Source: a virus
Lineage: Duplodnaviria; Heunggongvirae; Uroviricota; Caudoviricetes
Length of the DNA: 40,896 bases
IMG/VR virus record: IMGVR_UViG_2558309052_000002
Reading direction: 5' to 3' (one strand)
Part shown: positions 1-40,896 of the stretch, in pieces
How the letters are laid out: the number at the start of each line of letters is the position of its first letter
How positions within the stretch are numbered: position 1 is the stretch's first letter
Made by a program: the position numbers and the translations under genes
The notes under the pieces: generated by a model
What the model was told of the DNA's origin: nothing
The model's input: only the letters and a program-made list of their open reading frames with translations
Databases searched by the model: none

Positions 1-1284
1 ATGGAATCCCTAACGTTACAACCCATCGCTCGTGTCGATGGCACTATTAATCTGCCCGGTTCCAAGAGCGTTTCTAACCGCGCTTTATTGCTGGCGGCAT
101 TAGCACACGGCAAAACAGTATTAACCAATCTGCTGGATAGCGATGACGTGCGCCATATGCTGAATGCATTAACAGCGTTAGGGGTAAGCTATACGCTTTC
201 AGCCGATCGTACGCGTTGCGAAATTATCGGTAACGGTGGTCCATTACACGCAGAAAGTGCCCGGGAGTTGTTCCTCGGTAACGCCGGAACGGCAATGCGT
301 CCGCTGGCGGCAGCACTTTGCCTGGGTAGCAATGATATTGTACTGAGCGGTGAACCGCGAATGAAAGAACGCCCGATTGGTCATCTGGTGGATGCGCTGC
401 GCCAGGGCGGGGCGAAGATCACTTACCTGGAACAAGAAAATTATCCGCCATTGCGTTTACAGGGCGGCTTTACTGGCGGCAACGTTGATGTTGATGGCTC
501 CGTTTCCAGCCAGTTCCTCACCGCACTGTTAATGACTGCGCCTCTTGCGCCGGAAGATACGGTGATTCGTATTAAAGGCGATCTGGTTTCTAAACCTTAT
601 ATCGATATCACCCTCAATCTGATGAAGACGTTTGGTGTTGAAATTGAAAATCAGCACTATCAACAATTTGTCGTAAAAGGGGGGCAGTCTTACCAGTCTC
701 CGGGCACTTATTTGGTTGAAGGCGATGCATCTTCGGCTTCTTATTTCCTGGCAGCAGCAGCAATCAGAGGCGGCACTGTAAAAGTGACCGGCATTGGACG
801 CAACAGTATGCAGGGTGATATTCGCTTTGCTGATGTTCTGGAAAAAATGGGCGCGACCATTTGCTGGGGCGATGATTATATTTCCTGCACGCGTGGTGAA
901 CTGAACGCCATTGATATGGATATGAACCATATTCCCGATGCGGCGATGACCATTGCCACCGCGGCGTTATTTGCAAAAGGCACCACCACGCTGCGCAATA
1001 TCTATAACTGGCGTGTTAAAGAGACCGATCGCCTGTTTGCGATGGCAACAGAACTGCGTAAAGTCGGTGCGGAAGTCGAAGAGGGGCATGATTTCATTCG
1101 CATTACGCCACCGGAAAAACTGAAATTTGCTGAGATCGCCACTTATAATGATCACCGGATGGCGATGTGTTTCTCGCTGGTCGCATTATCAGATACGCCT
1201 GTGACGATTCTTGATCCAAAATGTACCGCTAAAACTTTTCCAGACTATTTCGAGCAATTGGCGCGGATAAGTCAACCCGGCTGA
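1..1284 (+). CDS. aroA: 3-phosphoshikimate 1-carboxyvinyltransferase (EPSP synthase)
   Basis: 427-aa ORF, near-identical over its full length to the enterobacterial AroA sequence as I recall it ([41 protein letters not shown]..., [13 protein letters not shown] motif). Complete start and stop in window. Confidence 0.97.
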
Positions 1285-1328
1285 ATGAATAACGGGCGAT
1301 AACATAGACAATCCTTTCTTTTCAAAGA

Positions 1329-1355
1329 CGTCGGCACATTGCCGGCGTTTTTTTT
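1329..1355 (+). terminator. Rho-independent terminator of aroA
   Basis: GC-rich hairpin CGTCGGCA-cat-TGCCGGCG (one mismatch) followed by a T8 run, 45 nt after the aroA stop. Confidence 0.7.
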
Positions 1356-1445
1356 CGGACCTTGTGGGGTATTTTTATTAATGGTAGCGTTAATTATCAA
1401 TGTAACTTGTTGATACATAATGTTTATATATAATTAATCAACGGA

Positions 1446-1520
1446 TGATTCACATGAAGAATGATGCGCCGCGCGATAAATGCACTCTATCTTGTGCGAT
1501 AAATGGCATCCACGCGGCGT
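1446..1520. other. putative prophage terminus with repeated transposase-binding-like motifs
   Basis: TGATTCACATGAAG at 1446 resembles the Mu end TGTATTGATTCACTTGAAG. Two direct copies of GCGATAAATG(C/G) about 24 nt apart (about 1471-1510), then CGTTTCATTATTTGAAAAAG. Boundary is an inference; no second end available to confirm a 5-bp target duplication. Confidence 0.4.
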
Positions 1521-1539
1521 TTCATTATTTGAAAAAGAA

Positions 1540-2112
1540 TTACATTTCAGGTTGCGTTATGACAGTCCCAACAGGGTGATAGCGGTAGATCGTTGACAGT
1601 CCAATATCATAGATAATTGCCAGCCGCTTTCTGTCATACCCTTTCTGGAGCAATCTTGCGATCTGCTCATGCTGCTCCTTCGTCAGTTTCGGGCGACGTC
1701 CTCCAACTCTTCCTTGTGCTCGCGCAGCAGCCAGTCCAGCCAGCGTGCGCTCAACTATCAGTTCACGCTCCATTTCTGCCAGTGCACCCATCATATGAAA
1801 AAAGAACCTTCCCATCGGAGTGCTGGTATCGATTGAATCCGTCAGACTGCGAAAATTGACACCTTTTGCGCGTAGCTCTTCTGTGAGAGCAATGAGGTGT
1901 TTCATTCTTCTACCCAACCGATCCAGCTTCCAGACCACCAATGTATCCCCTCTTTTAAGGCACTTTAAAGCGCGTTTCAGGCCTGGTCGTTCCGACTTGG
2001 TTCCGCTCATTTTGTCCTCAAAAATCTGTTCACATCCTGCGCACATTAATGCATTGCGTTGCAAATCTGTGTTTTGGTCATTTGTTGACACACGTATGTA
2101 GCCAATCAGCAT
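1540..2112 (-). CDS. Gin/Pin/Hin-family serine DNA invertase
   Basis: 190-aa product from ATG at 2112 (RBS AGGGAG upstream): MLIGYIRVSTNDQNTDLQRNAL...GDTLVVWKLDRLGR...RSLTDSIDTSTPMGRFFFHMMGALAEMEREL..., co-linear with Mu Gin. The longer ORF in the track (to 2241) is an upstream frame extension. Confidence 0.93.
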   Translation of the reverse strand: MLIGYIRVSTNDQNTDLQRNALMCAGCEQIFEDKMSGTKSERPGLKRALKCLKRGDTLVVWKLDRLGRRMKHLIALTEELRAKGVNFRSLTDSIDTSTPMGRFFFHMMGALAEMERELIVERTLAGLAAARAQGRVGGRRPKLTKEQHEQIARLLQKGYDRKRLAIIYDIGLSTIYRYHPVGTVITQPEM

Positions 2113-2180
2113 TAAAAATACTCCCTTTTGAGTGGTTAAAGTACTGAGATAATGTGGGGAGGATTTGAGAGATAAACGTT

Positions 2181-2696
2181 GGTTTAGGAGAAGGCTCGGC
2201 GCTACCCGTTGGTGTGCCTGTTCCGTGGCCCACCGCCACACCGCCAGCAGGCTGGTTAAAGTGCGACGGGCGCGCCTTTACAAAAGAACAATATCCTGTT
2301 CTGGCCAGAGTCTACCCGACCCTCCGTCTTCCCGATTTACGCGGTGAGTTTATCCGTGGATGGGACGACGGGCGCAAAGTTGATACAGGACGTAAGTTGC
2401 TGTCCGCACAAGGGGCAACGCTGTTAAGAACAGCAATGCTGGATTATTATAACCAGGACACTACGGGAACCTCGGGGATAGTCGGCATGGGATTCAACAA
2501 TGAAGATTCCATTACAGACCTTCGTGAGGGCAGCTTTAAAATGCCGGACGGGACAACATTCAGCGATCCTGTCGTGGCAATGTCAGACAATGGTATGCAG
2601 GCTACTATTCTGACCTCTATCAGAAGCGGGTATGCGAAGGGTATCACTGTCAGACCCCGTAGCATTGCACTTAATTACATTGTGAGGGCAGTTTAA
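2181..2696 (+). CDS. alternative tail-fibre C-terminal variable cassette (A), currently silent
   Basis: Frame open from 2169 with no credible own start. Begins with the shared LGEGSALPVGVPVPWPTATPPAGWLKCDGRAFTKEQ block, then a unique region, ending ...RPRSIALNYIVRAV. Confidence 0.7.
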   Translation, partial: GLGEGSALPVGVPVPWPTATPPAGWLKCDGRAFTKEQYPVLARVYPTLRLPDLRGEFIRGWDDGRKVDTGRKLLSAQGATLLRTAMLDYYNQDTTGTSGIVGMGFNNEDSITDLREGSFKMPDGTTFSDPVVAMSDNGMQATILTSIRSGYAKGITVRPRSIALNYIVRAV

Positions 2697-3310
2697 TGAG
2701 TAACACTGCAGTTCTGGATGAAAACGGTATCGCCACTGTAGCGGGCGATATCACTGTATATCACTATGACGAGGAAACCCGGGAATACACCTCATCCTCT
2801 GTGGAGTATCTCGCCCTTGGGGTGGGTACTCCGGCACATTCGTGCGCCGATGCACCGCCGGAAGCAATTTCGGGTTACGTGGTTTGCCGGACTGCCACGC
2901 TGAACGGGTGGGAGCATGTGCCTGATCACCGCGGCGAGACGGTATACAGCACGGAGAACGGTAACCCCGTTCTGATTACCCAACCGGGTGATTACCCGGC
3001 GGACACCACCACAAAACAGCCAGCCACGCCATGGGATACCTGGAACGGTGAGGCGTGGGTAACCGATACTGAACGGCAGCGAGCCGCAGAACTGGAGGTT
3101 GCCAGACAGCAACGCCAGCAACGGGTGAAACAGGCGATGGCGTCCGTCGATCTTATCAACCTCAAACTGCGTGCTGGTCGCAGTCTGAAACCAGAAGAAA
3201 CGGCAAAACTGAACGCCGTGCTGGATTATATCGACGAGCTGAACGCACTGGATATCAGCAAGGCACCTGAAATCAGCTGGCCGGAAGCGCCACTGGCGCT
3301 TGCCGGCTGA
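2696..3310 (+). CDS. tail fibre assembly protein (chaperone) paired with cassette A
   Basis: 204 aa. ATG overlaps the cassette A stop (TAATG). Resembles phage tail-fibre assembly proteins (Mu U / P2 G type). Confidence 0.75.
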   Translation: MSNTAVLDENGIATVAGDITVYHYDEETREYTSSSVEYLALGVGTPAHSCADAPPEAISGYVVCRTATLNGWEHVPDHRGETVYSTENGNPVLITQPGDYPADTTTKQPATPWDTWNGEAWVTDTERQRAAELEVARQQRQQRVKQAMASVDLINLKLRAGRSLKPEETAKLNAVLDYIDELNALDISKAPEISWPEAPLALAG

Positions 3311-3316
3311 ACGGTA

Positions 3317-3778
3317 TCACGCCGCCCTCACGATATAGTTAAATGCGATATTGCGGGGGCGAGCTGATACATAAGCCCACCAGTCATATCTTTGTGCACC
3401 TTTAGAGGATGCATCAAATATCCACTTTTTGCCATTTAAGACCCCCAGTTGATTAGAGGTTAAAGCGTCACCAAATCCGTATTGTGTAGAGCCGAGCGAA
3501 CTGATATCTCCGGTATCATTATCATCAAAACCGGATACGATAGTCCCTTCCTGAAATGAAAGTAGCGCACGCCCGGTATCAACCTTGCGACCACCGTCCC
3601 ATCCACGGATAAACTCACCGCGCAAATCGGGAAGACGGAGGGTCGGGTAGACTCTGACCAGAACAGGATATTGTTCTTTGGTGAACGTAGCTCCGTTGCA
3701 CTGTAACCAGCCTGCTGGCGGTGTGGCGGTGGGCCATGGAACCGGTACACCAACAGGCAATGCAGAGCCTTCCCCCAA
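3317..3778 (-). CDS. alternative tail-fibre C-terminal variable cassette (B), silent, no ATG
   Basis: 153-codon frame beginning TTG-GGG-GAA (LGEGSALPVG...) 10 nt after the expressed fibre stop; ends ...RPRNIAFNYIVRAA. Diverged homology block (about 85% to A/C). No downstream assembly gene. Confidence 0.6.
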   Translation of the reverse strand: MGEGSALPVGVPVPWPTATPPAGWLQCNGATFTKEQYPVLVRVYPTLRLPDLRGEFIRGWDGGRKVDTGRALLSFQEGTIVSGFDDNDTGDISSLGSTQYGFGDALTSNQLGVLNGKKWIFDASSKGAQRYDWWAYVSARPRNIAFNYIVRAA

Positions 3779-3788
3779 ACCAACGTTT

Positions 3789-5042
3789 CTATGCCGCCCT
3801 TACGATGTAATTAAACGCAATGTTACGGGGACGAATGGTCACATAATTAACCCCATCGCCTCGCGAAGGACCTGCAAATGAAAAACGGGAGAATCCAGGT
3901 TGGTTGTCAACGATTTGGTCATAGTTATTGATTGAATGACCAGACCCAATGTCAAAATTACCTGCGTAATGAGAAAAACTTGTACCATCCTGCCGTGAAA
4001 GCAGATCGCGCCCTGTATCCACTTTTCGCCCGTCGTCCCATCCACGGATAAACTCACCGCGTAAATCGGGAAGACGGAGGGTCGGGTAGACTCTGGCCAG
4101 AACAGGATATTGTTCTTTTGTAAAGGCGCGCCCGTCGCACTTTAACCAGCCTGCTGGCGGTGTGGCAGTGGGCCACGGAACAGGTACACCAACGGGCAGC
4201 GCCGAGCCTTCCCCCAAACCAAGGTAATTGAGGACATCTTTTATACTGCCCTTAGCGATAATAGCGCGACCAATAGCTGTAAGGGTTGCCAGCTCTGCGC
4301 GGTCTGCTCCGGTAAAATAAGGCAACCGATCTGCTGCAGTGGCAAGTCCTGCCAGAGCAGTGAGCGTGGCATCTGCCGGTTGTTTTCCGTTTGCCAGATC
4401 GTATGCAGCCTTGACCGCTTTCGGTGTGGCGGCCAGTATTTCAGACGTGCTGTTGATGGCACTGCTCAATTGTACGGTGCCTTTTGCCGTCAGCGAGGCA
4501 GCAGGCACTCCCGTTATCTGACTCCACGGGTGAGTGTGGCTGACGGGCGCCTTGCCGGCTGCAAGGTCGTATGCAGCCTTGACCGCCTTCGGCGTGGCAG
4601 CCTCAGTTTCTGATTGACTGTCCGTGGCGCTGCTCAGTTGTACGGTGCCTTTTGCCGTCAGTGAAGCCGCAGGCACTCCCGTTATCTGACTCCACGGGTG
4701 AGTGTGGCTGGCAGGCGCCTTGCCGGCTGCCAGGTCGTATGCAGCCTTGACCGCTTTTGGTGTGGCGGCCAGCGTTTCAGAGGTGCTGTTGGTGGCACTG
4801 CTCAGTTGGGTGAACCCCTTAGCTGTCAGTGTCGCGTCCGGGTGGTTACGGGAACGTACGTGTTCAGCCAGTGACTGTGCGGCTTCCTCCGTTTTCTTCT
4901 TCAGCCATTTCGTCCTGTTTGCCAGTTGCCGGGGGGCTCGATTTGATATCCCGTCTGCACCACCCAGAACCGGATCTGATGTCTCCAGTTGATAGATATT
5001 TTCTTCCCACTTTTCTGTTTCATTCAGGTTTCCCATAATCAA
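3789..5042 (-). CDS. tail fibre protein (constant N-terminal part fused to variable cassette C)
   Basis: 417 aa. ATGA overlap with the upstream gpI-like gene; internal 56-aa tail-fibre repeats; C-terminal 140 aa is homology block C plus a unique tip ending ...NIAFNYIVRAA. Confidence 0.9.
   Translation of the reverse strand: MIMGNLNETEKWEENIYQLETSDPVLGGADGISNRAPRQLANRTKWLKKKTEEAAQSLAEHVRSRNHPDATLTAKGFTQLSSATNSTSETLAATPKAVKAAYDLAAGKAPASHTHPWSQITGVPAASLTAKGTVQLSSATDSQSETEAATPKAVKAAYDLAAGKAPVSHTHPWSQITGVPAASLTAKGTVQLSSAINSTSEILAATPKAVKAAYDLANGKQPADATLTALAGLATAADRLPYFTGADRAELATLTAIGRAIIAKGSIKDVLNYLGLGEGSALPVGVPVPWPTATPPAGWLKCDGRAFTKEQYPVLARVYPTLRLPDLRGEFIRGWDDGRKVDTGRDLLSRQDGTSFSHYAGNFDIGSGHSINNYDQIVDNQPGFSRFSFAGPSRGDGVNYVTIRPRNIAFNYIVRAA
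4388..4829 (-). repeat. in-frame tandem repeats (168 bp, about 2.6 copies) inside the tail fibre gene
   Basis: Protein repeat LTAKG(F/T)(T/V)QLSSA.(N/D)S.SE..AATPKAVKAAYDLA.GKAP.SHTHPWSQITGVPAAS occurs twice in full and once in part. Shadow ORFs on + at 4393 and 4729 (336 nt apart) share ARSYAALTAFGVAAS. Confidence 0.85.
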
Positions 5043-5617
5043 CTGCTCCCGTGGTTATAACTGCCATCATGGATGGCGGTATTGTTATAGCGAATGGCCA
5101 CAGACTGATACTCCAGGCTGGCCAGATGGCAGCGGGCCGGTGCAAATGCAGCCAGCGTCTGACGCAGCATCGCGGCCTGATCGTTAGTAATGGGCTGTTT
5201 CAGAATAACGCGATAAACTGCCCAGGCGGCTGCATCTCCATGAACAAACAGTCCGTTATAGCTGCGATTGCCGTCGTAACTGAGACGACCTGTGCCTTCA
5301 ATCAGATCCACTTCACCAAAGCCAAAACGGCGGATAACTTCCCGGATTGACCACGGCGTCCCTTTATACCGGTGCAGTTCGATGGCTGCTTTTATAAGCA
5401 TGCGGCGAACATCGTCCGATTCCGCCAGCTCCCAGCCATCGCCAGACAGTGAGAACTGCTCGCCCAGCCATGGCAGCGCGGAACTGTCGACGATATCGAC
5501 GAGAAAGACCATCAGTACGCTCAGGTCGATGTTATCCAGCCGTCCTGCCAGTCTTCCCAGCGTCCTGAGACTGATATCACCCTCAAGCGGTGGCGGGAGT
5601 TGTAATGGCTCAGTCAT
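5039..5617 (-). CDS. tail/baseplate protein, P2 gpI-like
   Basis: 192 aa; sits between the baseplate J-like gene and the tail fibre as in P2/Mu modules; ATGA-type overlaps on both sides. Confidence 0.7.
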   Translation of the reverse strand: MTEPLQLPPPLEGDISLRTLGRLAGRLDNIDLSVLMVFLVDIVDSSALPWLGEQFSLSGDGWELAESDDVRRMLIKAAIELHRYKGTPWSIREVIRRFGFGEVDLIEGTGRLSYDGNRSYNGLFVHGDAAAWAVYRVILKQPITNDQAAMLRQTLAAFAPARCHLASLEYQSVAIRYNNTAIHDGSYNHGSS

Positions 5618-6713
5618 CAGACACTCCAGTCATGTTAAGAGTGATTGCCGTACAGTTTGCCCATTCGTTTTCTGCCACCACCCGCAGTGCCGGTGTCACC
5701 AGTTCAACCTGGTACACCCCGGAAACGGACAATGCACTGATAATCTGGCTGGGGACAATATCGCGCCCCAGCGTGGCGGCACGTGATGCCACCCAGTTCT
5801 GTATGGCGCTGTTAGCGGCATCTTTTACAGACCTGGCATCCTGATCACGATAGATCGTAATCCTGGCTTCAATGGTGTAATCCACCTTCACTGGTGTTTT
5901 AGCCCGCACTGTATCAGTGAGTGGCCTGACTTTCTCATCAGAGCAGAAACTCTCTACCAGCGTGAGAACACCGCCGTCCGGCAGACCGGTACTGAGCAGC
6001 GGATACAGATCTACGGTCCCGGGAACCGGGGAAAGCACAGCAACATCGACAATGTTGGGATGGGCCTGCATGGCATGAAAGCGGTATGCGCCACGGCTTC
6101 CGGCATTGGTGAATGACTCCGGGGCCAGCCTGATACGCTCCCGGAGCCTGTCATCGTCTTCCTGTTCTGAACCGCCGGAACTGGCCATCAGATTGCTCAC
6201 CAGCAGGTTAACGTTATCAATCTCATCGAGTAACTGACTGACCTGCGCAGGTTGCCAGCCGTTACCAGCGGTACCGGGTTCGGTACAGGTGGCCGTGACA
6301 TTGACCAGCAGCAATCCGGCCTTCAGTACCACATCTGTATCGGTGGCAAAAATAACGCTGTCGGAAGCGCTGACGCGGGTGCCTGCCGGGATCAGCACAT
6401 CAATGGCCAGTGCCTCATCTACGGAGAACTGGAGCGTGGTGGTGGCAGGCTGCGCGGCAAGACGGTATACACCGACCAGTTCACCGAGGTAATCAATCAT
6501 CGGCTCACGGGCAAAGGCGACCAGATTCTGCTTTGCTGCCTCCTGTACCGCAACCCTGACCAGCATTTCGCGATAGGCCCACAGATCAATCAGCAGACGT
6601 TCTGCCTGTGCCGGGTACAGCGTTTTGCCGGTATCCGCTTCATACTTCGCAATCATTTCTGCCGTGATTTTGTCGGCATCGCGTTCAATAAAATCGGGTT
6701 CTGTCAGCGCCAT
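5610..6713 (-). CDS. baseplate protein J-like
   Basis: 367 aa; conserved position between gpW-like and gpI-like genes; overall resemblance to baseplate J family. Confidence 0.8.
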   Translation of the reverse strand: MALTEPDFIERDADKITAEMIAKYEADTGKTLYPAQAERLLIDLWAYREMLVRVAVQEAAKQNLVAFAREPMIDYLGELVGVYRLAAQPATTTLQFSVDEALAIDVLIPAGTRVSASDSVIFATDTDVVLKAGLLLVNVTATCTEPGTAGNGWQPAQVSQLLDEIDNVNLLVSNLMASSGGSEQEDDDRLRERIRLAPESFTNAGSRGAYRFHAMQAHPNIVDVAVLSPVPGTVDLYPLLSTGLPDGGVLTLVESFCSDEKVRPLTDTVRAKTPVKVDYTIEARITIYRDQDARSVKDAANSAIQNWVASRAATLGRDIVPSQIISALSVSGVYQVELVTPALRVVAENEWANCTAITLNMTGVSDD

Positions 6714-7051
6714 AGCAGCTCCTGAGTCCGGGTCTGTCCGTCTGAGCCTTTCCAGCTCACCCGGAGCGTAAGATGTTCGCCGTCGACGGCGGGTTTAACT
6801 GACATAAGCTGGCAGCGGGGCTCCCAGCGCCGGATGGCATCGACGGATTCGCGCACCACATGCGGAATGGCCCGGTCTACAGGCCAGTCGATATAAAGAT
6901 GCAGATTGCTGCCGAACTCCGGGCGATGCGGGTCGCTGCCGCGGGGAGTCCGCAGGATAATTTGAATCGCCTGCCGGATATCATCCAGCCCCCGGACAAT
7001 TTCGCCGGGAGCCTGCAGGGCTGGTTGCCAGAATACTGAGGTTGTTTTCAT
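6704..7051 (-). CDS. baseplate protein W-like (GPW/gp25 family)
   Basis: 115 aa, ...RGSDPHRPEFGSNLHLYIDWPVD... typical of the gpW/gp25 baseplate wedge family. Confidence 0.8.
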   Translation of the reverse strand: MKTTSVFWQPALQAPGEIVRGLDDIRQAIQIILRTPRGSDPHRPEFGSNLHLYIDWPVDRAIPHVVRESVDAIRRWEPRCQLMSVKPAVDGEHLTLRVSWKGSDGQTRTQELLWR

Positions 7052-7105
7052 GGGGGCAGTATTGCCCCCGTGCGGGAACGCTGATATTAAAGGCGTTTAA
7101 AAAGC

Positions 7106-7702
7106 TCAGTGGGAGTGGTGGCTGGAGTTTTCGCCATCAGACAACATACTGCCCGTGGCATGGACATTCCCTTTAATCTCGATATTGCCATGGATGGTCG
7201 CGGTAACACCTTCACCACCAGAACCCGCCATGCCTCCTTCGTAAATCAGCTTACCCCTGACACGCAGATCTCCGGTAAGTTCGGTTTCCGGTGCGTCAAT
7301 CGTGGCTTTCTGTGTTTTCAATACCACATCAGCACCACACTCAATGACAATATGCTCAATGCCGCCCCGGATGATCAGAGTGTGCGTCTTCCGGTTGTAG
7401 CTGTACTCTGCACCATCAGCAAACCGGGTTCCCCGGATATTTTTGTCACTGAACGGTGGTTTATCGACGTCTGAATACACCGCGCCCAGAATAACACCAT
7501 CCTCGCCGTTGGCATCGAGCAGCACCTCAACCTGCTCCCCCACGTCAGGGAGCCAGTAATCTTTGTTATCCTGGGTATTGCGCTGCAGCACGTTAAGCCA
7601 GTTTGTGCGCAGGTTATCGCATTCAGGCAGACGAACGCGGGCCTGAACCCTGTCGGCATCAACGGCACTGACCGTACCGACCTGACGAGTGACACCAGTC
7701 AT
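7106..7702 (-). CDS. baseplate assembly protein V-like (spike/hub)
   Basis: 198 aa with a glycine-rich C-terminal region; position between D-like and W-like genes. Confidence 0.75.
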   Translation of the reverse strand: MTGVTRQVGTVSAVDADRVQARVRLPECDNLRTNWLNVLQRNTQDNKDYWLPDVGEQVEVLLDANGEDGVILGAVYSDVDKPPFSDKNIRGTRFADGAEYSYNRKTHTLIIRGGIEHIVIECGADVVLKTQKATIDAPETELTGDLRVRGKLIYEGGMAGSGGEGVTATIHGNIEIKGNVHATGSMLSDGENSSHHSH

Positions 7703-8853
7703 TTTTTCTTCTCCTTAATCACCGTCGATGTACTGCCATCCGGGTGATAAACCGTGAGTTTCTGAGTTTTTTGTTTTTTCCCTCTTGTGACTGGCCCCCG
7801 TGCCACTTCCAGCTCTGTGGTGTAGCCGCTGTTACGGTCAAACGCATGGCGGGCAGTGGTTATGAGCCATGGCCCGGATAACTGCCCAAAACTCACCAGT
7901 TCAATTTTGTTGCCTGCTGTCAGTTGAGGTGTTCCCGTCAGCGTCAGGGAGCCGTTCTGCTGGTATTCGTTATGTCTGGCCAGTGCTGAATCCGCTTTAA
8001 TCCGGGCACTGTCCGGGTCGCTGACGCGGCTGTTAACTTTAAGTGAGTCAGCGCTGGTAACCTTACCACCTTTGAGCTTTTTGTCGCTTTCACGGGTACC
8101 ACCATCAGCTTCGTAGACGATCAGTTTTTTACTGCTGCTTTTCTGGTGTTTTACCTTTGCAGATTTATAGACCCGGTTGATGGTGTCACGCAGGGAAAAG
8201 CGGGCCACATCCTGCGGTTTTAACTGCCTGACCGGCTCCTGACTGCGCAGTGTGGCCAGATGAGAAAAAATCAGCTGGTCACTGACCACTTTCACTGCAT
8301 AACCATACTCGCTGGCCAGCCGGCGCAGAAAACCCACGTCGGTTTCAGCATACTGGGTCACCCGGTCGATTCTGATGGACTCAATGCTGCCCACCAGTTT
8401 CAGCCGGTGCTTTCTGGCAATCCGCCCCGCAACAGCTGCCAGCGTGGTGTTCTCAAAACCACGACTGGTTTTAGTCCGCAGGGCACTGTTAACCGAGGTG
8501 GCCACCCCACGGATAGAAACAACGGAAGCGGGCGAACTCACTTCGATCTCGTCTATAGAGAACGTACCGCAGGACAGCAGCTTCTCGCCCTGATAGCCCA
8601 TTTTCAGCGTCAGCGTGTCACCCTTGCCCGGATACCATTTATCCAGCCAGCGGCCATCGGTGTCGTCCAGCTCCACCTCAATGGTATCGGACTCATTTTT
8701 GATGTTATCGCTCCAGGTCACACGGGTGACATAAGGCGCGATATCAGAGGTGATGTTTTTCTGCAGATACCACAGAGTGAACACCGGTGTCAGCACATCG
8801 CTGACGCCGGTTAACGCTGATGTGACTTGCGCAGTGCTGTTTATCTCAGCCAT
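7699..8853 (-). CDS. tail protein, P2 gpD-like (Mu P-like)
   Basis: 384 aa; ATGA overlap with the downstream V-like gene; size and order match the P2 gpD / Mu gpP family. Confidence 0.75.
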   Translation of the reverse strand: MAEINSTAQVTSALTGVSDVLTPVFTLWYLQKNITSDIAPYVTRVTWSDNIKNESDTIEVELDDTDGRWLDKWYPGKGDTLTLKMGYQGEKLLSCGTFSIDEIEVSSPASVVSIRGVATSVNSALRTKTSRGFENTTLAAVAGRIARKHRLKLVGSIESIRIDRVTQYAETDVGFLRRLASEYGYAVKVVSDQLIFSHLATLRSQEPVRQLKPQDVARFSLRDTINRVYKSAKVKHQKSSSKKLIVYEADGGTRESDKKLKGGKVTSADSLKVNSRVSDPDSARIKADSALARHNEYQQNGSLTLTGTPQLTAGNKIELVSFGQLSGPWLITTARHAFDRNSGYTTELEVARGPVTRGKKQKTQKLTVYHPDGSTSTVIKEKKK

Positions 8854-9056
8854 GGGGCAATATCCTCTTCTGTACGGGCTTCTTCAGCCTCAATCACCGG
8901 GATCAGTAACAACAGCCCGGAGGGCAGCACCGGCGTGATGGCCACGTGCGGATTGGCGGCAATAATCCGGGGATAGCCCAGCGGGTCACCGTAGTACTGC
9001 CATGCCAGCGAATCCCAGCGCTCTCCGTCACGGGTAACATGTTCAAGAAACATCAC
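8841..9056 (-). CDS. tail protein X-like (small LysM-like tail protein)
   Basis: 71 aa (MMFLEHVTRDGERWDSLAWQYYGDP...); size, sequence character and position immediately upstream of the gpD-like gene. Confidence 0.65.
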   Translation of the reverse strand: MMFLEHVTRDGERWDSLAWQYYGDPLGYPRIIAANPHVAITPVLPSGLLLLIPVIEAEEARTEEDIAPWLR

Positions 9057-9937
9057 ACACTCCTCGTCAGTATTCTGGCGGCCATTGCACTTAATCCCGG
9101 AGACATGCGGTTGAATGCTGTGCCGACGGCGTTAAGCTGCCCGGAAACGGTATCCAGAGCACCTGCAATATTTCTTTTGTCCACACCACTCAGCGCAGAC
9201 TGTGCCTGCTGTACATACGTGGCTGCTTCGCTGGCTGTTCTGGCCAGACTGATGGCATCGGGCATGGATTCAGAGAGTGCGTTAAACGCCGGAACACTTT
9301 TCCCCAGAGCCCCGGAGATATTACCCAGTCCGCTCATCAGCCCCGGCACACGGGTCAGTGCGACAACGGGGTTATCCTTCATTTTCTGTGTCACCCGAAC
9401 GGCGCTGATAGTGGTCTGGAGTACAGACTGCGCCTGTTTCGCATAGTTGACGCCGTTGCGGATGAACTGCGCCACCCCTGAAGGTGAAGGTATGGCACCG
9501 GAGACCGCCCCGACACCCGGGAGCTTCGTGCGTATTGCCGGTGGTTGCAGAGGATTTTTCGGGTCACCGGTGTATTCCCGGAGAGACACGGTGGCACTGA
9601 CAGCCAGCACGTTGCCGGTACTGTCAGTCTGCTCGCTGGTTGCAGTCACATCGGTGATCACGAACCAGCCGCGATAGTCACCGTTGCCGAAGACCAGCGC
9701 CAGTGCCTGATGGGCTTTCATGGCTGTTCGCAGTCTCGCCAGCTCCACATCGGGTACACAATAATGCTGATGGAAAACCAGAGTTATCTGGATTTCGTCC
9801 AGCCTGTCGCCGACGAACTGCAGACCAGGCTTACCCCCGATGCGGGCATGCTCCGCATAATCGACGCCGAACGTGGCCTCGAAGCCGTCCCAGTAGGTAA
9901 TCAGCTCAAACTCAATATCACCCAGTACGGCAAACAT
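9053..9937 (-). CDS. tail protein (P2 gpU-like / Mu gpN-like position)
   Basis: 294 aa directly downstream of the tape measure gene; assignment is by gene order only. Confidence 0.5.
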   Translation of the reverse strand: MFAVLGDIEFELITYWDGFEATFGVDYAEHARIGGKPGLQFVGDRLDEIQITLVFHQHYCVPDVELARLRTAMKAHQALALVFGNGDYRGWFVITDVTATSEQTDSTGNVLAVSATVSLREYTGDPKNPLQPPAIRTKLPGVGAVSGAIPSPSGVAQFIRNGVNYAKQAQSVLQTTISAVRVTQKMKDNPVVALTRVPGLMSGLGNISGALGKSVPAFNALSESMPDAISLARTASEAATYVQQAQSALSGVDKRNIAGALDTVSGQLNAVGTAFNRMSPGLSAMAARILTRSV

Positions 9938-12888
9938 CAGCGGTACTCCTTACGTTGTTTCTGAGCCAGCAGACGCTCCAGCATTTTTTCCAGCTCATGC
10001 AGACTCATATTCAGGGCACCAGTCAGTCCTGCAGGCGCTGTGGTTTCCCTGCCATTGAGGAAAAACTGAGGATTAAAGCTGACCTGGATACCACCAGACG
10101 TTCCACCGCCGGTTGCAGCTGCACCACGGCCTGAATATCCGGCAGCCAGGATTTCAGGCGAGGGGATACGGGGAACATCCGGTGTCATCTCATTTGCCAG
10201 ACGTTGCCCTGGTAAAATCGATGCCCGGGTGGAGAGCGGAATAGCGGGCATGGAAGACAAACTATTGATTACGGCTCCGATCGCATTTTTAGCAGACGAC
10301 ATAAACCCATTGATATCGGGCAACGGCATACTGAAGCGAACACCTGAAGTGTTATCCCGTATTTCTGGCCCCTGAATGCTCACGGGCATTCTGGGGAGCA
10401 GTTCACTGGCCATTCGCTGCCCGGCCAGAGCTGCAAGCGGAGTGGTCCGCTGCAGGCCAATGGCGGCCCCCTGCGCGATATTGTCACCAAAGCCCATAAA
10501 CACGCGGCTCGGCGAATGAATGCCCAGCTTTTCGCTGAACCAGCCACTGATGCTGTCGCCCATTCCGGTTACACTGGATTTGAGCGACTCCCATTTGTTT
10601 TTGATACCGTTAATCAGACCATCGACAAGATGGCCACCGAAGTCGGTAAACTTTGCCGGCAGATCAACACCAAGATATTTCAGCGCAGCTGCAAAGGCTT
10701 TATAGAGCAGACCTGCCGGCGACCAGTTAATCAGCAGCTTACCAGTTCCCGCGATACCGCCGTTAAAGGCTTCCTGAATGTCAGCCCAGCATTGTTTAAA
10801 CCAGCTACTGATGCTGTCACCCATTCCGGTTACACTGGATTTGAGCGACCCCCATTTGTTTTTGATACCGTTAATCAAACCGTCGATAAGATGGCCACCG
10901 AAGTCGGTGAACTTTGCCGGCAGAGTAACGCCGAAATATTTCAGCGCAGCCGCAAAGGCTTTATAGAGCAGGCCTGCCGGCGACCAGTTAATCAGCAGCT
11001 TACCAGTTCCCGCGATACCGCCGTTAAAGGCTTCCTGAATGTCAGCCCAGCGCTGTTTAAACCAGCCACTGACTGCCCCCCAGTTGCGGTAGATAAGGTA
11101 AGCTGCTGCCGCGACAGCGGTGATAACGAGACCGATGGGATTCATCATCAGCGCTCGCCCAATCCAGAGAACGGCACGTGCAGCGCTCATAAAACCGCGA
11201 ACGAGGCTGCCCGCCAGAACTTTGCTGAGTTTCAGTCCTCCGCTGGTCAGTCGGCTGAATCCAGTGACAAGCCAGCGTAATTTGCCACCTTCTCCGAGTG
11301 CGGTAGTCAGTCGATGCCAGTTGGTCCGGAGTAAAACAGCAGTTTTCCAGACGTTCACAAAGGGGGAAATAAGGAGATTCAGCCCCAGTTTGAGACCAAC
11401 AGTCGCTATCTTAATCGCAAGGAGCGCACTGATGAGCTTAAAAGCCCCACTGACAAATTGCGGGTGAGTCGCCACCCAGTGTTTTGTCCCCTGAATGAGT
11501 GGGAGCAAGTCCTGAGTCAGAGAAATAAAAGATGGAGCTAATTGATCGCCCAGCGTAATTGCCAGATCGCGACTGCTGACCATAAGTGTTTTAGTGGCTT
11601 CAAGGGGAGATTTCAGCCGCTGATCATAAGCACTGGCAAGCAAATCGTTATCCGCAGCCCTGAGAGCACCGGCACGGATCTCTCGATATCTGTCCATGTT
11701 GGCCAGCATCGGGCGGATAAATGCCATGACCTGCATATCCGCGAACATATCGCCCAGACCAAAGTTTTTCGCCAGAGCCTGAAGTGCCTCATCTCTTGCC
11801 GTATCATTCTTTATTTTCATGGCTGATTTGAAGCCGGCCAGCGCTTCGGGGCTTTTGGCATTGAGGTAACGTTCTATAACACTCAACATCCCTTCAATCG
11901 GAGAGATCCCCGCAGCTTTATAACTCGCAATAGATCCCTGCAAATCAATACCCAGATCAGCAAACTGTTTCTGAGTATCGCGGGCAAAAATTTTGGTAAG
12001 AAAGTTTTTAAAATTATTGGCTGCTTCGTCGGTGGAACCTGCACCGATTTTTGCTATCTGGAGACTGGCCCCGATTTCAGCAACAGCCTCTTTTCCACTG
12101 GCAATACCCGCCATCATTGGGGCCAGGGACTGCATCCACTTGACCTGATCCGGGATTTCAAATGACCCCTGGTCACCGGCATAAGCCATAATATTCTGAA
12201 CGGCACCAAAATCTCTGGCCGCGCCTTTCAGGGAGTTTTGCCAGACTGCGGCCACTTTTGCCCAGTCCTGAGCAGACGTGCGTGTTGCCGTTGCCGCGCG
12301 GGCAATATCCGGCATCAGAAAACCGATATCTGACACATTATCAATATTGTCGCTGATGAGTGAACCCATCGCCTCCTGCAGCTCATCCTGATACTGATTG
12401 TATTTAAGCGCCCAGCCTTTTATCTGTCCGGCAAGTGCATCCCGCGTTTTATTGTCATATTTTGCGGTGATCGACATATCAATCATTTTGTCCTGAAAAG
12501 ACATGGACTGCTGAACGGCAGGGGAAACCGTATGATAAACAGTCTGTGCCATGCCATACGCTTCAATCCCCTGACCATACAGCGCCATGCGGTTAGCTTT
12601 CAGCGCATCACTGGTAGCGGATGCCGCTGACAGACGGCGCTGCTGGCGCTCAATTTGCTCCATGGTGCGGCTTACCCGCAGCAGCTCGCTGTTGAGATGC
12701 TGCATCCGGGAAGAACCCAGTTGACCATAACGTTCTGTTGCACGGGTTAAAGCGTTCTGACGTTCCTGCAGGCGGCGTGAGGTATCGCTCAGGGAATCAA
12801 GCGCACGGCGGGTACCGCTCATTGCAGAACGGAATGTGCTGCCAATCATCCCGCCGATAACAACGCCGACTGAAAACTGTCCCGACAT
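9937..12888 (-). CDS. tail tape measure protein
   Basis: 983 aa, alpha-helical and Gly/Ala-rich, downstream of the frameshifted tail chaperone; RBS GGAGG before the ATG at 12888; contains an internal 86-aa tandem duplication. Confidence 0.9.
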   Translation of the reverse strand: MSGQFSVGVVIGGMIGSTFRSAMSGTRRALDSLSDTSRRLQERQNALTRATERYGQLGSSRMQHLNSELLRVSRTMEQIERQQRRLSAASATSDALKANRMALYGQGIEAYGMAQTVYHTVSPAVQQSMSFQDKMIDMSITAKYDNKTRDALAGQIKGWALKYNQYQDELQEAMGSLISDNIDNVSDIGFLMPDIARAATATRTSAQDWAKVAAVWQNSLKGAARDFGAVQNIMAYAGDQGSFEIPDQVKWMQSLAPMMAGIASGKEAVAEIGASLQIAKIGAGSTDEAANNFKNFLTKIFARDTQKQFADLGIDLQGSIASYKAAGISPIEGMLSVIERYLNAKSPEALAGFKSAMKIKNDTARDEALQALAKNFGLGDMFADMQVMAFIRPMLANMDRYREIRAGALRAADNDLLASAYDQRLKSPLEATKTLMVSSRDLAITLGDQLAPSFISLTQDLLPLIQGTKHWVATHPQFVSGAFKLISALLAIKIATVGLKLGLNLLISPFVNVWKTAVLLRTNWHRLTTALGEGGKLRWLVTGFSRLTSGGLKLSKVLAGSLVRGFMSAARAVLWIGRALMMNPIGLVITAVAAAAYLIYRNWGAVSGWFKQRWADIQEAFNGGIAGTGKLLINWSPAGLLYKAFAAALKYFGVTLPAKFTDFGGHLIDGLINGIKNKWGSLKSSVTGMGDSISSWFKQCWADIQEAFNGGIAGTGKLLINWSPAGLLYKAFAAALKYLGVDLPAKFTDFGGHLVDGLINGIKNKWESLKSSVTGMGDSISGWFSEKLGIHSPSRVFMGFGDNIAQGAAIGLQRTTPLAALAGQRMASELLPRMPVSIQGPEIRDNTSGVRFSMPLPDINGFMSSAKNAIGAVINSLSSMPAIPLSTRASILPGQRLANEMTPDVPRIPSPEILAAGYSGRGAAATGGGTSGGIQVSFNPQFFLNGRETTAPAGLTGALNMSLHELEKMLERLLAQKQRKEYR
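10538..11053 (-). repeat. 258-bp perfect-frame tandem duplication inside the tape measure gene
   Basis: Two consecutive near-identical 258-bp units (10538-10795, 10796-11053) plus the start of a third. Protein shows WADIQEAFNGGIAGTGKLLINWSPAGLLYKAFAAALKY...GIKNKW.SLKSSVTGMGDSIS twice; near-identical shadow ORFs on + at 10520 and 10778. Confidence 0.9.
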
Positions 12889-12963
12889 AGTGGTTAACCT
12901 CCGGGGAAGGTGAAAAGACGTGAGGGGATAACGCAGAACAGCCGCTACTGGCGGCTGTCTGTA

Positions 12964-13381
12964 CTATGATTTGTCGCCGTACTCGCTTTTGATTTGCTCT
13001 TCAGCCTGCTCCAGCCACATCTCCAGATCGTCAGTATCGAGGGCATCAATCTCCCCCGGCTGAAACCGGAACCATCTCGCCAGCAGCCCCTGCGCCTGCG
13101 TCAGCGCCCTGGTTGCTCTCACCCATCCCCGTGATGAGCTGAAATCGTTTCTGTAACTGCAGGTAATCAGCCAGATCCATATTGTCGAGATCCTCCGGGA
13201 GAAGACCAGTACTGCGGGCAATCAGCGGTTCGTCCCAGTCTGCCGGGTTTTTGCTGATTTTGCGCACCTGCTTCAGGTCTTTTACCGTCAGGCGTTTCAG
13301 TTCAACCAGCTCAATTCTGGTGCCTGCAGCAGTGGTGAAGGGATAAGACAATTTAAAAGTATCGGATGGGGTCTGTGACAT
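12964..13381 (-). CDS. tail assembly chaperone, frameshift-extended form
   Basis: A second frame (stop at 12964) overlaps the 3' end of the chaperone ORF in a +1/-2 relationship. A G5 run (13053-13057) lies 5 nt before the zero-frame stop. Predicted fusion ...MVPVSAG/EIDALDTDDLEMWLEQAEEQIKSEYGDKS. Confidence 0.55.
13046..13381 (-). CDS. tail assembly chaperone (P2 gpE-like / Mu gp41-like)
   Basis: 111 aa, acidic C-terminal region; RBS AGGAG before the ATG at 13381; immediately upstream of the tape measure gene. Confidence 0.75.
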   Translation of the reverse strand: MSQTPSDTFKLSYPFTTAAGTRIELVELKRLTVKDLKQVRKISKNPADWDEPLIARSTGLLPEDLDNMDLADYLQLQKRFQLITGMGESNQGADAGAGAAGEMVPVSAGGD

Positions 13382-13402
13382 GATTGTGCTCCTGTGTAAG
13401 TT

Positions 13403-13442
13403 CAGGGCAGTATGTCGGGAGAAGCGCGTGACGGATATTAAA
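13403..13442 (-). promoter_or_regulatory. late-promoter-like motif (copy 3), upstream of the tail chaperone and tape measure genes
   Basis: TTTAATATC-N23-CTGCCCTG on the minus strand, same spacing as the two better copies at 19323-19361 and 26787-26825; preceded by a C-rich tract. Confidence 0.4.
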
Positions 13443-13471
13443 GGAGATTAAGAAGAAGGGGCCGGAGCCCC
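13440..13471 (-). terminator. putative intrinsic terminator after the small ORF in the tail operon
   Basis: Minus-strand hairpin GGGGC-TCCG-GCCCC followed by TTCTTCTTAATCTCCTTT, directly after the stop of ORF 13479-13760. Confidence 0.5.
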
Positions 13472-13478
13472 TGTGATG

Positions 13479-13760
13479 TCAGCAAGTGCGAAACCCCTTG
13501 CAGTTACGCAGGAAAGCGATGAGAAGCGTCTTTCCCTCAGATTTGCCGATGCCGGAGAACCAGTGGTCGGGAGGCTCCCATGCTTCAATCAAATCCGCCA
13601 GTTTGCGGGCCTTTGAACGTGTGCAGTCAATCGGGTCATTGGTTTTACGGGTATTAAAAAGGGTTTCCACCCCCGGAATATCAAGGAGGGTAAACCACGT
13701 ACCATTTGACATGCCCAGTGCCGCACATCGTCCTCCTTTATCCGTCAGTTCAACACTCAC
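13479..13760 (-). CDS. hypothetical protein (possible moron between tail tube and tail chaperone genes)
   Basis: 93-aa ORF (MSVELTDKGGRCAALGMSNGTWFTLLDIPGVETLFN...) with no family I recognise; followed by its own terminator-like hairpin; no counterpart at this position in canonical Mu or P2 gene order. Confidence 0.45.
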   Translation of the reverse strand: MSVELTDKGGRCAALGMSNGTWFTLLDIPGVETLFNTRKTNDPIDCTRSKARKLADLIEAWEPPDHWFSGIGKSEGKTLLIAFLRNCKGFRTC

Positions 13761-13762
13761 CG

Positions 13763-14284
13763 TCAGCCCCCGATATTGATACGGTAGTCAGTCAGTTGAT
13801 CAACACCGCCGACCCGGAAGATGTTGGCCAGATAGTCCAGTTGCAGCAGCTCTTCACCATCCAGTACCTGTCTGATATACGTGCAGGTGAAGCTACTGGA
13901 GAACTCGGCGTTCTCGTGCTGTTTGAACGTCCCCAGCGGGTTCTTCTTGAACATAATCGTCAGGAAGGTGACCAGCGGGATTTCGTCAATCAGCCCCTGC
14001 GAGCTGTAGCGCTGGACGCTGGAACGACACTGCAGTGCCAGCGACCTGTACGGGTTCGCGGCAGACAGCATCGCATCGCGGTAAAAGCTGTTCCATTTGA
14101 TTTCGCCTTCCAGTTTGTCAAAACCAGCCGGGAGTTCCACCTTACCCACCATCCCCAGCGCCTTGTGTTCCTGCATAATCATGGAGACATCGGGGAGTTT
14201 AACTTCCTCAGCCCGTCCCAGCAGGTTAGTACCATCCAGATAGATGTTGGCATTCGTGATGCGGTTTATCTCAATCTTTGACAT
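13763..14284 (-). CDS. tail tube protein (Mu M / P2 FII-like)
   Basis: 173 aa directly downstream of the sheath gene, start overlapping the sheath stop. Confidence 0.85.
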   Translation of the reverse strand: MSKIEINRITNANIYLDGTNLLGRAEEVKLPDVSMIMQEHKALGMVGKVELPAGFDKLEGEIKWNSFYRDAMLSAANPYRSLALQCRSSVQRYSSQGLIDEIPLVTFLTIMFKKNPLGTFKQHENAEFSSSFTCTYIRQVLDGEELLQLDYLANIFRVGGVDQLTDYRINIGG

Positions 14285-15711
14285 CAGTTGCCCCCTTTCA
14301 GGGTTAACAGGTATTCCGAGGTGATCTCAGTCTCAAACGTCAGTCGCTCCAGCGGCGGTGGTGGCGTATATTTGTAGCTCAGCAACAGGTGCCCGGCGGC
14401 CAGCTCCGTCTCCGGATTGCGGGCCGGATCAAACCAGCAACGGAAGCCCAGTACCGCACCATCACCAGTCATTTTGCGACCGTAGGCGTTGACCGACTCC
14501 GTCAGTGCATCAATCAGCGCCTGAGTAATCGGCATGTCGATGTACTGCTGGCTGAAATAACGAATGGACTCGTTGATCACATCACCGGTGCGGCGAACGT
14601 TCTCAAAGTTACGCATATGGGTGACCGTTGGCCATGCTGCCGTCCGGTTACCCCACAGACGAAGGCCGCTGCCGTAACTGCTGAATACCGTGGTGATCCC
14701 CTGTTCGTTAAGCAGGTTCACCTCACTCTGCGGGTCATCAATCATCGCGGACAGCTGGCGCTCCACGCCGGTGATCCCCAGAATCTCCTGATTGGAGGAT
14801 GACCACCAGTAGCCCTTGTCCAGATCGACTCTGGCACGCAGACCTGCTGCACGCTGGCTGAGCGGCTCCAGACGCTCTGTGTTTGTCACCGGGTCATATA
14901 CCTTCACATGCGGATAGCACAGACGGACGCGGTCGGAGCTGGTATTGAAGTTGATGGTGCCTTCCGGGCCACGACCTGCCAGAGCCTGTGCAAAGGTGGT
15001 ACCGACAGGCGCATCAATGTAGGTTACCGCGCCCAGCTTCTCTGCCATGGCGATAAGCTCAACTGCGACACTCTTCTGGGTGCAGAACACCGGCGCAATC
15101 AGAATTTTGGCGAAATAGCCGTACAGGTTGAAGCTGTCGTTAAGCAGCTTCATGCCGGTTCGGTTTCCGGCGCTGTTCACCCCGCCGATGATGTCCGCCG
15201 CAGTCACCTTCGACGGGTCCGCGTACTCATAGCTCACCTTCACGCTGCCACCGGCCTCAATAGCCTTGCCCAGGTTCGTGAGCACACCCGCCTGCGCATC
15301 AACACGGTAGTCCGTGTTCGCCGTGTGGGTGGTGCTGCCTTCACTGTTTTTCACCACCACATTAGCGACAACCGGATGCGCCAGTCTGGCCTGCCCTGTC
15401 GATTTGTCAAAGGTAACCACCTCATCCTCGATCGCCGTTTTATGTTTCGCCGGGTCGAGGACGTTAATGACCAGAACGGTGCCTGCACCATGGTCATAAA
15501 TCGCATCCAGCGCCTGCGGAATGGTAAAGCCGGTGAACTGGCTGCCAAATGCCGCTGCGTCTTTCTCAGACAGGCACTGTACCAGCGTATTGACATCCCC
15601 CATCGGGGCGGTACCAATCAGGCCAATAACGGCAGATTTCACCGTTTTAACCGGGCGGGCACCGTTTTCCACCTCAATGGTTTCGGGACCATGCAGATAG
15701 TTAGCTGCCAT
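14284..15711 (-). CDS. contractile tail sheath protein (Mu L / P2 FI-like)
   Basis: 475 aa; characteristic size and sequence character of sheath proteins; followed by the tube gene. Confidence 0.9.
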   Translation of the reverse strand: MAANYLHGPETIEVENGARPVKTVKSAVIGLIGTAPMGDVNTLVQCLSEKDAAAFGSQFTGFTIPQALDAIYDHGAGTVLVINVLDPAKHKTAIEDEVVTFDKSTGQARLAHPVVANVVVKNSEGSTTHTANTDYRVDAQAGVLTNLGKAIEAGGSVKVSYEYADPSKVTAADIIGGVNSAGNRTGMKLLNDSFNLYGYFAKILIAPVFCTQKSVAVELIAMAEKLGAVTYIDAPVGTTFAQALAGRGPEGTINFNTSSDRVRLCYPHVKVYDPVTNTERLEPLSQRAAGLRARVDLDKGYWWSSSNQEILGITGVERQLSAMIDDPQSEVNLLNEQGITTVFSSYGSGLRLWGNRTAAWPTVTHMRNFENVRRTGDVINESIRYFSQQYIDMPITQALIDALTESVNAYGRKMTGDGAVLGFRCWFDPARNPETELAAGHLLLSYKYTPPPPLERLTFETEITSEYLLTLKGGN

Positions 15712-15955
15712 GGGTGTCCTCCGTTTTCACTTCGCTGTCACTGCTGCTTCTGCGCTTTGGTGACTGCACAGCCGGTGTGCCGGCGGGTTTAGTCTCTTCA
15801 GGTACCGGCGTCAGATGTTTCAGCGCCACCAGTACCTTCACGTAGTCATGCTCCTCCGGCAGGGAAACCGTCTTCCCCGGCCAGAGCAGGATTTCGGTTC
15901 CGTCCGACAGCGTGACGCCGCTGGCCGGGCCGGAATAGCGGTATTCTTTCATCAC
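15701..15955 (-). CDS. Mu gp38-like small protein
   Basis: 84 aa; position between the gp37-like and sheath genes. Confidence 0.5.
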   Translation of the reverse strand: MMKEYRYSGPASGVTLSDGTEILLWPGKTVSLPEEHDYVKVLVALKHLTPVPEETKPAGTPAVQSPKRRSSSDSEVKTEDTHGS

Positions 15956-16416
15956 TCGCTTTCCTCATAGTTCACTTCGGTTAACAGCGGGCCGGACGGT
16001 AAATCGCTGTCTTCGATAAAGACGCTTTCAGTCGCGAAGTCGAGGGCGTACTGCCACAGCCCCCTGACTTCACCGATAAACACCTCGCGGGTCAGCCAGA
16101 TACGGCGGCGGCAGCCGGGCGGGGTGTGGCCACCGAGAATGCGGCGGACAGCATCCAGGACATTAATCGCCCCTTTTTTACCGTTGAGCTGGCGGAAGAC
16201 CACCGTGACGCAGAGCTGGATAGTCTGAGACTGGATCACCGCACCGGTATCATCCGGCCTGTCAAAGCGCGAACCGGCATAGCTCAACAGCAACGCGCCA
16301 ACCGGATGGTTCAGGCGATATTCAGCCGGTTTCTCCGGGAAGTACTCCACCTGCAGTTGCGGCAGCTTCTCGCGTAACCGGGCCAGTACCGCATCAAGGA
16401 CGGGCAGAACGTTCAT
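15952..16416 (-). CDS. Mu gp37-like head/tail completion protein
   Basis: 154 aa; gene order match to the Mu gp36-gp37-gp38 block. Confidence 0.6.
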   Translation of the reverse strand: MNVLPVLDAVLARLREKLPQLQVEYFPEKPAEYRLNHPVGALLLSYAGSRFDRPDDTGAVIQSQTIQLCVTVVFRQLNGKKGAINVLDAVRRILGGHTPPGCRRRIWLTREVFIGEVRGLWQYALDFATESVFIEDSDLPSGPLLTEVNYEESE

Positions 16417-16862
16417 CAGTATTTCTCCAGTAAACCGTCACGACCGCCGAAAGTGGCCGGGCGACTGCGTACACGAAACTCGCCAGGCTCAGGCACATCT
16501 TTCTGAGTGGACGGCAGCCCCAGCGTGAGCCTGTTATCACGTAACTCCCTGAGTTGCCGCAGCGCTTCTTTGTGGTCATCCTTCACCGTATCCGGGAGGT
16601 CACCTTCCGGGCGGCGGGCGTAGAGCCGGTAACGGACCAGCGTGATGGCAATGTCCCGCAGAACAGTCGGTATCTCTGCCAGTGGCAGGATATAGCGTCC
16701 GCGCAGATGGGCATCAATCAGCTCGTCGGCATAGCGGATACAGCTGTCCACCACACGGGTATTCACTGTTGCAGGTGAGTCGAAGTCCATCTCTTCACTG
16801 GTGAGCTCGATAAGCGTCCGCTCCGGCACCTGCGCAAGCAAATCCTCCAGGGTGCAGTACAT
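16416..16862 (-). CDS. Mu gp36-like head completion protein
   Basis: 149 aa from the ATG at 16862 (MYCTLEDLLAQVPERTLIELT...); directly follows the upstream gene stop. Confidence 0.6.
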   Translation of the reverse strand: MYCTLEDLLAQVPERTLIELTSEEMDFDSPATVNTRVVDSCIRYADELIDAHLRGRYILPLAEIPTVLRDIAITLVRYRLYARRPEGDLPDTVKDDHKEALRQLRELRDNRLTLGLPSTQKDVPEPGEFRVRSRPATFGGRDGLLEKY

Positions 16863-16863
16863 G

Positions 16864-17202
16864 TCACACCCCGCGCAGGATACGAATGACGTCGCCTTCA
16901 CCCCCGGCTTCATCAAGTGCAATACCACAGGATTTACCGTCGCCGGACTGCGGCACGGCTCTGGCCTGAGCATCTGACTGAACAGCCACACCACGGCTGA
17001 CAGCGGCCCCGGCCTCGACAGCAATAATGCCCAGAACGCTCACCGGCGTGCTGTCGCCGGTAACAGCATCCACTTCGGCAACCCCGAGCGCTGCGGCACC
17101 GGCTTTACAGGGGGTATTATCTGCCCCGACAAAACGCTGCTGTGCCAGTGCTGCCCCTGCCGTTACGGTTGTGATCAGAATGACCTGCTGAGTGGTTCCC
17201 AT
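16864..17202 (-). CDS. Mu gp35-like small head protein
   Basis: 112 aa, Ala/Gly/Val-rich, immediately downstream of the major capsid gene. Confidence 0.55.
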   Translation of the reverse strand: MGTTQQVILITTVTAGAALAQQRFVGADNTPCKAGAAALGVAEVDAVTGDSTPVSVLGIIAVEAGAAVSRGVAVQSDAQARAVPQSGDGKSCGIALDEAGGEGDVIRILRGV

Positions 17203-17211
17203 AACGCCTCC

Positions 17212-18165
17212 TTATTTACTGATACCGGTAATGAGATACCCGGCATCGCCACCAACCACGGCGACTTTGTAGATATCGGTATAACGGCAGTACTTCACCT
17301 TGCCACCGGCTCCGTCGTATTTGTCGGCAACAGGCATCCCCTTACGACGCAGGGTGTAGCCGAAGGACGGCTCGTTCTCGTCCGCGCTGTCCGCCCCCGG
17401 CTGCGGTTTGCCGACATAGTGCAGCATCAGATTGTCTCCCCAGATATCCGCCGGCACGCTGTTCTTATCCATTGCCGCTTTCATGGACGGCAGGGAGACT
17501 GGGGCACCGATGACGATCTCTTCGATCTGAAAGAGGTCCTGCAGGATTTCTGTGGTGATGCGCTTGCGTTCGTTGGCTCCGATGGCGGCCTGAATCGCCG
17601 GGTGGAACTTCAGCAGCGCCATCACGCCGGCCCCCATGGTCATCAGGTTAGGACGCAGCCCCGTGGCCGTACGGACCGCTTCCATACCGGCTTCAATCAC
17701 CCCGATGGGGTCCCCCTTACCACCGGCCCAGCGATCACTGGCTGTCAGTTTTTTGACGTGCCCGGTACGGTAGACCTTTTCATCCTGAGCCAGACGGGCA
17801 GCGATAAGTTCACGGCGCAGGTTCACGCCATTCGTGGCGCGACGGATGGCCTTGCTCTCTTCGTTAAACATGGACTCCGCCTGCTCGCGATAGTCCACCG
17901 GCGCAGCCAGATCGTGTTCACCCAGCACCAGGTCCAGCGTGCCTGTTTTTTCACGGACCAGAACATTGCTGTCCGCCCCGACGGCACGCTCGGTGTCATA
18001 TTCCACAAAGGCGGTTTTCCCGAAGGTCGGTACACGCACGCCTTCCTTGTCCGTCAGCACGACGGGGAAAATACGTTCGCCGATGAATGCGGCATTTTTA
18101 TAGCCACGGGCGATACTGGTCAGTACCGGATCAACGACACGTTTACCTTTTAAGTAATCAGACAT
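17212..18165 (-). CDS. major capsid protein (Mu T-like)
   Basis: 317 aa; follows the protease/scaffold gene in the same order as Mu I/Z then T. Confidence 0.85.
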   Translation of the reverse strand: MSDYLKGKRVVDPVLTSIARGYKNAAFIGERIFPVVLTDKEGVRVPTFGKTAFVEYDTERAVGADSNVLVREKTGTLDLVLGEHDLAAPVDYREQAESMFNEESKAIRRATNGVNLRRELIAARLAQDEKVYRTGHVKKLTASDRWAGGKGDPIGVIEAGMEAVRTATGLRPNLMTMGAGVMALLKFHPAIQAAIGANERKRITTEILQDLFQIEEIVIGAPVSLPSMKAAMDKNSVPADIWGDNLMLHYVGKPQPGADSADENEPSFGYTLRRKGMPVADKYDGAGGKVKYCRYTDIYKVAVVGGDAGYLITGISK

Positions 18166-18179
18166 GCTCTCTCCTTAAA

Positions 18180-19295
18180 TTACAGGCAGCGTGCGACAGC
18201 AGCCTCATAGCTGATGCCTTCTTTTTTGGACAGGGCCACTGCTTTCTGATGCAGGGCCAGACGCTCAGGATCGGCTTCCGCAAACTCTGCCACATCCACC
18301 TTCACCGTGTCGCCGACACGCTCTTTTGTGGCCTGTTCGGCGAAATTCATCACCGGCTCCCCGTCGGAGAGCAATGAACGAAAGGCGGTGGCCAGCGGTG
18401 TGCGGCTTTCCCCCTCAGCAAACTCCACCGGCTTGTCGCCACCGGCGACGGCATCCAGCAGGGCAACCACCACGGAGGAGGCGCGGGGAGCCAGACGGCC
18501 CTCTGCGACCAGTTTTTCTGCAAAGGCCACATTGTCCTTATGCAGTTGCTCCTGTCTGACCTGTGCATCACGCGCATCGCGATCAGCAGCCTGCTGCTTC
18601 AGGCGGCGGTTCTCCTCCTGAAGGGCTTCAATCTCTTCTTTTGTCATCGATGATTCCTCGTTACTTGCGGAAGACGGCCCCGGGCCTGTCTCACTGAATT
18701 GTGCACCTGCTGCATCCTGCGACAGTGTGTCGCGGTACGCCTCTTCGCGCAGACTGTTGAGCTGCCATTCCGGCAGGACTTTTTCTGCCTCGTCCAGACT
18801 GAAGCGGGCGATCAGAAAATCGCGCAGCTTTCCCCACAGGGAGGCATTCGTGATGGCCTGCCAGTCGGCGAACTCCACCACACCTTCTTCCTGCTCACTG
18901 AAGGACACCTGTTTCAGCCCCTTGACGGAAGGTGGCTGTGCCCCGAGAAAGCCCACATGGCGAAGGTAGAGCACGCCGGGCTTCGGATTGGACGGTGAAT
19001 CCGGGAGGTAGAAAGAGGCGGACACTTTTTTGAATCGTCCGTCGGTGACCATCTCAGCAAACTGCGGGTCCAGCTGGGCAGGCTCTGCCATCAGATCGAC
19101 GCCGCTGAGCGACAGGGCTTTCACCCAGCCCCACGCCGGGTCTTCCGTTCTGGGATGACCAATCACGAGTGGTGCTTCATGGACGGACGGGTCATAGGCT
19201 TTCACGCAGGCGGCAAGATCGTCTGGCGTGAACGGCAGTTTTTTGCCGTGCATATCGGTATGAGTACCGGCTTTAAAAATGTGAATGGCTGACAT
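18180..19295 (-). CDS. head maturation protease / scaffold (Mu I-like)
   Basis: 371 aa, MSAIHIFKAGTHTDMHGKKLPFTPDDLAACVKAYDP... with an acidic coiled-coil C-terminal half typical of Mu I with nested scaffold Z. Confidence 0.85.
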   Translation of the reverse strand: MSAIHIFKAGTHTDMHGKKLPFTPDDLAACVKAYDPSVHEAPLVIGHPRTEDPAWGWVKALSLSGVDLMAEPAQLDPQFAEMVTDGRFKKVSASFYLPDSPSNPKPGVLYLRHVGFLGAQPPSVKGLKQVSFSEQEEGVVEFADWQAITNASLWGKLRDFLIARFSLDEAEKVLPEWQLNSLREEAYRDTLSQDAAGAQFSETGPGPSSASNEESSMTKEEIEALQEENRRLKQQAADRDARDAQVRQEQLHKDNVAFAEKLVAEGRLAPRASSVVVALLDAVAGGDKPVEFAEGESRTPLATAFRSLLSDGEPVMNFAEQATKERVGDTVKVDVAEFAEADPERLALHQKAVALSKKEGISYEAAVARCL

Positions 19296-19322
19296 TTTGC
19301 TGTCCCGCGTTATGTTGTCGGA

Positions 19323-19361
19323 GACAGTTTGTGAGAAATGCAGGCCCGGCGATTTTAATCT
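19323..19361 (-). promoter_or_regulatory. late-promoter-like motif (copy 2), upstream of the protease/scaffold gene
   Basis: ATTAAAATC-N23-CTGTCTCC on the minus strand inside the 214-bp gap between the gpG-like and protease genes; preceded by TCCCC and CTAAA tracts. Position corresponds to Mu P-I. Confidence 0.55.
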
Positions 19362-19509
19362 GCTTTAGAAAACATCAGGGGAGAAGGACAGGGAAAGCAA
19401 TGCGGTGAACCGGAGGCGGTTATAAAACAGAGGCTGTAAAGCCTTTATAAAGGTAATACAGCCCCTCATTCGCTGGCAATGATAAATCACCCGCCTGAAG
19501 AGAGAAAAC

Positions 19510-19968
19510 TCAGCGACGGGCCGCTGATTCAAGATGGCGGACAATGGTATCGAGGATGGGGATTACCACTTCAGGCTGTAGTTCTCCATCCCCCGTCACC
19601 GGCAGGAACGGGCGGGCCGGAAGTTCAACAGACTCATTACGCCCCGTTTTACCCCCGAACTGGTGAATGGCACCGTAAACAACGTTGGTCCCCACAACAG
19701 CCTGCCGGTCGTCATGGTCGGTTGATACTGACCCCATCAGACGCCCGGTATCCTGCAGTGTCTGCCCGTCACGTTCTTCCGCTGCCAGCGAGGGCATCCA
19801 CCCCGGACGCCCCTCATCAAGAAAGTTAAACTGTGTTTCCGCCAGCAGGGTTCCGGCGATTTTGCGCATCGCGGGCTCCAGGTCTGTGGCAGCAAGATCC
19901 AGCGCACGGAGGCTCCGGCGCAGGGACTTATCGTTAATGGTGATACTGACCAGGTTATCGGAAGCCAT
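19510..19968 (-). CDS. virion morphogenesis protein (Mu G-like)
   Basis: 152 aa; located between the F-like and I-like genes as in Mu. Confidence 0.75.
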   Translation of the reverse strand: MASDNLVSITINDKSLRRSLRALDLAATDLEPAMRKIAGTLLAETQFNFLDEGRPGWMPSLAAEERDGQTLQDTGRLMGSVSTDHDDRQAVVGTNVVYGAIHQFGGKTGRNESVELPARPFLPVTGDGELQPEVVIPILDTIVRHLESAARR

Positions 19969-19970
19969 TG

Positions 19971-20792
19971 TTATCCTCTCAGTTCCTGTTGTGCCAGTGG
20001 CTGAAGCGTACCCTGATAGCGGGCCAGGTCGGGACGGTATGCTGCCCCCGGAGCATAAGACCAGCCGACGTCGGTGGTCACCTTCGTGGTGCCGGTATTA
20101 AAGGTGGCCACGTTCCGCATTTCGCCGGTTTTCTCTGAGACCAGTTTCAGTTCCTGGCCCATGGCAGAGCCGGAGCTGATAACCTTCAGGCCACGGGCAC
20201 GTACATCCGCCGCACTCAGGGCAATAACACTACAGCGGCAGCGCCAGCCGTTCGGCGGGTAAAATGCCTGCCAGAACGGGTCATCCCAGCGCAGCACCAG
20301 ACCATGCAGCGCCAGATGGCTCCTGCGGGTATGGCTGTCGTTGATGCCGGTATACATCCAGTACGGCCTGTCGTCGACGTTTTCCATCTGTTCCGCCCAA
20401 CGACCGGCGCTGTAGAGTACGGACATATTGGTGCGAAAGATGGTATCGAGCCGCCACGGACTGCCCTGCTGAATGGTGACCGGCTCACCCGTTACCGGGT
20501 CAGTCGTGTCACGTGGTCCCCACCATCCCTTACGCTTCAGCACCGGCTCCAGCTCCTGCCGGAACCAGCGATCGGTTTTTCCTTCATCGACAGCCTGCTG
20601 CAGTGCCCCGCGAATATCTTCCAGGATATCCAGGCGGGTCACTTTAGCAACGGTAAAGGCGCGGGCATGGGCCTCCTGCCACATTTCTTCCCAGTCCCAG
20701 GTAATCTGATATCCTTTGGACTTCAGGTAGTTGATTGCCCGCTTCGGGGGAAGCGTCATGCAGTACGCCAGTTCAGCCGTTGTCACGCTCAT
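19971..20792 (-). CDS. head morphogenesis protein (Mu F-like)
   Basis: About 273 aa from the ATG at 20792 (MSVTTAELAYCM...); contains ...GWRCRCSV... typical of the Mu F / SPP1 gp7 family; follows the portal gene. Confidence 0.8.
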   Translation of the reverse strand: MSVTTAELAYCMTLPPKRAINYLKSKGYQITWDWEEMWQEAHARAFTVAKVTRLDILEDIRGALQQAVDEGKTDRWFRQELEPVLKRKGWWGPRDTTDPVTGEPVTIQQGSPWRLDTIFRTNMSVLYSAGRWAEQMENVDDRPYWMYTGINDSHTRRSHLALHGLVLRWDDPFWQAFYPPNGWRCRCSVIALSAADVRARGLKVISSGSAMGQELKLVSEKTGEMRNVATFNTGTTKVTTDVGWSYAPGAAYRPDLARYQGTLQPLAQQELRG

Positions 20793-22269
20793 GCAGACGT
20801 CCCCGGATATTTGCCACAAAGAGAATGCGGGCCAGCCGCTCCTGCAGATCGTCCGTGTTCATCTGAGGGTAGAGCTCCGCCAGTTCGCCCAGCAGCTCAG
20901 ACGGGTTAACCCCGTTTTCGACCCGCCTGAACAGAGGTGCCAGGACGGGTTCCAGCGTGCCATTTAACGCGCCTCCGTTCATCAGAATGTCCAGCGCGTC
21001 GTCAAGCTGCTGCTGAGCCTGAATATCAGCATCAATCGCCTCGGCAAATGACAGCGGCAGCATGTTATTCTGGCGTTCCGACGGTGGTGTCTCGTCAATA
21101 TCGCCGTCCTGCAGTTGGTACTCACGCTTGAAGTACTGCGGGGTCAGACGCAGACCCGCCCGGGTGAGTTTTTCGTCGCGGGTGGCACGGGTGTCATCAA
21201 TGGCCTCCTGTTCCCACATGGCCCAGACCGGACACGGCACATCGCCGAAGTTCAGGGTGACCACCGTTCTGATGACCTGATTCACTGCCGCCTGAATGAT
21301 GTCCGCATCCGCATCGCGGATATCAGCCGTTACCTCCAGCCCGGCCTGTGCAGAGGCCTTGTTACTGTTCGCTTCCGTGGTCTGATTCTGACCGAGTAAT
21401 GCAATGGAGATCTCACTGCGTGACAGTGTGATCAGCTCGCGAAATACCTCGCTGCTGTCTGCCTTGCCATCCGCTGCCCTGAGCTCAATACTGCTGTCAT
21501 CGGGGATGGCGGCCACCGCGTCCTCCACCATCTGCTCCATGGAGTCCAGCAGTTTTTCAATCTCTGCATCATTTGCGCCCCTCGGGTGCTTACCGATCAC
21601 CCACGGGGAGCCAAACTTTTCGGCAAAGCGGAGCCAGAATTTCATCCCGCCTTTCTTGAAGGCGACCGGCCAGAAGCACATGGACAGGTCCGGGAAACCG
21701 TAAGGATTGTCATACGAGGCATCCTGTGCCGGCACCACGAATTTTGACGGTGACAGCAGCTCACCCTCCACACCCGCATCACGCGCCCGAAAGCGCAGGC
21801 AGTTGTCCGTATCAAACTGAAACCACTCAGGCGGTTTGCCGACAATATCCGTCACCGCCCACGACCTGACCGAACGGCCCCACATGATTTCACAGGGCTG
21901 ATACCCGTAGAGCACGGCATCGCTCATTTCACCGATGATGCGGGACAGATCCAGATCGTCGAGCATGTCGCGGATGAAACGGAAGACCCGGGCAGAGGCG
22001 TGACCACGCTCCAGTCCACGCTCCAGCGATTTGAGCGCTGCTTTACGTCTGCGGATACAGCCCCCGACCAGCGGGTCGGTGCGCAGTTCGCGGTAGATAC
22101 GGATATCCCGTCCCTGAGCCTTGAGAATGGGATCAGGATTGGGCAGATACATGCCCAGTCCGTAAAAGTCGATCGCGCGGCTGCGGGAGGCAATCTGCGC
22201 GGTCAGTGATTTCTGAGGCTCAGAAAAAGCAACAAATTCATCGGGTGAAACCCAGATACCCCTCGCCAT
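20773..22269 (-). CDS. portal protein (Mu gp29-like)
   Basis: 498 aa; start overlaps the large terminase stop; size and order match the Mu portal. Confidence 0.85.
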   Translation of the reverse strand: MARGIWVSPDEFVAFSEPQKSLTAQIASRSRAIDFYGLGMYLPNPDPILKAQGRDIRIYRELRTDPLVGGCIRRRKAALKSLERGLERGHASARVFRFIRDMLDDLDLSRIIGEMSDAVLYGYQPCEIMWGRSVRSWAVTDIVGKPPEWFQFDTDNCLRFRARDAGVEGELLSPSKFVVPAQDASYDNPYGFPDLSMCFWPVAFKKGGMKFWLRFAEKFGSPWVIGKHPRGANDAEIEKLLDSMEQMVEDAVAAIPDDSSIELRAADGKADSSEVFRELITLSRSEISIALLGQNQTTEANSNKASAQAGLEVTADIRDADADIIQAAVNQVIRTVVTLNFGDVPCPVWAMWEQEAIDDTRATRDEKLTRAGLRLTPQYFKREYQLQDGDIDETPPSERQNNMLPLSFAEAIDADIQAQQQLDDALDILMNGGALNGTLEPVLAPLFRRVENGVNPSELLGELAELYPQMNTDDLQERLARILFVANIRGRLHERDNG

Positions 22270-23864
22270 CAGAATCCCTCCAGCATACGGGCCGCCTGAC
22301 GACGACGGCGTGAGCTTGCCTTCACCGGCCCTTTGTTAATTTCACGGCTGGCGAAATACGCCAGCGCCAGTGCGATGGCTGAATCCCCGTGGCGTTTACC
22401 ACCGTCAGCCTTTGCTTTTGAGCGTTGCTCCGGTACGCGGGGGACACCGTTCACCACCTGAACGGCCCGCAGGTCATCCAGTGTGTCTTCATCCTTTGGT
22501 AAGTCCACCAGGTTGCCGTCTTCCAGTGCAGCTTTGACCGGAGGCATATGCTCCCGGTACCAGCCTTCGGTTGGCATCACCTGCTGAACCCGGCCGGAGC
22601 CGTAGCGCTGCATGGCGTATTCAGCCAGATAGGCACCATTACCACGGGCATCAAACGCTGCACCCAGCAGACCGGGCAGGCCATCCATCAGATACCAGGT
22701 GATTTGCTCCTGCTGTCTGAACGGCACGTTACGCAGCTCCAGTACGAATGGCACGCGTCGTACCAGGTTCTTCTCCTGCAGCAGGGGATAGTCCACCGAC
22801 AAATCACCGCTACGGCCAAAGTCGCGCCCCAGGAAAGAGCGGGCATCAGTGGGGAGTGCCTCCAGCAATGGTTTCAGATACTCATCAAGCCAGTCCTGCG
22901 TCTCGCGGAAGCGAACCTCATCAGACAGCAGTTCATAACCTTCCTTGCAGGTCAGACGCAATACCGGCGTATCAGCGGACATGCGGGACTCTATCAGGGC
23001 ACGGGACAGCCAGGCACCGCCACCGTTGGCCGGAATACAGTCAAGCTCTTCGGATGCGCCGGCACCGTAGAATTTGTACACCGATGCCATCCAGGCCTGC
23101 TCGGATGCCTCCGACCATTCCTTCCCGGTGCGCAGACAGACGCGCCGGAACAGCCCCTCAGATACGGCTTCCCGGAAAGTGATGCGATGTATGCTGCCTC
23201 CCTGACGTCCGGCACGGATATCCCCGATAAGCGTATTGAACGGATTGTCGTCACCGTCATGGGTGGAGATAACGCGTACCTTTCCCCCCCAGATAAGCAT
23301 CGCCAGCGCCGCTTTCAGCAGTTCGTCCAGTTGCTCATGGAACGCCGCTTCGTCGATAACAATAATACCCTGACGGCCACGCAGGTTAGACGGGCGGCTG
23401 GAGAGCGCAACAATACGAAAGCCGGAGTCAGGAAATTTGATGGTGTAAGTCTTGATGTGTTTGTCGTCGTCGTCCTCTTCCCAGAATCCTTCTTCAATTT
23501 CACTGGCCGCATAGTTGAATGCCCGTGCCCACATCGCACACGCCTGAATGTATTCGACGGTCATGTCCTGGTTATAAGCGATGTAATACACATTCATCCC
23601 GCCTGCTGGCGCAGAAGAGGCGGCGGTCAGTACGTTATCGGATGCCTCAGCCCATGTAATACCGGTACGACGGCTCTTTTCTATCACCTTAAGCGGAGAG
23701 GTGTCTGCCACCCAGCGCTGCTGGTAAGGCAACAGAACGGGAGGGGCATCCAGCGCCGAGGTATCAGGCAAAACGGGAGCAAGGTTATTCCTCCCGTCCA
23801 TGGGACTCATCCCTTCGGGGCCGCCGCCAGCGGCGTTTAAAATCACTCCGGATGATTTTGTCAT
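22269..23864 (-). CDS. terminase large subunit (Mu gp28-like)
   Basis: 531 aa; ATGA overlap with the upstream gp27-like gene; position before the portal gene. Confidence 0.85.
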   Translation of the reverse strand: MTKSSGVILNAAGGGPEGMSPMDGRNNLAPVLPDTSALDAPPVLLPYQQRWVADTSPLKVIEKSRRTGITWAEASDNVLTAASSAPAGGMNVYYIAYNQDMTVEYIQACAMWARAFNYAASEIEEGFWEEDDDDKHIKTYTIKFPDSGFRIVALSSRPSNLRGRQGIIVIDEAAFHEQLDELLKAALAMLIWGGKVRVISTHDGDDNPFNTLIGDIRAGRQGGSIHRITFREAVSEGLFRRVCLRTGKEWSEASEQAWMASVYKFYGAGASEELDCIPANGGGAWLSRALIESRMSADTPVLRLTCKEGYELLSDEVRFRETQDWLDEYLKPLLEALPTDARSFLGRDFGRSGDLSVDYPLLQEKNLVRRVPFVLELRNVPFRQQEQITWYLMDGLPGLLGAAFDARGNGAYLAEYAMQRYGSGRVQQVMPTEGWYREHMPPVKAALEDGNLVDLPKDEDTLDDLRAVQVVNGVPRVPEQRSKAKADGGKRHGDSAIALALAYFASREINKGPVKASSRRRRQAARMLEGF

Positions 23865-24406
23865 GTGGCAATCCCCAGAATCTCGCGACGAAGCGCCTGT
23901 ACTGCGTCGCTTGACAGTCCCCCCTTACGGGCAATTTTCTCGGCGTTGCTGGCTGCCTGCTGCGCTCTGGCCCGTACTTCAGACTGGAACTTTTTGAGGT
24001 TGACGGACGCGCGGGACAGCGTAGCCACATTCTTCGCCACCTTCGACAGCAGGGCCACGCGTTCTTTAGGATCGACTTCGCCTTCTTCCGCCTCCTGCAA
24101 CTGGACAATACTCTCGAACAGCTCGGTCTGAATAAGGGCTATCACAGCCTCCGAACGCGCATCCTGATCGTCTGCTGCGCCTTCGGTCAGCATGCGGGCC
24201 GCTTCTGTTGCCGCACGGATAGCACCATAGCGGCGCTCAATCTTCTGTCCATAGCGATGGATAGCGGATTTGCTGATGACGTACCCCCGCTCACGCAACA
24301 GTGACTCCAGCTCGTTATACCCGCTGAAGCCGGATTCAGTCAGCGCCCGTTCAAGCCAGCGGCGCACGTCTTCCGGCAGCTTTTCTATTGTGCTGCGTCT
24401 GGCCAT
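23861..24406 (-). CDS. Mu gp27-like DNA-binding protein (putative terminase small subunit)
   Basis: 181 aa, MARRSTIEKLPEDVRRWLERAL..., basic, coiled-coil C-terminus; immediately upstream of the large terminase. Confidence 0.7.
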   Translation of the reverse strand: MARRSTIEKLPEDVRRWLERALTESGFSGYNELESLLRERGYVISKSAIHRYGQKIERRYGAIRAATEAARMLTEGAADDQDARSEAVIALIQTELFESIVQLQEAEEGEVDPKERVALLSKVAKNVATLSRASVNLKKFQSEVRARAQQAASNAEKIARKGGLSSDAVQALRREILGIAT

Positions 24407-24717
24407 TATTCACTCCAGTACTTTTCCGGGCGGGCAATACCCGGACCACATTCCACGGTGTATTCCACCAGGTCTACGCCGAGGCGGGTCAGGTCAGCAA
24501 ACCAGTCGCCAGAAGGTTTTTTCTCCAGCTCAACCATTTTACGGTCAGCCAGATAATCCAGTTCGCGGCGCAGTTCCAGCGGTGTGGTGTCCGGGTAGAT
24601 GGCACGGGACACATCCAGCAGCAGCGTCTCGCTGGCGGTGTAAGGGCGGGTCTTGTTCAGGGCAACCAGCAGACTCCAGCGCAGGGATTCGCGGCGTACC
24701 CGGGTAATATCGACCAT
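24406..24717 (-). CDS. hypothetical protein (Mu gp26-like position)
   Basis: 103-aa ORF between the lysis cassette and the terminase genes; order-based call. Confidence 0.45.
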   Translation of the reverse strand: MVDITRVRRESLRWSLLVALNKTRPYTASETLLLDVSRAIYPDTTPLELRRELDYLADRKMVELEKKPSGDWFADLTRLGVDLVEYTVECGPGIARPEKYWSE

Positions 24718-25043
24718 TATTGACCTCCGGTATTGCGGTACTGCTGTACCACTTCCAGTTTGTTATAAAGCGCGTCCAGTTTGGCCTCAATGACTGTCTG
24801 GCCACGGATATAATCCTCTCGACGGACATAATTCAGCGGTAAATCCGCTTTAAATCGCATAAATTCTTTTTCCAGCTCGCCCCAGTTGGAGGCGGATTGT
24901 TGCAGGGCCTGTTCAAGGGAGGCGAATCGTGCCGCCTGGCGTTCTTCTGTTTTACTGAACAACCATTTGGCGAGCCCTCCCACAAACCTCATGAAGGTGA
25001 GCAGAAAACTCACCACCGTCCAGAATTCAACCTGCAGTGTCAT
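24717..25043 (-). CDS. small membrane protein (Mu gp25-like position), lysis-associated?
   Basis: 108 aa with one N-terminal hydrophobic helix (FWTVVSFLLTFMRFVGGLA) then a coiled-coil; start overlaps the spanin stop. Confidence 0.45.
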   Translation of the reverse strand: MTLQVEFWTVVSFLLTFMRFVGGLAKWLFSKTEERQAARFASLEQALQQSASNWGELEKEFMRFKADLPLNYVRREDYIRGQTVIEAKLDALYNKLEVVQQYRNTGGQ

Positions 25044-25690
25044 TTCTGTAATCCTTCCCGTTCATCCAGCAGCGCGTTTATCTGGTTCCGCCAGCGACGA
25101 CATTGCCATGCGTTGTCGATGATGTTGGCGAGAACGTCACGCTGGGAGACACCCGAATCGCGTAACCGGGTGTCAGTGGTTTCAGGTTGCCCGGTCGCTG
25201 TGCCAGAGCGGGTGCCAGTGGCGGCAACTGAGTCTGAATGACCGGTGTCGACGGATGCGTTGTCATATCCGAGTGCGGCGTTGTACTGGCGCACGAAACC
25301 GCGAGTAAACACGCACTCAATGGGATGACTCTTACCTTTTTCATCAATCCAGCGCTGTGTGACATCGTTAATTTGCCCCTGTAGTTGTTTGTTCCGGCTC
25401 TCCAGTTGAGCAATCTGCTCAAGATAACCGGCTTCAGCCCGCTGCCCGGCGGCCACCTGCTCCTGATACCGTCTGGCCCAGGCCCGCAGCGCAGCATTCT
25501 CAAGCGTTGCCTGCTCCGTTTTGTACGCGTCAAATGCTGACTGCAACTGACTTAGCGCGGTATCACCGTCACGCTTTGCAGAGTCATGACCACTTCTGTA
25601 TCCCATGGCATACAGGCCGACCAGAAAGGCATTGATAAGAATGGCCAGCAGAATGCCGCGCCACGGCAGCTTTTTAACCAGATGCCACAC
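25040..25690 (-). CDS. i-spanin (Rz-like inner-membrane spanin subunit)
   Basis: N-terminal TM helix (WRGILLAILINAFLVGLYAMGY) followed by a long coiled-coil; candidate GTG start at 25690 with GGAGG 7 nt upstream; contains an embedded +1-frame lipoprotein gene. Confidence 0.7.
   Translation of the reverse strand: MWHLVKKLPWRGILLAILINAFLVGLYAMGYRSGHDSAKRDGDTALSQLQSAFDAYKTEQATLENAALRAWARRYQEQVAAGQRAEAGYLEQIAQLESRNKQLQGQINDVTQRWIDEKGKSHPIECVFTRGFVRQYNAALGYDNASVDTGHSDSVAATGTRSGTATGQPETTDTRLRDSGVSQRDVLANIIDNAWQCRRWRNQINALLDEREGLQK
25078..25344 (-). CDS. o-spanin (Rz1-like outer-membrane lipoprotein) embedded in the i-spanin gene
   Basis: Embedded ORF starting MKKVRVIPLSACLLAVSCAS (signal peptide with lipobox-like LAVSC) followed by a proline-rich segment; entirely inside the i-spanin gene in another frame. 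Confidence 0.65.
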   Translation of the reverse strand: MKKVRVIPLSACLLAVSCASTTPHSDMTTHPSTPVIQTQLPPLAPALAQRPGNLKPLTPGYAIRVSPSVTFSPTSSTTHGNVVAGGTR

Positions 25691-26294
25691 AACTGCTGCC
25701 TCCCCATGTGAGATATCGCGGTGCCAGTTCGCGCAGGATGCGCTGCGGATAATGGCGGTTCTCCCGCCAGCTGGCCGCATTGCGTCCGGCATTCACCGTG
25801 GCGACATGTCCGAACCAGCGGGTGCTGTCCAGACCTTTCTGTGATGCAAGCCGCCTGTCCCGTTGTACCCAGCCCAGACCACCGTTATAGCCCGACAGTG
25901 TCATGGCCATACGCTCGCAGTCACTGGCGGCGCTGACACGCTGCCACAGCCAGCGGTCATAGCTGACCAGCGCCCGGATAGCCCATGCCGGATTAAACGG
26001 CTCACGACTGCTCAGCATCGGTATCAACTGGCTTATCCAGTCGGCAGTGGCAGGCATGAACTGCGCCAGTCCCTGAGCGCCAGCCGGCGAGATCGCATCA
26101 GGTCGCCAGCCGCTTTCCTGATGCAGTTGCGCGGCGAAATCGGCCACCGGCGCAGACAGTCCCCATTCAAGCCGGGCATTACGGATCACATCATCGCGAT
26201 ACTGCAGCGCAGCCTGCGGAGGTTGTGCTGCGCATGCCTGGCTGAAAAAGCCGCCACACCAGAGCAACATTGCGACAAAGAATACCCATGCCAT
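25674..26294 (-). CDS. endolysin, SLT-domain lytic transglycosylase with N-terminal signal/anchor
   Basis: From the ATG at 26294: MAWVFFVAMLLWCGGFFSQACAA... then ...LHQESGWRPDAISPAGAQGLAQFMPATA... (soluble lytic transglycosylase catalytic motif). The longer ORF in the track overlaps the holin gene and is less likely. Confidence 0.8.
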   Translation of the reverse strand: MAWVFFVAMLLWCGGFFSQACAAQPPQAALQYRDDVIRNARLEWGLSAPVADFAAQLHQESGWRPDAISPAGAQGLAQFMPATADWISQLIPMLSSREPFNPAWAIRALVSYDRWLWQRVSAASDCERMAMTLSGYNGGLGWVQRDRRLASQKGLDSTRWFGHVATVNAGRNAASWRENRHYPQRILRELAPRYLTWGGSSCVASG

Positions 26295-26416
26295 ATGAAC
26301 CAGAAAGGTCCCGGCGCGGACTGACAGGCGTTCGGTTCTGATGAAGACCCGAAAGGCTTCGAAAGCCAGTTTCAGGGACATGCATACAATCCAGGTGATC
26401 TGCGGCCAGTTCATGA

Positions 26417-26767
26417 TTAAAGCCCCATCGCAACAGCCAGGCAGACCGCTGCAACAATCAGTGCACGGCGGATTAACGCAGCAGAAAACACCAGGTGAAG
26501 GCCGGTCTGTACCGGGAAACGCCCTTCAGCCATCAGCCTGTCGTCATGTTTCAGGTACTGACCGGGACGGGCTTTGGGGAAGAGCGAACGGTCAAGCCAG
26601 TAACCCAGCACTGCTGCCAGCGTGATGAGTGCCAGCTTGTAGATCACAACAGGCAGCTGCTGTGGTGAGACCAGAGCGATGGTGCCCAGCAACAGCACTG
26701 AGGTCAGCAGCCAGCCGCTGAGGCGAGGTTTTTTAACAGGGGGAATGAATTTTTTCAGGTTTTTCAT
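26417..26767 (-). CDS. putative holin (three predicted TM helices)
   Basis: From the ATG at 26767 (RBS AAGGAG): MKNLKKFIPPVKKPRLSGWLLTSVLLLGTIALV... with three hydrophobic segments; first gene of the lysis cassette. Confidence 0.6.
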   Translation of the reverse strand: MKNLKKFIPPVKKPRLSGWLLTSVLLLGTIALVSPQQLPVVIYKLALITLAAVLGYWLDRSLFPKARPGQYLKHDDRLMAEGRFPVQTGLHLVFSAALIRRALIVAAVCLAVAMGL

Positions 26768-26786
26768 GTGTGTCTCCTTATCTGGT

Positions 26787-26825
26787 GGAGACAGCATCAC
26801 AAATACAGGGCGCGAAGGATTTTAA
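26787..26825 (-). promoter_or_regulatory. late-promoter-like motif (copy 1), upstream of the lysis cassette
   Basis: TTTAAAATC-N23-CTGTCTCC on the minus strand, 19 nt upstream of the holin ATG; C-rich tract upstream; the CTGTCTCC box can pair with the RBS region (GGAGACA). Confidence 0.55.
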
Positions 26826-26962
26826 AGCGCGTTAAGAGAGCCGGGGATACGGGATGTGCAGGATAAACGATGAATTATTCACAGAGGAGAATACGATATG
26901 ACGCAGACACTGAATCCGGTCATCACTGTCACCGTGTCCGGTCCTGTGGGCAGCGGTAAAAG

Positions 26963-26990
26963 TTACCGTACTGGCGCGAATAGAGGTAAG
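26963..26990. repeat. 28-bp direct repeat, left copy, flanking the IS66-family element
   Basis: TTACCGTACTGGCGCGAATAGAGGTAAG, identical to 29514-29541. The last 5 nt overlap the IS terminus GTAAG. Confidence 0.9.
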
Positions 26991-27015
26991 CGTCAACGGA
27001 GCACCGTATTGACGC

Positions 27016-28629
27016 TTATTTATTGGTGAGTACTACGTTCCATGGCAGGAGTTCGTCAACTCGGTTGGAAGGCCATTCCGGCAGTACGCTCAGGATATGG
27101 CGCAGATACGCTTCCGGATCGATACCGTTCAGACGGCAGGTGCCGATCAGCCCGTACAACAGTGCTCCACGCTCGCCGCCGTGATCGCTGCCAAAGAACA
27201 TAAAGTTTTTCTTTCCGAGACAGACTGCACGAAGCGCTCTTTCCGCAGCATTATTATCCGCCTCCGCCAGACCGTCATCACTGTAATAACAGAGGGCATC
27301 CCACTGATTCAGTACATAGCTGAACGCTTCGCCCAGTCTGGATTTTTTCGACAGCGTACCATTCTTCTCCACCATCCATTCATGCAGCGACGTCAGTAAC
27401 ACTTTGCTTCGCTGCTGCCTGACGGCAAGACGCTCTGACTCCGGTAATCCCCGTATTTCATCCTCGATGGCGTACAGTTCACTGATTCGCTTCAGGGCTT
27501 CTTCTGCCGTCGCACTTTTGCTGCTGATGTATACATCGTGGATTTTTCGCCGGGCATGGGCCCAGCACGCAACTTCTGTCAGTGCACCACCTTCACGTTC
27601 TGCACTGAACAACCTGTCGTAACCTGTGAACGCATCCGCCTGCAGGATACCCCGGAAGGGGCGGAGGTGTTGCTCCGGGTGTTTCCCCTGCCGGTTCGGC
27701 GAGTACGCGAACCAGACCGCTGGAGGAGATGACGAACCCACATTGCGATCATCCCGGACATACGTCCAGATACGCCCTGTTTTCGCCTTTTTCTGACCCG
27801 GTGCCAGTACCTTTACCGGTGTGTCATCAGTGTGAACCTTGCGGGTGTTCATTACATAACGGTACAGGGCATCATTCACCGGTGTCATTAACTGGCAGCA
27901 CGCGTCAACCCAGTTGGAGAGTAAGGCCCGGCTCAGTTCGACACCCTGGCGGGCAAAGATTTCACTCTGACGATACAGTGGCAGATGTTCGCAGTATTTT
28001 CCCGTTAACACGCGGGCAAGTAATCCGGGGCCCGCGATACCACGCTCTATCGGGCGGGACGGCGCCGGTGCTTCAACAATACAGTCACATTTTGTACAGG
28101 CTTTTTTTACCCGTTCTGTGCGGATCACTTTCAGGGCACTGCTCACCAGTTCCAGCTGTTCAGCGCTGACTTCCCCCAGATAATCCAGCTCACCGCCACA
28201 CTCCGGGCAACAGCTTTCTTCTGGCTCCAGGCGGTGTATTTCACGGGGAAGGTGTGCCGGTAACGGACGACGATGGCGCGACTGTCGCAACTGGCGGGGA
28301 ACCTGAGGATCGTCTTCCCGCCCACTGTAACGATCGCTGTCCTGTTCACGTTGTTTCAGCAGAGCCTCAGCCAGTTCAACTTCACGACGCAGTTTTTCAG
28401 AACGGGTACCGAACAGCATCCGGCGCAGTTTTTCTATCTGAGCCCGCAGATGTTCTATTTCCCGTTCATCTTCTTCGATCTTTTCTTCGGCACGTGTCAG
28501 TGCAGAGCGCAGGAAGGCTTCCGTCTCTTCAACCAGACTCAGTTGCTGGTCTTTCTGACGGAGGGCTTCAGCCTGCTCAGAGAGCAACCTTTCCAGCTCT
28601 GCGATGCGAATGAGGTATTTCTGACTCAT
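27016..28629 (-). CDS. IS66-family transposase (TnpC / orf3)
   Basis: 537 aa, N-terminal coiled coil, CxxC...CxxC zinc-ribbon region and DDE-type core; typical IS66 transposase architecture. Confidence 0.9.
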   Translation of the reverse strand: MSQKYLIRIAELERLLSEQAEALRQKDQQLSLVEETEAFLRSALTRAEEKIEEDEREIEHLRAQIEKLRRMLFGTRSEKLRREVELAEALLKQREQDSDRYSGREDDPQVPRQLRQSRHRRPLPAHLPREIHRLEPEESCCPECGGELDYLGEVSAEQLELVSSALKVIRTERVKKACTKCDCIVEAPAPSRPIERGIAGPGLLARVLTGKYCEHLPLYRQSEIFARQGVELSRALLSNWVDACCQLMTPVNDALYRYVMNTRKVHTDDTPVKVLAPGQKKAKTGRIWTYVRDDRNVGSSSPPAVWFAYSPNRQGKHPEQHLRPFRGILQADAFTGYDRLFSAEREGGALTEVACWAHARRKIHDVYISSKSATAEEALKRISELYAIEDEIRGLPESERLAVRQQRSKVLLTSLHEWMVEKNGTLSKKSRLGEAFSYVLNQWDALCYYSDDGLAEADNNAAERALRAVCLGKKNFMFFGSDHGGERGALLYGLIGTCRLNGIDPEAYLRHILSVLPEWPSNRVDELLPWNVVLTNK

Positions 28630-28659
28630 GACCGTTTTTATAATGCGGTCAGGAGTTTT

Positions 28660-29010
28660 TTACAACATTGTCAGTGAGTTACGGCTGGATGTTTTTGGCT
28701 GACGCCAGTCCAGCTTATCGAGGAGCATTGCCAGTTGCGAGCGGGTAATGGATACCTTGCCGTCACGTACCGCAGGCCAGATAAACTGGCCTTCCTCCAG
28801 GCGTTTGGTGAACAGGCACAGACCATCAGCATCAGCCCAAAGAATTTTGACGGTGTCACCCCGTCGGCCACGGAAGATAAACAGGTGACCGGAGAAGGGA
28901 TTATCATTCAGCACATGTTGTACCTGTTCTCCCAGTCCGTTGAAGGATTTACGCATATCGGTAACGCCGGCAACGAGCCAGATACGGGTACCTGATGGGA
29001 GTGAGATCAT
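28660..29010 (-). CDS. IS66-family accessory protein TnpB (orf2)
   Basis: 116 aa, MISLPSGTRIWLVAGVTDMRKSFNGLGEQV...; recognisable IS66 Orf2 family. Confidence 0.9.
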   Translation of the reverse strand: MISLPSGTRIWLVAGVTDMRKSFNGLGEQVQHVLNDNPFSGHLFIFRGRRGDTVKILWADADGLCLFTKRLEEGQFIWPAVRDGKVSITRSQLAMLLDKLDWRQPKTSSRNSLTML

Positions 29011-29432
29011 CTTCCCCTCCCGGTCAGTTCACGGATCAACACTGTGAGCAGCTCTGGCGATGGATTTTCCAGCGTCATGTTACCGTGACGGAATTCCACC
29101 TTGCAGGAACTGGCACTGACTCTGGTCTGAGTGGAAGTGGATAAAGACGGCGCAATGGCCGCCACAGGTTCTTTCTGCTCATCCGGCGTTATTTCTACAG
29201 GTAATAATTCAACGCCAGTGTCAGAAGAGGTCGTTACCGGAAGACGCCGCGAAACACGCCCTTCGTTCTGCCAGAGCCTGAGCCATTTGAAAATAACATT
29301 ATCATTGACGCCATTTTCACGTGCAATCTGTGCAACACAAGCTCCAGGTTGTGATGCCAGTTCCACCATACGAAGTTTGAATTCATTCGAATAGTTTTTA
29401 CGAGGTTCTTTTCGCCAGTCCTGTAATTCCAT
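29007..29432 (-). CDS. IS66-family accessory protein TnpA (orf1)
   Basis: 141 aa, helix-turn-helix-like N-terminus (MVELASQPGACVAQIARENGVNDNVIFKWLR); overlaps orf2 by 4 nt. Confidence 0.85.
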   Translation of the reverse strand: MELQDWRKEPRKNYSNEFKLRMVELASQPGACVAQIARENGVNDNVIFKWLRLWQNEGRVSRRLPVTTSSDTGVELLPVEITPDEQKEPVAAIAPSLSTSTQTRVSASSCKVEFRHGNMTLENPSPELLTVLIRELTGRGR

Positions 29433-29513
29433 ACTTAGATGTCCGTCTATATCAGATGGGCGTCTAAGTTACCAATTCTCGTCTGATGGCTACATACGGC
29501 GGTCAGTTTACGC

Positions 29514-29541
29514 TTACCGTACTGGCGCGAATAGAGGTAAG
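29514..29541. repeat. 28-bp direct repeat, right copy, flanking the IS66-family element
   Basis: TTACCGTACTGGCGCGAATAGAGGTAAG, identical to 26963-26990. The first 4 nt overlap the IS terminus ...CTTAC. Confidence 0.9.
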
Positions 29542-30179
29542 TGGTGAAACAGGAATTCGGAAACAGCGTCATTGTCGACGCCGCAGACGTGGACGGTGAG
29601 CGCCGTATGAGTGGGGATGATCTGAGCACATGGCAGAAACCACGGGCTGGCACAGTGATCAGGCTGGAGGAATACACGGGACAGGGCCTGTTGTCATACG
29701 GCGAGGAGCGTATCTGTCGGACGAATGAGCTGCTGGATGTTATATGCCCCACGGGCCGGCAACCCTGGATACTGCCCGATGCACTGCATGCCACCATTGC
29801 GGCACTGATGACAGTTTACGATCAGGAGCTGCTCATGAAGGAGTTACGTAAACTCACTGGTCAGTCAACAGAATGTTGTTCGTCCCCGAAGTACGGCAAA
29901 CAGGAACACATCCCGATTAACCAGCCTCCCCGGTTCTTCGACGAATACCTTCTGACACCGGAAAATAAAGCTGAGCATGAAGAGATCAAAGCGGCGTTGT
30001 TCCGGGAAATCAGGAAGATTGCTGAAATGCAACTGGAGGGCGGGCTGGACAGAGTGATGGCGAGAGGAGAATGGGCATCGCTGTTTGAAAGAGTTTCCCC
30101 GGAATTACTTCCCCTCGCACTGGCTATCGGGATTATGCAGACAGCGGATAAACCTCACTTACGTTCATTAAACACGTAA
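29541..30179 (+). CDS. hypothetical protein
   Basis: 212-codon ORF from GTG at 29541 (alternative ATG at 29607); no family I recognise. Start lies inside the right flanking repeat of the IS, so its native 5' context is disrupted. Confidence 0.45.
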   Translation: MVKQEFGNSVIVDAADVDGERRMSGDDLSTWQKPRAGTVIRLEEYTGQGLLSYGEERICRTNELLDVICPTGRQPWILPDALHATIAALMTVYDQELLMKELRKLTGQSTECCSSPKYGKQEHIPINQPPRFFDEYLLTPENKAEHEEIKAALFREIRKIAEMQLEGGLDRVMARGEWASLFERVSPELLPLALAIGIMQTADKPHLRSLNT

Positions 30180-30559
30180 CGCATAATCCGGGATACGCAT
30201 TCAGCGATGACTGCATTTTCACCGGTTTTTACTGCATCCAGAAGTGACTCTTTAAATGGTACGGGCCGGGGCTGCAGAAAGGTCGGCATGGCATTGAGCA
30301 GACAGAGCGTTTTTTCCGTGAGGACGACATCAGCCGCTCCCACAGCCAGCAACTGAGAGTAACGAATATAGCTGTTATCCCGAAGCCATATCAGCGTATC
30401 AATAAAACACCGGCACTTTTTCTGGTCGTGATCAACCTGGTCCGGGATATCGAAAAAACCAGAATAAATCAAAACCTGAGGTGCCGGATGCGTGTTCAGT
30501 AATCGGCAGAATATTTTGCCGGTGAGTACATAAAAATCATCATTTAAGGAGTGCATCAT
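30155..30559 (-). CDS. hypothetical protein
   Basis: 134-aa ORF convergent with the previous ORF (25-nt overlap); weak GGGGA RBS; no recognisable motif. Confidence 0.35.
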   Translation of the reverse strand: MMHSLNDDFYVLTGKIFCRLLNTHPAPQVLIYSGFFDIPDQVDHDQKKCRCFIDTLIWLRDNSYIRYSQLLAVGAADVVLTEKTLCLLNAMPTFLQPRPVPFKESLLDAVKTGENAVIAECVSRIMRYVFNERK

Positions 30560-30773
30560 GAATCCCCGATTAACGTTAACAGAACATCAGCGCCGTGCTG
30601 AAGCAGTGAACAATGTTCTGGAAGATATTATCCGGTTATACCGCGGAGAACTGAGTGTCTGTCGTGCCGCTTTTCATTTTCAGGGAATACAAAAGCAGTT
30701 TGATACTTCTGTTTTTGCAGAAGGTATTACTTATGCCCTGGACCGGATAAGGTCAGAAAATCGCCCCGGATAA
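30558..30773 (+). CDS. hypothetical small protein
   Basis: 71-aa ORF with a strong RBS (AAGGAG, 6 nt spacing); predicted helical; no recognisable family. Confidence 0.45.
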   Translation: MNPRLTLTEHQRRAEAVNNVLEDIIRLYRGELSVCRAAFHFQGIQKQFDTSVFAEGITYALDRIRSENRPG

Positions 30774-30827
30774 TCCCTAAACCACATTAACAGAAATCCC
30801 GCCATCCCTGCCGCATCATGAAAGAAC

Positions 30828-30859
30828 GACCAGCCCGGCACCCGAAAGCCGGGCTGGTC
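30828..30859. other. perfect 12-bp stem-loop
   Basis: GACCAGCCCGGC-acccgaaa-GCCGGGCTGGTC, between the 71-aa ORF and the methyltransferase gene; no U-tract on the + side, weak U-rich tract on the - side. Confidence 0.5.
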
Positions 30860-30963
30860 ATCGCCCCACAGGAATGCGCTGTGAGCCGACCAAGGTTCAG
30901 TCAGTCTCGCGAGACCTGACCAGACTGCCATATTTTTTAATAATTGTAAAAGGCTTGCAGATT

Positions 30964-31728
30964 ATGAAAATGCAGACATTACCCATCGTGCCGTGGATTG
31001 GTGGCAAACGCCGCCTTGCAAAACACATTCTGCCGCTGTTTCCGGCGCATGAATGTTATGTGGAGCCGTTTTGTGGGGCAGCAGCGCTCTATTTTCTTAA
31101 GACACCCGGCAAGATCGAAGTCATCAATGATATCAACGGTGAACTGGTGAATCTGTACCGGGTGGTAAAGCATCACCTGGAAGAATTTGTCCGCCAGTTC
31201 AAATGGGCGCTGGTCAGCCGTCAGATCTACAAATGGCTGCAGATCACCCCGGAAGAAACACTGACGGATATCCAGCGTGCGGCACGGTTCTACTACCTTC
31301 AGAAGCAGGCGTTTGGCGGCAAGGTGGCAGAGCACAGCTTCGGTACCTCCACCACATCCCCGCCACGCTTCAACCTGCTACGTATTGAAGAAGAACTGTC
31401 AGCGGCACACCTGCGGCTTTCCAGAACAGTCATAGAACACATGGACTGGCAACAGTGCATTGAGCGTTATGATCGTCCGCACACGCTGTTCTACTGCGAC
31501 CCACCGTACCTGGGTACGGAAGGCTATGGTGTGGATTTTCCTGAAGGGAACTACTCGCGGCTGGCAGAGCTGGCCCGGTGCATCAGAGGAAAAATGATAA
31601 TTTCGGTGAACGACATCCCGCAGATGCGCGAGGTGTTCACTGGACTGAACATACAGACAGTGAATATCAACTACAGTCTGGCGGGTAAACCCACGCCGCG
31701 CCGTGAACTGCTAATCTGCAACTTCTGA
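30964..31728 (+). CDS. DNA adenine methyltransferase (Dam-family, N6-adenine)
   Basis: From the ATG at 30964: MKMQTLPIVPWIGGKRRLAKHILPLFPAHECYVEPFCGAAALYF... (AdoMet-binding region) and ...FYCDPPYLGTEGYG... (DPPY catalytic motif), co-linear with E. coli Dam. Target sequence cannot be read from the protein. Confidence 0.85.
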   Translation: MKMQTLPIVPWIGGKRRLAKHILPLFPAHECYVEPFCGAAALYFLKTPGKIEVINDINGELVNLYRVVKHHLEEFVRQFKWALVSRQIYKWLQITPEETLTDIQRAARFYYLQKQAFGGKVAEHSFGTSTTSPPRFNLLRIEEELSAAHLRLSRTVIEHMDWQQCIERYDRPHTLFYCDPPYLGTEGYGVDFPEGNYSRLAELARCIRGKMIISVNDIPQMREVFTGLNIQTVNINYSLAGKPTPRRELLICNF

Positions 31729-31734
31729 AACAAA

Positions 31735-31759
31735 ACCGGAAAGCACAATGCTTTCCGGT
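31735..31759 (-). terminator. putative terminator downstream of the repressor gene
   Basis: Hairpin ACCGGAAAGC-acaat-GCTTTCCGGT; on the minus strand it is followed by TTTGTTTC. Confidence 0.45.
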
Positions 31760-31844
31760 AAACCAAACAACTTCCACTATGTCACTGGCGATGTTTTCTG
31801 AAAGCATCCAGATCAACCACCTGTCCTTTGTGTCCGGGTCAGTA

Positions 31845-32201
31845 TCAGCCTGCGATTTTTCCTGGTTTTGGCTGAGTATAGAATCGCCCAATCTCAAGAA
31901 ATGAGCGTTGTTGGTCTGGTGTCATGTCGTCAAAAGTATCTATTAGTTTTTGTTTTTCTGGGGAAATTTGATTCTGGTTTCTAGTCATACCATCTGTGCT
32001 CATTCCAGTGAGCAACCAATTTACATCAACATTAAACTCTTGATGCATCTTTAACAGAAACTCCCCTCCAGGCATCGCCTTTCCATTTTCAATCTGACTG
32101 ATACCACCATTAGAAATACCTAAACGAGCTGCAAATTCTCTCTGGTTCAACCCTGCTTTCTTCCTCACAGAAATAACGCGCTCTCCTATATCTTTGCTCA
32201 T
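31845..32201 (-). CDS. CI-like phage repressor (XRE-family helix-turn-helix)
   Basis: 118 aa, MSKDIGERVISVRKKAGLNQREFAARLGISNGGISQIENGK... canonical XRE HTH; divergent from the early operon; operator half-site overlaps its start codon. Confidence 0.85.
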   Translation of the reverse strand: MSKDIGERVISVRKKAGLNQREFAARLGISNGGISQIENGKAMPGGEFLLKMHQEFNVDVNWLLTGMSTDGMTRNQNQISPEKQKLIDTFDDMTPDQQRSFLEIGRFYTQPKPGKIAG

Positions 32202-32218
32202 AAAAGTGAATCTCTATC

Positions 32219-32248
32219 TTGATATGCTCATAATTATGAGCAATAATC
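32219..32248 (+). promoter_or_regulatory. early promoter candidate (TTGATA-N18-ATAATC)
   Basis: -35-like TTGATA (32219-32224) and -10-like ATAATC (32243-32248); the 18-nt spacer is exactly the operator palindrome; sits between the repressor and the early operon. Confidence 0.5.
32225..32242. promoter_or_regulatory. operator: perfect 18-bp palindrome
   Basis: TGCTCATAATTATGAGCA is its own reverse complement; an additional half-site TGCTCATAA lies at 32195-32203 across the repressor start codon. Confidence 0.7.
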
Positions 32249-32294
32249 TAACACATATAAGGCAAACATCATTGCATCAACAAAGGAGACAACG

Positions 32295-32483
32295 ATGACT
32301 GCAGAACAAGTCAAAGCTCTCTTCCGCCAGCGCGGGATCACTTTCACCCGCTGGGCAGAAGAAAACGGCTACAACCGCAATGAGGTATACCGCGTTCTCA
32401 ACGGGCAGACCAAAGCCCGTTACGGTAAATCCCATGAAATCGCCGTGAAGTTGGGACTGAAATCAACAGCTCAGGCGGCCTAA
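32295..32483 (+). CDS. Ner-like / Cro-like small DNA-binding regulator
   Basis: 62 aa, first gene of the early operon (RBS AGGAG); ...FTRWAEENGYNRNEVYRVLNGQ...HEIAVKLGL... resembles the Ner/Nlp family pattern. Confidence 0.6.
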   Translation: MTAEQVKALFRQRGITFTRWAEENGYNRNEVYRVLNGQTKARYGKSHEIAVKLGLKSTAQAA

Positions 32484-32529
32484 ATATTTTGAGTCTTTGT
32501 AAAAGGTTATCACATATCGCAAAAGAGGT

Positions 32530-32844
32530 ATGCAGATGAGTAAGACGAATGTTTCAAGCTCCGGCAGTCGCATCCTCCGGGTACTCAAAGCGCTGCGCGG
32601 TCATGCCCTGAACGGTATTTCTAACGGTGAACTGGCGACAGCACTGCACGAGTCACCGGCAAACATCAACCGGGCACTCAACACCCTCATTGAAGAAGGG
32701 CTGGCTCTGAAACTGGAGAACGGACGTTTTGCACCGGGCATCCAGTTACTGCAGATCGCCATGGCCCACAGTAACGAGATGGCACGTGCACAGGATCGTA
32801 TTAACGAAATTAACCAACGTGTCATTTCAGGTAGTCGTTTGTAA
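32530..32844 (+). CDS. hypothetical DNA-binding protein (winged-helix-like)
   Basis: 104 aa, RILRVLKALRGHALNGISNGELATALHESPANINRALNTLIEEGLA suggests a winged-helix HTH; no counterpart between ner and A in canonical Mu. Confidence 0.4.
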   Translation: MQMSKTNVSSSGSRILRVLKALRGHALNGISNGELATALHESPANINRALNTLIEEGLALKLENGRFAPGIQLLQIAMAHSNEMARAQDRINEINQRVISGSRL

Positions 32845-32854
32845 GGAGTAATCA

Positions 32855-33775
32855 ATGGGACGTACCAAATCACCGATTAACACTGAACTGAACGCCGATG
32901 TACCGCTGTCGGATGATCTCAACGTCAGCCTGAATGCCATGACACAGCATCGCATGGAGATCATGCAGCAGTTTGGTGATGGACTGCCTTATGAACGTGA
33001 ACGCATCGTTCACGAAGCACGTTTTTATATGGCGCAGAGTGCTGAATCTATGTTGGAAGCGGGTAAGCGGCTGATCATCTTAAAAGAAAATGAACCGCAT
33101 GGTGATTTCACAAATATTCTGGAAAACGACCTCGGATTAGCACCACAGGTAGCTCGTCGCATGATGCAGGCCAGCGTGAAATTTCTCGGCAATGGAGATG
33201 AACAGCCAAAACGCTCAGCGCTGAGCGTTTTGGGAAAAACCAAGTTATATGAACTGATGGTTCTGGATGACGAAGAACTCGACGCATTAGCTGATGGTGG
33301 AACCGTCGCCGGTGCAACGCTTGATGATATTGATCGCATGACCAGCCGCGAACTGAAGGCCGCCCTGCGTGAAGCGCGCGAAACCAACGCAGCTCAGCAA
33401 CAGGTGCTTGCCGGAAAGGACGAAAAAATCAACGAACTGGCCACAAAACTGGAGAAGAAATCGCGCCTGCAACCTCCGCCGCCAGACGAAGAACTGAAAA
33501 AATTGCGGGCGGAAGTGACGGCATTAGCGGTTGAGGCCGAATCGGCTATCGCCGTCCGGCTGTCCAGTGTTTTTGAGACCCTGTGTGAATACTGCACCAA
33601 AAACATGATCGATACCCCCAGAGATTTCATGGCCGGTCTGGTCTGCCAGATTGAACGCAGTGTTCATGCATTACGTGAGACGTTTGACCTTGAGGCCGCT
33701 CCATCGGGTAACGATGCCCCCGCCTGGCTGACCGAACCGGAACCTGAAATCAACCGACCGGAGGATATGCAGTAA
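32855..33775 (+). CDS. hypothetical protein (early region)
   Basis: 306 aa with a central coiled-coil and acidic C-terminus; no family I can name. Confidence 0.5.
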   Translation: MGRTKSPINTELNADVPLSDDLNVSLNAMTQHRMEIMQQFGDGLPYERERIVHEARFYMAQSAESMLEAGKRLIILKENEPHGDFTNILENDLGLAPQVARRMMQASVKFLGNGDEQPKRSALSVLGKTKLYELMVLDDEELDALADGGTVAGATLDDIDRMTSRELKAALREARETNAAQQQVLAGKDEKINELATKLEKKSRLQPPPPDEELKKLRAEVTALAVEAESAIAVRLSSVFETLCEYCTKNMIDTPRDFMAGLVCQIERSVHALRETFDLEAAPSGNDAPAWLTEPEPEINRPEDMQ

Positions 33776-34092
33776 TGAATACGAATAACACACAAAATAC
33801 CCTGATGGACAGCCCGGAGGCACTGGGGCACGCACTGTGTAATCTGCTGCCGGAGATGGTGCAGGGTTTCCGCGTGGTGACCCCTTCCGGTGAAATCTGC
33901 GTACCCGCACAGGAGACGCACCCGTTTGTACTGACGATGGAGGTGATGCTGATGCAGCAGATAAGACGTCTGCAGAATCAGTCAGCATTACGCCCGGTAG
34001 TTGCACCGCAACCGGTAAATACCGTGGTGAAAACCTGCGATGGCGAAACACTGTGCGACCTCGCCAGAAAAATTGCCGCCAGAATCGGATAA
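33775..34092 (+). CDS. hypothetical protein (early region)
   Basis: 105-aa ORF whose ATG overlaps the upstream stop; immediately upstream of the transposase gene. Confidence 0.45.
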   Translation: MNTNNTQNTLMDSPEALGHALCNLLPEMVQGFRVVTPSGEICVPAQETHPFVLTMEVMLMQQIRRLQNQSALRPVVAPQPVNTVVKTCDGETLCDLARKIAARIG

Positions 34093-34107
34093 CAGGGAAG
34101 ACAAGCT

Positions 34108-35877
34108 ATGACCCCGGCACTGACTGAAAAACTGGTTGAAACAGCCCGCGCGGCACGTGACGCGGGGCATGGTAAACGCGGTGCAATATACGACGCTGCC
34201 TGTGCTGAACTTGGCATGTCCCGCGCCACTCTGCTGCGCAGGCTGAAGGAGGTATCTGTGACTGATAAACGCAAAAAACGCGCCGATGCCGGGCGCAGCG
34301 CCCTGACCCGCGACGAAGCCGCGCTGATATCTGCCACACTGCGTGAGGCCACCCGCAAGAACGGTAAGCGTCTCTATTCCATCGCAGATGCAGTGGAAAC
34401 CCTGCGGGCTAACGGCTTTATCACCGCAGGCAGAACAGATGAAACCACCAGTGAGTTTTTCCCGTTGTCTGAAGATGCCATCAGCCGTGCTCTGCGTAAC
34501 TATGGCCTGCACCCGGAACAACTGGATGCCCCTGCACCACATACCGAAGTGGCCAGTCTGCATCCCAATCATGTCTGGCAGATTGACGCCTCACTCTGCA
34601 CGCTTTACTACCTGAGCAATGGACATAAAGGGCTGCAGGTGATGGACAGCGCGAAGTTCTACAAGAACAAGCCCGCTAACCTTGCCCGTATCGCCAGTGA
34701 CCGCGTGTGGAGTTACGAGATTACCGACCATGCCAGCGGCTGGATTTACGTTGAGTATGTGACGGGCGCGGAATCAGGTGAGAACCTGTGTTCTGTGCTT
34801 ATCAACGCCATGCAGGAGCGTGGCGGCGCAGACGTGCTGCACGGCGTGCCGAAAATACTCTATCTCGACCCCGGCTCGGCAAACACCGCGGGTATGACGA
34901 AAAACATGTGCCGCTCACTGGGCATCGACCTGATAGCGCACAAGCCGCATAACGCCCGCGCCACCGGACAGGTGGAAAAGGCGCGTGACATTATCGAACG
35001 CAAGCTGGAGCCGGGTCTGAAGTTCCGGCCGGTTCACAGTCTGGAAGAACTCAACGCGCTGGCCGCGAAATGGCGCAGCCACTTTAACGCCACGGCTGTT
35101 CACAGCCGCCACGGTAAAACCCGCACGGATATCTGGCTGAAGATTACTGCTGAGCAGCTGAAAAAAGCGCCTTCCGTTGAGGTATGTCGTGAACTGGCTG
35201 TGGCGGCACCAGAACTCCGCAAAGTCACGCCAAAACTTCGTGTCTCGTTCCGGGGCACTGAATTTGACGTATCAACGGTACCGGGCGTACTGGTTGGTGA
35301 AAAACTGATGATTACCCGTAACCCATGGCGCAGCGATGTGGCACAGGTGGTTCTGACCGGTGAGGACGGCCACGAGACGTTCTTCCTGGTCGAAGAGGTC
35401 AGAAAGAACGAGTTTGGCTTTGCTGAAGGCGCGGCGGTATTTGGCGAAAGTTACAAAGCCCTGCCGGAAACCCCGGCACAGATGGCGGCAAAAGAAACCG
35501 AAGCGCTGGTTACCGGTACAGACAACGCCGCAGATGCAGCCGCCGCACGCAAGGCGAAGGCGCTGCCGTTCGGCGGGCGGCTTGACCCGTATAAACATAT
35601 CGACGACACCACACTTCCGGCCTATATGCCGAAGCGTGGTCAGGCCTCTGACGTACGCGGGCCGCGCACTGAACAACGTCCCATGACTCATGTGGAGGCC
35701 GCGAAAGCCCTGCGCGATAAGTTCAGCGCCGACGGCCTTACCTGGACGCCGGAACATTACCGCCAGTTAACGGCACAGTACCCGGACGGCGTACCGGAAG
35801 CCGCACTGGATGAAGTCATGGCCACGCTGACCACACCGGCCCGCAGCAGTGTTATCAGCATTGTTAACGGCAACTGA
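34108..35877 (+). CDS. DDE transposase (MuA-like function, rve-type core)
   Basis: 589 aa; N-terminal HTH-like region, candidate catalytic acidic residues (HVWQIDAS, YLDPGSANT) and gene order directly before an AAA+ MuB-like ATPase. Shorter than MuA (663 aa). Confidence 0.8.
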   Translation: MTPALTEKLVETARAARDAGHGKRGAIYDAACAELGMSRATLLRRLKEVSVTDKRKKRADAGRSALTRDEAALISATLREATRKNGKRLYSIADAVETLRANGFITAGRTDETTSEFFPLSEDAISRALRNYGLHPEQLDAPAPHTEVASLHPNHVWQIDASLCTLYYLSNGHKGLQVMDSAKFYKNKPANLARIASDRVWSYEITDHASGWIYVEYVTGAESGENLCSVLINAMQERGGADVLHGVPKILYLDPGSANTAGMTKNMCRSLGIDLIAHKPHNARATGQVEKARDIIERKLEPGLKFRPVHSLEELNALAAKWRSHFNATAVHSRHGKTRTDIWLKITAEQLKKAPSVEVCRELAVAAPELRKVTPKLRVSFRGTEFDVSTVPGVLVGEKLMITRNPWRSDVAQVVLTGEDGHETFFLVEEVRKNEFGFAEGAAVFGESYKALPETPAQMAAKETEALVTGTDNAADAAAARKAKALPFGGRLDPYKHIDDTTLPAYMPKRGQASDVRGPRTEQRPMTHVEAAKALRDKFSADGLTWTPEHYRQLTAQYPDGVPEAALDEVMATLTTPARSSVISIVNGN

Positions 35878-35887
35878 GGAGGGAAAC

Positions 35888-37054
35888 ATGCTGGTACTGA
35901 AGCAGCAACTGAAAGAGGCCCGTATTCCACAGGCGGTGGTGGCGAGAGCTGTCGATGTTTCTGAGGCCACGCTGGCCCAGATTGTGAATCATAACGCGTG
36001 GCCCCGCACCAGCCCCGGAGAAGTGCGCCGGCGTCTTGCGTCCTGGCTGGAAAGTCAGGGGATTGATACAACGAAGAGTTTTGATGCTGTACAGGGCGCG
36101 GCCACGCCCCGTACAGCGGGTACCACAGATAAAACGAGCCTCAGTGAGGAAGAGAATATGTTACTCAAAAAACAGGTGTTATTTCCAGCAACCAAAAAAG
36201 CGTTTGGTCTTTTCCGTGACCCGTTCGCCGACGAAGCCATGCAGGGTTCTGATGATGTGTTCACCACCCCGGACATTCGCTACGTGCGTGAGGCGCTGTA
36301 CCAGACAGCCCGTCATGGTGGGTTTATGGCCGTCATCGGTGAGTCCGGTGCGGGTAAATCCACGCTGCGCCGCGACCTGACTGAACGTATCAACCGCGAG
36401 AATGCGCCGGTAATTGTTATCGAGCCATACATCATCGCTATGGAAGACAACGATGTGAAAGGGAAAACCCTGAAGGCAGCAGCTATTGCCGAAGCCATTA
36501 TCAGTACCATCGCACCACTGGAAAGCATCAGACGCAGTCAGGACGCCCGTTTTCGCCAGTTGCATCGCGTCCTGAAAGACAGCAGCCAGGCGGGGTTCAG
36601 CCACGTTCTGGTGATTGAGGAGGCCCACAGTCTGCCCATTCCGACACTGAAACACCTCAAACGCTTTTTTGAGCTGGAGTCCGGTTTCAAAAAACTGCTG
36701 TCCATCGTGCTGATTGGCCAGCCGGAACTGGCGACAAAACTGTCTGAACGCAATATGGAAGTCCGTGAAGTCGTTCAGCGCTGTGAGGTGGTCGAACTTC
36801 TGCCTCTGGACAATAACCTTGAAGAATTTCTGACGTTCAAACTGCAACGGGCCGGTAAACAGCTGACGGACATTATGGACGCCGGTGCAGTGGATGCCAT
36901 ACGTGCCCGCCTGAGCAATCCGGGAAGTCACCGTAAAAATATGGTCAGCCTGCTGTATCCGCTGGCCGTCAGTAACCTGGTAATAGCCGCCATGAATCTG
37001 GCCGCTGAAATCGGGGTTCCACAGGTCAACGCTGACGTTGTCAAAGGGGTTTAA
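35888..37054 (+). CDS. MuB-like transposition ATPase (AAA+)
   Basis: ATG at 35888 with RBS GGAGG; Walker A GESGAGKST and Walker B-like VLVIEEAH; follows the transposase gene as in Mu A-B. Confidence 0.8.
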   Translation: MLVLKQQLKEARIPQAVVARAVDVSEATLAQIVNHNAWPRTSPGEVRRRLASWLESQGIDTTKSFDAVQGAATPRTAGTTDKTSLSEEENMLLKKQVLFPATKKAFGLFRDPFADEAMQGSDDVFTTPDIRYVREALYQTARHGGFMAVIGESGAGKSTLRRDLTERINRENAPVIVIEPYIIAMEDNDVKGKTLKAAAIAEAIISTIAPLESIRRSQDARFRQLHRVLKDSSQAGFSHVLVIEEAHSLPIPTLKHLKRFFELESGFKKLLSIVLIGQPELATKLSERNMEVREVVQRCEVVELLPLDNNLEEFLTFKLQRAGKQLTDIMDAGAVDAIRARLSNPGSHRKNMVSLLYPLAVSNLVIAAMNLAAEIGVPQVNADVVKGV

Positions 37055-37056
37055 TA

Positions 37057-37326
37057 ATGAAATCCACCACAGGTATCAACCAGCAAATCAGCAAAGTGCA
37101 GTCAGCCATTATGGCGCTTAAGGCGACGAACACGGATGTACAAAGCATCACCATCAGGGGTAACAAACCTGTCATCCGCGTTTCCCGGAGTGCGCATTGC
37201 ATGCGCATGCTTGAGCAGGGAAAGGCCTGTTATCTGTATACCGGACATGACCACAGGGGATATTTCCGTCAGGGCGTTTTCGAACTGCACGGCTGTCGCG
37301 TCGTGTGGCCGGAATCTTTGTGGTAA
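37057..37326 (+). CDS. hypothetical protein (position of Mu kil)
   Basis: 89-aa ORF starting 2 nt after the B-like stop; order-based only. Confidence 0.4.
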   Translation: MKSTTGINQQISKVQSAIMALKATNTDVQSITIRGNKPVIRVSRSAHCMRMLEQGKACYLYTGHDHRGYFRQGVFELHGCRVVWPESLW

Positions 37327-37353
37327 TCAGCACAACTGGAGAAATCATAAAAA

Positions 37354-37884
37354 ATGGCAAAAAGTACAAAAGGTGCAAAACGTATCAAGGCCGCAGCAGC
37401 ACTCTGGGTGCCGGGGACACGTGAAGAGGTCATTGAGGGAATCAGACTACTCGGTGACGCACAACGTGAACTGGTCAGGGCTGAAACAGAAATGAATGAC
37501 GCCATTGGCGATATCACCGCACGTTATGCCCCGCTCACCGAGAGCCTGAAAAAACGCATGGCCGAACTGCAGTCCGGTATTCAGACATGGTGTGAGGCAC
37601 ACCGTGATGAACTGACCGGCAACGGGAAGGTGAAGTTCGCTAACCTCACCACCGGCGAGGTGCAGTGGCGAAACCGTCCGCCATCAGTCAGTATCCGTGG
37701 GGCGGATAATGTTATTGAATTACTGAGACGTCTGGGGCTTGAGCGCTTTATTCGTGTAAAAGAGGAAATAAATAAAGACGCTATCCTGAATGAAAAAGAG
37801 GCCGTGAAAAATATTCCCGGTATTTCCATTAAAAGCGACATTGAGGATTTTTCAATAATTCCTTTTGAGCAGGATGTGCAGTAA
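37354..37884 (+). CDS. gam: host-nuclease inhibitor Gam (Mu Gam family)
   Basis: 176 aa, MAKSTKGAKRIKAAAALWVPGTREEVIEGIRLLGDAQRE...RPPSVSIRG...LGLERFIRVKEEINKDAIL...IEDFSIIPFEQ, strongly co-linear with Mu Gam as I recall it. Confidence 0.9.
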   Translation: MAKSTKGAKRIKAAAALWVPGTREEVIEGIRLLGDAQRELVRAETEMNDAIGDITARYAPLTESLKKRMAELQSGIQTWCEAHRDELTGNGKVKFANLTTGEVQWRNRPPSVSIRGADNVIELLRRLGLERFIRVKEEINKDAILNEKEAVKNIPGISIKSDIEDFSIIPFEQDVQ

Positions 37885-37981
37885 ACACACCACGTTAATT
37901 ATTTAATAAAAACATTTTCTTTTTTATTCCGACGTCAGCGCCGCGGGCTTCTGCACGCCGGAAACAGAGGAGAATTAAATC

Positions 37982-38176
37982 ATGATATTTAAATGTATTC
38001 AGTGCGAGAGGGATATAACAGCCCTGCGTTTTCACAGCGCCATCGCCGTGATGTCCGGTAAATACCACATCCCTGCGGTACGCGTCACCCTGGTCTGCCC
38101 GTACTGCAGCCAGCATTTTTCGGCAGACGTGCCCGTCATGGAATTCTCCCGCCCTGACAGGGAGGACTCGCAATGA
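37982..38176 (+). CDS. small zinc-ribbon-like protein
   Basis: 64 aa with two Cys pairs (CIQC ... CPYC); RBS GGAG upstream. Confidence 0.45.
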   Translation: MIFKCIQCERDITALRFHSAIAVMSGKYHIPAVRVTLVCPYCSQHFSADVPVMEFSRPDREDSQ

Positions 38177-38445
38177 TTACCCCACAGGAAGCACGACAGC
38201 GCACCCGAACCCTTGTTGAACACTATGTCAACGAGTGTGAATGCCGCGACCTCACCGATGTGAAGCACGTCCTGACGGCGCTAATCAGCATGGCCACACA
38301 GGCCATTGTGGCGACCAACGGAAAGGAGGCTGCCCTGCAGGTACTGATGAACACACTCACCCACACGGCAGAGCATGAGGTGCCGTACCGGATGGAAACC
38401 ACTGCAGAAGGCGGCCTGCACATCACCGTCAGCCGGAAGCACTGA
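38173..38445 (+). CDS. hypothetical protein
   Basis: 90-aa ORF; ATG overlaps the previous stop (ATGA). Confidence 0.45.
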   Translation: MITPQEARQRTRTLVEHYVNECECRDLTDVKHVLTALISMATQAIVATNGKEAALQVLMNTLTHTAEHEVPYRMETTAEGGLHITVSRKH

Positions 38446-38454
38446 GGGCGCGGC

Positions 38455-38751
38455 ATGACACGAAACACCGAACTCACCCGCACCGCCCTCTACCGTCTGG
38501 CCCTGCAGCGTTTCGGGCCGGACGCACAGGCCCTGAAACTGGCAGAAGAGGCCGCTGAACTGGCGGCCAGTGCCGCCCGCAACCTGAACGGACAGGGCAG
38601 CGAAAGTGACCTCGCGGCAGAGCTGGCAGACGTGGAAATCATGACAGAGCAACTGCGCCTTCAGGGGATGGACCGGCTGATTGACTTCCACAAACAGAAA
38701 AAACTGGAACGTCTGGCTGCACGACTGGGCGTGATTTACACGAACGAGTAA
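38455..38751 (+). CDS. possible MazG-like nucleotide pyrophosphohydrolase
   Basis: 98 aa; LKLAEEAAELAASAARNL...DLAAELADVEIMTEQL matches the E-x2-E ... E-L-A-D-V pattern of small MazG-type NTP pyrophosphohydrolases. Motif-level only. Confidence 0.4.
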   Translation: MTRNTELTRTALYRLALQRFGPDAQALKLAEEAAELAASAARNLNGQGSESDLAAELADVEIMTEQLRLQGMDRLIDFHKQKKLERLAARLGVIYTNE

Positions 38752-38765
38752 CCGGGAGGCATTCA

Positions 38766-38981
38766 ATGGCTGACATACTCAGGGAAATCACCGCATGGAC
38801 ACTGATTCTTACTGGCCTGGCGACATGCCTCAGTGCGGGGGCAGCCCTGGCTGCCCTGCTGATGCACATAACAACACAGTGGTTATGGGAAAAGCTTAAA
38901 GCAGCATACAGCCTGAAAGAGCTGTCCGACGCTGTCCGGGCATGGAAACGGCAGAAAAATACCGGAGATACAGAACAATGA
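38766..38981 (+). CDS. small membrane protein
   Basis: 71 aa with one hydrophobic helix (ITAWTLILTGLATCLSAGAALAALLM). Confidence 0.45.
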   Translation: MADILREITAWTLILTGLATCLSAGAALAALLMHITTQWLWEKLKAAYSLKELSDAVRAWKRQKNTGDTEQ

Positions 38982-39661
38982 CAGACCAGAATAAACACAT
39001 TGAGAAACTGAAAAAGTTGCTGGCGCTGGCCGCATCCGGCAACCCGCACGAGGCCGCTCTGGCACTGCGCCGAGCCCGTAAACTGATGGATGTTCACGGC
39101 ATCACACATTCCGACATTGCTATGAGTGATATTGATGAAACCATCAGTCACTACTGGCCGACAGGCAGTCTCCGTCCACCGCGCTACATGCTGGGCCTGA
39201 TGAACATCATCCGCGAGGTATTTGGTGTTAACTCCATCATTCACCCCGGCACGCATCCGTCTGTGGGGTTCTACGGCAACCGGGAACGTGCGGCACTGGC
39301 TGCATACACCTGGGAAGTGCTGGCCCGTCAGCTGAAAAAGGCGCGTCAGCAGTATATCAGTGCACAGAACAAAAGAATAAAAACCGCCACCCGCACCAGC
39401 CGTGGAGACCAGTTTGCCGAAGGCTGGGTGCTGGCCGTTATCAGTGAAATACAGTCCTTTGCCCTGACCGATGATGAGCGTGAACTGATGCAGCAGTGGC
39501 TGGAACATAAATACCCGCAGACGCAAACCACCAGGGCGCGTAAACCGGGAAGAAGCCGCAATGGCGACGCCTCGCGCTATGCGGGGTTTCGTGAAGGGCA
39601 GAACGTCAGACTGCACCGCCCGGTCAGTGGGCAGGAACAACAGAAACTGGAGGCCAGATGA
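38978..39661 (+). CDS. DUF2786-like prophage protein
   Basis: ATG at 38978 overlapping the upstream stop; N-terminus KHIEKLKKLLALAASGNPHEAALALRRARKLMDVHGIT is the signature I associate with DUF2786 proteins. Confidence 0.5.
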   Translation: MTDQNKHIEKLKKLLALAASGNPHEAALALRRARKLMDVHGITHSDIAMSDIDETISHYWPTGSLRPPRYMLGLMNIIREVFGVNSIIHPGTHPSVGFYGNRERAALAAYTWEVLARQLKKARQQYISAQNKRIKTATRTSRGDQFAEGWVLAVISEIQSFALTDDERELMQQWLEHKYPQTQTTRARKPGRSRNGDASRYAGFREGQNVRLHRPVSGQEQQKLEAR

Positions 39662-39888
39662 TTACGCTATCAGGTAAAAGCCGGAAATTAAAAGCCTGCC
39701 GAATATCTGCCAGATACCTTTTTGCCCGCGCCTTTTTTAAGAACGTCAGGCCGGGGATCACAATTGGTGTTATTGCCGGACGCGAACAGGTTGAAAAATA
39801 CATGTCAGGTGCATGGTGGAATAACGACCCTGTCATTGCTGCCCGTAATATTCATATCGAATGGGGAGGTATTCAGAATGACTACTGA
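39658..39888 (+). CDS. hypothetical small protein
   Basis: 76-aa ORF, ATGA overlap with the upstream gene. Confidence 0.4.
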   Translation: MITLSGKSRKLKACRISARYLFARAFFKNVRPGITIGVIAGREQVEKYMSGAWWNNDPVIAARNIHIEWGGIQNDY

Positions 39889-40084
39889 AACCATTGTCTG
39901 TTTTCTTTTCTGGTATATGTACGCAGGATCATGCAGCGCAAGACTTCATCGTTCCCTGGGCTATGGCAGGCACTACGACACCGCGCATTACATCCTGTAC
40001 ATGACCGCCGTCATGTTGTTCTGGCCAGTCACCCTGCCAGCTGCAACCGACATTGTTGCCGACAGACTGAAAAAAAGGAGATGA
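39878..40084 (+). CDS. small membrane protein
   Basis: 68 aa from ATG at 39878; two hydrophobic segments (IVCFLFWYMYAG, ILYMTAVMLFWPV). Confidence 0.4.
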   Translation: MTTETIVCFLFWYMYAGSCSARLHRSLGYGRHYDTAHYILYMTAVMLFWPVTLPAATDIVADRLKKRR

Positions 40085-40085
40085 T

Positions 40086-40535
40086 ATGCAGAAAAAACGC
40101 CTGATACAGCTTATCCATATTGCCCGTAATGAACTGGGTATGGATGAAGACACCTACCGCCAGATGTTACAGGGGCTGACCGGTAAAGCCTCAACCAAAG
40201 GAATGGATACCACACAACTAAACTGCGTGCTGGAATCCATGAAAAAGAAAGGCTTTCGCGTTAAACCAGCCAGAAAAGCCAGCTCCGGTTTACCGCTTGA
40301 TAACCATCCGCAGTCCAGGAAAATTCGTGCGCTATGGCTTGAAATGGCTGCTGCCGGCATTGTTCGTGACCGTTCAGAAAATGCATTAGCGAGGTGGATC
40401 AAGCGGGAAACGGGCATCAGCGCCCTGCGCTGGCTCAGTACTGAACAGGCAAGCAGTGTTATTGAGAAACTGAAGAAGTGGCAGCGCAGAGCTGCGGGAG
40501 TCAAACATGAGCGACCTGAATCAGTTTCGAAGTAA
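40086..40535 (+). CDS. GemA-like protein (Mu gp16 family)
   Basis: 149 aa, MQKKRLIQLIHIARNELGMDEDTYRQMLQGLTGKAS...; immediately upstream of the Mor-family gene, as gemA precedes mor in Mu. Confidence 0.6.
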   Translation: MQKKRLIQLIHIARNELGMDEDTYRQMLQGLTGKASTKGMDTTQLNCVLESMKKKGFRVKPARKASSGLPLDNHPQSRKIRALWLEMAAAGIVRDRSENALARWIKRETGISALRWLSTEQASSVIEKLKKWQRRAAGVKHERPESVSK

Positions 40536-40896
40536 GGGGCCGGAACTCCTGGTGGAACTGGCACAGCATACCTCTGAGACCGTTCGCGAGATTATTGATA
40601 TTGAGCCCGAAGTTGCCGACCAGATTGGTCAGGCCGTCGCGAACCGAATGATGCAGGTCTGGGGCGGGCAAAACGTTTATTTCCCGATGGGCATGGTATG
40701 GAAGGTCAGTCAGCGCGACCGGGAAATCTTCAGGGAGTTTAACGGACGCAACCACCACGAACTGGCCCGCAAATTTGGTGTTTCGCTTCAGTGGGTCTAC
40801 AGCGTGGTTAAGCGGGTAAGAAAAGAAGAACTGGATCGGATGCAGGGCAAGCTATTTGCTGATGAACCCGATGCAGATACGGAGAAAAAAGAGTAA
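40507..40896 (+). CDS. mor: Mor/C-family transcription activator
   Basis: 129 aa; core ...WGGQNVYFPMG...SQRDREIFREFNGRNHHELARKFGVSLQWVYSVVKRVRK... matches the Mor/C activator family (HTH at C-terminus). Stop codon is the last triplet of the window. Confidence 0.8.
   Translation: MSDLNQFRSKGPELLVELAQHTSETVREIIDIEPEVADQIGQAVANRMMQVWGGQNVYFPMGMVWKVSQRDREIFREFNGRNHHELARKFGVSLQWVYSVVKRVRKEELDRMQGKLFADEPDADTEKKE

Follow-up and report, generated by a model that had tools for sequence, protein, structure and literature searches.

The window analysed here, the whole stretch of 40,896 bp, begins in the host chromosome. The host gene aroA (1–1284, plus strand), annotated in an identical RefSeq sequence, lies in the flank outside the phage; in other E. 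coli the site is empty and aroA leads directly into ycaL. Comparison of empty and filled sites places a left target-site duplication, GAAGAA, at 1456–1461, in codons 2-3 of ycaL. The sequence-only reading was right that the phage end carrying the gin-type gene adjoins the host, but the host/phage junction is at 1461/1462 and not at 1446. It had also suggested 5-bp target duplications, the length made by Mu; a duplication is present, but its length is 6 bp, as fixed by an unambiguous insertion in irp2 (CTCAGG). The tail-side phage terminus (TGATGCGCC..., 1462–1505, plus strand) is homologous to both termini of Burkholderia phage BcepMu, and carries a 21-bp imperfect terminal inverted repeat and two GCGATAAATG repeats, 23 nt apart, which are putative transposase-binding sites. 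At the other side the window ends with the stop codon of the Mor-family gene. Extension to the right, proposed as a way to find the other phage end and a C-like activator, located the end 163 bp past the window, while the activator was already inside it.

From 1540 to 26767, that is from the invertase to the holin, the minus strand carries every phage gene except those of an inverted fibre cassette at 2214–3310. This half holds the invertase, fibre cassettes, a P2-like tail, a Mu-like head and lysis genes. From 32295 to 40896 all genes are on the plus strand, in the order ner-like, transposase, B-like ATPase, Gam, GemA and then Mor. The listing of open reading frames and the annotation that RefSeq gives for a twin without the IS (strain 4/4, L003) agree on this picture and confirm that the early and late modules are divergent.

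In the late half, the lysis cassette (24406–26767, minus strand) is colinear with BcepMu gp21-gp26 and consists of a holin with a Holin_2-3 domain (26767–26417), an endolysin (26414–25674), Rz (25690–25040) with an Rz1 lipoprotein embedded in the +1 frame, and two small conserved ORFs. In the endolysin, an SLT lytic-transglycosylase domain follows an N-terminal hydrophobic segment found by inspection, and the protein is probably of the SAR type. The head and packaging module (15701–24406, minus strand; RefSeq names) is colinear with BcepMu gp38-gp27 and encodes connector proteins, the major capsid protein, a protease/scaffold, Mu G-like and F-like proteins, a portal (DUF935), TerL and TerS; identities to Mu are 49% for TerL, 47% for F, 27% for the portal and 29% for G. 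The P2-like tail module (5039–15711, minus strand; RefSeq names) encodes gpI, J, W, V, D, X, U, the tape measure, an assembly chaperone, tube and sheath, and is colinear with BcepMu gp51-gp39 at 31-76% identity. The earlier statement that the late module has Mu order is correct in terms of function; the tail genes, however, resemble those of P2, and matches to Mu were obtained for only 10 of the 53 proteins.

A serine DNA invertase of the Gin type (1540–2112, minus strand; Resolvase and HTH_7 domains; 76% identical to Mu Gin) lies next to a multi-inversion tail-fibre region (2168–4229) with three gix-like crossover sites. Their cores (2174–2185, 3777–3788 and about 4216–4225) each head a variable fibre C-terminal cassette. 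The expressed tail-fibre gene (3789–5042, minus strand) has a constant N-part, which contains three 168-nt tandem repeats and whose terminus matches BcepMu gp52, followed by cassette C. A silent cassette lies in direct orientation at 3784–3317, and the inverted one comprises 2214–2696 together with a tail-fibre assembly gene (2696–3310). In RefSeq the twin prophage's fibre gene is flagged as a fragment. Strain 1446 has this prophage at the identical insertion site, but with its cassettes arranged differently.

The centre, at 26.8–32.3 kb, contains an IS-split P-loop ORF, a 134-aa ORF, a Dam gene and an HTH_3 repressor gene. It had been described as a 5.5-kb region of repressor, Dam, unknown ORFs and IS66; the contents are as stated, but without the IS the centre measures only about 3.0 kb. 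The accessory P-loop ORF (26898–30179, plus strand; PHROG 3787, of unknown function) is split into 26898–26985 and about 29537–30179, and encodes 242 aa when intact, as in L003 and in Escherichia phage PhiKM. The 134-aa ORF (30155–30559, minus strand; PHROG 2266) is also of unknown function. The Dam-type N6-adenine DNA methyltransferase (30964–31728, plus strand; PF02086, E 6e-29) is cargo and had no BcepMu match in the protein comparison. The 118-aa HTH_3, CI-like repressor (31845–32201, minus strand) is divergent from the early operon and corresponds in position to BcepMu gp17; a different repressor occupies the same place in related E. coli prophages.

The IS is an ISEc23-like element of the IS66 family (26986–29517, minus strand; tnpA, tnpB and a DDE transposase with Pfam IS66 domains). 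It is a secondary insertion private to this prophage copy. A search of 5,426 complete E. coli genomes did not find its junction. The element is flanked here by a 19-bp repeat, and both are missing from PhiKM and strain 4/4; a 100% identical IS is present in lambda variants, where the duplication has the usual length of 8 bp. With 2,553 additional bases, the prophage grows from 37.0 to 39.6 kb. All 52 other ORFs are intact and identical to those of the IS-free twin, except for one base change in the portal gene.

There is a candidate early promoter, TTGATA-17-AATAAT (32219–32247, plus strand), and a perfect 18-bp palindrome, TGCTCATAATTATGAGCA (32225–32242), fills its spacer as a candidate operator. 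The early operon starts (32295–34092, plus strand) with a ner-like HTH protein of the BcepMu gp16 family, an IclR-type HTH protein, a DUF3102 protein and a 105-aa ORF, in the same order as BcepMu gp16, gp12 and gp10 and 34-46% identical to them. Then come a DDE transposase of 589 aa (34108–35877; PHROG 310), which has the rve catalytic core only (PF00665), shares 68% identity with BcepMu gp9 and matches neither the Mu genome nor MuA in PDB, and an AAA+ transposition ATPase of the ExeA family (35888–37054; AAA_22; PHROG 296, 'DNA transposition protein'), which is the MuB equivalent and 59% identical to BcepMu gp8. A semi-essential-type region (37057–40084) contains small ORFs, a DUF2786 protein and Gam (37354–37884), which shares 62% identity with Mu Gam and has no counterpart in BcepMu. 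GemA (40086–40535; PF06252) and a Mor/C-family late activator (40507–40896; PF08765), 44% and 54% identical to BcepMu gp2 and gp1, respectively, complete this plus-strand series. The lysogeny switch is thus placed in the middle of the genome, with the repressor and the late genes sharing one strand and the early operon on the other, and the early operon heads outward to the phage end, its last gene being the only Mor-family gene.

Four candidate late promoters, all in late orientation (minus strand) and identical in spacing, are confined to the four main late intergenic gaps. They precede the lysis and packaging operon (26790–26825, upstream of the holin gene), the protease/scaffold and capsid operon (19323–19358), the tail assembly and tape-measure operon (13406–13441) and the baseplate operon (7055–7090, TTAATATC-N23-CTGCC). 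Their common pattern is TTAAWATC 23 nt upstream of CTGYC; because it was built from its own four sites, a zero expectation is circular and cross-species conservation alone is independent. In BcepMu the box is kept at three homologous gaps, including those upstream of gp32 (TAAAGCCGATTAAAAGAC) and gp49 (again TTAATATC), and upstream of the holin gene it occurs in 27 of 47 related loci, compared to an expected 0.018 per region.

The layout is directly visible, and the mechanism is inferred for a prophage copy that is known as sequence and carries a 2.5-kb IS. The phage lies in the opening codons of E. coli ycaL, beside aroA, where it inserted by DDE transposition. The repressor may bind the palindrome within the early promoter, and derepression would switch on the early operon from the ner-like regulator through the rve-type transposase, its AAA+ partner, Gam and GemA to Mor at last. 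The transposase and the ATPase would replicate the element by transposition, through paired repeats of about 10 bp at its TGAT...ATCA ends and with 6-bp target duplications. Mor, probably by binding at the late boxes, would activate the four opposite-strand promoters of the lysis/packaging, head, tail and baseplate/fibre operons, and the invertase would shuffle three alternative fibre tips.

We believe, with a probability of about 0.93, that the window holds a single BcepMu-type transposable Mu-like myophage, complete but for 163 bp, in ycaL of E. coli. Phages of this type have been described before, and the divergent map is standard for the family. The sequence-only reading had named three traits of the BcepMu-like group, namely the layout, a transposase shorter than MuA and a signal-anchored lytic transglycosylase as endolysin; all three were found, and its assignment is supported. 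With regard to the layout, 36 of the 53 proteins follow BcepMu in strict mirror-image order with relative strands in agreement, the nucleotide HSPs all lie along a single antiparallel diagonal, and BcepMu is published as having two gene clusters on opposite strands, lysogeny control genes at their interface and a P2-like tail (PMC2771037; PMC2920897).

Because divergence of early and late genes is the family norm, the odd-looking map does not require two fused prophages. Two defective prophages lying back to back, a late-gene remnant to about 26.8 kb and an early-gene remnant from about 32.3 kb, had been offered as an alternative, and the opposite polarity of the halves, with an IS and cargo genes between them, might suggest it. 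However, the terminal repeat TGATnnGnCnnGnGATAAATG occurs solely at the two outer ends, and a search of 26.8–32.3 kb for a second set of termini found nothing similar. The whole 37-kb unit is present at three E. coli sites (ycaL, irp2 and a DUF3300 gene between lpdA and acnB), each time with identical TGAT...ATCA ends and one 6-bp duplication, and otherwise identical copies do not have the IS. The same layout is found in the sequenced BcepMu genome and in 55 of 59 related loci (from other species, each with both this transposase and TerL). With a single target duplication and no internal termini, the two-prophage explanation is refuted. The other four loci are colinear like Mu, so the layout has flipped between the two forms in the course of evolution. 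They also lend something to the idea of a true Mu relative (Muvirus) whose early region was inverted privately in this strain, as does the clear relationship of Gin (76%), Gam (62%), TerL (49%) and F (47%) to Mu. But the layout is common to hundreds of E. coli genomes and to distant genera and is thus not private; no match to Mu was detected for the transposase, B-like ATPase, repressor, ner-like protein, lysis genes or any of the tail, and the duplication is 6 bp instead of 5 bp. Such an origin is extremely improbable.

Whether this BcepMu-type prophage is still viable is a different matter, and a fixed, domesticated, tailocin-like or IS-crippled remnant is possible, albeit unlikely. Packaging in BcepMu-type phages reportedly starts from a pac site at the Mor-side end, and the head takes up no more than 0.2-2 kb of host DNA beyond the genome (PMC2920897). 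The IS-bearing length of about 39.6 kb may exceed the headful, so that the far, invertase-side terminus could be cut off and this copy crippled. Moreover, the prophage occupies the aroA-ycaL site in 357 genomes, which indicates clonal inheritance and not ongoing hopping, and a tailocin role has been proposed in a paper for conserved prophage regions of ST131, which may or may not correspond to this prophage. On the other hand, the IS interrupts a non-conserved accessory ORF and leaves the 52 others intact. Relatives at several other sites and cassette arrangements that differ between strains show that the lineage was active recently.

The closest relatives, 99.9-100% identical where shared, are PhiKM (PQ738613.1), strain 4/4, which has the same insertion site and left junction, and about 357 other aroA-ycaL prophages. 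The PhiKM record is partial, without the invertase region, and has yet another host flank at its Mor-side end. GenBank places it in Bcepmuvirus, a generous label given that the nucleotide alignment with BcepMu spans about 11 kb at only about 68% identity. The Klebsiella 'phage KP12' contig (OM835952.1), at about 86-88% nucleotide identity, has the same layout with an invertase and the same four late-promoter boxes, but a different immunity and cargo region. The record classifies it as Vequintavirinae, a placement at odds with the genes it carries. In the Pseudomonas phage B3 group the transposase (56% identical) is encoded close to the left end by the bottom strand, a placement shared with BcepMu, but these are transposable siphoviruses with a tail unlike the present one. 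Mu (NC_000929) shares the lifestyle logic (a DDE transposase with an AAA+ partner, TG...CA ends, Gam, GemA and Mor), the functional order of lysis, head, tail, invertible fibre segment and gin, and homologues of TerL, portal, F and G. In Mu, however, early and late genes are colinear, Mor and C act in three tiers where one Mor/C protein is found here, the tail is Mu-type, MuA and MuB have no detectable relation to the present transposase and ATPase, and com/mom have no counterpart here. BcepMu (NC_005882), reportedly described by Summer et al. in 2004, and phiE255 share the gene order in mirror image. In BcepMu, as here, one strand carries Mor/C and GemA at the end, then the B-like ATPase, rve transposase and ner-like gene, and the other carries the repressor, holin, SLT endolysin, Rz/Rz1, Mu-like head and P2-like tail; its TG...CA termini with paired repeats are homologous to those found here. 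It differs in its repressor, has neither Gam nor Dam, and lacks an inversion system (PMC2771037), with an acyltransferase in the place where the present phage has its invertase and fibre cassettes.

The opposite-strand arrangement of the two modules that was proposed from the sequence alone proved to be real. The minus strand carries all phage genes between the invertase (2112..1540) and the holin (26767..26417), both included, with the exception of one inverted fibre cassette, and the plus strand carries those from 32295 to the end of the window. According to Pfam and PHROG scans, the early genes encode a ner-like HTH protein, an IclR-type HTH protein, a DUF3102 protein, an rve-only transposase (589 aa), an AAA+ ATPase, Gam, GemA and Mor. 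Between the two modules are Dam, an HTH_3 repressor and an element of the IS66 family, and the lysis genes include those for a holin and an SLT transglycosylase. A C-like activator was to be looked for to the right of the window. Because the window ends exactly at the stop codon of the Mor gene, this activator is already present within it.

Such a map could belong to a single phage of the BcepMu-like group, as the sequence-only reading preferred, or to two defective prophages lying back to back, for which a second set of termini would be expected between 26.8 and 32.3 kb. We defined the true termini from three independent, near-identical insertions: in ycaL (L003, the IS-free twin prophage of E. 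coli strain 4/4), in a DUF3300 gene between lpdA and acnB (L006) and in irp2 (L007). At all three sites the element starts with TGATGCGCC and finishes with CTAATCA, and it is flanked by 6-bp direct repeats of the target, GAAGAA in ycaL, GAAAGT in the DUF3300 gene and CTCAGG in irp2; in irp2, lengths of 5 and 7 are excluded and only 6 fits. A duplication of 5 bp had been looked for, and 6 bp were found at both ends at each of the three sites. The right terminus would be located 163 bp beyond the last base of the window, and both ends of the element share a 21-bp imperfect inverted repeat, TGATnnGnCnnGnGATAAATG. This 21-bp pattern was chosen to search for internal termini because GATAAATG alone recurs by chance, with two such occurrences in tail genes. 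With three or fewer mismatches, the pattern was found at the two outer ends and in one three-mismatch chance match within the portal gene, and nowhere between 26.8 and 32.3 kb. Since the ends are shared, each of the three sites carries a single 6-bp duplication and the centre lacks terminal repeats, the whole unit of 37,045 bp moves as one. This refutes the two back-to-back prophages; the BcepMu-like reading is supported. The two halves should be annotated as a single mobile phage of BcepMu type, probably inducible, rather than as two remnants.

Bases 1-1284 are host aroA. In prophage-free E. coli, aroA runs directly into ycaL; agreement of the window with these empty sites extends to base 1462, and the sequence is phage from 1462 on. 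The insertion point follows the third codon of ycaL (ATG AAG AAT; window 1454-1462, right junction at 38487-38520 of L003), and the body of the gene is cut off from its start codon and promoter. In RefSeq, the ycaL ORF is restored via an ATT start located in the phage end. The early operon, through Mor, is oriented towards ycaL with no recognisable terminator, an arrangement common to 357 complete genomes, and no intrinsic terminator was found downstream of Mor in the L003 twin. Relatives of the element are contained in 639 of the 5,426 complete E. coli genomes, and in 357 of these 639 it is in the first codons of ycaL. Elsewhere (L007, NZ_OZ039410.1 2041000-2082200), a near-identical prophage splits irp2, which encodes the yersiniabactin synthetase HMWP2, with the duplication CTCAGG. 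Because the element is common, occupies ycaL in so many genomes and interrupts irp2 in another, it genuinely contributes to insertional mutation and to variation of the tail fibres in clinical E. coli. A possible link of the prophage to the 'ST131 tailocin' regions of PMC9205054 was sought through the protein accessions in its supplements, which gave no matches.

By pairwise alignment, the window equals the L003 prophage plus 2,553 bases near 26986, and its identity to Escherichia phage PhiKM (PQ738613.1), placed in Bcepmuvirus by GenBank, is 99.9-100% outside a 2.5-kb insertion. In the PhiKM record, 343 bp resembling host DNA (20234-20576, annotated as an Fe2+ ABC transporter permease) connect the middle of a fibre cassette to the phage terminus on the Mor side, at 20577. 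The record has no invertase region, and its appearance is that of linear DNA with host flanks assembled as a circle. This host DNA and the several insertion sites bear only indirectly on a further trait of the group, replicative transposition with variable host DNA at the ends of packaged virion DNA. Another record, 'Klebsiella phage KP12 clone KP12_2' (OM835952.1, 35 kb), is an element of BcepMu type that shares about 86-88% identity with the window. As it is classified in Vequintavirinae as a portion of a lytic phage, it was probably a prophage contig assembled along with that phage.

The additional bases belong to an ISEc23-like element of the IS66 family (26986-29517) that interrupts an accessory P-loop ORF. 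It has the tnpA HTH, tnpB and DDE_Tnp_IS66 ORFs and GTAAGCG terminal inverted repeats, and matching copies bear the name ISEc23 in RefSeq. Instead of the 8-bp target-site duplication of the family, a 19-bp direct repeat, CGTACTGGCGCGAATAGAG, flanks it at 26967-26985 and 29518-29536 with two extra bases. Compared with the uninterrupted target, there is an extra C on the left and an extra T on the right, which gives a repeated 28-bp block with borders resembling the IS ends. In lambda 4C10, the identical IS is bordered by the usual duplication of 8 bp, CCATTATA, and no identical copy of the exact junction was found in the complete RefSeq E. coli genomes. The odd junction could be an assembly artefact or the product of an aberrant event. 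The insertion brings the prophage to about 39.6 kb, and phages of BcepMu type are reported to start packaging at the Mor-side end and to take in no more than 0.2-2 kb of host DNA (PMC2920897). At such a length, the IS-bearing copy might therefore lose its far terminus on packaging, an outcome that we regard as possible but doubtful.

In the tail-fibre region, the Gin-type invertase (1540-2112) is accompanied by three gix-like sites, each with an alternative fibre tip behind it (2168-4229). With its three sites and three cassettes, the switch differs from a simple G segment of two states; the orientation is direct in two cassettes and inverted in one, and a fibre-assembly gene occurs only with the inverted one. 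The cassette arrangement differs in the prophage at the same chromosomal site of strain 1446 (L010), indicating that the switch was active recently. The constant part of the fibre gene contains three tandem repeats of 168 nt (56 aa) at 4384-4887. The fibre has 417 aa here compared with 664 aa in relatives, so the number of repeats is probably variable; in RefSeq the fibre gene of the twin is marked as fragments.

A gap of 93 bp separates the repressor gene from the divergently oriented early operon and contains a good sigma-70 match, TTGATA-17-AATAAT, with its spacer filled by a perfect 18-bp palindrome that is unique in the window. From these sequences, the match would be the early promoter and the palindrome its operator. 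In the late module, TTAAWATC stands exactly 23 nt upstream of CTGYC in each of the four main intergenic gaps, always in the late orientation on the minus strand: upstream of the holin gene (26790-26825), the protease/scaffold gene (19323-19358), the tail assembly chaperone gene (13406-13441) and gpW (7055-7090). The pattern was derived from these same four sites, and its zero expectation is circular. All four boxes are retained in KP12, and BcepMu, with 63% G+C, has TTAAWAKM in three homologous gaps. Of 47 relatives, 27 also have the box ahead of the holin gene, where 0.018 would be expected per region; the more distant loci of Pseudomonas type have a different conserved box. Only one gene of the Mor/C family is present. 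Judged by their sequence and position, the four boxes are likely Mor-dependent late promoters, and they would be analogous to the C-dependent promoters of Mu under a cascade of two tiers rather than three.

Two further elements were observed in the late module. One is a fifth TTAAAATC, in the TerS-TerL gap (23837-23844) on the opposite strand; the other is a conserved imperfect palindrome at 19432-19463 (minus strand), in the gap that separates the Mu G-like gene from the protease/scaffold gene. A palindrome is also present in the equivalent gap of BcepMu, with compensatory changes in the stem, and the strong gyrase site of Mu is in the equivalent G-I gap. The palindrome could be a terminator or an analogue of the gyrase site.

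We scanned one genome per species and obtained 208 relatives of the transposase, for which 80 loci were fetched. The ATPase adjoins the transposase in 78 of the 80. TerL is within 10 kb in 59, of which 55 have it upstream on the opposite strand. The remaining four (L042, L044, L048 and L074, from other species) are Mu-like, carrying ner, transposase, ATPase, GemA, Mor where it was detected, lysis genes and TerL on one strand. Their order is as in Mu: ner ... Mor, holin, SLT, TerS, TerL. The divergent map is thus the norm of the family, and a colinear form exists with the same transposition genes. The presence of both forms in one transposase family points to a block inversion of the whole early operon without change in the transposition machinery. 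The full proposal, in which such an inversion is combined with a two-tier cascade in the divergent form, the Mor/C protein from the far end acting on the four conserved late boxes, seems to us rather improbable. If neither point has been described before, the family would be a natural test of whether module orientation matters for timing of the Mu type, for the geometry between operator region and ends and for early transcription read-out into host genes, here ycaL.

We searched 53 translated genes against the genomes of Mu and BcepMu. Mu has homologues for only 10 of them: Gin (76% identity), Gam (62%), TerL (49%), F (47%), GemA (36%), Mor (30%), G, the portal, gp47 and a short fibre segment. 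At E <= 1e-3, Mu gave no match for the transposase, the ATPase, both regulators, the lysis genes or most of the tail genes; among the last, only gpJ and the short fibre segment matched, weakly. Sequence search of the transposase and ATPase against the PDB returned noise only, without a match to MuA. The hallmarks of Muvirus (Mu, D108) are MuA/MuB, a colinear c-ner-A-B...mor-C-late map and a 5-bp duplication. Lacking similarity to MuA/MuB and having a divergent map, a single Mor/C gene and a 6-bp duplication, the element does not belong there.

BcepMu, in comparison, has homologues for 36 of the 53 genes in strictly mirror-image order: the minus-strand genes of the window correspond to top-strand gp52 down to gp21 and the plus-strand genes to bottom-strand gp16 down to gp1, and the nucleotide HSPs fall on a single antiparallel diagonal. 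The transposase is of the rve type (Tn552/IS1604-like DDE), has PF00665 only and is 68% identical over 581 aa to gp9, not related to MuA; directly downstream is its ExeA-family AAA+ partner, which has an AAA_22 domain and is 59% identical to gp8. The lysogeny control genes lie where the opposite-strand clusters meet, and the genome ends with the Mor/C homologue. Phages of the group have TG...CA termini with imperfect repeats of about 23 bp and insert at many sites with a short target duplication. Here the ends are TGAT...ATCA and carry paired repeats, three sites show 6-bp duplications, and homology to both BcepMu termini is recognisable and extends to the second repeat, 23 nt inward. The lysis cassette consists of a holin, an SLT transglycosylase with an N-terminal signal or anchor and, as in BcepMu, an Rz with an embedded Rz1 lipoprotein. 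The endolysin has a hydrophobic segment in front of its SLT domain, and the start of BcepMu gp22 aligns with an internal Met; by its sequence, the segment may be a cleaved signal or a signal-arrest-release anchor, both being compatible. The head and packaging genes are Mu-like (TerL, portal, F and G match Mu) and the contractile tail is P2-like, a likeness that comes through the BcepMu annotation, in which the matches of I, J, W, V, D, X and U are P2 homologues.

Two opposite-strand clusters with lysogeny control at the interface have been described for BcepMu (PMC2771037), as have a Tn552/IS1604-like transposase unrelated to MuA, ends with CA dinucleotides and the absence of an inversion system (PMC2771037, PMC2628397, PMC2920897); statements of the original paper (Summer et al. 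2004) are taken second-hand from these three sources. The likeness to BcepMu proposed from the sequence alone was therefore correct in layout, in the non-MuA transposase and in the type of endolysin, as judged from BcepMu annotation, literature and sequence comparison. Compared with BcepMu, the E. coli lineage has gained a Mu-type Gam, a Dam methylase and a Gin-type invertase with three gix-like sites, and the immunity and cargo region is variable among the E. coli relatives. The usual ICTV rule for a genus is 70% nucleotide identity genome-wide. About 11 kb of the roughly 37 kb aligns with BcepMu, at about 68%, so that the label 'BcepMu-like' is safe and 'Bcepmuvirus' in the strict sense is not, despite the GenBank label on PhiKM. 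With regard to genome organisation there is nothing new, the divergent map having been in print since 2004 as the hallmark of BcepMu phages; the element is of a kind known before, and it is common in E. coli.

Follow-up and report, generated by a model that had tools for sequence, protein, structure and literature searches.

The tail-fibre locus of the Mu-like prophage in E. coli JJ1886 (pandemic ST131) is very probably a Gin-type serine invertase multiple-inversion switch, in which three crossover sites, A, B and C, allow three alternative fibre tips to be expressed. Multi-site serine-invertase fibre switches are already known, and inversion between the outer sites A and C of this locus was published in 2014, when PacBio sequencing of the EC958 prophage Phi2 showed it as a binary switch (Forde et al., PMC4134206). 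The understanding of the mechanism is unchanged; what the present analysis adds is the active third site and a census of four isomers.

Crossover sites, invertase and fibre cassettes

The window, i.e. the whole 40.9-kb stretch of DNA analysed, comprises aroA and, after it, a Mu-like prophage of the Bcepmuvirus type, which is the 'Phi2' of strain EC958. The features of the switching region are:

1540..2112, minus strand: gene for a serine DNA invertase of the Gin family (190 aa), reading outward in the direction of aroA
1959..2019, no strand assigned: putative enhancer of recombination, marked by a pair of Fis-like 15-mers in the 5' portion of the invertase gene
2167-2192, plus strand: crossover site A, GAGAGATAAACG TT GGTTTAGGAGAA, core 2179-2180
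2181..2696, plus strand: fibre tip cassette A, collar and variable tip (171 aa), Pfam Collar 4e-15
2696..3310, plus strand: tail-fibre assembly (Tfa) gene (204 aa), Pfam Caudo_TAP 6e-27, phrog_105 3e-87
3317..3781, minus strand: fibre tip cassette B (154 aa), Pfam Collar 2.5e-15
3770-3795, minus strand: internal crossover site B, GGCATAGAAACG TT GGTTTGGGGGAA, core 3782-3783
3789..4220, minus strand: fibre tip cassette C (143 aa), with the Collar domain spanning residues 285-332
4209-4234, minus strand: crossover site C, TCCTCAATTACC TT GGTTTGGGGGAA, core 4221-4222
4221..5036, minus strand: constant 5' part of the tail-fibre gene (272 aa), Pfam Phage_fiber_2 5e-56, three repeats

The initial annotation had placed three sites at these coordinates and on these strands, with a common half-site and TT core, and our repeat and site analysis bears this out. 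Each site is gix-like and 26 bp long, with a 2-bp core flanked by 12-bp half-sites that form an imperfect inverted repeat; the half-site GGTTT(A/G)GG(A/G)GAA and the non-palindromic TT core are common to the three, with A oriented on the plus and B and C on the minus strand. The pattern TTGGTTTRGGRGAA, with at most one mismatch allowed, occurs three times in the window, exactly at A, B and C and nowhere else; in shuffled controls it averaged 0.03 matches, and none of the 100 shuffles reached three. The right half-sites are strong. The left ones are less so (AAACG / TTACC), and at A and B they agree poorly with the consensus of the family, yet they fall inside the consensus quoted in Table 3 of Forde et al. 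(PMC4134206), where the left half of 'Phi2_5prime' is identical to that of site C. Site C forms the constant/variable junction of the fibre gene, and the left half of site B contains the stop codon of tip C.

Every site opens a tail-collar coding block of ~230 bp, which is followed by a distinct fibre tip. The blocks appear as two inverted repeats (2176-2404 x 3997-4225, 94% complementary; 2174-2404 x 3558-3788, 86% complementary) and one direct repeat (3543-3786 and 3982-4225, 85%). In register from the core, A and C are 93% identical, A and B 85%, and B and C 86%; the longest perfect run between A and C is exactly 140 bp, so that both identity values of the initial annotation (140 bp of perfect A/C identity, about 85% for B) hold. 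A recent exchange between the A and C blocks is plausible.

The constant fibre part carries a 168-bp tandem repeat in three copies (4384-4887) and continues in the window without interruption into tip C (ORF 5036..3789), which is therefore the expressed version. Cassettes A and B are silent here, A without a 5' constant part and B without a Tfa gene of its own; the only assembly-chaperone gene of the locus comes after tip A. Fused in frame to the one constant part, all three 3' segments yield complete ORFs, of 415 aa with tip C, 443 aa with tip A and 426 aa with tip B. All tips match tail-collar fibre families through their full C-terminal ends (cassette A at phrog_523 positions 479-638 of 673, cassette B up to the C-terminal ends of phrog_523/3100), and their alignment is conserved in the collar and in a terminal RPRxIAxNYIVRA motif, and varies in between.

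The neighbouring gene indeed encodes a Gin-family invertase, as had been noted: a small serine recombinase with an N-terminal resolvase domain (PF00239, 8e-51) and a C-terminal helix-turn-helix (HTH_7, PF02796, 1e-12). It matches the Mu Gin structures 3UJ3/4M6F with an E-value of about 1e-93, shares 138/181 residues (76%) with Mu Gin and has the catalytic Ser9 within RVSTNDQ. Two Fis-like 15-mers (G-N13-C with A/T-rich centres) lie at nt 94-108 and 140-154 of the gene, 46 bp apart and at positions matching those in Mu gin; the pairs read GAGGACAAAATGAGC vs GAAGATAAATTAAGC and GCGCTTTAAAGTGCC vs GCGCTTTAAAGCGCC (this gene vs Mu gin). Their third-codon conservation relative to Mu gin is just slightly raised. 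As motifs, they are suggestive of a candidate Fis-dependent enhancer.

Four arrangements in E. coli genomes

The three clustered sites define overlapping invertible segments (2180-3782 and 2180-4221), built from two units:

2180..3782, no strand assigned: segment S1 (A-Tfa / B), flipped by A x B
3783..4221, no strand assigned: segment S2 (tip C), inverting together with S1 in A x C

The A x C segment measures 2042 bp from core to core and is the one given as an invertible segment of 2067 bp in EC958 Phi2. Since site A faces both B and C, only inversions would be productive and would lead through a cycle of four states:

State 1 (the window): constant part joined to tip C (Sc-C), followed downstream by B and by the Tfa gene in antisense orientation
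State 2: Sc-C, with A-Tfa downstream and now co-oriented
State 3: Sc-A-Tfa
State 4: Sc-B

The initial annotation had expected at least four arrangements; from the inversion-only logic this becomes exactly four, and all four were observed (4/4). Three-piece diagnostic queries of 5,426 complete E. coli genomes detected, at 100% identity, state 1 in 65, state 2 in 75, state 3 in 133 and state 4 in 112 genomes. Counted by expressed tip this corresponds to 140 genomes for C, 133 for A and 112 for B, an uneven distribution compared to the 2:1:1 expected if the states were equally frequent. The three-piece design replaced junction-only queries, whose genome counts (Sc-A 327, Sc-B 202, gin-B 240, gin-A 302, gin-C 296, Sc-C 157) did not sum, as they include related prophages with the invertase and tip A and the search also joins adjacent collar pieces. 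A 3.8-kb query for state 1 returned 126 genomes versus 65 by the three-piece query; the larger number, which could not be reconciled exactly, probably takes in two-cassette relatives.

In silico isomers cut exactly at the core were compared with five ST131 loci (L004, L008, L003 and L009 for isomers 2 and 4, L002 for isomer 3), and matched these chromosomes over 4401 bp with zero mismatches. Strain 4/1-1 carries state 3, i.e. the A x C product in which the tip is swapped and the assembly gene enters the fibre operon, as had been predicted; U15A and U12A carry state 2, base for base the A x B product for which rearranged cassettes and an unchanged expressed tip had been foreseen; AR_0055 and M70 are in state 4. 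Both predicted products and the double product are thus present in other ST131 genomes, which supports the earlier characterisation of the locus as shufflon-like rather than binary. The view of B as an older third cassette needs amending insofar as B is no mere bystander: tip B is expressed in state 4, which makes three alternative tips.

In the isomer loci left half-sites keep to their flanks and right half-sites travel with the cassettes. The left half of site A remains at the invertase flank in all isomers while its right half goes with cassette A, and this behaviour places the A x C exchange inside TTGGTTT. The reciprocal hybrid sites GGCATAGAAACG TT GGTTTAGGAGAA and GAGAGATAAACG TT GGTTTGGGGGAA were found in U15A, U12A, AR_0055 and M70, indicative of conservative exchange, and the exchange point lies at the core in 5/5 loci. 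The internal site B is active because states 2 and 4 can arise solely by exchange there.

The state also differs among strains within a deposit series: 4/4, 4/0 and 4/1-1 are in states 1, 2 and 3, JJ1886 is in state 1 and JJ1887 in state 3; in the U series, U14A is in state 1, U12A and U15A match state 2 over the full locus and U13A carries the invertase-B junction of the state-2 type. We found no paper establishing whether the Swedish and Utah strain series represent same-patient isolates. For A x C, an alternative PacBio contig in EC958 provides within-culture evidence (PMC4134206); for site B, differences between genomes related by descent suggest that switching would likewise occur within a culture.

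Switching model and rival explanations

A 26-bp crossover site closes the constant fibre part, and each of the three promoterless 3' cassettes supplies the same right half-site, a conserved collar and a differing tip of ~60-90 residues. According to our proposal, the adjacent invertase, presumably with Fis and the enhancer, would pair any two inverted sites, cut at the non-palindromic TT core and swap the halves. A lysogen population would then be a mixture of prophages releasing virions with three different receptor-binding tips, and tips A, B and C would be expected to differ in receptor specificity.

If only A x C inverted, as described for EC958 Phi2, site B would be a dead remnant and cassette B an unexpressed passenger. 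The two crossover sites and the single 2067-bp segment given by Forde et al. (2014) would fit, as would the poorly matching left half of site B and the B collar being the most diverged (85-86%). States 2 and 4, however, need exchange at the internal site, yet they occur in 75 and 112 genomes base for base as predicted, and the B-left/A-right and A-left/B-right hybrids were seen directly; this reading is refuted unless all assemblies are wrong in identical fashion, and we regard it as extremely unlikely. General homologous (RecA) recombination between the inverted collar repeats of ~230 bp, which are long enough and include the perfect A/C run, is a most improbable source of the isomers as well. 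It predicts exchange mostly within the 140 identical bp and chimeric collars, whereas the exchange was at the 26-bp site in all five loci: polymorphisms from 6 bp into the right half-site always follow the cassette, the base before the core stays with the flank, and junction queries assuming core exchange gave full-length, 100%-identical top matches. Moreover, A x B recombination at 85% identity would be rare, whereas states 2 and 4 are common.

Assemblers may be confused by inverted repeats, and the census tallies assembled genomes related by descent rather than events, which raises the question if the arrangements are assembly artefacts or old, clonally inherited polymorphisms without ongoing switching. 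We consider this very unlikely: the genomes are finished and the whole region spans just 2 kb, the loci examined showed the four states and no others, none of them rare, and the state varies among strains within one deposit series. In addition, about half of the PacBio reads from one EC958 culture had the Phi1 fibre segment flipped, and Phi2 yielded its alternative contig separately (PMC4134206).

Within the multiple-inversion switch, the single Tfa gene may have a role for tips B and C as well. Whether states 1 and 4 give functional fibres is uncertain because tips B and C have no chaperone of their own and the sole Tfa gene then runs opposite to the fibre operon, in antisense; a promoter/terminator scan found nothing to drive the Tfa gene in these two states. 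It is possible, if rather unlikely, that the switch has two layers, with the Tfa gene on S1 flipping independently of the expressed tip, so that four DNA states give four virion phenotypes. States 1 and 2 would then make the same tip-C fibre without and with co-transcribed Tfa, state 4 would make tip B without Tfa, and a chaperone-less 'off' or altered-specificity state would be among the four. Four phenotypes could result from three tips because Mu-type Tfa proteins remain on the fibre tip and help to recognise the host receptor (PMC9608196). Another possibility is that no chaperone is needed for the collar-type tips B and C to fold.

Known inversion systems and the host prophage

EC958 Phi2 is the same locus, with identical 26-bp sites (TCCTCAATTACC TT GGTTT... 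and GAGAGATAAACG TT GGTTT...), and it shares the imperfect inverted repeat of 227 bp and the segment of 2067 bp, but it was described as having two sites and mirror-image alleles; an internal third site, four isomers, a third expressible tip and the single Tfa gene are not mentioned (PMC4134206). The published binary picture of Phi2 is hence incomplete. The four states explain why this prophage region of ST131 is assembled and annotated inconsistently, with fibre splits called 'pseudogenes' and apparent 'translocations' between isolates.

As in the Mu G segment with Gin (and the P1 C segment with Cin and the e14 P segment with Pin), the invertase lies beside the segment it is assigned to, and as in Mu the sites have 26 bp with a 2-bp core and lie where the constant part of the fibre gene meets the variable part, with Fis-like motifs at matching positions of the invertase gene. 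Mu, on the other hand, has two sites and provides each of its two tips with a chaperone gene (S-U / U'-S'), whereas this locus combines three sites and three short tips of the collar type with a single chaperone gene; its core dinucleotide is TT where Mu has TC, and the phage is Bcepmuvirus-like rather than Mu itself.

The Min system of p15B, reportedly described by Sandmeier et al. in 1990, employs a Din-family serine invertase on more than two crossover sites, with overlapping invertible segments that join several 3' fibre segments to a single constant 5' part; for this P1-like plasmid prophage the reported numbers are six sites and hundreds of isomers. The multi-site serine invertase, the overlapping segments and the shared constant 5' part are features of our locus too, which differs in having three sites and four isomers and in residing in a transposable prophage. 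Min is cited as a multiple-inversion system in PMC5903667 and PMC4134206. In the shufflon of Enterobacter phage FRphi, three C-terminal fibre domains are shuffled by an adjacent gin, with long-read isoforms at about 50:25:25 and the state locked by gin deletion; related loci have up to six paralogs, and the receptor, FhuA, is known for one isoform only (PMC13418256 / bioRxiv 2025.07.22.666180). Likened by description, 50:25:25 is the ratio predicted by a three-site, four-state scheme like that of the JJ1886 locus, although FRphi is a different type of phage with lambda-like regulation. The R64 shufflon (Rci) is alike in outline, with clustered sites, multiple inversions and swapped C-terminal ends of a binding protein, but uses a tyrosine recombinase on 19-bp sfx sites in the pilus adhesin PilV; the JJ1886 recombinase is a serine resolvase/invertase and its target a phage fibre gene, and the locus is not a member of the R64 class. 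It is a clearly documented example of a multi-site Gin system in minimal form, with three sites and four states that have all been seen, and its stackable site-tip-site cassettes with one chaperone gene make it a handy model for two-tip switches growing into shufflons.

The JJ1886 prophage carries an IS66-family insertion and may not produce virions at all. Its divergent early and late modules were set aside as a sign of rearrangement because the phage type is classified in Bcepmuvirus, a group for which we take this layout to be normal. Comparison with the P1-like phage vB_EcoM-813R1 gave many weak matches and was uninformative. An invertase-based scan of genome contigs returned five loci, most of them truncated at contig ends. 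Related prophages of the Mu-like type at other places in E. coli have the invertase and tip A in common with this locus, but contain two cassettes or other tips.

Sites, tips and invertase of the fibre switch

The Gin-type fibre switch described here, with its three sites, is real and active; it belongs to a known kind, and the outer inversion of this locus has been published before. The elements of the switch are:

1540-2112, - strand: small serine recombinase gene (resolvase and HTH_7 domains)
2167-2192, + strand: crossover site A, GAGAGATAAACG TT GGTTTAGGAGAA
2696-3310: fibre-assembly (Tfa) gene, Caudo_TAP, following cassette A
3770-3795, - strand: crossover site B, GGCATAGAAACG TT GGTTTGGGGGAA
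4209-4234, - strand: crossover site C, TCCTCAATTACC TT GGTTTGGGGGAA
5036-3789, - strand: intact tail-fibre ORF of 415 residues (in order: three Phage_fiber_2 repeats, tail-collar domain, short tip)
2176-2404 x 3997-4225: inverted repeat pair, 94% (repeat finder)
2174-2404 x 3558-3788: inverted repeat pair, 86% (repeat finder)
3543-3786 / 3982-4225: direct repeat pair, 85% (repeat finder)

The three repeat blocks and gix-like elements of the initial annotation were all recovered by repeat finder, in-register alignment and motif search. With the crossover core as the point of register, blocks A and C are identical over an unbroken stretch of exactly 140 bp and B matches either at 85-86%, in agreement with the 140 bp and roughly 85% claimed before. 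Each block carries a 26-bp element at its 5' edge, and a search of the 40.9 kb for the 14-mer TTGGTTTRGGRGAA at up to one mismatch hits only sites A, B and C (mean of 0.03 matches in a shuffle control). The core is TT at all three sites and TC in the Phi1 and Phi4 invertible segments of the same clone and in Mu gix (Forde et al., Table 3, PMC4134206), a mismatch that should prevent recombination with sites of other prophages.

The 230-bp repeat blocks code for the collar domain. Alignment of the three cassettes shows a conserved collar of ~80 residues, then a hypervariable middle of ~55-85, and RPRxIAxNYIVRA as the conserved end; all three cassettes match tail-collar fibre families to the full C-terminal end, and each fuses in frame to the constant part, giving 415 (C), 443 (A) and 426 (B) aa. 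The receptor, we infer, differs between tips. A fibre-assembly gene comes after cassette A but after neither of the others, and the stop codon of tip C sits within the left half of site B.

The recombinase shares 76% of 181 aligned residues with Mu Gin and has the catalytic serine. Two Fis-like motifs in its gene occupy positions matching those in Mu gin, suggesting a candidate recombinational enhancer. We infer that this adjoining invertase carries out the exchange.

Arrangements of the switch in E. coli genomes

Inversion would act on two segments, S1 (2180-3782, with A and Tfa on + and B on -) and S2 (3783-4221, with C on -). Because A faces B and C, and a Gin-type enzyme joins only inverted sites, exactly four arrangements should be reachable.

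Predicted arrangements (prime, inverted) and E. coli genomes matching each three-piece query
State 1: S1 S2 (the window); fibre-C; 65 genomes
State 2: S1' S2; fibre-C, with A-Tfa co-oriented downstream; 75 genomes
State 3: S2' S1'; fibre-A plus Tfa; 133 genomes
State 4: S2' S1; fibre-B; 112 genomes

When the predicted junctions, with the exchange set at the TT core, were searched against 5,426 complete E. coli genomes, every one was matched over its full length at 100% identity. Examples fetched from the same aroA-side locus represent state 2 (U15A, U12A), state 3 (4/1-1) and state 4 (AR_0055, M70), and the in-silico isomers showed zero differences from these five chromosomes over 4401 bp. These exact matches bear out the three-site switch with A x C and A x B products proposed initially. 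In all fetched isomers the left half-site is kept by the flank and the right half-site travels with the cassette; half-site comparison confines the A x C exchange to the seven bases TTGGTTT. This is the pattern of site-specific exchange. RecA recombination through the 230-bp repeat, with its 140-bp perfect run, would not give it.

Junction-only counts proved to be confounded by related prophages at other chromosomal sites, which share the invertase and tip A and have two cassettes or different tips, and by the search joining adjacent collar pieces. The census queries therefore consisted of three unique pieces that are co-linear in one state only; the resulting counts are of genomes, not events, since they derive from consensus assemblies of related strains. 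Sampling the ranked matches of the state 1 and state 4 queries at regular intervals gave listings that agree with the census proportions. None of the four states is rare. The "at least four" arrangements expected at the outset thus all occur, their number by inversion being exactly four. The expectation that A x B leaves the expressed tip unchanged holds from state 1, but tip B is expressed in state 4.

States also differ among strains of one deposit series: 4/4 (state 1), 4/0 (state 2) and 4/1-1 (state 3); JJ1886 (state 1) and JJ1887 (state 3); and U14A (state 1), U12A and U15A (state 2 by full-locus match) and U13A, which has a state-2-type invertase-B junction.

In states 1 and 4 the lone Tfa gene is antisense to the fibre operon, and no promoter-like site able to drive it was found. 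As Mu-type Tfa remains on the mature fibre (PMC9608196), a phenotypic difference between states 1 and 2 is conceivable, though we consider it unlikely.

Precedents and related prophages

Min of p15B is a multi-site system run by a serine invertase. For this prophage, named Phi2 in strain EC958, Forde et al. (2014) obtained a separate PacBio contig with the tail-fibre segment in the alternative orientation, and gave the same outer sites, with the invertible segment at 2067 bp and the imperfect inverted repeat at 227 bp. In their drawing Phi2 is a binary, mirror-image switch, and no third site is mentioned (PMC4134206). A preprint on ST131 wound isolates describes a 'translocation' between isolates in the fibre region of prophage Burkho_phiE255, probably the present Mu-like prophage; a two-step inversion would look like this. 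Enterobacter phage FRphi is a recent three-tip gin shufflon in which gin deletion locks the state and long reads gave isoforms at about 50:25:25, its relatives carrying up to six paralogs (PMC13418256). This ratio equals the 2:1:1 that a scheme of three sites and four states, such as the present one, predicts for equally frequent states.

Phage 503046 and AR_0067 have two sites, and besides tip A with Tfa they hold a single other tip; Eco889 has three sites and other tips. At a contig end of Escherichia sp. MOD1-EC7003 (L012 1-1100; L-numbers denote fetched stretches with local positions), an 84%-identical invertase is adjoined by a tandem array of at least three site-plus-collar-tip units, all oriented alike; the contig breaks within this array, which points to larger arrays in relatives. 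Every internal site holds the preceding tip's stop codon in its left half (window 3784-3795, L019 4258, L012 556 and 69; left halves GGCATAGAAACG, CGCATAAAAACG, CACATAAAAACG), which makes 'site-tip-site' a stackable module. S2 resembles a module of this kind that was added to a segment with two cassettes.

Other E. coli carry the same phage type, with an invertase region 99.7-99.8% identical, in fliZ and in the yersiniabactin synthetase gene irp2; the number of crossover sites in these copies (L018, AR_0067; L019, Eco889) is two and three, and their tips differ in part. Three tandem 168-bp repeats (4384-4887; 84% and 61% identical to the first) code for the Phage_fiber_2 repeats of the shaft, and their number varies, as the fibre is longer in AR_0067 (542 aa) and Eco889 (664 aa).

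The prophage and its annotation

The window is identical to positions 1000847-1041742 of the E. coli JJ1886 (ST131) chromosome, with aroA at its start and a transposable Mu-like prophage from about position 1463, encoding a MuA-type DDE transposase, MuB-like ATPase, Gam, Mor and P2/Mu-type baseplate proteins. A phage record with a close match is assigned to Bcepmuvirus. At the left end (1455-1470) TGATGCGCC comes after host ATGAAGAA, the opening codons of ycaL; at the other end, about 165 bp past the window (L017 ~600-615), TCTAATCA runs into GAAGAATACT. The TG...CA ends are of Mu type, and together with the target duplication GAAGA(A) they place the insertion in the 5' end of ycaL, whose RefSeq annotation still begins within the phage end. 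The IS66-family element ISEc23 (tnpA, tnpB, transposase; ~26900-29500) separates the lysis genes from the early arm; it may leave the prophage defective and put virion production in question.

RefSeq (PGAP) renders the intact fibre ORF (3789-5036, - strand) in JJ1886 as one CDS plus 'incomplete' pseudogene fragments, and otherwise in each isomer of other strains; this splitting is an artefact of repeats and cassettes. The silent cassettes (3317-3778, - strand; 2214-2696, + strand) could be translated from internal starts, a TTG lying in site B and a GTG that follows site A, and some RefSeq records list their putative products as free-standing 'phage tail proteins' of 153 and 160 aa. An invertase 100% identical to that of the prophage is encoded on a 1,268-bp contig (CAXORL010000041.1, L011) of a 'Moraxella osloensis' assembly, most likely an E. 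coli contamination.

Follow-up and report, generated by a model that had tools for sequence, protein, structure and literature searches.

The window, a stretch of 40,896 nt, contains the terminal part of a Mu-like prophage of E. coli ST131, and its fibre locus is of the Gin/Min type with three alternative cassettes. The invertase gene is the last gene of the prophage, which adjoins aroA; it encodes a protein of 190 aa, carries the RefSeq label 'recombinase family protein' and adjoins the invertible segment. The segment and its flanks contain the following features.

1540..2112, minus strand: serine DNA invertase of the Gin/Pin/Cin/Min type (Pfam Resolvase 8e-51, HTH_7 1e-12)
2167..2192, plus strand: crossover site 1, GAGAGATAAACG TT GGTTTAGGAGAA, inverted relative to sites 2 and 3
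2181..2696, plus strand: cassette A, with a collar N-terminal part, an 86-aa variable tip and the C-terminal motif (Pfam Collar 1e-15)
2652..2696, plus strand: 3′ motif of A, AGACCCCGTAGCATTGCACTTAATTACATTGTGAGGGCAGTTTAA, encoding RPRSIALNYIVRAV and a stop; the tfa-coupled form, GTG AGG GCA GTT TAATG
2684..2688, plus strand: Shine–Dalgarno sequence GAGGG, lying in the Val-Arg-Ala codons of A, with the ATG of tfa 7 nt downstream
2696..3310, plus strand: tail fibre assembly gene tfa (Pfam Caudo_TAP, PF02413, 5.6e-27)
3317..3781, minus strand: cassette B, with a collar N-terminal part, a 69-aa tip and the motif (Pfam Collar 2.8e-15)
3317..3361, minus strand: 3′ motif of B, CGCCCCCGCAATATCGCATTTAACTATATCGTGAGGGCGGCGTGA, encoding RPRNIAFNYIVRAA and a stop; GTG AGG is kept, with no gene after it
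3770..3795, minus strand: crossover site 2, minus-strand GGCATAGAAACG TT GGTTTGGGGGAA, from the pattern search
3789..4220, minus strand: cassette C, with a collar N-terminal part, a 58-aa tip and the motif (Pfam Collar at residues 285-332)
3789..3833, minus strand: 3′ motif of C, CGTCCCCGTAACATTGCGTTTAATTACATCGTAAGGGCGGCATAG, encoding RPRNIAFNYIVRAA and a stop; the site-adjacent form, AAT TAC ATC GTA AGG GCG GCA TAG AAACG
4209..4234, minus strand: crossover site 3, TCCTCAATTACC TT GGTTTGGGGGAA, at the constant/variable junction of the fibre
4223..5036, minus strand: constant N-terminal portion of the fibre, containing three 168-nt Phage_fiber_2 repeats

All three cassettes match Pfam Collar (PF07484) at 56-58 bits against a cut-off of 24, and the constant part matches Phage_fiber_2 at 4.7e-56, its repeats making up direct repeat family D1. 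Cassette C is now joined to the constant part in a single open reading frame (3789-5042), cassette A is silent in this window, and cassette B is convergent with tfa, their stop codons lying 6 nt apart. The tfa gene at 2696..3310 is the only one in the invertible region. A pattern search of the window returned exactly three crossover sites of 26 bp each, with a chance expectation of 0. Inverted repeats I1 and I2, of 229-231 nt, have site 1 at their end, and cassette C has its last Ala codon and its TAG stop inside the outer half of site 2.

Natural isomers of the segment

Joined at the site core, each cassette continues the reading frame of the constant part, and four inversion states are possible with three cassettes, three sites and one tfa. 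Sc-A, Sc-B and Sc-C are all present in complete ST131 genomes, each as one 100%-identical piece: the Sc-A fusion in EC958, JJ1887 and other genomes, and the Sc-B fusion in AR_0055, H105 and others. For Sc-C, at least 80% of the 3.8-kb region is covered in 124 records, a count that may include the Sc-B state, and in record PV468777 the segment is fully inverted. Inversion does occur, as these natural isomers in ST131 genomes demonstrate, and the ST131 prophage is actively switching among three receptor-binding tips. A sigma-70 promoter scan of positions 2113-2170, on the invertase side where a promoter could drive tfa, gave no candidate; Mu-type late promoters fall outside the scope of such a scan.

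The cassettes share a C-terminus more than a DNA sequence

Cassettes A, B and C all end in RPR(S/N)IA(L/F)NYIVRA(V/A)-stop, so that the near-identity of their last 13-14 residues, first noted in a sequence-only reading of this DNA, holds, as do the coordinates and sequences given there. A codon-degenerate NIAFNYIVR pattern (at most three mismatches) occurs in exactly these three places in the window, where 100 shuffles gave an expectation of 0. The residues that precede the motif are unrelated, as that reading had stated, but the variable parts, at 86, 69 and 58 residues, are somewhat shorter than its 80-100. Its description of the ends as the same sequence of about 40 nt was correct in that the ends are shared and overstated as to the DNA: compared in pairs, the ends agree at 69-76% of all positions and at 33-53% of third positions, and their longest stretches of identity measure 8-10 nt. 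Among codons for the same amino acid in the three ends, 50-67% differ, and synonymous sites vary freely throughout the first 11 codons, the outcome for which that reading had held a structural explanation to be sufficient. Conservation at the DNA level immediately before the stop is nonetheless real, as that reading had noted, GT(G/A)AGGGC(G/A)G being the only part shared at that level. By these comparisons, conservation of the motif acts mainly on the protein.

The end junction of cassette B is also found in diverged relatives (loci L109, L122 and L144-146), and the layout of the cassette C end, with its stop inside the site, recurs in 48-74 further site-adjacent cassette ends. The motif in a Gin/Min-type invertible fibre locus is already known and is ordinary phage biology; a full-text literature search with the motif string returned no match.

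A collar domain probably split by the tip

A phmmer search against the PDB aligned the N-terminal part of the cassette to T4 gp37 (2XGF), and fibre residues 405-417 to the gp37 C-terminus VKNIAFNYIVRLA, making the motif homologous to gp37 residues 1014-1026. In gp37, collar domain D10 is composed of residues 811-881 and 1010-1026, and the tip, D11, is an insertion (PMC6957217). The last 17 residues of gp37 return from the receptor-binding tip and complete the collar, and the variable tip is therefore an insertion in the collar. Across the 54 cassettes compared, the N-terminal part and the last 13 residues are conserved and the middle is hypervariable, and the motif lies exactly two codons before the stop in 110/110 scanned ends among the matches listed.

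An AlphaFold model of cassette C has a collar at pLDDT 81-91, a strand at residues 140-144 and a value of 86 for the last residues; the mean pLDDT is 62 and that of the low-confidence tip is below 50, values depressed because a monomer of a trimeric fold was modelled. Foldseek with this model, whose tip is of low confidence, returned 2XGF as top match (E 6e-6, probability 1.00), followed by T4 gp12. That the last strand contacts the collar comes from the description of the T4 structure rather than from the cassette model. The Mu tail fibre S/TfaMu structure (5YVQ) was considered as the closest structure and set aside, since only the N-terminal fibre repeats match it and the cassettes do not.

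Each cassette most likely encodes a T4-gp37-type collar domain into which a variable receptor-binding tip is inserted. Most of the collar would come from the first ~70 residues; the chain would then pass through the tip, and on its return the last 13-14 residues (RPRNIAFNYIVRAA) would supply the strand that closes the collar. Such a strand is probably needed for folding, a requirement that would make the three cassettes end alike while leaving their codons free to differ. The earlier proposal of a conserved structural C-terminus is borne out by the identity of the motif with the gp37 C-terminus and by the free synonymous sites of the first 11 codons, and a structural role is supported as the main cause of amino-acid conservation. 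In practice, annotation can use the motif to place the true C-terminus of collar-type fibre tips, and for engineering it indicates the stretch in which tips can be swapped, namely the one that separates the conserved collar part from the last 13 codons.

A probable ribosome-binding site in the last codons of cassette A

The ATG of tfa (2696-2698) overlaps the TAA stop of cassette A in the sequence TAATG (2694-2698), which makes coupled translation of tfa possible when A is fused to the fibre; tfa could alternatively start de novo when A is silent, downstream of another expressed cassette. The GTG AGG Val-Arg codons of A supply a GAGG, probably used by ribosomes, 7 nt before this ATG, and the predicted duplex of the Shine–Dalgarno sequence with the 16S 3′ end is −6.1 kcal/mol. 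Cassette B meets the convergent end of tfa after 6 nt and cassette C runs into crossover site 2, so neither is in a tfa-coupled arrangement, and with no tfa downstream a ribosome-binding site cannot explain their ends. Their crude duplex energies (−7.5 for B, −7.4 for C) are no weaker than that of A, which counts against the Shine–Dalgarno reading. For cassette B we infer a history in which GTGAGG may be the relic of a lost partner tfa. Cassette C ends in a different version, GTA AGG GCG GCA TAG, that leads directly into the next crossover site.

Codon usage and coupling were then surveyed in phage fibre ends from IMG/VR, among the matches listed. The N, I, Y and I codons of the 97 unique ends listed are mixed; Val is GTG in 87/97 and Arg is AGR in 95/97, against 19% AGR for the other Arg codons of the same open reading frames. 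In the 36 coupled RPR-type ends among these matches the final Arg is AGR in 36/36, while the two Arg codons lying nine codons upstream are AGR in 4/36 and 0/36, and Val is GTG in 99% of the coupled ends listed. Across 110 unrelated phage fibre ends, again among the matches listed, AGR ends are followed by an overlapping downstream start in 80 cases and not in 12, and CGN ends in 0 and 18, respectively (Fisher p = 4e-13, a value that overstates the support because the hits are not phylogenetically independent, the independent CGN lineages being estimated at only about 5-6). The coupled downstream frames match Caudo_TAP, and hence tfa, in 66/73 of the listed cases. A final CGN codon occurs, among the matches listed, only where there is no overlapping start; when a gene nonetheless lies downstream of such an end, a separate Shine–Dalgarno sequence is present further on. 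Coupled ends have a median predicted duplex energy of −5.9 kcal/mol; the corresponding medians are −2.8 at CGN ends and −3.1 in control windows taken from within fibre frames.

AGR is also retained in 47/47 site-adjacent cassette ends that lack tfa, and in B, so the Shine–Dalgarno sequence is not the whole reason for it unless these ends are young or were inherited together with their flanking block. The proposal that the shared end serves as a ribosome-binding site for the assembly gene therefore stands for A and across the family, as a residual GTG AGR constraint only, and fails for B and C. Where tfa follows, the last two to three codons probably carry its ribosome-binding site and should be recoded only with care. 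Taken as a whole, a split collar with a closing strand, a tfa Shine–Dalgarno sequence in the last codons of A and a three-cassette Gin/Min-type locus form an account that we consider likely to be correct.

Alternative explanations of the shared ends

The strongest competitor treats the 3′ end and the conserved 5′ collar part as anchors for tip swaps between phages over evolution, an idea that extends the earlier suggestion of a second homology anchor. That suggestion does not hold within the locus, where identical runs at the 3′ ends reach 8-10 nt against 33-140 nt in the 5′ part; because the invertase uses three separate 26-bp sites and the 3′ runs are this short, an anchor is unsupported here, and the three ends of the window are not exchanging with each other. 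Across the family it fares better, as mosaic breakpoints cluster at the motif. Unrelated tips (about 25% nucleotide identity) sit on tfa genes that are 90-100% identical in L081/L121, L022/L099 and L048, with the switch falling inside the motif. The change point lies at −16 to 0 relative to the N codon in 23/60 such pairs and at +24 to +40 in 10/15 pairs of the opposite pattern, although the method is forced to put the boundary where constrained similarity starts and many change points fall elsewhere in the tip. Each of 12 downstream-gene clusters is found with 2-9 unrelated tip clusters, a AATTACATCGTAAGRGCNGCAT-plus-crossover-site block is common to 15 unrelated tips, and De Paepe et al. (PMC3945230) treat stf genes as an established example of ancient exchange. 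Selection acting on random joints would, however, also leave breakpoints at a gene or domain boundary. On balance we regard this explanation as possible but lean against it.

A different function would be chaperone docking, in which Tfa recognises the invariant C-terminal strand and the collar, allowing one tfa to serve several unrelated tips. Complete multi-cassette loci (41 loci) have exactly one tfa for 3-9 cassettes, the Tfa of the window is 72% and 57% identical to Tfa proteins coupled to unrelated tips, and near-identical tfa genes are joined to unrelated tips. In the published model, however, as PMC9608196 summarises it, Tfa binds the fibre through its variable N-terminal domain, tfa is antisense to the fibre operon in 2/4 inversion states, and T4 gp37 bears the same motif with the different chaperones gp38 and gp57A (PMC6957217). 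We therefore hold docking to be unlikely. It is similarly doubtful that a shared Tfa recognises strand and collar while the motif-plus-crossover-site block acts as a portable 3′ joint, through which arrays of 3-9 unrelated tips are built, swapped and served by one chaperone gene; if true, this would revise the view of the variable N-domain of Tfa as matched to its own tip. The rule of one tfa per array raises the modest question of how the other tips are chaperoned. Among the cassettes compared, no B-type or C-type tip has a tfa of its own; a candidate B-like tip with a coupled tfa in L147 was rejected, as the L147 cassette has a different tip.

It could also be that the amino acids alone matter and that the common GT(G/A)AGGGC is leftover ancestry with no DNA or RNA function. 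Most synonymous sites of the motif do vary freely, and AGG is kept in B and C with no gene downstream, but leftover ancestry sits poorly with the bias described above among the matches listed: final AGR codons in 95/97 ends against 19% elsewhere in the same frames, and in 36/36 against 0-4/36 for the upstream Arg pair, GTG in 99% of coupled ends, and CGN confined to ends with no overlapping start. This makes a purely structural cause quite improbable.

Recognition of the 3′ end by the invertase, as part of site-specific recombination, is the least credible proposal and very improbable: the stop and last Ala codon of C do lie within the outer half of site 2, and the preceding ~25 nt have a conserved version of their own, GTA AGR, in 45/47 site-adjacent ends, but just three sites exist, all at cassette starts, with only the stop codon of C overlapping one of them, the A and B ends adjoin none, a distance of 17-23 nt separates the Val-Arg codons from the site core and places them outside the 26-bp site, and the motif is equally present in fibres with no invertase, such as T4 gp37 and P2 H.

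Comparison with known systems

The closest structural parallel to the split collar is the T4 gp37 tip (2XGF), which likewise has a collar with an inserted tip, closed by a C-terminus ending ...NIAFNYIVR(L/A)A, and which Foldseek ranks first against the cassette C model. In T4, however, the tip forms a long iron-binding needle and has about 130 residues, against 58-86 in the tips described here, and T4 uses gp38 and gp57A instead of a Caudo_TAP Tfa and has no invertase. Cassette C, including the motif, also aligns along 99% of its length with the C-terminus of P2 gpH (54% identity) and with the side tail fibres of HK106 and mEp213. At loci whose downstream protein starts MAFRMSEQ, which we take to be lambda Tfa, the fibre stop and tfa start overlap in TAATG with GTGAGG just upstream. 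Unlike the locus described here, P2 gpH/gpG and the lambdoid Stf/Tfa pairs do not switch cassettes: their tip is fixed and single, as is their tfa.

The switching itself resembles that of the Mu G (Gin), P1 C (Cin), e14 P (Pin) and p15B Min segments, where a serine invertase is encoded beside the fibre gene, the constant/variable junction carries crossover sites, alternative C-terminal cassettes are joined in frame, and natural isomers occur. The tip of Mu S belongs to a different fold family, 5YVQ having matched in the repeat region only. In Mu and P1 there are two cassettes, and a separate tfa accompanies each of them (U and U′). With three cassettes, three sites, four states and one tfa, the ST131 locus differs from both and is closer to the multi-site Min type.

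An invertible fibre locus with a live switch

The window matches ST131 E. coli chromosomes at 100% identity, and PhiKM, a related phage record, is classed as Bcepmuvirus. The locus is arranged as follows.

1-1284: aroA, at the window start, followed by the Mu-like prophage end
1540-2112, minus strand: serine invertase
to 2696, plus strand: cassette A
2696-3310, plus strand: tail fibre assembly gene (tfa)
3317-3781, minus strand: cassette B
3789-4220, minus strand: cassette C, at present fused to the constant fibre part
to about 5036, minus strand: constant part of the fibre gene
beyond the constant fibre part: P2/Mu-type baseplate genes
2167-2192, 3770-3795 and 4209-4234: crossover sites of 26 bp, exactly three, one per cassette start

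Three crossover sites allow four states, and joining at the central TT puts each of A, B and C in frame with the constant part of the fibre. The constant part fused to cassette C occurs as a single 100%-identical piece in the complete ST131 genome of strain 4/4, as do the fusions to A in EC958 and JJ1887 and to B in AR_0055 and H105, and the segment is fully inverted in PV468777; the switch is therefore live. The constant part also carries three tandem 168-nt repeats (4384-4887, minus strand; 84% and 61% identity to the first), which correspond to three Phage_fiber_2 repeats. Public annotation of the cassette region is fragmentary: the intact 417-aa fibre ORF is split into a short CDS and 'incomplete' pseudogenes in RefSeq NZ_CP023826.1, and an ORF over the region in PQ738613.1 (PhiKM) is named 'Fe2+ ABC transporter permease protein 2'.

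The shared end is conserved largely as protein

The three cassettes end in RPRSIALNYIVRAV (A) and RPRNIAFNYIVRAA (B and C), each followed by a stop, at 2652-2696, 3317-3361 and 3789-3833, behind unrelated parts of 58-86 residues, which confirms the observation of the sequence-only reading. Within the window, a codon-degenerate pattern matches at these ends only, with none expected by chance. The DNA of the ends is only 69-76% identical, with longest identical runs of 8-10 nt and third-position identity of 33-53%; by contrast, the 5′ collar parts of the cassettes are 87-96% identical, with runs of 33-140 nt. Where the amino acid is the same, 50%-67% of codons differ; synonymous sites are thus largely free, and the cause lies largely at the protein level. 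The nucleotide-level conservation that had been proposed thus holds for the shared GT(G/A) AGG GC, and the interpretation as a whole is partly supported.

The motif as the probable closing strand of the collar domain

The Pfam Collar domain was matched in the N-part of all three cassettes. In a search of solved structures, the N-part aligned to the T4 gp37 tip (2XGF), and a separate alignment from the same search placed residues 405-417 against the gp37 C-terminus (VKNIAFNYIVRLA). The gp37 collar domain D10 comprises residues 811-881 and 1010-1026, with the tip D11 (882-1009) inserted into it (Islam et al., PMC6957217); the motif therefore corresponds to the strand that comes back from the tip to complete the collar. 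Consistent with this split, 54 aligned cassettes from Escherichia, Salmonella, Klebsiella, Citrobacter, Cronobacter, Enterobacter and Xenorhabdus are conserved in the N-part, hypervariable in the middle and invariant at the end (RP..N-YIV). An AlphaFold monomer of cassette C has a collar pLDDT of 81-91 and a value of 86 at the last residues, with a strand at 140-144 and a low-confidence tip, and among PDB entries the model matches 2XGF best and T4 gp12 next.

A probable ribosome-binding site in the last codons

A fully codon-degenerate search of IMG/VR for NIAFNYIVR recovered at least 97 unique ends. Among the matches listed, the stop lies exactly two codons past the Arg in 97/97, codon choice varies at the N, I, Y and I positions, GTG encodes Val in 87/97, and the final Arg is AGG or AGA (AGR) in 95/97, compared with 19% AGR at other Arg codons of the same ORFs. 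A complete scan with only the other Arg codons (CGN) at this position gave 22 loci. Ends were called coupled when an ORF of 90 aa or more began at an ATG or GTG that overlapped or touched the stop, mostly as TAATG. Over both scans, 80 AGR ends among the matches listed were coupled and 12 were not, against 0 and 18 of the CGN ends (Fisher p = 4e-13 among the matches listed, inflated by relatedness). In 36 coupled RPR-type ends the final Arg is always AGR, while AGR occurs in 4/36 and 0/36 at the two Arg positions that lie nine codons before it. Coupled ends are predicted to pair with the 3′ end of the 16S rRNA at a median of -5.9 kcal/mol, compared with -2.8 for CGN ends and -3.1 for control windows taken from within fibre ORFs. 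Where a CGN end has a downstream gene, that gene has its own Shine-Dalgarno (SD) sequence further on.

Behind cassette A, GAGGG (2684-2688) lies 7 nt upstream of the ATG of tfa, and this ATG overlaps the TAA stop of the cassette. The proposal that this end serves as the ribosome-binding site of the assembly gene is borne out in its arrangement and backed by the family-wide pattern, from which we infer that ribosomes use GAGGG here. Caudo_TAP, the Pfam family of the assembly protein (Tfa), accounts for 66/73 coupled ORFs. Five of the 73 genes overlapping a fibre stop (L038, L050, L067, L091 and L110) encode a 274-300 aa Macro-domain protein rather than Tfa, with ORFs that start ATGATTAAATTAATTC; the tips of L091 and L092 are 97% identical, and their downstream genes differ.

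Cassettes without tfa and the array rule

No tfa follows B or C in any of the four states. Cassette B is followed by 6 nt and then the convergent tfa end, a junction likewise kept in diverged relatives, and it retains GTG AGG, which may be left over from a partner tfa since lost. The Mu G segment is laid out Sv U / U′ S′v, and by analogy the history of B may resemble that of a G segment minus one U.

The end of C is a different DNA version (3789-3820; also loci L106, L109, L122 and L150-L197). Of 47 unique ends that adjoin a crossover site, all have AGR as the Arg codon and 45 have GTA as the Val codon. The block AAT TAC ATC GTA AGR GCN GCA TRR AAACG TT GGTTTGGGGGAAGG is 86-100% conserved across 15 unrelated tips, among which the RPRNIA codons vary; its coding part differs from the tfa-coupled version at four synonymous positions. 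The outer half of crossover site 2 (3770-3795, minus strand; GGCATAGAAACG TT GGTTTGGGGGAA) holds the TAG stop and last Ala codon of cassette C, so the coding end of one cassette overlaps the recombination site of the next. AGR in these tfa-less ends is the main observation outside the SD explanation, and its simplest account is putative co-inheritance with the adjacent conserved block. Either a function or inheritance together with the site could explain the site-adjacent version itself.

Among multi-cassette loci, the window represents the minimal form. Complete invertible loci of this kind (window 2696-3310; L109, L122, L144-L146 and L150-L197) hold 1-7 site-abutting cassettes, exactly one tfa-coupled cassette and exactly one convergent tfa-less cassette; 41 loci have one tfa per 3-9 cassettes. 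The tfa gene runs antisense to the fibre operon in two of the four states of the window, the present one included. Over its full length, the Tfa of the window shares 72% identity with that at L144:4943-5560 and 57% with that at L147:4504-5109, and the cassettes coupled to those two genes have unrelated tips. Tfa sequence in this family does not follow the tip.

A possible joint for tip exchange

The end had also been proposed as a second anchor for cassette exchange, an idea that has support as an evolutionary joint across the family, but none as a means of exchange between the three cassettes of this locus. In pairwise comparisons anchored on the motif, 60 pairs joined unrelated tips (about 25% identity) to downstream DNA that is 85-100% identical, and in 23 of them the change point falls at the motif, -16 to 0 relative to the N codon. 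The opposite pattern occurred in 15 pairs, 10 with a change point at +24 to +40. Twelve downstream-gene clusters are each joined to 2-9 unrelated tip clusters, and the mosaic examples include L048, with two fibre-tfa pairs on one contig. Selection acting on random joints, however, would likewise place the boundary at the edge of a domain or gene, and we therefore regard the role as a joint as secondary and uncertain.

Comparison with known systems

Three modest refinements were not found stated in the literature examined: fixation of GTG AGR linked to the SD, a distinct version of the end beside crossover sites, and the rule of one tfa per array. The motif itself is the known conserved C-terminus of the gp37/Stf/H fibre family, with P2 gpH and lambdoid side tail fibres aligning to the whole cassette, end included, and the locus is an invertible fibre region of the Gin/Min type.

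Follow-up and report, generated by a model that had tools for sequence, protein, structure and literature searches.

Two questions are raised by a tail-fibre locus in a stretch of Caudoviricetes DNA of 40,896 nucleotides (IMG/VR record IMGVR_UViG_2558309052_000002, hereafter the window): how a tip whose reading frame lacks a start codon can come to expression, and how three tips can be assembled with one assembly gene. A sequence-only reading had noticed both points, and its coordinates for the fibre gene, for the start-less cassette B and for the assembly gene all proved right. The region is probably (about 0.8) a three-site, four-isomer tail-fibre switch of a small Min or shufflon type, operated by a Din-family serine invertase and carried by the BcepMu-like prophage Phi2 of E. 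coli ST131. Such a device is ordinary and has been partly described already; the real oddity is the allotment of three tips to a single assembly gene.

Three tips and one assembly gene

The coding features of the locus are the following.

1540..2112, minus strand: Din-family serine DNA invertase (pin/gin-like), 190 aa; Resolvase 8e-51, HTH_7 1e-12, PHROG 125 DNA invertase 1e-94
2181..2696, plus strand: tip cassette A; Collar domain, 172 codons counted from the site, silent in the present isomer
2696-3310, plus strand: tfa, assembly gene, 204 aa; Pfam Caudo_TAP (PF02413) 5.6e-27, PHROG 105 3e-87
3317..3781, minus strand: tip cassette B; Collar domain, silent in the present isomer; the ORF opens at 3778 and ends at 3317
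3789-5042, minus strand: fibre ORF, 417 aa; three Phage_fiber_2 repeats and a C-terminal Collar domain
3789..4220, minus strand: tip cassette C; Collar domain, fused to Sc and expressed in the present isomer
4221..5042, minus strand: Sc, constant part of the fibre gene; 273 codons, three 168-nt Phage_fiber_2 repeats

ORF and domain calls agree that the fibre gene terminates in tip C. Each of the tips A, B and C matches Pfam Collar at about 1e-15. All three share a 5' block of 229-244 nt with 85-94% identity and the same C-terminal motif, RPRxIAxNYIVRA; B and C form a direct repeat of 244 nt with 85% identity. The HxH metal motif present in some relatives is absent from the translations of A, B and C. 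When solved structures were searched with tip C, two matches were returned in all, with no Mu fibre among them; the tip is similar to the T4 gp37 tip 2XGF (E 1e-14), the terminal NIAFNYIVR strand included.

Cassette B begins 10 nt (3779-3788) past the fibre stop. Its ORF of 153 codons opens with TTG GGG GAA at 3778 and has no ATG, as the sequence-only reading had described. That reading had allowed that 3317-3778 might encode a divergent chaperone; this is false, since the product is a Collar tip that matches PHROG 523, 'tail collar fiber protein' (1.7e-65), with no Caudo_TAP match. The gene tfa, on the strand opposite to the fibre gene and behind A, is the sole Caudo_TAP/PHROG-105 gene of the 40.9-kb window, again as had been claimed. 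The stop of cassette A overlaps its start (TAATG), and it has a Shine-Dalgarno sequence of its own, GAGGG, 7 nt ahead of the ATG. A solved-structure search with Tfa gave no meaningful match. Tfa residues 40-92 faintly resemble the tip collar (28%, E 0.1-0.2), but the similarity is not significant and was set aside.

Crossover sites and isomers

What had been overlooked is that the TTG-GGG-GAA opening of cassette B belongs to an invertase crossover site of 26 bp, of which it forms the inner half. Such a site stands at the start of each tip cassette, where its inner half encodes G-L-G-E, and a scan of the window for the motif TTGGTTTRGGRGAA gives three occurrences, one per cassette start and none elsewhere, with 0.03 expected by chance.

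2167..2192, plus strand: crossover site A, GAGAGATAAACG-TT-GGTTTAGGAGAA; cassette A opens with the inner half, while the outer half stays beside pin
3770..3795, minus strand: crossover site B, GGCATAGAAACG-TT-GGTTTGGGGGAA; used in isomers st2 and st3
4209..4234, minus strand: crossover site C, TCCTCAATTACC-TT-GGTTTGGGGGAA; constant/variable junction of the fibre gene

The sites have the form x12-TT-GGTTT(A/G)GG(A/G)GAA, that is, two imperfect 12-bp half-sites around a 2-bp core, as is usual for the Din family. The fibre stop codon, TAG at 3789-3791, lies inside the outer half of site B. The polarity of the TT core is the same in all three. Sites B and C lie in one orientation and site A in the inverse one. 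The invertase gene adjoins the segment and its product has the N-terminal resolvase catalytic domain and C-terminal HTH of this family; the protein starts MLIGYIRVSTNDQ and its N-terminus includes YIRVSTNDQ.

Recombination between sites A and C flips A-tfa-B-C, and recombination between sites A and B flips A-tfa-B. The inverted orientation of site A thus predicts four isomers, built from two units.

2180..3782: invertible unit S1 (A, tfa, B), 1603 bp; flipped via sites A x B, as found in st2 and st3 at 100% identity
3783..4221: unit S2 (C), 439 bp; S1+S2 (2042 bp between site centres) flipped via sites A x C, giving isomer st1
st0 (present window): Sc-C / B / tfa'A', 417 aa fusion
st1: Sc-A-tfa / B' / C', 445 aa fusion
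st2: Sc-C / A-tfa / B', 417 aa fusion
st3: Sc-B / tfa'A' / C', 428 aa fusion

The fusions of all four isomers are in frame, and all four isomers were observed, so that the locus combines more than two sites, overlapping segments and more than two isomers. The st1, st2 and st3 models are each found in one piece (2742/2742 nt) in at least eight complete E. coli genomes, and the same holds for st0, the isomer of the window. These genomes match models cut exactly at the core, which places the joint at the site, as expected of Din-family inversion. Isolates from the same studies can differ: 4/4 is st0 and 4/1-1 is st1; U14A is st0, while U12A, U13A and U15A are st2.

Among about 600 records with the locus, 120-nt junction queries in a band of at least 99% identity found Sc/A in 201, Sc/B in 197, Sc/C in 160, L/A in 107 and L/B in 153, counts that are per record and slightly confounded by two-cassette relatives and multi-copy genomes. 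Junction queries were used because st0 and st3, like st1 and st2, share 84-90% on one strand and their pieces get joined in longer searches; isomer counts from 2742-nt or 4336-nt queries at '>=80% coverage' were dropped as not isomer-specific. Isomer frequencies come from lysogens and are uninformative on which isomers give infectious particles. A single assembly shows only one of the four states.

The sequence-only reading had proposed that B is a reservoir reaching the expression site only by homologous, RecA-type recombination between the direct B and C repeats, and not by a Gin-type event. The length and identity of that repeat, and the existence of a relative with two cassettes and without C, would suit it. 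However, B has a consensus crossover site of its own, inverted relative to site A; the observed joints sit at the site, outside the interior of the B/C homology; and the Sc-B isomer, 100% identical to its model over 2742 nt, keeps C in inverted form on the pin side, as two inversions predict. With the Sc/B junction so widely recorded, exclusive access by homologous recombination is refuted, and there is hardly any chance left for it. Instead, because all the isomers exist in nature and the joint lies exactly at the site, the start-less cassette is a stored tip, two invertase steps away from expression. For annotation, this means that start-less 'phage tail protein' ORFs 3' of a fibre gene should be read as stored tips with their own crossover sites rather than as pseudogenes or signs of decay.

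The EC958 chromosome carries isomer st1 at 100%, and the locus is its prophage Phi2. For this prophage, Table 3 of the EC958 paper gives the sequences of the outer sites and an invertible segment of 2067 bp, with the Sandmeier consensus alongside (Forde et al. 2014, PMC4134206). The recombinant form of site A is identical to the Phi2_3prime site of that table, and the outer half of site C is that of Phi2_5prime. PacBio reads of EC958 showed both orientations in one culture, with inversion between the outer sites (PMC4134206). That paper gives two sites only, and it portrays the alternate alleles in generic terms, as a mirror image accompanied by a cognate minor fibre gene; its passages considered here speak neither of the internal site B nor of four isomers or a lone tfa (PMC4134206). 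Switching was also confirmed by PCR in the ST131 'Bone' isolates.

Which tips the assembly gene may serve

Cassette A is always co-oriented with tfa and C is so in st2. Cassette B is convergent with tfa, 6 nt separating the two stops, and is therefore never co-oriented with it. A promoter and terminator scan of 1285-5100 gave nothing beyond chance, with no sigma-70-like promoter reading inward from the pin side to A-tfa, and the regions upstream of pin in 55 loci contain the site and the pin leader, with no evident inward-facing element. This result is a difficulty for an explanation in which tfa is expressed in st0 and st3.

One answer would be that the locus has lost assembly genes, as the sequence-only reading had suggested. 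A strict form of this explanation holds that B is a functionless remnant whose own tfa was deleted from a Mu-type tip-tfa/tfa'-tip' ancestor, that st0 and st3 are unproductive, and that only st1 and st2 are infectious. It could draw on the convergent two-tfa layout of Mu/P1 type being commoner among relatives (49 contexts vs 18), and on the 7 non-synonymous vs 6 synonymous differences of B in the window's own lineage, where divergence is too low to measure constraint. However, the B ORF and the B crossover site are both intact, and B-type tips elsewhere have a dN/dS of 0.12-0.15 (0.10-0.19 for C-type tips). Among relatives, 18 of 19 contexts have an intact tip in this dead-end position, convergent with tfa, and dN/dS there is 0.03-0.04 at dS 0.4-0.47. 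The B position even holds three different intact tips beside near-identical A-tfa units (in the window, in L015 and in L018/L019).

Furthermore, arrays in which a single tfa is combined with 2-9 tips are common, both in IMG/VR loci (up to 9 tips) and in phage records, among which P1-like phages have arrays of 4 tips and 1 tfa; the design with two tips and one tfa recurs in Klebsiella and in a separate E. coli insertion. The sequence-only reading had asked whether related phages share the arrangement, and it is indeed found in prophages and phage records, where it is known from sequence. Phage PhiKM was considered as a proof of infectivity and rejected: it is identical (100%) to the window over about 34 kb, but its sequence is a partial draft with gaps, one break falling within the conserved tip block, and a search for a published description found none. 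Because, in relatives, purifying selection acts strongly on tips that are never co-oriented with tfa and keeps them intact, the layout, as far as sequence comparison can tell, is functional and not decayed. A loss of assembly genes is unsupported, all the more since C can be placed upstream of A-tfa in st2, and a dead B with only two infectious isomers is improbable.

It follows from the layout of such arrays that any tip but the neighbour of the 3' end of tfa can be brought into tandem upstream of the tip-tfa unit, with tfa co-transcribed. The explanation that we favour, although at roughly even odds, is that the conserved collar and C-terminal scaffold are the target of a single promiscuous Tfa, which may thereby serve all three tips; in st0 and st3 it would come from a transcript outside the late operon or be supplied in trans. 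Several comparisons point this way. A cluster of 46 Tfa proteins at least 90% identical lies directly downstream of 19 unrelated tip variable regions, although this promiscuity is that of a different Tfa cluster and the six close relatives of the window's Tfa are all behind A-type tips. Tips that have a tfa of their own do not differ from the others in collar and C-terminal consensus, and a B-like tip (74% identical in its variable part) has its own tfa in another phage, at locus L013. As to the homologous gp37 tip of T4, its gp38 can be substituted by lambda Tfa.

A rather less expected alternative is that B and C, or B at any rate, need no Tfa for folding and trimerisation; tfa would then be a private accessory of A, perhaps a chaperone or an adhesin retained on the A fibre. 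Folding of B and C without a chaperone had been raised in the sequence-only reading. It would account for the intactness and strong constraint, in relatives, of tips that are never co-oriented with tfa, and it suits both the A-type company of the Tfa relatives and the lack of a tfa promoter for st0 and st3 in the scan. The Pam3 paper summarises Tfa proteins as variable in their N-terminal domain, which binds the fibre, and this likewise argues for cognate rather than generic recognition; these domains are described there as fibre-specific, and Mu Tfa as staying on the virion. On the other hand, the collar and C-terminal scaffold of A, B and C is that of tips which always have a tfa, with no class-specific feature. 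In simple loci, tfa directly follows many tips (114/183 overall), including B-like (L013) and C-like ones (L096, L099). Moreover, the homologous T4 gp37 tip depends on gp38 or Tfa. A search for phages with tips but no tfa at all yielded only three ambiguous cases.

A third source of chaperone would be other prophages of the same cell: Tfa for B, and for C in st0, would be supplied in trans by their tfa genes (in ST131, those of Phi1, Phi4 and others). Tfa proteins of this family do pair with many unrelated tips, and the EC958 paper reports that the Collar-type fibre design is shared by several prophages, with the suggestion that invertases can act in trans (PMC4134206). However, a transposable phage that moves between hosts cannot depend on resident prophages, whose late genes are silent unless they too are induced, and the same architecture is present in many unrelated hosts. 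A supply from co-resident prophages is therefore very unlikely.

Returning to the shared Tfa and to chaperone-independent tips, both could be part of a broader picture, which we advance tentatively. Tips permanently convergent with the only tfa, like B, may form a conserved and selected gp37-like class made without a co-transcribed chaperone, either because a promiscuous, orientation-independent Tfa serves stackable cassettes or because the tips need no chaperone. Since each cassette has both half-sites, cassettes could be gained or lost as units, in an integron-like manner. The arrays in which one tfa accompanies as many as nine tips, and the strong constraint on tips never co-transcribed with it, suggest a collar-generic Tfa or Tfa-free gp37-like tips; either, if true, would simplify the swapping of receptor-binding tips in engineered phages and tailocins.

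Comparison with known inversion systems and fibres

The G segment of Mu (Gin), the C segment of P1 (Cin) and the P segment of e14 (Pin) have two sites, two isomers and one tfa per tip (U/U', tfaE/tfaP). They have in common with the present locus an adjoining serine invertase, 26-bp sites whose 2-bp core lies at the constant/variable joint of the fibre gene, and in-frame tip exchange. However, the present locus has three sites, three tips and one tfa, and is not a two-state switch; its tips are of the T4 gp37/Collar type. The sequence-only reading was thus right to contrast it with Mu and P1, where each tip has its own chaperone, and the contrast extends to e14. The invertible segment of carotovoricin, reportedly of 790 bp, is said to be too small for a tfa; the position of tfa is not stated in the carotovoricin paper.

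A similar design has been described in a P2-like prophage of EPEC E2348/69, whose 'shufflon' has three partly homologous inverted repeats and two overlapping inversions (Goldberg et al. 2014, PMC4272514). These inversions are of about 2200 and 1800 bp, vs 2042 and 1603 bp here, and they give four variants, all detected by PCR, with three alternative C-termini of one fibre protein (PMC4272514). This system belongs to a different strain and a different prophage and is likened to ours by description; its paper is silent on an assembly gene (PMC4272514).

Concerning the proteins, the tips share with T4 gp37 the collar domain and the terminal NIAFNYIVR strand and are thus T4 gp37-like collar tips, although at 144-172 aa they are much shorter than T4 gp37 or lambda Stf. 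The tfa product is a Caudo_TAP protein, as is lambda Tfa.

The Min system of p15B, studied by Sandmeier, Iida and Arber in 1990-92, reportedly has six sites and 240 isomers. It uses a Din-family invertase and more than two crossover sites to shuffle the 3' ends of a tail-fibre gene, whereas the present locus has three sites and four isomers and lies in a Mu-like rather than a P1-like element. In the R64 shufflon, the recombinase Rci is a tyrosine recombinase that acts on 19-bp sfx sites in the pilV adhesin gene. It belongs to a different family but works alike, as many start-less 3' cassettes are joined to one constant 5' part through overlapping inversions.

Gene order and crossover sites of the fibre locus

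The prophage tail end that follows aroA is read on the minus strand. In the list below, A, B and C are alternative fibre tip cassettes and each site is a 26-bp crossover site.

1-1284: aroA, at the window start, before the prophage tail end
1540-2112, minus: serine invertase gene (pin)
2167-2192, plus: site A, GAGAGATAAACG-TT-GGTTTAGGAGAA
about 2181-2696, plus: cassette A, third Collar tip
2696-3310, plus: tfa, Caudo_TAP tail-fibre assembly gene, its start overlapping the stop of cassette A
3317-3778, minus: cassette B, 153-codon Collar ORF opening TTG GGG GAA, with no ATG
3770-3795, minus: site B, GGCATAGAAACG-TT-GGTTTGGGGGAA
3789-5042, minus: fibre gene (417 aa), three Phage_fiber_2 repeats and a C-terminal Phage Tail Collar domain
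4209-4234, minus: site C, TCCTCAATTACC-TT-GGTTTGGGGGAA
5039-5617, minus: gpI
5610-6713, minus: baseplate J

The sequence-only reading had described this layout accurately, with its fibre gene, start-less B and lone tfa. The B ORF opens 10 nt past the fibre stop, and no second Caudo_TAP/tfa gene was found in the 40.9 kb window. It had been considered that B might be a divergent assembly chaperone; this candidate was rejected, B matching the tip family PHROG 523 at 1.7e-65. The Phage_fiber_2 repeats of the constant part of the fibre are encoded by three tandem 168-nt repeats (4384-4887, 61-84% identical), of which relatives L018, L089 and AR_0067 carry more copies, so that shaft length varies.

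Tips A, B and C share a 5' block of 229-244 nt with 85-94% identity. Alignment of the three junctions shows that each block opens with its site, in which a variable outer half is followed by a TT core and then by GGTTT(A/G)GG(A/G)GAA. Core plus inner half-site occurs three times in the window, versus 0.03 expected by chance. The TTG-GGG-GAA "start" of B is this inner half-site, which had been missed, and the outer half of site B contains the fibre stop codon. Site A is inverted relative to sites B and C, and all three lie in the same reading frame. The outer half-site of the next cassette is built from the final codons of each tip (…VRAA-stop) together with AAACG (window 3770-3795; IMG/VR arrays, e.g., L010). 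Every tip thus carries both half-sites as a self-contained module, and this accounts for the tandem stacking of up to 8 tips about 8 nt apart.

Isomers of the invertible segment

Three sites in this orientation would yield four isomers. The three alternatives to the window's own arrangement were modelled by cutting the window at the TT cores, and all encode in-frame fibres.

Isomers of the segment (Sc, constant part of the fibre gene; prime, opposite orientation). Columns: isomer; order; fibre; tfa co-oriented with the expressed tip
st0 (window); Sc-C, B, tfa'A'; 417 aa; no
st1; Sc-A-tfa, B', C'; 445 aa; yes
st2; Sc-C, A-tfa, B'; 417 aa; yes
st3; Sc-B, tfa'A', C'; 428 aa; no

For each of the st1, st2 and st3 models, complete E. 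coli genomes contain an unbroken match of 2742/2742 nt (EC958 and JJ1887 among the perfect matches to st1); st0 was found in at least 40 genomes. Perfect matches of this kind place the joints at the sites, not elsewhere within the 229-nt homology, which argues for site-specific rather than homologous recombination. Junctions were also counted with 120-nt queries, in a band of at least 99% identity, among about 600 locus-carrying records. Sc is joined to A in 201 records, to B in 197 and to C in 160, and the pin side to A in 107 and to B in 153; each tip is therefore at the expression site in about one genome in three. The proposal that B is reachable only by homologous recombination is thus refuted by the Sc-B junctions and by the st3 matches: the invertase reaches B. 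The isomer varies among isolates of the same studies.

In NZ_CP023849.1 (strain 4/0; about 957.7 kb and 1001-1003.5 kb), the Sc-B and Sc-C junctions lie 2 kb apart on opposite strands, and 43 kb separate them from the pin-side junction with B, which is near the Phi1 region. Such an arrangement could reflect a second copy, a large invertase-mediated inter-prophage rearrangement or a misassembly. In the matching RefSeq genomes, PGAP calls each of the start-less silent cassettes (window 2214-2696 and 3317-3778) as a "phage tail protein" gene of its own, beginning at an internal GTG or TTG; isomers of one strain therefore appear different in gene content.

A single assembly gene and several tips

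Mapping of tips, tfa and invertase across some 150 IMG/VR loci and in several phage records revealed three architectures: simple tip-tfa, the Mu/P1 type (tip-tfa, tfa'-tip', invertase) and single-tfa arrays. The latter hold 2-9 start-less tips about 8 nt apart (e.g., L009, L010, L020, L144) and are also found in one Klebsiella record and in one P1-like phage. Of 183 non-redundant intact tips, 114 have tfa behind them and 43 have another tip there, while 19 are convergent with tfa and border on its 3' end. A tandem tip upstream of a tip-tfa unit, once fused to Sc, has tfa co-oriented downstream, as does C in st2; the tip abutting the tfa 3' end, here B, is the only one that can never be co-oriented with it. 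This geometry accounts for most of the tip/tfa pattern.

A relative of the window prophage in strain AR_0067 (L155, NZ_CP032261.1 2925244-2932363) lies at another chromosomal site, in fliZ (annotated as truncated). Its fibre is longer, at 542 aa, and it holds just two cassettes, with B expressed and A silent, and a single tfa. Its switch differs from that of the window exactly by S2, the site-bounded unit of cassette C, as if whole cassettes were gained or lost at sites.

Sequence comparison indicates that tips in the convergent position are under no decay. Past the tfa stop, 18 are intact and one is broken. For one convergent type compared between diverged arrays, dS is 0.40-0.47 and dN 0.015-0.018 (ratio 0.03-0.04, also in the variable region); in other arrays the ratio is 0.12-0.15 for B-type and 0.10-0.19 for C-type tips. 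Furthermore, three different intact tips occur in the position of B next to the A-tfa unit of the window type. Decay of the locus by loss of assembly genes, another early proposal, does not fit these intact, constrained tips or the recurrence of single-tfa arrays. That isomers lacking a co-oriented tfa are dead-end states is improbable.

The reading preferred here, with a probability of about one half, is that a shared, promiscuous Tfa serves the tips. The T4 gp37 tip requires gp38, for which lambda Tfa is able to substitute. The collar and the terminal NIAFNYIVR strand of this tip (2XGF, 1e-14) are common to the window tips, and collar and C-terminal consensus are identical in tips with and without their own tfa. 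In simple loci, a 46-member Tfa cluster (identity at least 90%) stands behind 19 unrelated tip variable regions, and Tfa pairs 94-98% identical come after tips only 14-26% identical; Tfa in that family does not, therefore, follow the receptor-binding part. Also in favour, a B-like tip of another phage (L013) comes with its own tfa. Against a shared Tfa count the literature, in which the Tfa N-domain is the variable part that binds the fibre, the relatives of the window's own Tfa, all behind A-type tips, and the failure to find a promoter that would express tfa in the orientation pointing away from the late operon. Tips that need no Tfa are a less probable explanation. Supply of Tfa by other prophages is unlikely.

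Taken together, the hits of the promoter and terminator scan (1285-5100) did not exceed chance. Its only plus-strand sigma-70-like match, TTATCA-16-CATAAT (1394-1421), itself not above chance, sits between aroA and the pin 3' end and reads toward antisense pin, then A-tfa. On the minus strand, a hairpin that resembles a terminator and has a T-run (3200-3219), about 100 nt past the cassette B stop and antisense within tfa, could stop late transcripts running antisense through tfa.

In relatives, tfa-convergent tips carry an HxH motif (EKHRHIV or EDHAHGL; L009, L012, L022, L024, L074, L079; L020, L021, L026, L144) similar to the HxH with which the T4 gp37 and gp12 needles bind metal; it is absent from window tips A, B and C.

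Prophage identity and known switches

The window prophage is a BcepMu-like transposable phage adjoining aroA, and the locus is that of prophage Phi2 of ST131 strain EC958. The draft partial genome "Escherichia phage PhiKM" agrees with the window at 100% identity across about 34 kb. Within the prophage (1380-40896), late genes run leftward and early genes rightward, including the transposase (34108-35877); the window end falls inside it.

The expressed tip without its own assembly gene is a real observation, and the switch is partly published already for this prophage. What remains of interest is the conserved architecture of one tfa and many tips, with strongly constrained tips never co-transcribable with the chaperone gene. 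In their account of EC958, Forde et al. 2014 (PMC4134206) report a 2067-bp segment in both orientations in PacBio contigs, and the outer site sequences in their Table 3 are exactly those of the window. For Phi2, that account lists two sites, whereas the window has three, and its description of the alternate alleles is generic: a mirror image accompanied by a cognate minor fibre gene. In ST131 wound isolates, switching was confirmed by PCR (preprint). An EPEC prophage has three inverted repeats and two overlapping inversions, giving four variants, all confirmed by PCR, and three alternative C-termini (Goldberg et al. 2014, PMC4272514). With this precedent and the EC958 inversion the design is already known, and the locus belongs to the Din-invertase multiple-inversion family as an ordinary member.

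Follow-up and report, generated by a model that had tools for sequence, protein, structure and literature searches.

Control of tail length by the tape measure protein (TMP) of phages is established mainly through engineered mutants. In-frame changes of TMP length were reportedly engineered in lambda gpH by Katsura and Hendrix in 1984, and length changes in the TMP of TP901-1 are said to have been engineered by Pedersen in 2000. The expected scaling in such mutants, which carry in-frame deletions and duplications, is ∼0.15 nm of tail per residue. Tails of TP901-1 mutants with TMP deletions are shorter, and their length is roughly proportional to the size of the TMP (Mahony 2016, PMC5099701), and the 1964-aa TMP of phiCbK predicts a tail of 295 nm, with 300 nm measured (PMC3556154). 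T4 extends the rule to contractile tails, in which TMP length tracks tail length according to work on gp29 (Abuladze 1994, as cited in PMC13585406), and the Mu-like myovirus KS10 combines an 811-aa TMP with a tail of ∼140 nm (PMC2628397). Natural TMP repeats are described as arrays with an aromatic periodicity of 11 or 18 aa (Belcaid et al. 2011, PMC3271669; TP901-1, PMC5099701; S. aureus phage SA3821, PMC8616913), and the TP901-1 study proposes that repeats are 'natural facilitators of domain duplication/deletion' (PMC5099701). A 2026 survey finds tandem repeats to be typically absent from the TMPs of myoviruses (PMC13585406).

The window, the whole stretch of 40,896 nucleotides analysed here, belongs to a Mu-like transposable E. 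coli prophage of the Bcepmuvirus type with a P2-type contractile tail, and its TMP gene contains an in-frame tandem repeat. The prophage has a complete Mu-like gene set, and it shares the DDE transposase, the Mu-type head module, and the sheath-tube-chaperone-TMP gene order with phages of the BcepMu/KS10 type (Bcepmuvirus; PMC2628397). A tandem duplication is unreported for the 811-aa TMP of KS10, whereas the E. coli lineage has gained one 71-aa segment and one or two extra 87-aa units. As in the engineered mutants of lambda gpH, T4 gp29, and TP901-1 (PMC5099701), the length of the TMP changes in frame within an otherwise constant tail module. In contrast with those mutants, the series of one, two, and three units is natural, is found in one type of prophage in wild E. 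coli, and appears to arise through repeat recombination. Gain or loss of repeats alters protein length here as it does in the 11/18-aa arrays, but the unit is 87 aa long, its host is a myovirus, and the spacing of its W/F residues is irregular (7, 14, 10, 7, 8, 3, 16, and 17). The 11/18-aa aromatic periodicity is absent from the unit, in which no short-period self-similarity rises above a shuffle control.

The repeat and its gene

Identification of the gene as a TMP gene, already made in the first-pass annotation, is supported by a profile match to PF10145 (74.6 bits; cutoff, 33.2), by matches to the tape measure families phrog_28 (E=1e-135) and phrog_5690 (E=1e-297), and by the RefSeq label of the protein in JJ1887, 'phage tail tape measure protein' (WP_000016538.1). 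The gene lies between those of a gpE-type chaperone and gpU/X/D, downstream of the sheath and tube genes, in the order sheath, tube, gpE-type chaperone, TMP, gpU, gpX, gpD, gpV, and gpW (Table 1). The tail is P2-type and contractile, a feature that the first-pass annotation had left unmentioned. In relatives, an overlapping GpE-family frame is annotated at the chaperone gene.

Table 1. Coordinates of the TMP gene, its repeat, and neighbouring tail genes in the window.
Feature	Position	Strand	Remarks
Tape measure protein gene	9937..12888	-	983 aa, 2952 bp; single ORF
Repeat unit 1 (5' unit in gene; aa 609-695)	10804..11064	-	Translation WFKQRWADIQ...DSISS
Repeat unit 2 (aa 696-782)	10543..10803	-	Translation WFKQCWADIQ...DSISG
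13-bp direct repeat TCAGTGGCTGGTT, 5' edge of unit 1	11060..11072	-	Encodes S-G-W-F
13-bp direct repeat TCAGTGGCTGGTT, copy with one mismatch	10799-10811	-	
13-bp direct repeat TCAGTGGCTGGTT, 3' edge of array	10538..10550	-	Continues into unique downstream sequence
79-nt stretch of unit 1	10973..11051	-	Identical to 10712-10790 of unit 2
KLGIHSPSRVF motif	10498..10530	-	Conserved; directly downstream of array
Tail assembly chaperone gene (gpE type)	13046..13381	-	Upstream of TMP gene; PF10109, 74.8 bits
Tail tube gene	13763-14284	-	Profile matches PF04985, PF04984, PF17482 (tube and sheath together)
Tail sheath gene	14284-15711	-	Profile matches PF04985, PF04984, PF17482 (tube and sheath together)
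gpU-like tail protein gene	9053..9937	-	Immediately downstream of TMP gene; PF06995, 132.5 bits

A tandem repeat is detected by TRF at 10538-11072 with a period of 261, 2.0 copies, 93% matches, and a score of 958. An offset scan yields 364 of 700 matches at 261 and 145-193 at all other offsets within 250-269, 258 included. The head-to-tail, in-frame repeat is far above chance and consists of two units of 261 bp (87 codons) that are 93.9% identical, differing at 16 of 261 nucleotides and 6 of 87 residues. The first-pass annotation had placed an in-frame duplication of 258-bp (86-residue) units at 10538-11053; the tandem arrangement and the frame are upheld, the period is corrected to 261 bp, and the full units end at 11059. 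The sequence that it had read as the start of a diverging third unit amounts to the 13-bp direct repeat TCAGTGGCTGGTT, which borders each unit and is found at both other unit edges as well. The 79-nt stretch identical between the units is a likely substrate for both crossover and short-read assembly collapse. An antisense ORF of 254 aa at 10516-11280 (+) is rejected as a gene, with only sub-threshold Pfam matches and no annotation in RefSeq.

Structure prediction of the full TMP with AlphaFold2 from a shallow alignment yields a mostly helical protein in which each unit forms three helices with loops, at very low confidence (mean pLDDT 32). No usable homologue of the TMP emerged from a comparison with PDB sequences (best E=0.15).

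Copy number among relatives

The length of the TMP in relatives follows the number of units: proteins of 896, 983, and 1070 aa contain one, two, and three units, respectively, all in intact ORFs. A distant class of 821-825 aa, which includes Klebsiella phage KP12, comprises intact ORFs with one unit and without the separate 71-aa segment (821/825 aa). Close relatives carry one, two, or three units, not the same two throughout, and chimeric units occur at the predicted crossover points, in agreement with the earlier proposal of a rearrangement-prone site. One-, two-, and three-unit forms are all found inside each of two allele clades, and identical accessions of the sheath and tube proteins accompany TMPs of all three kinds. 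Two alleles, L013 and L017, have one unit and flanks that are 100% identical to those of the window. Strains with one unit as assembled include E30 (CM143888), TUM14759, AVS0947, and IPCEC48; JJ1887 has two units, and EC13 (CM169488) and EC5654 (CP095086) have three. An apparent mosaic boundary at gene nucleotide 2351 was dismissed as an artefact of BLAST piece reporting for three-unit alleles, whose C-terminal 606 nt are nearly identical to those of the window.

Class sizes were read from the span of each record and its number of pieces, in spread samples of complete genomes; counts at ≥80% coverage with diagnostic one- and three-unit queries were dropped because overlapping pieces get joined. 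Two-unit alleles make up 42 of 60 genomes in one sample and 26 of 40 in the other, three-unit alleles 11 and 9, and one-unit alleles 6 and 4. The two samples overlap each other, and the pooled shares (100 rows) of ∼68% two-unit, ∼20% three-unit, and ∼10% one-unit alleles are estimates. In ∼370 complete E. coli genomes, many of them ST131, the TMP gene matches that of the window at ≥99% identity, and each row listed for the two-unit class is a single 2952-bp piece with 100% identity. The ST131-type one-unit allele is present in only three complete genomes. No four-unit allele was found among the best 120 protein clusters, which have no 1157-aa class, or among the sampled genomes.

A search with the unit alone matches 591 representative clusters. 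Among the best 150 of these, 47 of 90 full-length TMPs have two to five matched stretches. These stretches either follow one another in tandem, at a period of 76, 83, 87, or 105-114 aa, or form half-unit arrays. The arrays of distant TMPs terminate at KLGIHSPSRVF, as in the window.

Probable consequences for the tail

Tail length probably varies naturally with the number of units. Because the tape measure sets tail length, published scaling with TMP length predicts that each unit would lengthen the tail by ∼13-15 nm, roughly three to four tube/sheath rings; the first-pass annotation had predicted ∼13 nm from this scaling. An unlikely alternative is that the module is functional but is not a ruler segment, and instead binds a chaperone, folds into a compact or looped-out domain, or acts as a membrane or channel element after ejection, in which case extra copies would alter injection properties and not tail length. 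Such a role would be consistent with the position of the module after the hydrophobic segments of the TMP, with its low-confidence prediction as helix-loop-helix-loop-helix and not one long helix, and with the conservation of its C-terminal half across many TMP families beside KLGIHSPSRVF. However, TP901-1 tails become shorter in step with TMP size whether the deletion lies in repeat or in hydrophobic regions (PMC5099701), the relation between the two lengths extends to myoviruses (T4 gp29, as cited in PMC13585406; KS10, PMC2628397), and distant TMPs tolerate one to five copies, as would be expected of a spacer.

A broader reading, which we regard as speculative and unlikely to hold as a whole, is that the 87-aa 'NWSP' module is a quantal ruler unit that has been repeatedly amplified and lost in the TMPs of many proteobacterial phages. 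Here, one to three copies would switch often under strong selection, with the thickness of the capsule or O-antigen as a possible agent; tail length would evolve rapidly, and the gain per unit would be close to a whole number of sheath rings.

The variation might also be real and without consequence, as neutral drift of copy number in a defective prophage or a dispensable module. A literature search on phage PhiKM, the ST131 Mu-like prophage, and TMP copy-number polymorphism found no paper on the prophage and no induction or microscopy data, and the tail-fibre region of JJ1887 is annotated as partly pseudogenised. Such drift is nevertheless quite unlikely given that the ORF is intact in every one of the 18 TMP alleles examined, that the Mu-like gene set is complete, and that a phage isolate, PhiKM, carries a TMP gene with 99.3% identity (its record, classified as Bcepmuvirus, is the closest phage record). 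Purifying selection, moreover, acts on both units about as strongly as elsewhere in the gene: dN/dS is ∼0.2-0.25 for the unit pairs of the window and of allele L011, and the 1824 nt of upstream flank give ∼0.23 when the clades are compared.

Probable origin and turnover of the units

The units fall into two paralog types, A (5') and B (3'), that are common to both allele clades, which are separated by ∼70 differences in 1824 nt. Units differ at 12-20 nt between types A and B, 0-8 nt within A, and 0-4 nt within B, and are closer to orthologues in other alleles (0-8 nt) than to paralogues (12-20 nt). A map of diagnostic sites distinguishes the canonical two-unit array A-B (L011 and L018), A-A-B arrays (L003, L005, and L015), and A-(B5'/A3')-B arrays with a chimeric middle unit (L004, L006, L014, and L016). 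Single units are A5'/B3' chimeras, of which two kinds are distinguished by crossover point: that of L013 and L017 maps within the 79-nt identical stretch, and L002, on a diverged flank background, has another. In the window, unit 2 is type B at 15 of 15 diagnostic sites, and unit 1 is mostly type A with a B-type tract (pattern ABBBBBAAAAAAAAA; diagnostic sites 10998-11017) inside the 79-nt stretch. Part of the similarity between the two units comes from this tract.

Coding minisatellites (VNTRs) evolve through unequal crossover and gene conversion. The module shares with them its head-to-tail units, copy-number polymorphism, reciprocal chimeras, and partial homogenisation, but differs in its very small range of copies (one to three), its long units, and the purifying selection on both units as protein.

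We consider it highly probable that the repeat is a copy-number-variable module with the following history. An ancestral single unit would have carried short direct repeats at its edges, each in a stretch with TGGTT that encodes W-F; in the 821/825-aa outgroup alleles, a weaker 13-bp repeat already borders the single unit (8-13 of 13 positions common to both edges). One duplication before the split of the two allele clades would have produced the paralogs A and B. Between the 261-bp repeats, unequal homologous recombination or replication slippage, together with gene conversion, would then have generated three-unit and one-unit alleles repeatedly and partly homogenised the units. The allele of the window is a two-unit form, whose B tract would stem either from gene conversion or from descent, through a chimeric middle unit, from a three-unit allele. 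The B5'/A3' middle units and A5'/B3' single units are the reciprocal products expected of unequal crossover, a process that is indistinguishable from replication slippage in sequence comparisons.

The first duplication appears to be old, not recent as the first-pass annotation had suggested, because types A and B are common to both clades and dS between units (0.13-0.19) is at least equal to that of the deepest allele split (∼0.10). A recent slippage duplication private to the lineage, with the one-unit relatives as its un-duplicated ancestor, would suit the high identity of the units and the flanks of L013 and L017, but is very unlikely and largely refuted by these comparisons. The one-unit alleles of this lineage derive from two-unit arrays because they are A5'/B3' chimeras with B-specific derived states, and the 896-aa alleles examined appear to be secondary deletion products, not un-duplicated ancestors. 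The real single-unit relatives, the 821/825-aa class, show 26-38 differences in 261 nt from either unit, with a dS to the 821-aa class of 0.36-0.55. Recombination between clades could spread types A and B and so make the duplication look older than it is.

It is scarcely credible that the copy-number differences reflect collapse or over-expansion of the 261-bp repeat in assemblies with no biological variation, since, although a gap of 100 N falls exactly inside the repeat in the record of PhiKM, several one-unit protein clusters, among them P0054 and P0078, are multi-switch mosaics of the two units and come from draft assemblies, the units share the 79-nt stretch, and PGAP mis-calls three-unit genes as pseudogenes, the ∼370 complete genomes with the two-unit gene come from many laboratories, the three-unit alleles of about one-fifth of the sampled complete genomes have several distinct, consistent middle units that collapse cannot create, and one-unit alleles occur also on the diverged flank of L002 with the other crossover point. 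On the basis of those ∼370 genomes, the two-unit repeat of the window is not an assembly artefact; certain one-unit alleles may be products of short-read collapse.

Implications

In practice the repeat is a trap: because of it, public assemblies contain gaps, possible collapses, and genes falsely called as pseudogenes. The module is repeatedly amplified by distant TMP genes; tandem repeats are reportedly uncommon in the TMPs of myoviruses. The natural copy-number series fits the well-known ruler principle and involves no new mechanism; it complements the engineered mutants with a series found in nature, in an E. coli prophage that is widespread and of clinical importance. With TMPs of three lengths accompanied by the same sheath and tube proteins, the series would allow the ruler rule to be tested directly on a contractile tail, including the rounding to whole sheath rings when the increment of the ruler is not an integer.

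Size and position of the tape measure repeat

The tape measure protein (TMP) gene of the window harbors one strong tandem array, detected by Tandem Repeats Finder with a period of 261 bp, 2.0 copies, 93% matches, no indels, and a score of 958. The first-pass annotation had described a 258-bp duplication that adds 86 residues and is followed by a diverging third unit; the tandem repeat is real, but these numbers need correction. In an offset scan of 700 positions, offset 261 gave 364 matches and all other offsets from 250 to 269, including 258, gave 145-193, so the claimed period is off by one codon. The supposed third unit is a 13-bp direct repeat, TCAGTGGCTGGTT, that encodes S-G-W-F; it borders unit 1 on the 5' side, recurs with one mismatch where the two units meet, and borders unit 2 on the 3' side. 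The two units differ at 16 of 261 nt, resulting in six amino-acid changes; of the 14 codons affected, 8 are synonymous. The 2952-bp gene is matched at ≥99% identity in ∼370 complete E. coli genomes, and each of the matches listed in this class is a single 2952-bp piece at 100% identity; therefore, the two-unit arrangement is not an assembly artefact.

The sole long ORF across the array region is that of the TMP, the product of which matches Pfam PF10145 (74.6 bits, cutoff 33.2) as well as PHROG tape measure families. An antisense ORF over the repeat, which lacks RefSeq annotation and matches Pfam families only below threshold, is most likely spurious.

Features of the window; unit positions are in codon register
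Feature	Position	Strand	Remarks
aroA	1-1284		opens the window
Serine invertase	1540-2241	minus	Resolvase and HTH_7; adjoins cassette
Tail-fibre cassette	1540-4225		invertible
Inverted repeats	2176-2404 vs 3997-4225		229 nt, 94% identity
Inverted repeats	2176-2404 vs 3558-3788		86% identity
Alternative Collar-domain C-terminus	2214-2696	plus	flanked by inverted repeats
Fibre assembly gene	2696-3310		inside inverted-repeat cassette
Alternative Collar-domain C-terminus	3317-3778	minus	flanked by inverted repeats
Tail-fibre gene	3789-5042	minus	hosts 168-bp repeat
168-bp repeat	4384-4887		three 56-aa units
TMP gene	9937-12888	minus	983 aa
71-aa segment	10210-10422	minus	TMP aa ∼823-893
261-bp array	10538-11072		2.0 copies
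Antisense ORF	10516-11280	plus	254 aa
Unit 2	10543-10803	minus	TMP aa 696-782
Unit 1	10804-11064	minus	TMP aa 609-695

Prophage context

The minus-strand gene order of sheath, tube, gpE-type chaperone, TMP, and gpU, gpX, gpD, gpV, and gpW homologues is that of a P2-type contractile tail. In JJ1887, the identical region is annotated in RefSeq as a complete Mu-like transposable prophage adjoining aroA, with a DDE transposase, a DUF935 portal, Mu F/G-type head genes, a lysis module, and an invertase beside tail-fibre cassettes. The closest phage record is Escherichia phage PhiKM (PQ738613), classified as a Bcepmuvirus, with a TMP gene that is 99.3% identical. The window opens with aroA, and in JJ1887 aroA-serC directly adjoins the prophage. 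Matching TMP genes in other genomes lie at widely differing record coordinates, which alone do not show different insertion sites because record start points differ.

The tail-fibre gene carries a second coding tandem repeat, the three units of which (100, 84, and 61% identity) each correspond to a Phage_fiber_2 repeat of Pfam; a Collar domain comes after them. The neighboring cassette looks like a host-range switch of the Mu G-segment type.

Copy number among relatives

The first-pass annotation had proposed a comparison of TMP length in related prophages, and 17 related genes, not counting the gapped PhiKM record, were retrieved and set in register with that of the window. The ORF is uninterrupted in all of them and in the window, and the comparison yielded one unit at 896 aa (L002, L013, and L017), two at 983 aa (window, L011, and L018), and three at 1070 aa (L003-L006 and L014-L016). 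The outgroup class of 821/825 aa (L007-L010 and L019, including Klebsiella phage KP12) has one unit and also lacks a separate 71-aa segment that is present in the longer classes. A search of 5.8 billion proteins recovered the 896-, 983-, and 1070-aa classes again among the best 120 protein clusters, with no 1157-aa class among these. Two overlapping, evenly spaced samples of the ∼633-635 matching complete genomes provide estimates rather than a census: two, three, and one units were found in 42, 11, and 6 of 60 rows, and in 26, 9, and 4 of 40 rows. The sheath and tube accessions WP_000729834.1 and WP_162832341.1 are common to the examined one-, two-, and three-unit prophages.

The first ∼22 residues of the 71-aa segment (GQRMASELLPRMP...) resemble the segment after it (GQRLANEMTPDVP...), with a self-similarity score of 47 at offset 71, compared with at most 39 after shuffling. 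This segment may represent a second, older length-adding event in the same gene.

History of the array

Nucleotide-level comparison across alleles reveals two paralog types, A (first unit) and B (last unit), with differences of 0-8 nt for A-A, 0-4 nt for B-B, and 12-20 nt for A-B pairs. At the 15 diagnostic sites that split them, the single-unit outgroups display a nearly even mixture of 6-7 A-states and 7-8 B-states; thus, both types diverged from a common ancestor. By their flanking sequence, the alleles split into two clades ∼70/1824 nt apart, each with one-, two-, and three-unit forms. The dS between units is 0.13-0.19, compared with ∼0.10 between clades and 0.36-0.55 to the 821-aa class, which lends no support to the earlier view of a recent event as far as the primary duplication is concerned. 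The dN/dS is ∼0.2-0.25 for the unit pairs of the window and L011, and ∼0.23 between clades over the 1824-nt upstream flank. These values indicate that the primary duplication took place before the alleles of this prophage diversified, and that selection maintains both copies. The 13-bp edge repeat is a plausible seed of the first duplication; the outgroup single unit has a weaker edge repeat, with 8-13 of 13 positions common to both edges and a TGGTT core.

Later rearrangement is well supported, as the first-pass annotation had suspected of this site, by the range of one to three units and by chimeric units. In L004, L006, L014, and L016, the middle unit starts as type B on its 5' side and finishes as type A on its 3' side. 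The single units of L013/L017 and L002 show the opposite order, A 5' and B 3', and their crossovers fall in two different intervals (nt 14-47 and nt 94-113). The two kinds of chimera are the expected reciprocal products of unequal crossover between misaligned A-B arrays. The arrays of L003, L005, and L015 are A-A-B, with units one and two 0-1 nt apart, and the last unit of L016 carries an additional conversion tract. Unit 1 of the window reads A, B at sites 48-67, and A again, nearly equal to the middle unit of the three-unit allele L014, and arose through either gene conversion or a 2-to-3-to-2 cycle. Because of this B-type tract, the window's units share an identical 79-nt stretch, which is one reason that they look so similar.

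Assembly and annotation

Several one-unit protein clusters from draft assemblies (P0054 and P0078) are mosaics that switch more than once between the two units of the window. The largest one-unit cluster of this sort is P0103, with 435 contigs; it is a clean chimera with its junction inside the shared 79-nt stretch. Short-read collapse could be the source of these clusters; the ST131-type one-unit allele, as in P0103, is present in only three complete genomes. The two-unit state, the three-unit state, and the diverged-clade one-unit allele L002 are independent of this caveat. The repeat also degrades public records: intact 3213-bp three-unit genes (L004, L005, L006, and L015), with a terminal stop only, are called as two partial pseudogenes by PGAP, and in PhiKM a sequencing gap of 100 N falls precisely on the repeat and breaks the gene. 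Two rare variants, with in-frame duplications of 101 aa covering the hydrophobic segment together with the beginning of unit 1 (P0006, 1084 aa) and of 12 aa, GDSISSWFKQCW, at the unit junction (P0053, 995 aa), could be either real or mis-assembled as each is represented by one contig.

The module in distant tape measure proteins

The 87-aa unit alone matched 591 clusters (E≤1e-3) among 1.84 billion representative proteins. Within the best 150 of these, 90 are full-length TMPs (at least 700 aa), with one matched stretch in 43, two in 29, three in 14, four in 3, and five in 1. Among 21 proteins inspected, additional copies are nearly always in tandem, as whole units with periods of 76 (P0122, four copies), 83, 87 (P0124), or 105-114 aa, or as the N-terminal half alone (period 42-43) or the C-terminal half alone (period 44-50). 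Distant arrays stop directly before a conserved KLGIHSPSRVF motif. The window's duplication is therefore a young case of a theme that recurs in this TMP superfamily. A 2026 survey describes tandem repeats as typically absent from myovirus TMPs (PMC13585406). The 11/18-aa aromatic periodicity of the TMP repeats of Belcaid et al. (PMC3271669) was not found in the unit, which hence is not of that type.

Predicted consequences for tail length

An AlphaFold model presents the unit as three helices with loops, at a pLDDT of 32 that is too poor for further reading. At 0.15-0.17 nm per residue, each unit would add ∼13-15 nm of tail, equivalent to an estimated 3-4 sheath rings if each ring rises by ∼4 nm, as in the tails of T4 and pyocins.

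The ruler principle is already well known. Engineered changes in TMP length scale tail length; in TP901-1, with a wild-type tail of 118 nm, deletions in repeat and hydrophobic regions alike shorten the tail in proportion to TMP size (PMC5099701). The 2026 survey cites the rule for gp29 of T4, which has a contractile tail (PMC13585406). The 1964-aa TMP of phiCbK predicts 295 nm, with 300 nm measured (PMC3556154). In KS10, a Mu-like myovirus, a TMP of 811 aa goes with a tail of ∼140 nm (PMC2628397). At 0.15 nm per residue, tails with one, two, and three units are predicted to measure roughly 134, 147, and 160 nm; the KS10 ratio would instead give 155, 170, and 185 nm. An effect of copy number on tail length is plausible, and the value of these alleles lies in a natural experiment on tail length and a warning for assembly and annotation.

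Follow-up and report, generated by a model that had tools for sequence, protein, structure and literature searches.

[quoted passage not shown]

The stretch of DNA analyzed here (the window) is 40,896 nt long, and reading of its open reading frames (ORFs) places the genes discussed below on the minus strand. Based on the ORFs, Pfam matches and the record of Escherichia phage PhiKM, the gene order on this strand is sheath, tube, a small ORF, chaperone and tape measure. The tail sheath gene (positions 15711–14284; Pfam Phage_sheath_1 and Phage_sheath_1C) is followed by the tail tube gene (14284–13763; Pfam Phage_tube, E = 2.9e-53), and the two genes together occupy positions 13763–15711, upstream of the chaperone. 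Directly downstream of the chaperone is the gene for the tape measure protein, the chaperone's partner, which was recognized as a 983-aa ORF (9937–12888) and from the PhiKM annotation. The presence of a small ORF between the tube gene and the tape measure gene is a feature of tail chaperone pairs.

The region was found to be 100% identical to that of PhiKM, a member of Bcepmuvirus, that is, a Mu-like transposable phage with a P2-type tail. Identical DNA is also present in 636 of 5,426 complete E. coli genomes (~12%). The window carries the tail genes of a transposable prophage of the BcepMu-like type (Bcepmuvirus), whose tail is of the P2 type. In the PhiKM record, the chaperone ORF is annotated solely as "tail protein E". 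No frameshift annotation was found in PhiKM or in the examined records of the 636 E. coli prophage copies, and the long chaperone product described below is missing both in the PhiKM record and in hundreds of E. coli prophage copies in RefSeq.

The Chaperone ORF and an Overlapping Reading Frame

The frame-0 ORF of the tail assembly chaperone (13046–13381, minus strand), a protein of the P2 gpE/Mu gp41 type, starts with ATG at 13381, ends with TGA at 13048–13046 and encodes 111 aa. Residues 8–81 match the Pfam family Phage_TAC_7 (P2 gpE/FluMu gp41) with an E value of 5.5e-21 and 74.8 bits, compared with a gathering threshold of 25 bits, which assigns the protein to this family. A preliminary description of this DNA had given the end of the ORF as GCC GGG GGA GAT TGA, and direct reading (TCA GCC GGG GGA GAT TGA) confirmed it. 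The same description had placed the downstream frame at +1 (equivalently −2) relative to the chaperone frame, an arrangement unlike the −1 of lambda G/GT and P2 E/E+E'. Both statements agree with direct reading and with the conserved extension, which lies in the +1/−2 frame.

This second frame is open from ~13221 to a TAG at 12966–12964. Its translation reads ...FQPGEIDALDTDDLEMWLEQAEEQIKSEYGDKS or, over a fuller stretch, ...LLARWFRFQPGEIDALDTDDLEMWLEQAEEQIKSEYGDKS. Translation and conservation delimit a +1-frame coding segment of the putative long product (12964–13140, minus strand), which comprises 58 codons (SSSRGWVRATRALTQAQGLLARWFRFQPGEIDALDTDDLEMWLEQAEEQIKSEYGDKS) and the TAG stop at 12966–12964. 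The extension is conserved in all of ~100 distinct relatives, which come from enterobacteria, Burkholderia, Pseudomonas, Ralstonia and Caballeronia. Like the second member of a chaperone pair, it is an overlapping ORF that outruns the stop of the first, is conserved as a protein and has no conserved start. The −1 frame beyond the frame-0 stop was also considered as a coding frame and rejected: it is open for ~50 codons, but its translation is not conserved among relatives.

The extension contains a T-domain core with a P2 E'-like motif (LARWFRFQPGEIDALDTDDLEMWLEQAEEQIKS; 12985–13083, minus strand; residues 100–132 of the fusion), which was recognized with Pfam and BLASTP. Residues 87–138 of the fusion match phrog_8286 (E = 3.4e-33). 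The match of the T domain to the Pfam family Phage_P2_GpE (PF06528) begins at LARWFRFQP and has an E value of 0.0015, and its 18.4 bits fall short of the gathering score of 23 bits, so that the domain is not a member of this family by score. In BLASTP comparison with P2 E+E', the T-domain core aligns with VAVIFHWPPSELYPMSLTELITWREKA (pairwise E = 0.03). An NCBIfam scan of the fusion and of the T domain gave no matches.

Position at Which Selection Changes Frame

Genomes and viral contigs yielded 121 related loci, which correspond to 87 distinct sequences. Four aberrant sequences were put aside, and the remaining 83 distinct relatives were used in all counts given below as fractions of 83. More distant relatives were reached by scanning with single proteins and by looking up exact proteins; nothing was found when viral contigs were scanned with P0104. 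Several database entries present "fused" proteins of 138 aa. We considered them as proof of a natural shift on the G run and rejected them, as the contigs they derive from have G4 in place of G5; many of these contigs are short, and in some the tape measure genes are fragmented. Other fused calls change frame at unrelated positions. The "fused" 138-aa proteins were treated as homopolymer errors or decayed prophages.

Tabulation of codons in the 83 relatives revealed that, up to ~13141, frame 0 is the frame under selection, with invariant residues encoded by several codons. In this upstream part, the +1 frame is interrupted by stops, which 13 sequences have at 13174 and one sequence has at 13161. 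The situation is reversed from at least 13099 onward, where selection acts on the +1 frame: Ala is found in 81/83 (six codons), Arg in 83/83 (four codons) and Pro in 83/83 (four codons). The Ala with six codons lies at 13095–13093, and there is a Gln at 13098 in the +1 frame. The same bases vary when read in frame 0 (E/T/K, V/M and P/S/Q/stop); for instance, GAG GTG, GAG ATG, ACG GTG and ACG ATG all give Ala-Arg-Trp in the +1 frame. The sequence ARWFRFQP, which precedes the G5 run near the frame-0 stop, is invariant across such synonymous changes.

Analysis of nucleotide entropy showed that the most variable codon position flips from 3 to 1 (the wobble position of the +1 frame) at ~13140–13125. 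The long product is therefore already in the +1 frame ~28 codons upstream of the G5 run. Both the GpE match and the phrog_8286 match also begin upstream of this run. The linker at 13138–13100 is variable in both frames. Because both frames are translated, both are partly conserved for ~14 codons past the candidate slip site described below; the switch of constraint is thus gradual, and selection analysis alone does not fix the exact nucleotide.

A Conserved Candidate Slip Site

The interval in which a shift is permitted could be bounded on both sides. Upstream, the bound is the last stop of the +1 frame, which in one relative (L006) is at 13161–13159, the ORF opening at 13158. In Ralstonia YO107_2 and Pseudomonas Komp_PAO1_1, the last +1-frame stop is only three codons before the TTT codon discussed below. 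Downstream, the bound is set by two groups in which frame 0 stops early: the stop follows CGA TTT CAG at a distance of 8 codons in Citrobacter L141 and of 14 codons in Salmonella L142. These groups show ~50% identity, and their frame-0 stop comes long before the T-domain motif. The sole conserved element within the permitted interval is CGA TTT CAG itself (13147–13139), which lies 28 codons (~84 nt) upstream of the G5 run.

Within this element, we propose CGA_UUU_C (13141–13147, minus strand) as a +1 slip site, on the basis of conservation, the flip of codon phase and comparison of clades. In this candidate site, CGA (13147–13145) would be in the E site and UUU (13144–13142), the codon of Phe80, in the P site, and the frame-0 codon CAG begins with C at 13141. 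TTTC is present in 83/83 distinct relatives, and the longer string CGATTTCAG in 77/83. Phe is encoded by TTT in every one of the 83 sequences, compared with a top-codon share of 0.54–0.93 at other conserved two-fold codons of the gene. Similarly, 81/83 relatives have the rare codon CGA for Arg at the site, and at the two other positions with invariant Arg it occurs in 1/83 and 0/83. The overlap thus contains a conserved slippery sequence (TTT-C, 13144–13141), as chaperone pairs do, and the G5 run is not conserved in this way.

A frame-0 UUU followed by a pyrimidine corresponds to the UUU_Y type of +1 site as defined in PMC5009743, and UUU_C was found in all +1-frame relatives examined. The frame-0 codon in the A site is CAG here and CGC, CGG or CTG in other clades, and is not consistently rare. 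The rare CGA on the 5' side of UUU is conserved in enterobacteria and Ralstonia, whereas Burkholderia and Pseudomonas do not keep it. The minimum free energy of the RNA from 13150 to 13030, which covers the downstream region, was no better than that of shuffled sequences (z = −0.79), no Rfam match was found at the site, and inspection by eye revealed no Shine-Dalgarno-like element upstream of it. Two other sequences, AAA_C (13150) and GGG_A (13129), were considered as +1 sites and rejected, neither codon being conserved among relatives.

The Same Phe Codon in Other Clades

In the high-GC BcepMu clade, the aligned Phe codon is found within [T/G]C[C/T] TTT CG[C/T] in 13/13 distinct sequences (TCC TTT CGC in BcepMu). 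All 13 thus have TTT at this position, and the structural genes of BcepMu use TTT 10 times versus TTC 64 times. The base after TTT CGC may be A, C, G or T. This variable base contributes to Ser, Leu, Arg, Gly, Cys or Asp in frame 0 and is a silent Ala wobble in the +1 frame. As judged from these sequences, the switch of constraint in the BcepMu clade is immediate after the candidate site.

At the aligned Phe, Pseudomonas Komp_PAO1_1 has GTG TTT CGG, Ralstonia YO107_2 has ACC CGA TTT CTG, and a Caballeronia prophage has TAC TTT CGC TTT CGA. We also aligned six known or predicted fusions, from the analyzed phage, Citrobacter, Salmonella, BcepMu relatives, P2 and an Acidobacteria relative, and the slip-site Phe was found to form one invariant column. 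Where relatives have their extension in the −1 frame, a classical heptamer occupies this position: T_TTT_TTG in P2, T_TTT_TTA in the Acidobacteria relative and A_AAG_GGA in Pasteurella phage AFS-2018a. It therefore appears that the family shifts at one homologous place and that the direction of the shift is set by the frame of the T domain. In the BcepMu type phage, the G/T pair appears to have been mis-assigned.

Alternative Explanations

A +1 shift might instead occur at another, possibly lineage-specific, site between 13138 and 13085, the likeliest being GCA GGG GCT (GGG_G at 13090–13087), and TTT-C would then be kept by dual coding or codon-pair effects. GGG_G permits perfect +1 re-pairing, Gly is found at 13090 in 82/83 relatives, selection on the +1 frame is strongest from ~13099 onward, and the variable linker (here 13138–13100) would fit a later shift. 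However, in the L141 and L142 groups frame 0 ends before the equivalent of 13090, the codons used at 13090 include GGC and GGA, which do not provide GGG_G, and +1 selection is already seen upstream of 13090, at the Ala conserved in 81/83 (13095–13093) and at the Gln (13098). An equivalent site is absent from BcepMu, Pseudomonas and Ralstonia, all of which retain TTT-C. Moreover, dual coding could explain the frozen CGA and TTT only if the shift occurred still earlier, and in several lineages the +1 ORF is not open there. A downstream site of this kind is unlikely.

If no frameshift took place, the +1 ORF would be a separate small GpE-like gene with its own start, either GTG at 13122 or the ATG annotated as the start of BcepMu gp42. 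In one decayed prophage, PGAP indeed called the +1 ORF from GTG at 13122 as a 52-aa "GpE family phage tail protein"; phrog_8286 models a stand-alone protein, and the BcepMu clade conserves one in-frame ATG in the +1 ORF. In the enterobacterial family, however, the start is not conserved, the residue at GTG 13122 being Ala in 41, Val in 21, Leu in 12 and Ile in 9 relatives, and there is no consistent start codon or ribosome-binding site across clades. The homologous P2 E' is made only as an E+E' fusion, through a verified frameshift at the aligned position. A separate gene would also leave the freezing of CGA TTT C at the nucleotide level unexplained, and we regard it as very unlikely.

The site named in the preliminary description was the G5 run itself (13053–13057, minus strand), five nucleotides before the frame-0 stop, where tRNA-Gly would re-pair in a programmed shift of −2 or +1, as in Mu. 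In the +1 frame, this run lies within CCG GGG GAG, the Pro-Gly-Glu of the T-domain motif. A −2 shift (tRNA-Gly from GGA to GGG) would give ...SAGG-EIDAL..., and a +1 shift (GGG to GGG) ...SAG-EIDAL...; the trans-frame peptide would thus be ...MVPVSAG(G)EIDALDTDDLEMWLEQAEEQIK, with GG for −2 and G for +1. In favor of this site, the run does exist and would formally permit either re-pairing, including the Mu-type move from GGA to the GGG two bases upstream. Furthermore, the verified −2 site of Mu is also a G5 run in the same relative frame, many chaperone frameshifts likewise lie near the frame-0 stop, and GGA is a low-usage Gly codon.

The distribution of the run nevertheless excludes it as the site in most relatives. 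Only 24/83 have the run at a place that frame 0 reaches. In another 29, it lies behind a frame-0 stop (GTT TAG at 13069; a stop at this position, upstream of the run, occurs in 36/83 relatives), and the remaining 30 have no run at the aligned position, as in Brenneria, Pectobacterium, Photorhabdus and Xenorhabdus, where CCG AGT GAG (Pro-Ser-Glu) and similar sequences take its place. A G run that is conserved and reachable, as in a Mu-type −2 shift, is thus not found. The run is also downstream of the onset of +1 selection, which precedes it by ~15–28 codons, and the predicted product ...SAG-EIDAL... would lack LLARWFRFQP, the invariant half of the T domain that falls within the GpE and phrog_8286 matches. 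The phase of the run is GGG GGA versus xGG GGG in Mu, and G5 runs are not enriched in the window (48 observed versus 98 ± 11.5 expected from shuffled sequences). A programmed shift at the G5 run is accordingly most improbable.

A −1 heptamer that had been missed was named in the preliminary description as a finding that would refute a shift at the G5 run; the sole in-phase X_XXY_YYZ, A_AAC_CCG at 13250, is deep in the chaperone domain and feeds the wrong frame, and it was rejected as a −1 site. GGG_G at 13090 and the G5 run, both of which are reached by frame 0 in this phage, may allow minor extra shifting.

Proposed Mechanism

With regard to CGA_UUU_C, re-pairing by −2 from UUU would land on GAU with two mismatches, whereas a +1 move lands on the fully cognate UUC; we therefore propose a +1 slip in the P site. 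It is probable, from the comparisons described above, that a +1 slip of tRNA-Phe from UUU to UUC at this site yields a fusion of 138 aa. Most ribosomes would remain in frame 0 up to the TGA at 13048 and produce the 111-aa chaperone, and a minority would shift by +1 at CGA_UUU_C (13147–13141). In the latter, the peptidyl-tRNA-Phe in the P site, wobble-paired on UUU, would re-pair one base downstream on the cognate UUC, and decoding would restart at AGC (13140). The predicted 138-aa product consists of M1...Q77-K78-R79-F80 followed by the 58 codons at 13140–12967 (SSSRGWVRATRALTQAQGLLARWFRFQPGEIDALDTDDLEMWLEQAEEQIKSEYGDKS), and its C-terminal part would be the counterpart of P2 E' and of the lambda T domain. 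By analogy with lambda gpG and gpGT, the short and long forms would coat the tape measure protein, and the T domain would recruit subunits of the tail tube.

CGA is decoded via an I:A wobble. When the slip takes place, the weakly paired codon would occupy the E site and might help the shift, a role that we infer ourselves. Weak E-site pairing favors +1 shifting in RF2, as mentioned in a passage of PMC5009743. Taken together, the slip would be ribosomal, in the +1 rather than the −2 direction, on UUU and aided by CGA, and its product would have a role in assembly.

Comparison with Known Frameshift Systems

In Mu, a −2 shift at CGG_GGG_CGA in gp41 was reportedly described by Xu, Hendrix and Duda in 2004, and mass spectrometry is said to have shown the one extra residue that the −2 product has compared with a +1 shift. 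The statement in the preliminary description that Mu itself uses −2 at its chaperone gene is correct: the Mu record carries the statement "verified -2 translational frameshift in PMID 15469818" at CGG GGG CGA (CAA GAA CGG GGG CGA in the sequence at the site), and a passage of the review by Atkins et al. (2016; PMC5009743) likewise states that the Mu chaperone uses −2. The phage analyzed here resembles Mu in being transposable, in the position of the gene, in having the extension in the same relative +1/−2 frame and in the presence of a G5 run. However, the Mu chaperone belongs to Pfam Gp41_Mu and has merely a borderline score for TAC_7. Mu slips on a G run near the frame-0 stop, whereas the G run here is in another codon phase and inside the T domain. 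Moreover, −2 re-pairing is not possible at the conserved site, and the direction is most likely +1. The −2 shift at a G5 run thus holds for Mu, but the site that the preliminary description proposed for the present phage is wrong, and the Mu-like −2 mechanism is probably wrong for it as well.

The P2 pair gpE/gpE+E' shares with the present one the chaperone family (Phage_TAC_7), the position between the tube gene (FII in P2) and the tape measure gene (T) and a homologous C-terminal T domain (FHWPPSEL...W in P2 versus FRFQPGEI...W here). The candidate slip would also involve the Phe codon that aligns with that of P2, where the chaperone domain ends and ~20–25 residues before the motif. The verified site of P2 is GGT TTT TTG, and its E' extension ...VAVIFHWPPSELYPMSLTELITWREKALRR aligns with LLARWFRFQPGEIDALDTDDLEMWLEQAEEQIK. 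On the other hand, P2 shifts by −1 on a tandem U6G heptamer (G_UUU_UUU_G), whereas here the extension is in the +1 frame and there is a single UUU followed by C. In addition, the GpE score of the T domain is below threshold here (18.4 versus 23 bits).

In passages of the Atkins review (PMC5009743), UUU_Ynn is documented as +1-prone in E. coli, UUU_Y appears to be the site of YopN-TyeA, and influenza PA-X is described as using UCC_UUU_CGU, with an influence of the 5' codon. The candidate site resembles these UUU_Y sites (E. coli UUU_Ynn dicodons, Yersinia YopN-TyeA and influenza A PA-X) in that a single P-site tRNA-Phe would move from UUU to UUC and that no downstream structure is needed, and the TCC TTT CGC/CGT of the BcepMu clade is nearly identical to the UCC_UUU_CGU of PA-X. 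It differs in its context, a phage tail chaperone, and in the flanks of the enterobacterial version, which has CGA on the 5' side and CAG, not a rare codon, on the 3' side. It also differs from classic hungry-codon +1 sites, as the A-site codon (CAG; CGC/CGG/CTG in other clades) is not rare.

The +1 chaperone shifts of actinobacteriophages and of the haloarchaeal virus HSTV-2 similarly generate a G/GT-type pair by a forward shift; the protein families and hosts are unrelated, and the likeness is one of functional class, not of site sequence. According to figures given for PRFect, the annotated cases in SEA-PHAGES genomes number 350 forward and 2,368 backward, and the part of the Atkins review on tail chaperones names −1, −2 and +1 shifts (PMC5009743). 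In its passage on the subject, the KS10 paper cites −1 or −2 from Xu et al. and mentions that no site was found in KS10. The searchable literature, which is incomplete, yielded only general statements and no report of a UUU_C site in BcepMu-like or P2-type chaperones.

Discussion

The best reading of these comparative data is that the long form of the chaperone would need a shift into the +1 frame, and that this is an unannotated but mechanistically ordinary +1 frameshift. The preliminary description was right about the unusual and unannotated relationship of the two frames and wrong about the slip site. Forward frameshifts in tail chaperones and the shiftiness of UUU_Y are both already known, and no concept is changed by the present case. 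Its value lies mainly in annotation and method: a homopolymer beside the frame-0 stop is a tempting but wrong candidate, and comparison of the frames under selection puts the slip ~84 nt upstream of it.

If confirmed, the site would add a bacterial virus to the known cases of the UUU_C +1 signal, influenza PA-X and YopN-TyeA. It would also form an evolutionary pair with P2, −1 in P2 versus +1 here at the same Phe codon, suitable for studying the co-evolution of frameshift direction and T-domain frame, and would provide a system for asking whether a 5' CGA promotes +1 slippage. More tentatively, although it is quite possible, these sequences suggest that a large and widespread Mu-like/BcepMu-like family, which ~12% of the complete E. 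coli genomes carry and which also occurs in Burkholderia, Pseudomonas and Ralstonia, may use an unannotated +1 shift on a minimal CGA/UCC_UUU_C cassette, essentially the PA-X signal in bacteria, at the very Phe where its P2 relatives use a −1 U6G site. Homologues would then have exchanged the direction of their frameshift, and the frozen CGA would act as an E-site stimulator.

Position of the Proposed Frameshift

In the two IMG/VR loci designated L062, a CAG codon of the chaperone frame (frame 0) was found to be replaced by TAG at the equivalent of window position 13111. This stop lies ten codons past the proposed slip site (CGA_UUU_C, window 13147-13141, minus strand), and the +1 open reading frame (ORF), which encodes the T-domain extension, is unbroken. 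Provided that the L062 phages are functional, such an arrangement would agree with slippage at a point upstream of 13111 and would contradict the site put forward in the preliminary description, the run of five Gs (G5) at 13057-13053.

At the G5 position itself, seven assemblies, including six Logan contigs (L145-L150) and an Erwinia tracheiphila locus (L014), have four Gs (G4). This variant joins frame 0 to the final 29 residues of the T domain, yielding the "fused" 138-aa proteins found in databases (P0001 and P0003). The identical change from G5 to G4 was present in six independent runs. Considering that the G4-bearing contigs are short and that tape measure genes are fragmented in some of them, these assemblies probably represent either homopolymer errors or decayed prophages.

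We also considered the -1 frame of the minus strand (window 13046-12950), in which approximately 50 codons spanning the frame-0 stop are open (RRRRGCWRDGSGFSRGRLMPSILTIWRCGW...). The peptide that it would encode is not preserved in related sequences, and this frame was therefore rejected as coding; its openness appears to be a side effect of composition.

Neighboring Genes and Distribution

A 93-aa ORF is located between the tube and chaperone genes (window 13479-13760, minus strand) and is kept in relatives. Its Pfam labels are weak: DUF7739, and Phage_gp49_66 in a Salmonella relative.

The tape measure gene (12888..9937, minus strand) has a sequencing gap in the record of Escherichia phage PhiKM, and its copy in RefSeq strain SK1144 is marked as incomplete. 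In the window, this gene contains a tandem repeat of a 261-nt unit (2.0 copies, 93% identity, 10538-11072), which corresponds to an internal duplication of 87 aa in the protein. Either assembly problems or true variation in tail length may result from the repeat.

The prophage tail region (window 12900-13420) was detected in 636 of the 5,426 complete Escherichia coli genomes in RefSeq, with at least 99% identity in 575 of them. Some genomes have up to three copies; the total is 704, one of which is plasmid-borne.

Probable Gene Pair in BcepMu

In the record of Burkholderia phage BcepMu (L126, AY539836; region 4603-5364), the protein labeled "G" is gp42, which is the +1 ORF with the T-domain motif, and the slippage product is given as gp43, a GC-rich ORF in the gp41 frame that overlaps the start of the tape measure gene. 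Comparative sequence data indicate that the true pair would instead be gp41 and the gp42 frame, with a predicted +1 join at TCC TTT CGC.

Follow-up and report, generated by a model that had tools for sequence, protein, structure and literature searches.

A small DUF7739-family gene between the tail tube and tail chaperone genes of a BcepMu-like Escherichia coli prophage is probably a long-resident accessory gene forming the last cistron of a late transcription unit

Organisation of the tail junction

The window analysed here is a stretch of 40,896 nucleotides (IMG/VR record IMGVR_UViG_2558309052_000002). Bases 1-1284 encode aroA (so named in the RefSeq annotation of the matching sequence), and everything beyond them belongs to a Mu-like transposable prophage of BcepMu type in E. 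coli. The 1.5-kb tail junction (12900-14400) was found to be 100% identical to Escherichia phage PhiKM, which is classified in Bcepmuvirus. The first 25 kb of the window were present at a coverage of at least 80% in 407 of 5426 complete E. coli genomes, and several of the strains concerned belong to ST131.

Late genes of the window are encoded on the minus strand, and those from 19295 to 13479 are tightly packed, with no gap exceeding approximately 15 nt. An ORF of 93 codons lies between the gene for the tail tube and that for the tail chaperone (Table 1). It is followed on the same strand by a GC hairpin with a U-rich tract (13447-13472) and then by a copy of a late-promoter motif, an arrangement which the sequence-only reading had described and which was found to be correct.

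Table 1. Features of the tail junction and of the late transcription units of the window
Feature	Coordinates	Strand	Evidence
Mor/C-family late transcription activator	40507-40896	plus	Pfam Mor PF08765, E = 1.3e-43
Exact copy of the late-promoter motif, before the holin gene (26417-26800)	26793-26835	minus	
One-mismatch copy of the motif (CTAA first half-site), before the 371-aa gene that follows a G-like morphogenesis gene	19326-19368	minus	
Sheath gene	14284-15711	minus	
Tail tube gene, P2 FII type	13763-14284	minus	Pfam Phage_tube, E = 2.9e-53
93-aa ORF, PHROG 1239 / DUF7739 (Sf6 gene 22 family)	13479-13760	minus	ORF list
GC stem-loop AGGGGC-UCCG-GCCCCU, 6 pairs (5 GC), UCCG loop	13457-13472	minus	Folding, terminator scan
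T-rich tail TCTTCTTAAT, overlapping the first half-site of the promoter motif	13447-13456	minus	
Late-promoter motif TTAA-N6-TTAA-TAT-N20-CATACT, which would drive the chaperone E / tape-measure unit	13409-13451	minus	Motif scan
Tail assembly chaperone E, putative first gene of the next late unit	13046-13381	minus	Pfam Phage_TAC_7, E = 5.5e-21
Overlapping second (frameshift) frame of chaperone E	12964-13221	minus	PHROG 8286 match
Tape measure gene	9937-12888	minus	
Exact copy of the motif, before the gp25-like baseplate gene (6704-7051)	7058-7100	minus	

The ORF starts with GTG at 13760, 2 nt past the stop codon of the tube gene (TGA CG GTG), and ends with TGA at 13479-13481. This start is supported by the N-terminus MSVxLxDK, which is kept throughout the family, and by orthologues that possess an ATG at the same position. 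The ORF is a protein-coding gene under purifying selection, with a median dN/dS of 0.094 at a mean dS of 0.72 (958 pairs from 46 distinct orthologous sequences), the values for tube and chaperone E being 0.022 and 0.186, respectively. The antisense ORF on the plus strand (13486-13779) is a by-product. The sequence-only reading had taken the gene and its hairpin for a self-contained inserted cassette that may serve the lysogen, and had named a lack of selection on the ORF, together with a lack of transcription, as evidence to the contrary; selection was found to be present.

Membership and genomic contexts of the DUF7739 family

By profile comparison, the 93-aa product is assigned to PHROG 1239 / DUF7739, a catalogued family of unknown function. 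The match to PHROG 1239 (E = 4.7e-48) aligned residues 1-93 with positions 1-96 of the 96 in the profile. The Pfam DUF7739 model scored 24.7 bits (E = 3.5e-5) on the window protein, with a gathering cut-off of 27 bits; the near-identical cluster representatives P0001 and P0002 carry PF24881 in their records, and Sf6 gp22, which aligns at full length with the window protein, scored 69.4 bits. Identity to Sf6 gene 22, HK75 gp27 and a homologue in EPP-1 was 42-54%, and searching a phage collection with tblastn gave 21 hits, among them Sf6 gene 22 (E = 3e-14). The joint family alignment covers the full length of the protein and contains seven invariant columns (T21, W22, P64, F83, C87, G89 and F90). 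A profile search of 1.84 billion cluster representatives returned only 81 members, and the members found were nearly all single-domain proteins of about 90-100 aa. Scans with NCBIfam and PADLOC gave no match to the protein, and a profile search against PDB sequences gave a chance match only (E = 0.93). No relevant literature was found on DUF7739, phrog_1239, hkaH, fHe-Yen8-01 or Bcepmuvirus/PhiKM.

Within the phage collection, members of the family were identified in three genomic contexts. The first is the tube/chaperone slot itself, in PhiKM, KP12 and Phi06_2974 (84-99% identity). The second is the distal part of the early-left accessory region in lambdoid and P22-like phages, represented by Sf6 gene 22, HK75 gp27 and CUS-3, with abc2, DUF2737, Ea22-like and Lar-like genes as neighbours; the homologue in EPP-1 likewise occupies an early region. 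The third comprises phages of approximately 92-100 kb, namely ECML-606-1, vB_EcoM-813R1, phiT5282EW and fHe-Yen8-01. According to the Sf6 record, gene 22 is similar to a gene found on the Salmonella plasmid pHCM2. For the distant homologue of Yersinia phage fHe-Yen8-01, a Pfam scan of its neighbours revealed no useful domains, and two further distant representatives lie on short contigs among small unannotated ORFs that gave no informative context.

The window protein resembles Sf6 gene 22 and HK75 gp27 in full-length homology (42-47% identity), in equal size and single-domain form, and in the motifs TWF, W-x-PP-x-x-W and C-x-GF-R. The genes differ in their setting, with those of Sf6 and HK75 belonging to a pL accessory region, while that of the window is the last cistron of a putative late structural transcript.

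Occupancy of the tube/chaperone slot among relatives

The junction between the tube gene and gene E was compared in 80 viral contigs with a tube protein at least 91% identical to that of the window. The DUF7739 gene was found in 71 of the 80. It stood alone in 60, followed another small gene, one of the N4 gp49 / Sf6 gp66 family (PF13876), in 10, and carried a 42-codon in-frame deletion in one. The slot was empty in eight contigs, with gaps of 90-131 nt, and the remaining contig possessed an unrelated ORF of 66 aa. More distantly, no gene occurs between M and gp41 of Mu (a gap of 9 nt) or between FII and E of P2 (56 nt), confirming what the sequence-only reading had stated of these two phages. 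BcepMu and phiE255, whose tube is 67% identical to that of the window, also lack a gene in the slot (a 121-nt gap), as does the Salmonella STM4212-type prophage, where a 51-nt gap with a hairpin was identified. The 93-aa gene is, by this comparison of junctions, an addition relative to Mu, P2, BcepMu and phiE255.

Of the 23 family loci found in a collection restricted to one genome per species, 19 were situated in the tube/E slot. The genera concerned include Pseudocitrobacter, Mixta, Intestinirhabdus, Limnobaculum, Trabulsiella, Pantoea, Erwinia, Serratia, Symbiopectobacterium, Buttiauxella and Photorhabdus. Identity of the ORF across genera was 67-87%, lying between the values for sheath and tube and those for E and tape measure, as expected for co-divergence with the tail module. 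Four species of Photorhabdus retain only a 5'-truncated remnant. The gene is dispensable in some lineages, given these remnants, the eight empty junctions and the in-frame deletion. Its insertion is neither recent nor sporadic, and the distribution is one of long residence with occasional loss across genera of the Enterobacterales.

Among complete E. coli genomes, approximately 12% of which carry the prophage, the ORF was present in 639, as was a tube gene of at least 80% nucleotide identity; a further 185 genomes possess a tube gene that is only 60-80% identical. A role in the late programme of the phage itself would also be compatible with such near-fixation in the E. coli lineage.

The reading that we favour, and regard as probable, is that the 93-aa ORF is a real non-virion accessory (cargo) gene which has long resided in a variable slot at the 3' end of a late unit in enterobacterial BcepMu-like prophages. 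A non-virion accessory role had been suggested by the sequence-only reading and remains reasonable, because the gene is an addition, its slot is polymorphic and its homologues lie in early accessory regions of unrelated phages.

The strongest alternative is a lineage-specific virion or assembly factor, which would help to build the tube or sheath, or be packaged along with the DNA and delivered with it. The position of the gene directly after that of the tube, with probable translational coupling, is in keeping with this, as are its presence in most of the related contigs, its frequency among E. coli genomes, which equals that of the close tube allele, and the purifying selection acting upon it. 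The fHe-Yen8-01 homologue is moreover annotated as a 'particle associated protein'. However, the same label is carried by a methyltransferase and a toxin in that record, and may reflect loose proteomics. The gene is not found wherever the tail module is, nor is it confined to tail modules: it is missing from BcepMu and phiE255 despite their similar tube and from eight close relatives whose tubes show 91% identity or more, and it is truncated in Photorhabdus and internally deleted in one contig. Homologues occur in early operons of phages lacking a contractile tail (the podovirus Sf6 and the siphovirus HK75), and since the family is common to a podovirus, siphoviruses and myoviruses and is encoded in early operons, its product is not a part of the contractile tail. 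The match of the protein to a tail-chaperone PHROG was insignificant (E = 0.41). A virion role is accordingly judged unlikely.

A probable late-unit boundary behind the gene

The hairpin behind the ORF has a folding energy of -12.8 kcal/mol (z = -2.25) and was the strongest terminator-like site on the minus strand between 3 and 22 kb. From its sequence, it is probably an intrinsic, possibly partial, terminator of the head/sheath/tube late unit. Its U-tract is interrupted (tail UCUUCUUAAU), so that termination may be weak, and the hairpin could instead act mainly as a stabiliser of the mRNA 3' end. Better T tracts were identified in relatives, with T6 in L068, L082 and BcepMu.

A stable hairpin was found in 45 of 46 distinct junction sequences, empty junctions included. 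At least seven different stem and loop sequences were represented (for example GGGGC-TTCG-GCCCC, GGGGGCC-GCAA-GGCTCCC, GGGAGC-CTTACC-GCTCCC and GGGGCC-TGGT-GGCCCC), the structure being conserved and the sequence not. At empty junctions the stop codon of the tube gene is followed directly by the hairpin and then by the promoter motif in the same geometry, and BcepMu has a textbook terminator at this place (GGCCCGC-ttcg-GCGGGCC followed by T6). The motif itself was conserved in geometry and sequence among the 46 junctions, with or without the ORF. Because they are present at empty junctions and in BcepMu, the hairpin and late promoter are a backbone boundary between two late units; they belong to this group of phages and not to the ORF, and cargo was inserted between the tube stop codon and this boundary. 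A terminator in the middle of a tail operon, which had been considered unexpected, is normal for these phages. A hairpin and promoter beside a small ORF need not mark a mobile cassette, and here they are the phage's own late-unit punctuation.

Three exact copies of the motif and one with a single mismatch were identified in the window, all on the minus strand, intergenic and positioned before late genes. No copies were expected from shuffled sequences, a figure that is indicative only, as the pattern was derived post hoc from these sites. The copy behind the 93-aa gene comprises a putative dyad activator site centred at about -42.5 and a -10-like hexamer at 13414-13409. The transcript ending behind the 93-aa ORF probably starts at the one-mismatch copy, upstream of which hairpins lie at 19527-19510 and 19444-19431. 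A Mor/C-family protein is encoded at the end of the window, its counterpart in PhiKM being annotated as positive regulator of late transcription C, and it is likely to be the reader of the motif. These elements define a candidate late-promoter motif and a putative four-unit plan of late transcription for a widespread prophage of E. coli.

The late units of Mu are transcribed from Plys, PI, PP and Pmom, which are activated by C (PMC4461284). The phage of the window resembles Mu in encoding an activator of the Mor/C family, in possessing several putative late promoters whose shared activator site precedes a poor -35 region, and in the placement of these promoters before lysis, head and baseplate units. 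It differs in having an additional promoter and hairpin between tube and chaperone, whose genes in Mu are separated by only 9 nt with no gene between them. The putative activator site TTAA-N6-TTAA was derived in the present analysis.

We propose that the Mor/C-type activator would fire four late promoters through the shared motif TTAA-N6-TTAA-WAT-N20-nAWRCT, and that the unit starting at approximately 19.3 kb would run through the head genes, sheath and tube. As gaps from 19295 to 13479 do not exceed 15 nt, the 93-aa ORF would be the last cistron of this unit; it would be read from the same mRNA as sheath and tube, with translation probably coupled to that of the tube gene through the GTG 2 nt past its stop codon. 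The transcript would end, at least in part, at the backbone hairpin (13472-13457), which may also stabilise its 3' end, and transcription would resume at the promoter at 13451-13409 to serve chaperone E, the tape measure and the genes beyond them, with the level of chaperone and tape measure set separately. Judged from this layout, the gene is most likely co-transcribed late with sheath and tube and not expressed in the lysogen.

Comparison with morons

Morons are obvious additions to a genome, with a deviant GC content and a promoter and terminator of their own, and are expressed from the repressed prophage (PMC3594210). The founding example, gene 15 of HK97, has the tail chaperone gene on one side and the tape-measure gene on the other (PMC3594210), and the gene of the window resembles it as a small extra gene in the tail cluster that adjoins the chaperone gene and is absent from related phages. 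A second alternative is a self-contained moron of this type, the ORF having brought a terminator along and being expressed while the prophage is repressed, to the advantage of the lysogen.

The ORF is indeed extra DNA, being absent from Mu, P2, BcepMu, phiE255, the STM4212-type prophage and the eight empty junctions. Comparison of the junction in relatives, which the sequence-only reading had put forward as a check, bore out a polymorphic slot (empty, or with one, two or a different gene), but the hairpin and promoter proved not to be specific to the ORF. No sigma-70-like promoter was found on either strand between 12800 and 14400 by a consensus scan, and the gene starts only 2 nt past the tube stop. 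The hairpin occurs equally at junctions without the ORF and in BcepMu and is not a terminator of the gene's own. The GC content of the ORF (0.521) is within 1.2 sd of that of the late region (0.564 ± 0.035 in windows of 282 nt), and its GC3 (0.543) is like that of chaperone E and the tape measure. Promoter, terminator and deviant GC were thus each lacking, and only the addition was found. The claim of a self-contained cassette is not upheld, and the sequence lends no support to expression in the lysogen.

Junctions bearing the ORF all share a GGGG(C/T)-NNNG-GCCCC hairpin, a G-U pair replacing G-C in the only one of them without GGGGC (L075), and empty junctions have other stems. It was therefore considered whether the hairpin had travelled with the gene. 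This was rejected, as family members in other phages are not followed by a hairpin (gene 21 of Sf6 begins 2 nt past the end of gene 22), and as empty junctions and BcepMu possess hairpins of their own. Furthermore, the gene has diverged in step with the tail module from genus to genus, and its product is a soluble protein with no membrane segment, unlike typical exclusion morons and unlike gp15 of HK97, which is an inner-membrane protein. A self-contained moron is on these grounds decidedly improbable.

A chance ORF or decaying pseudogene, to which the GTG start, the weak Shine-Dalgarno sequence, the antisense ORF of comparable length and the truncated copies in some lineages might point, is refuted by the low dN/dS at substantial dS, a confidently predicted fold and full-length conservation of the family in three genomic contexts, and can be dismissed as wholly improbable.

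Predicted fold and possible function

The 93-aa product, which we regard as an accessory protein, is a soluble, mildly basic alpha/beta protein of 10 kDa with no membrane segment (the median pI of the family is 8.4). Its AlphaFold model (pLDDT 88.6, pTM 0.80) weakly resembles small protein-binding proteins, namely DMP12 and a CdiI immunity protein. Sequence identity to DMP12 (3w1o), CdiI of B. pseudomallei E479 (5j4a_D) and YfbM (1ryl) was 6-14%, and Foldseek searches of the model against PDB and BFVD gave nothing at E < 1e-3 and nothing annotated. The profile and structural homology search that the sequence-only reading had proposed thus yielded a sequence family, PHROG 1239, but no significant structural match. 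The fold match suggested a DNA mimic like DMP12, which is acidic; this was ruled out by the charge of the family.

A small soluble fold, together with the genomic company of relatives in other phages, suggests that the product may bind or inhibit a component of the host or of its defences. This is the weakest part of the present account, and is put forward as a tentative best guess. The protein would then bind another macromolecule in the infected cell as a counter-defence or host-takeover factor rather than form part of the tail. The gene is an ordinary conserved hypothetical accessory gene and implies no new kind of system.

A broader and more speculative possibility, which we consider rather doubtful, is that DUF7739 consists of small phage inhibitors with an immunity-protein-like fold that move between three niches, and that the tube/chaperone boundary is a hotspot for small cargo. 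The niches in question are the early-left regions of lambdoid and P22-like phages, phage-plasmids of approximately 95 kb, and the end of a late transcript in Mu-like prophages. Were this so, the target neutralised by DUF7739 would be a defence or another factor of the host, and in enterobacterial BcepMu-like prophages the tube/chaperone boundary would represent a hotspot not recognised before.

[quoted passage not shown] A likeness of position exists to the anti-CRISPR (Acr) loci of Mu-like Pseudomonas phages, in that small accessory genes, variable among relatives, occupy a boundary of the late block in a transposable phage. These loci are reported to be inserted between G and the protease/scaffold genes (Bondy-Denomy et al. 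2013). They differ in possessing their own promoter and an aca regulator, and the 93-aa protein has no sequence similarity or detected fold similarity to Acr proteins. As a strongly constrained accessory family occurring in three unrelated phage contexts, DUF7739 is a reasonable candidate for screens of anti-defence or host-takeover activity.

Variation of the cargo at the tube/E junction

The site between the tail tube gene and the gene for chaperone E, at which the window carries the DUF7739 gene, was found to differ in content among relatives. In some of these, an additional cargo (accessory) gene lies after the tube gene and upstream of the DUF7739 gene, encoding a 97-aa product of the N4 gp49 / Sf6 gene 66 family (PF13876). 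This arrangement was identified in loci L033, L038, L041, L045, L050, L054, L055, L060, L062 and L070 of the genomes compared with the window, and also in L094, L097, L099 and L104. As the PF13876 protein belongs to the Sf6 gene 66 family, both cargo genes of the slot have homologues in Sf6. In one relative (L082, 4530-4730), an unrelated 66-aa ORF (MSEKIVVNAEQIKALAEF...), for which no match was found in Pfam, occupies the slot in place of the DUF7739 gene, and the junction hairpin has a sequence of its own.

In Pantoea stewartii (L099, 6326-7511), a 1.4-kb insert with ORFs of 319 aa and 72 aa on the opposite strand separates the DUF7739 gene from that of chaperone E. This looks like an insertion sequence, in which case chaperone E would be cut off from its late promoter. 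In four Photorhabdus species (L111-L114, about 6001-6200), all that is left of the DUF7739 gene in the slot is a remnant covering residues about 24-92 or 45-91, with the 5' truncation confirmed from sequence in L111 only. The terminator-like hairpin and promoter are intact beside this remnant, suggesting decay of the gene in the Photorhabdus lineage.

In Yersinia phage fHe-Yen8-01 (L085, 5001-5309), the product of gene 123 distantly resembles DUF7739 (39% identity) and is annotated as a 'particle associated protein'. Within the block containing this gene, the label is also given to a DNA methyltransferase and to an ADP-ribosyltransferase toxin of giant size, and the block may represent a set of proteins packaged in the virion.

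Late-promoter-like motifs and terminator-like hairpins

The late-promoter-like motif T(T/A)AA-N6-TTAA-(T/A)AT-N20-nA(T/A)(A/G)CT was identified four times in the window, each copy being on the minus strand. Between them, these copies would partition the late genes into a lysis unit, a head-sheath-tube unit, a chaperone-tape-measure unit and a baseplate-fibre unit.

Features of the window and of the related loci (coordinates of the latter are local to each locus)
Feature	Position	Strand
Late-promoter-like motif copy	7058-7100	minus
Late-promoter-like motif copy	13409-13451	minus
Late-promoter-like motif copy (CTAA as first half-site)	19326-19368	minus
Late-promoter-like motif copy	26793-26835	minus
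Mor-family activator gene	40507-40896	
PF13876 gene, the ten loci from L033 to L070 named above (tube match at 4001-4519; offset in shorter loci L038, L054, L055)	about 4520-4810	

A pair of terminator-like hairpins (19431-19527, minus strand) follows the G-like morphogenesis gene, ahead of the 19.3-kb promoter copy. The order of terminator then promoter is that of the tube/E junction, but without a cargo gene. Besides the hairpin of the tube/E junction, a second stable one, CAGCCGC-CAGUA-GCGGCUG (12935-12961, minus strand), is situated in the gap that separates the frameshift frame of the chaperone from the tape-measure gene, with the 61-nt segment containing it (12915-12975) giving -18.3 kcal/mol (z = -3.5). 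It lacks a good U-tract and may be an attenuator or RNA-stability element upstream of the tape-measure gene.

Tape-measure gene repeat

Within the tape-measure gene (9937-12888), an in-frame tandem duplication of 261 bp was identified at 10538-11072 (2.0 copies, 93% matching), which would lengthen the predicted tape measure by 87 residues. The record of phage PhiKM has a sequencing gap within this gene, possibly caused by the repeat.

Enterobacterial prophage DNA in actinobacterial assemblies

Enterobacterial prophage DNA was also found on short contigs assigned to Arthrobacter sp. GMC3 (L093, 8.2 kb) and Micromonospora sp. (L110, 6 kb), most likely representing contamination of these actinobacterial assemblies. 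The tube gene of L093 is 100% identical to that of the window.
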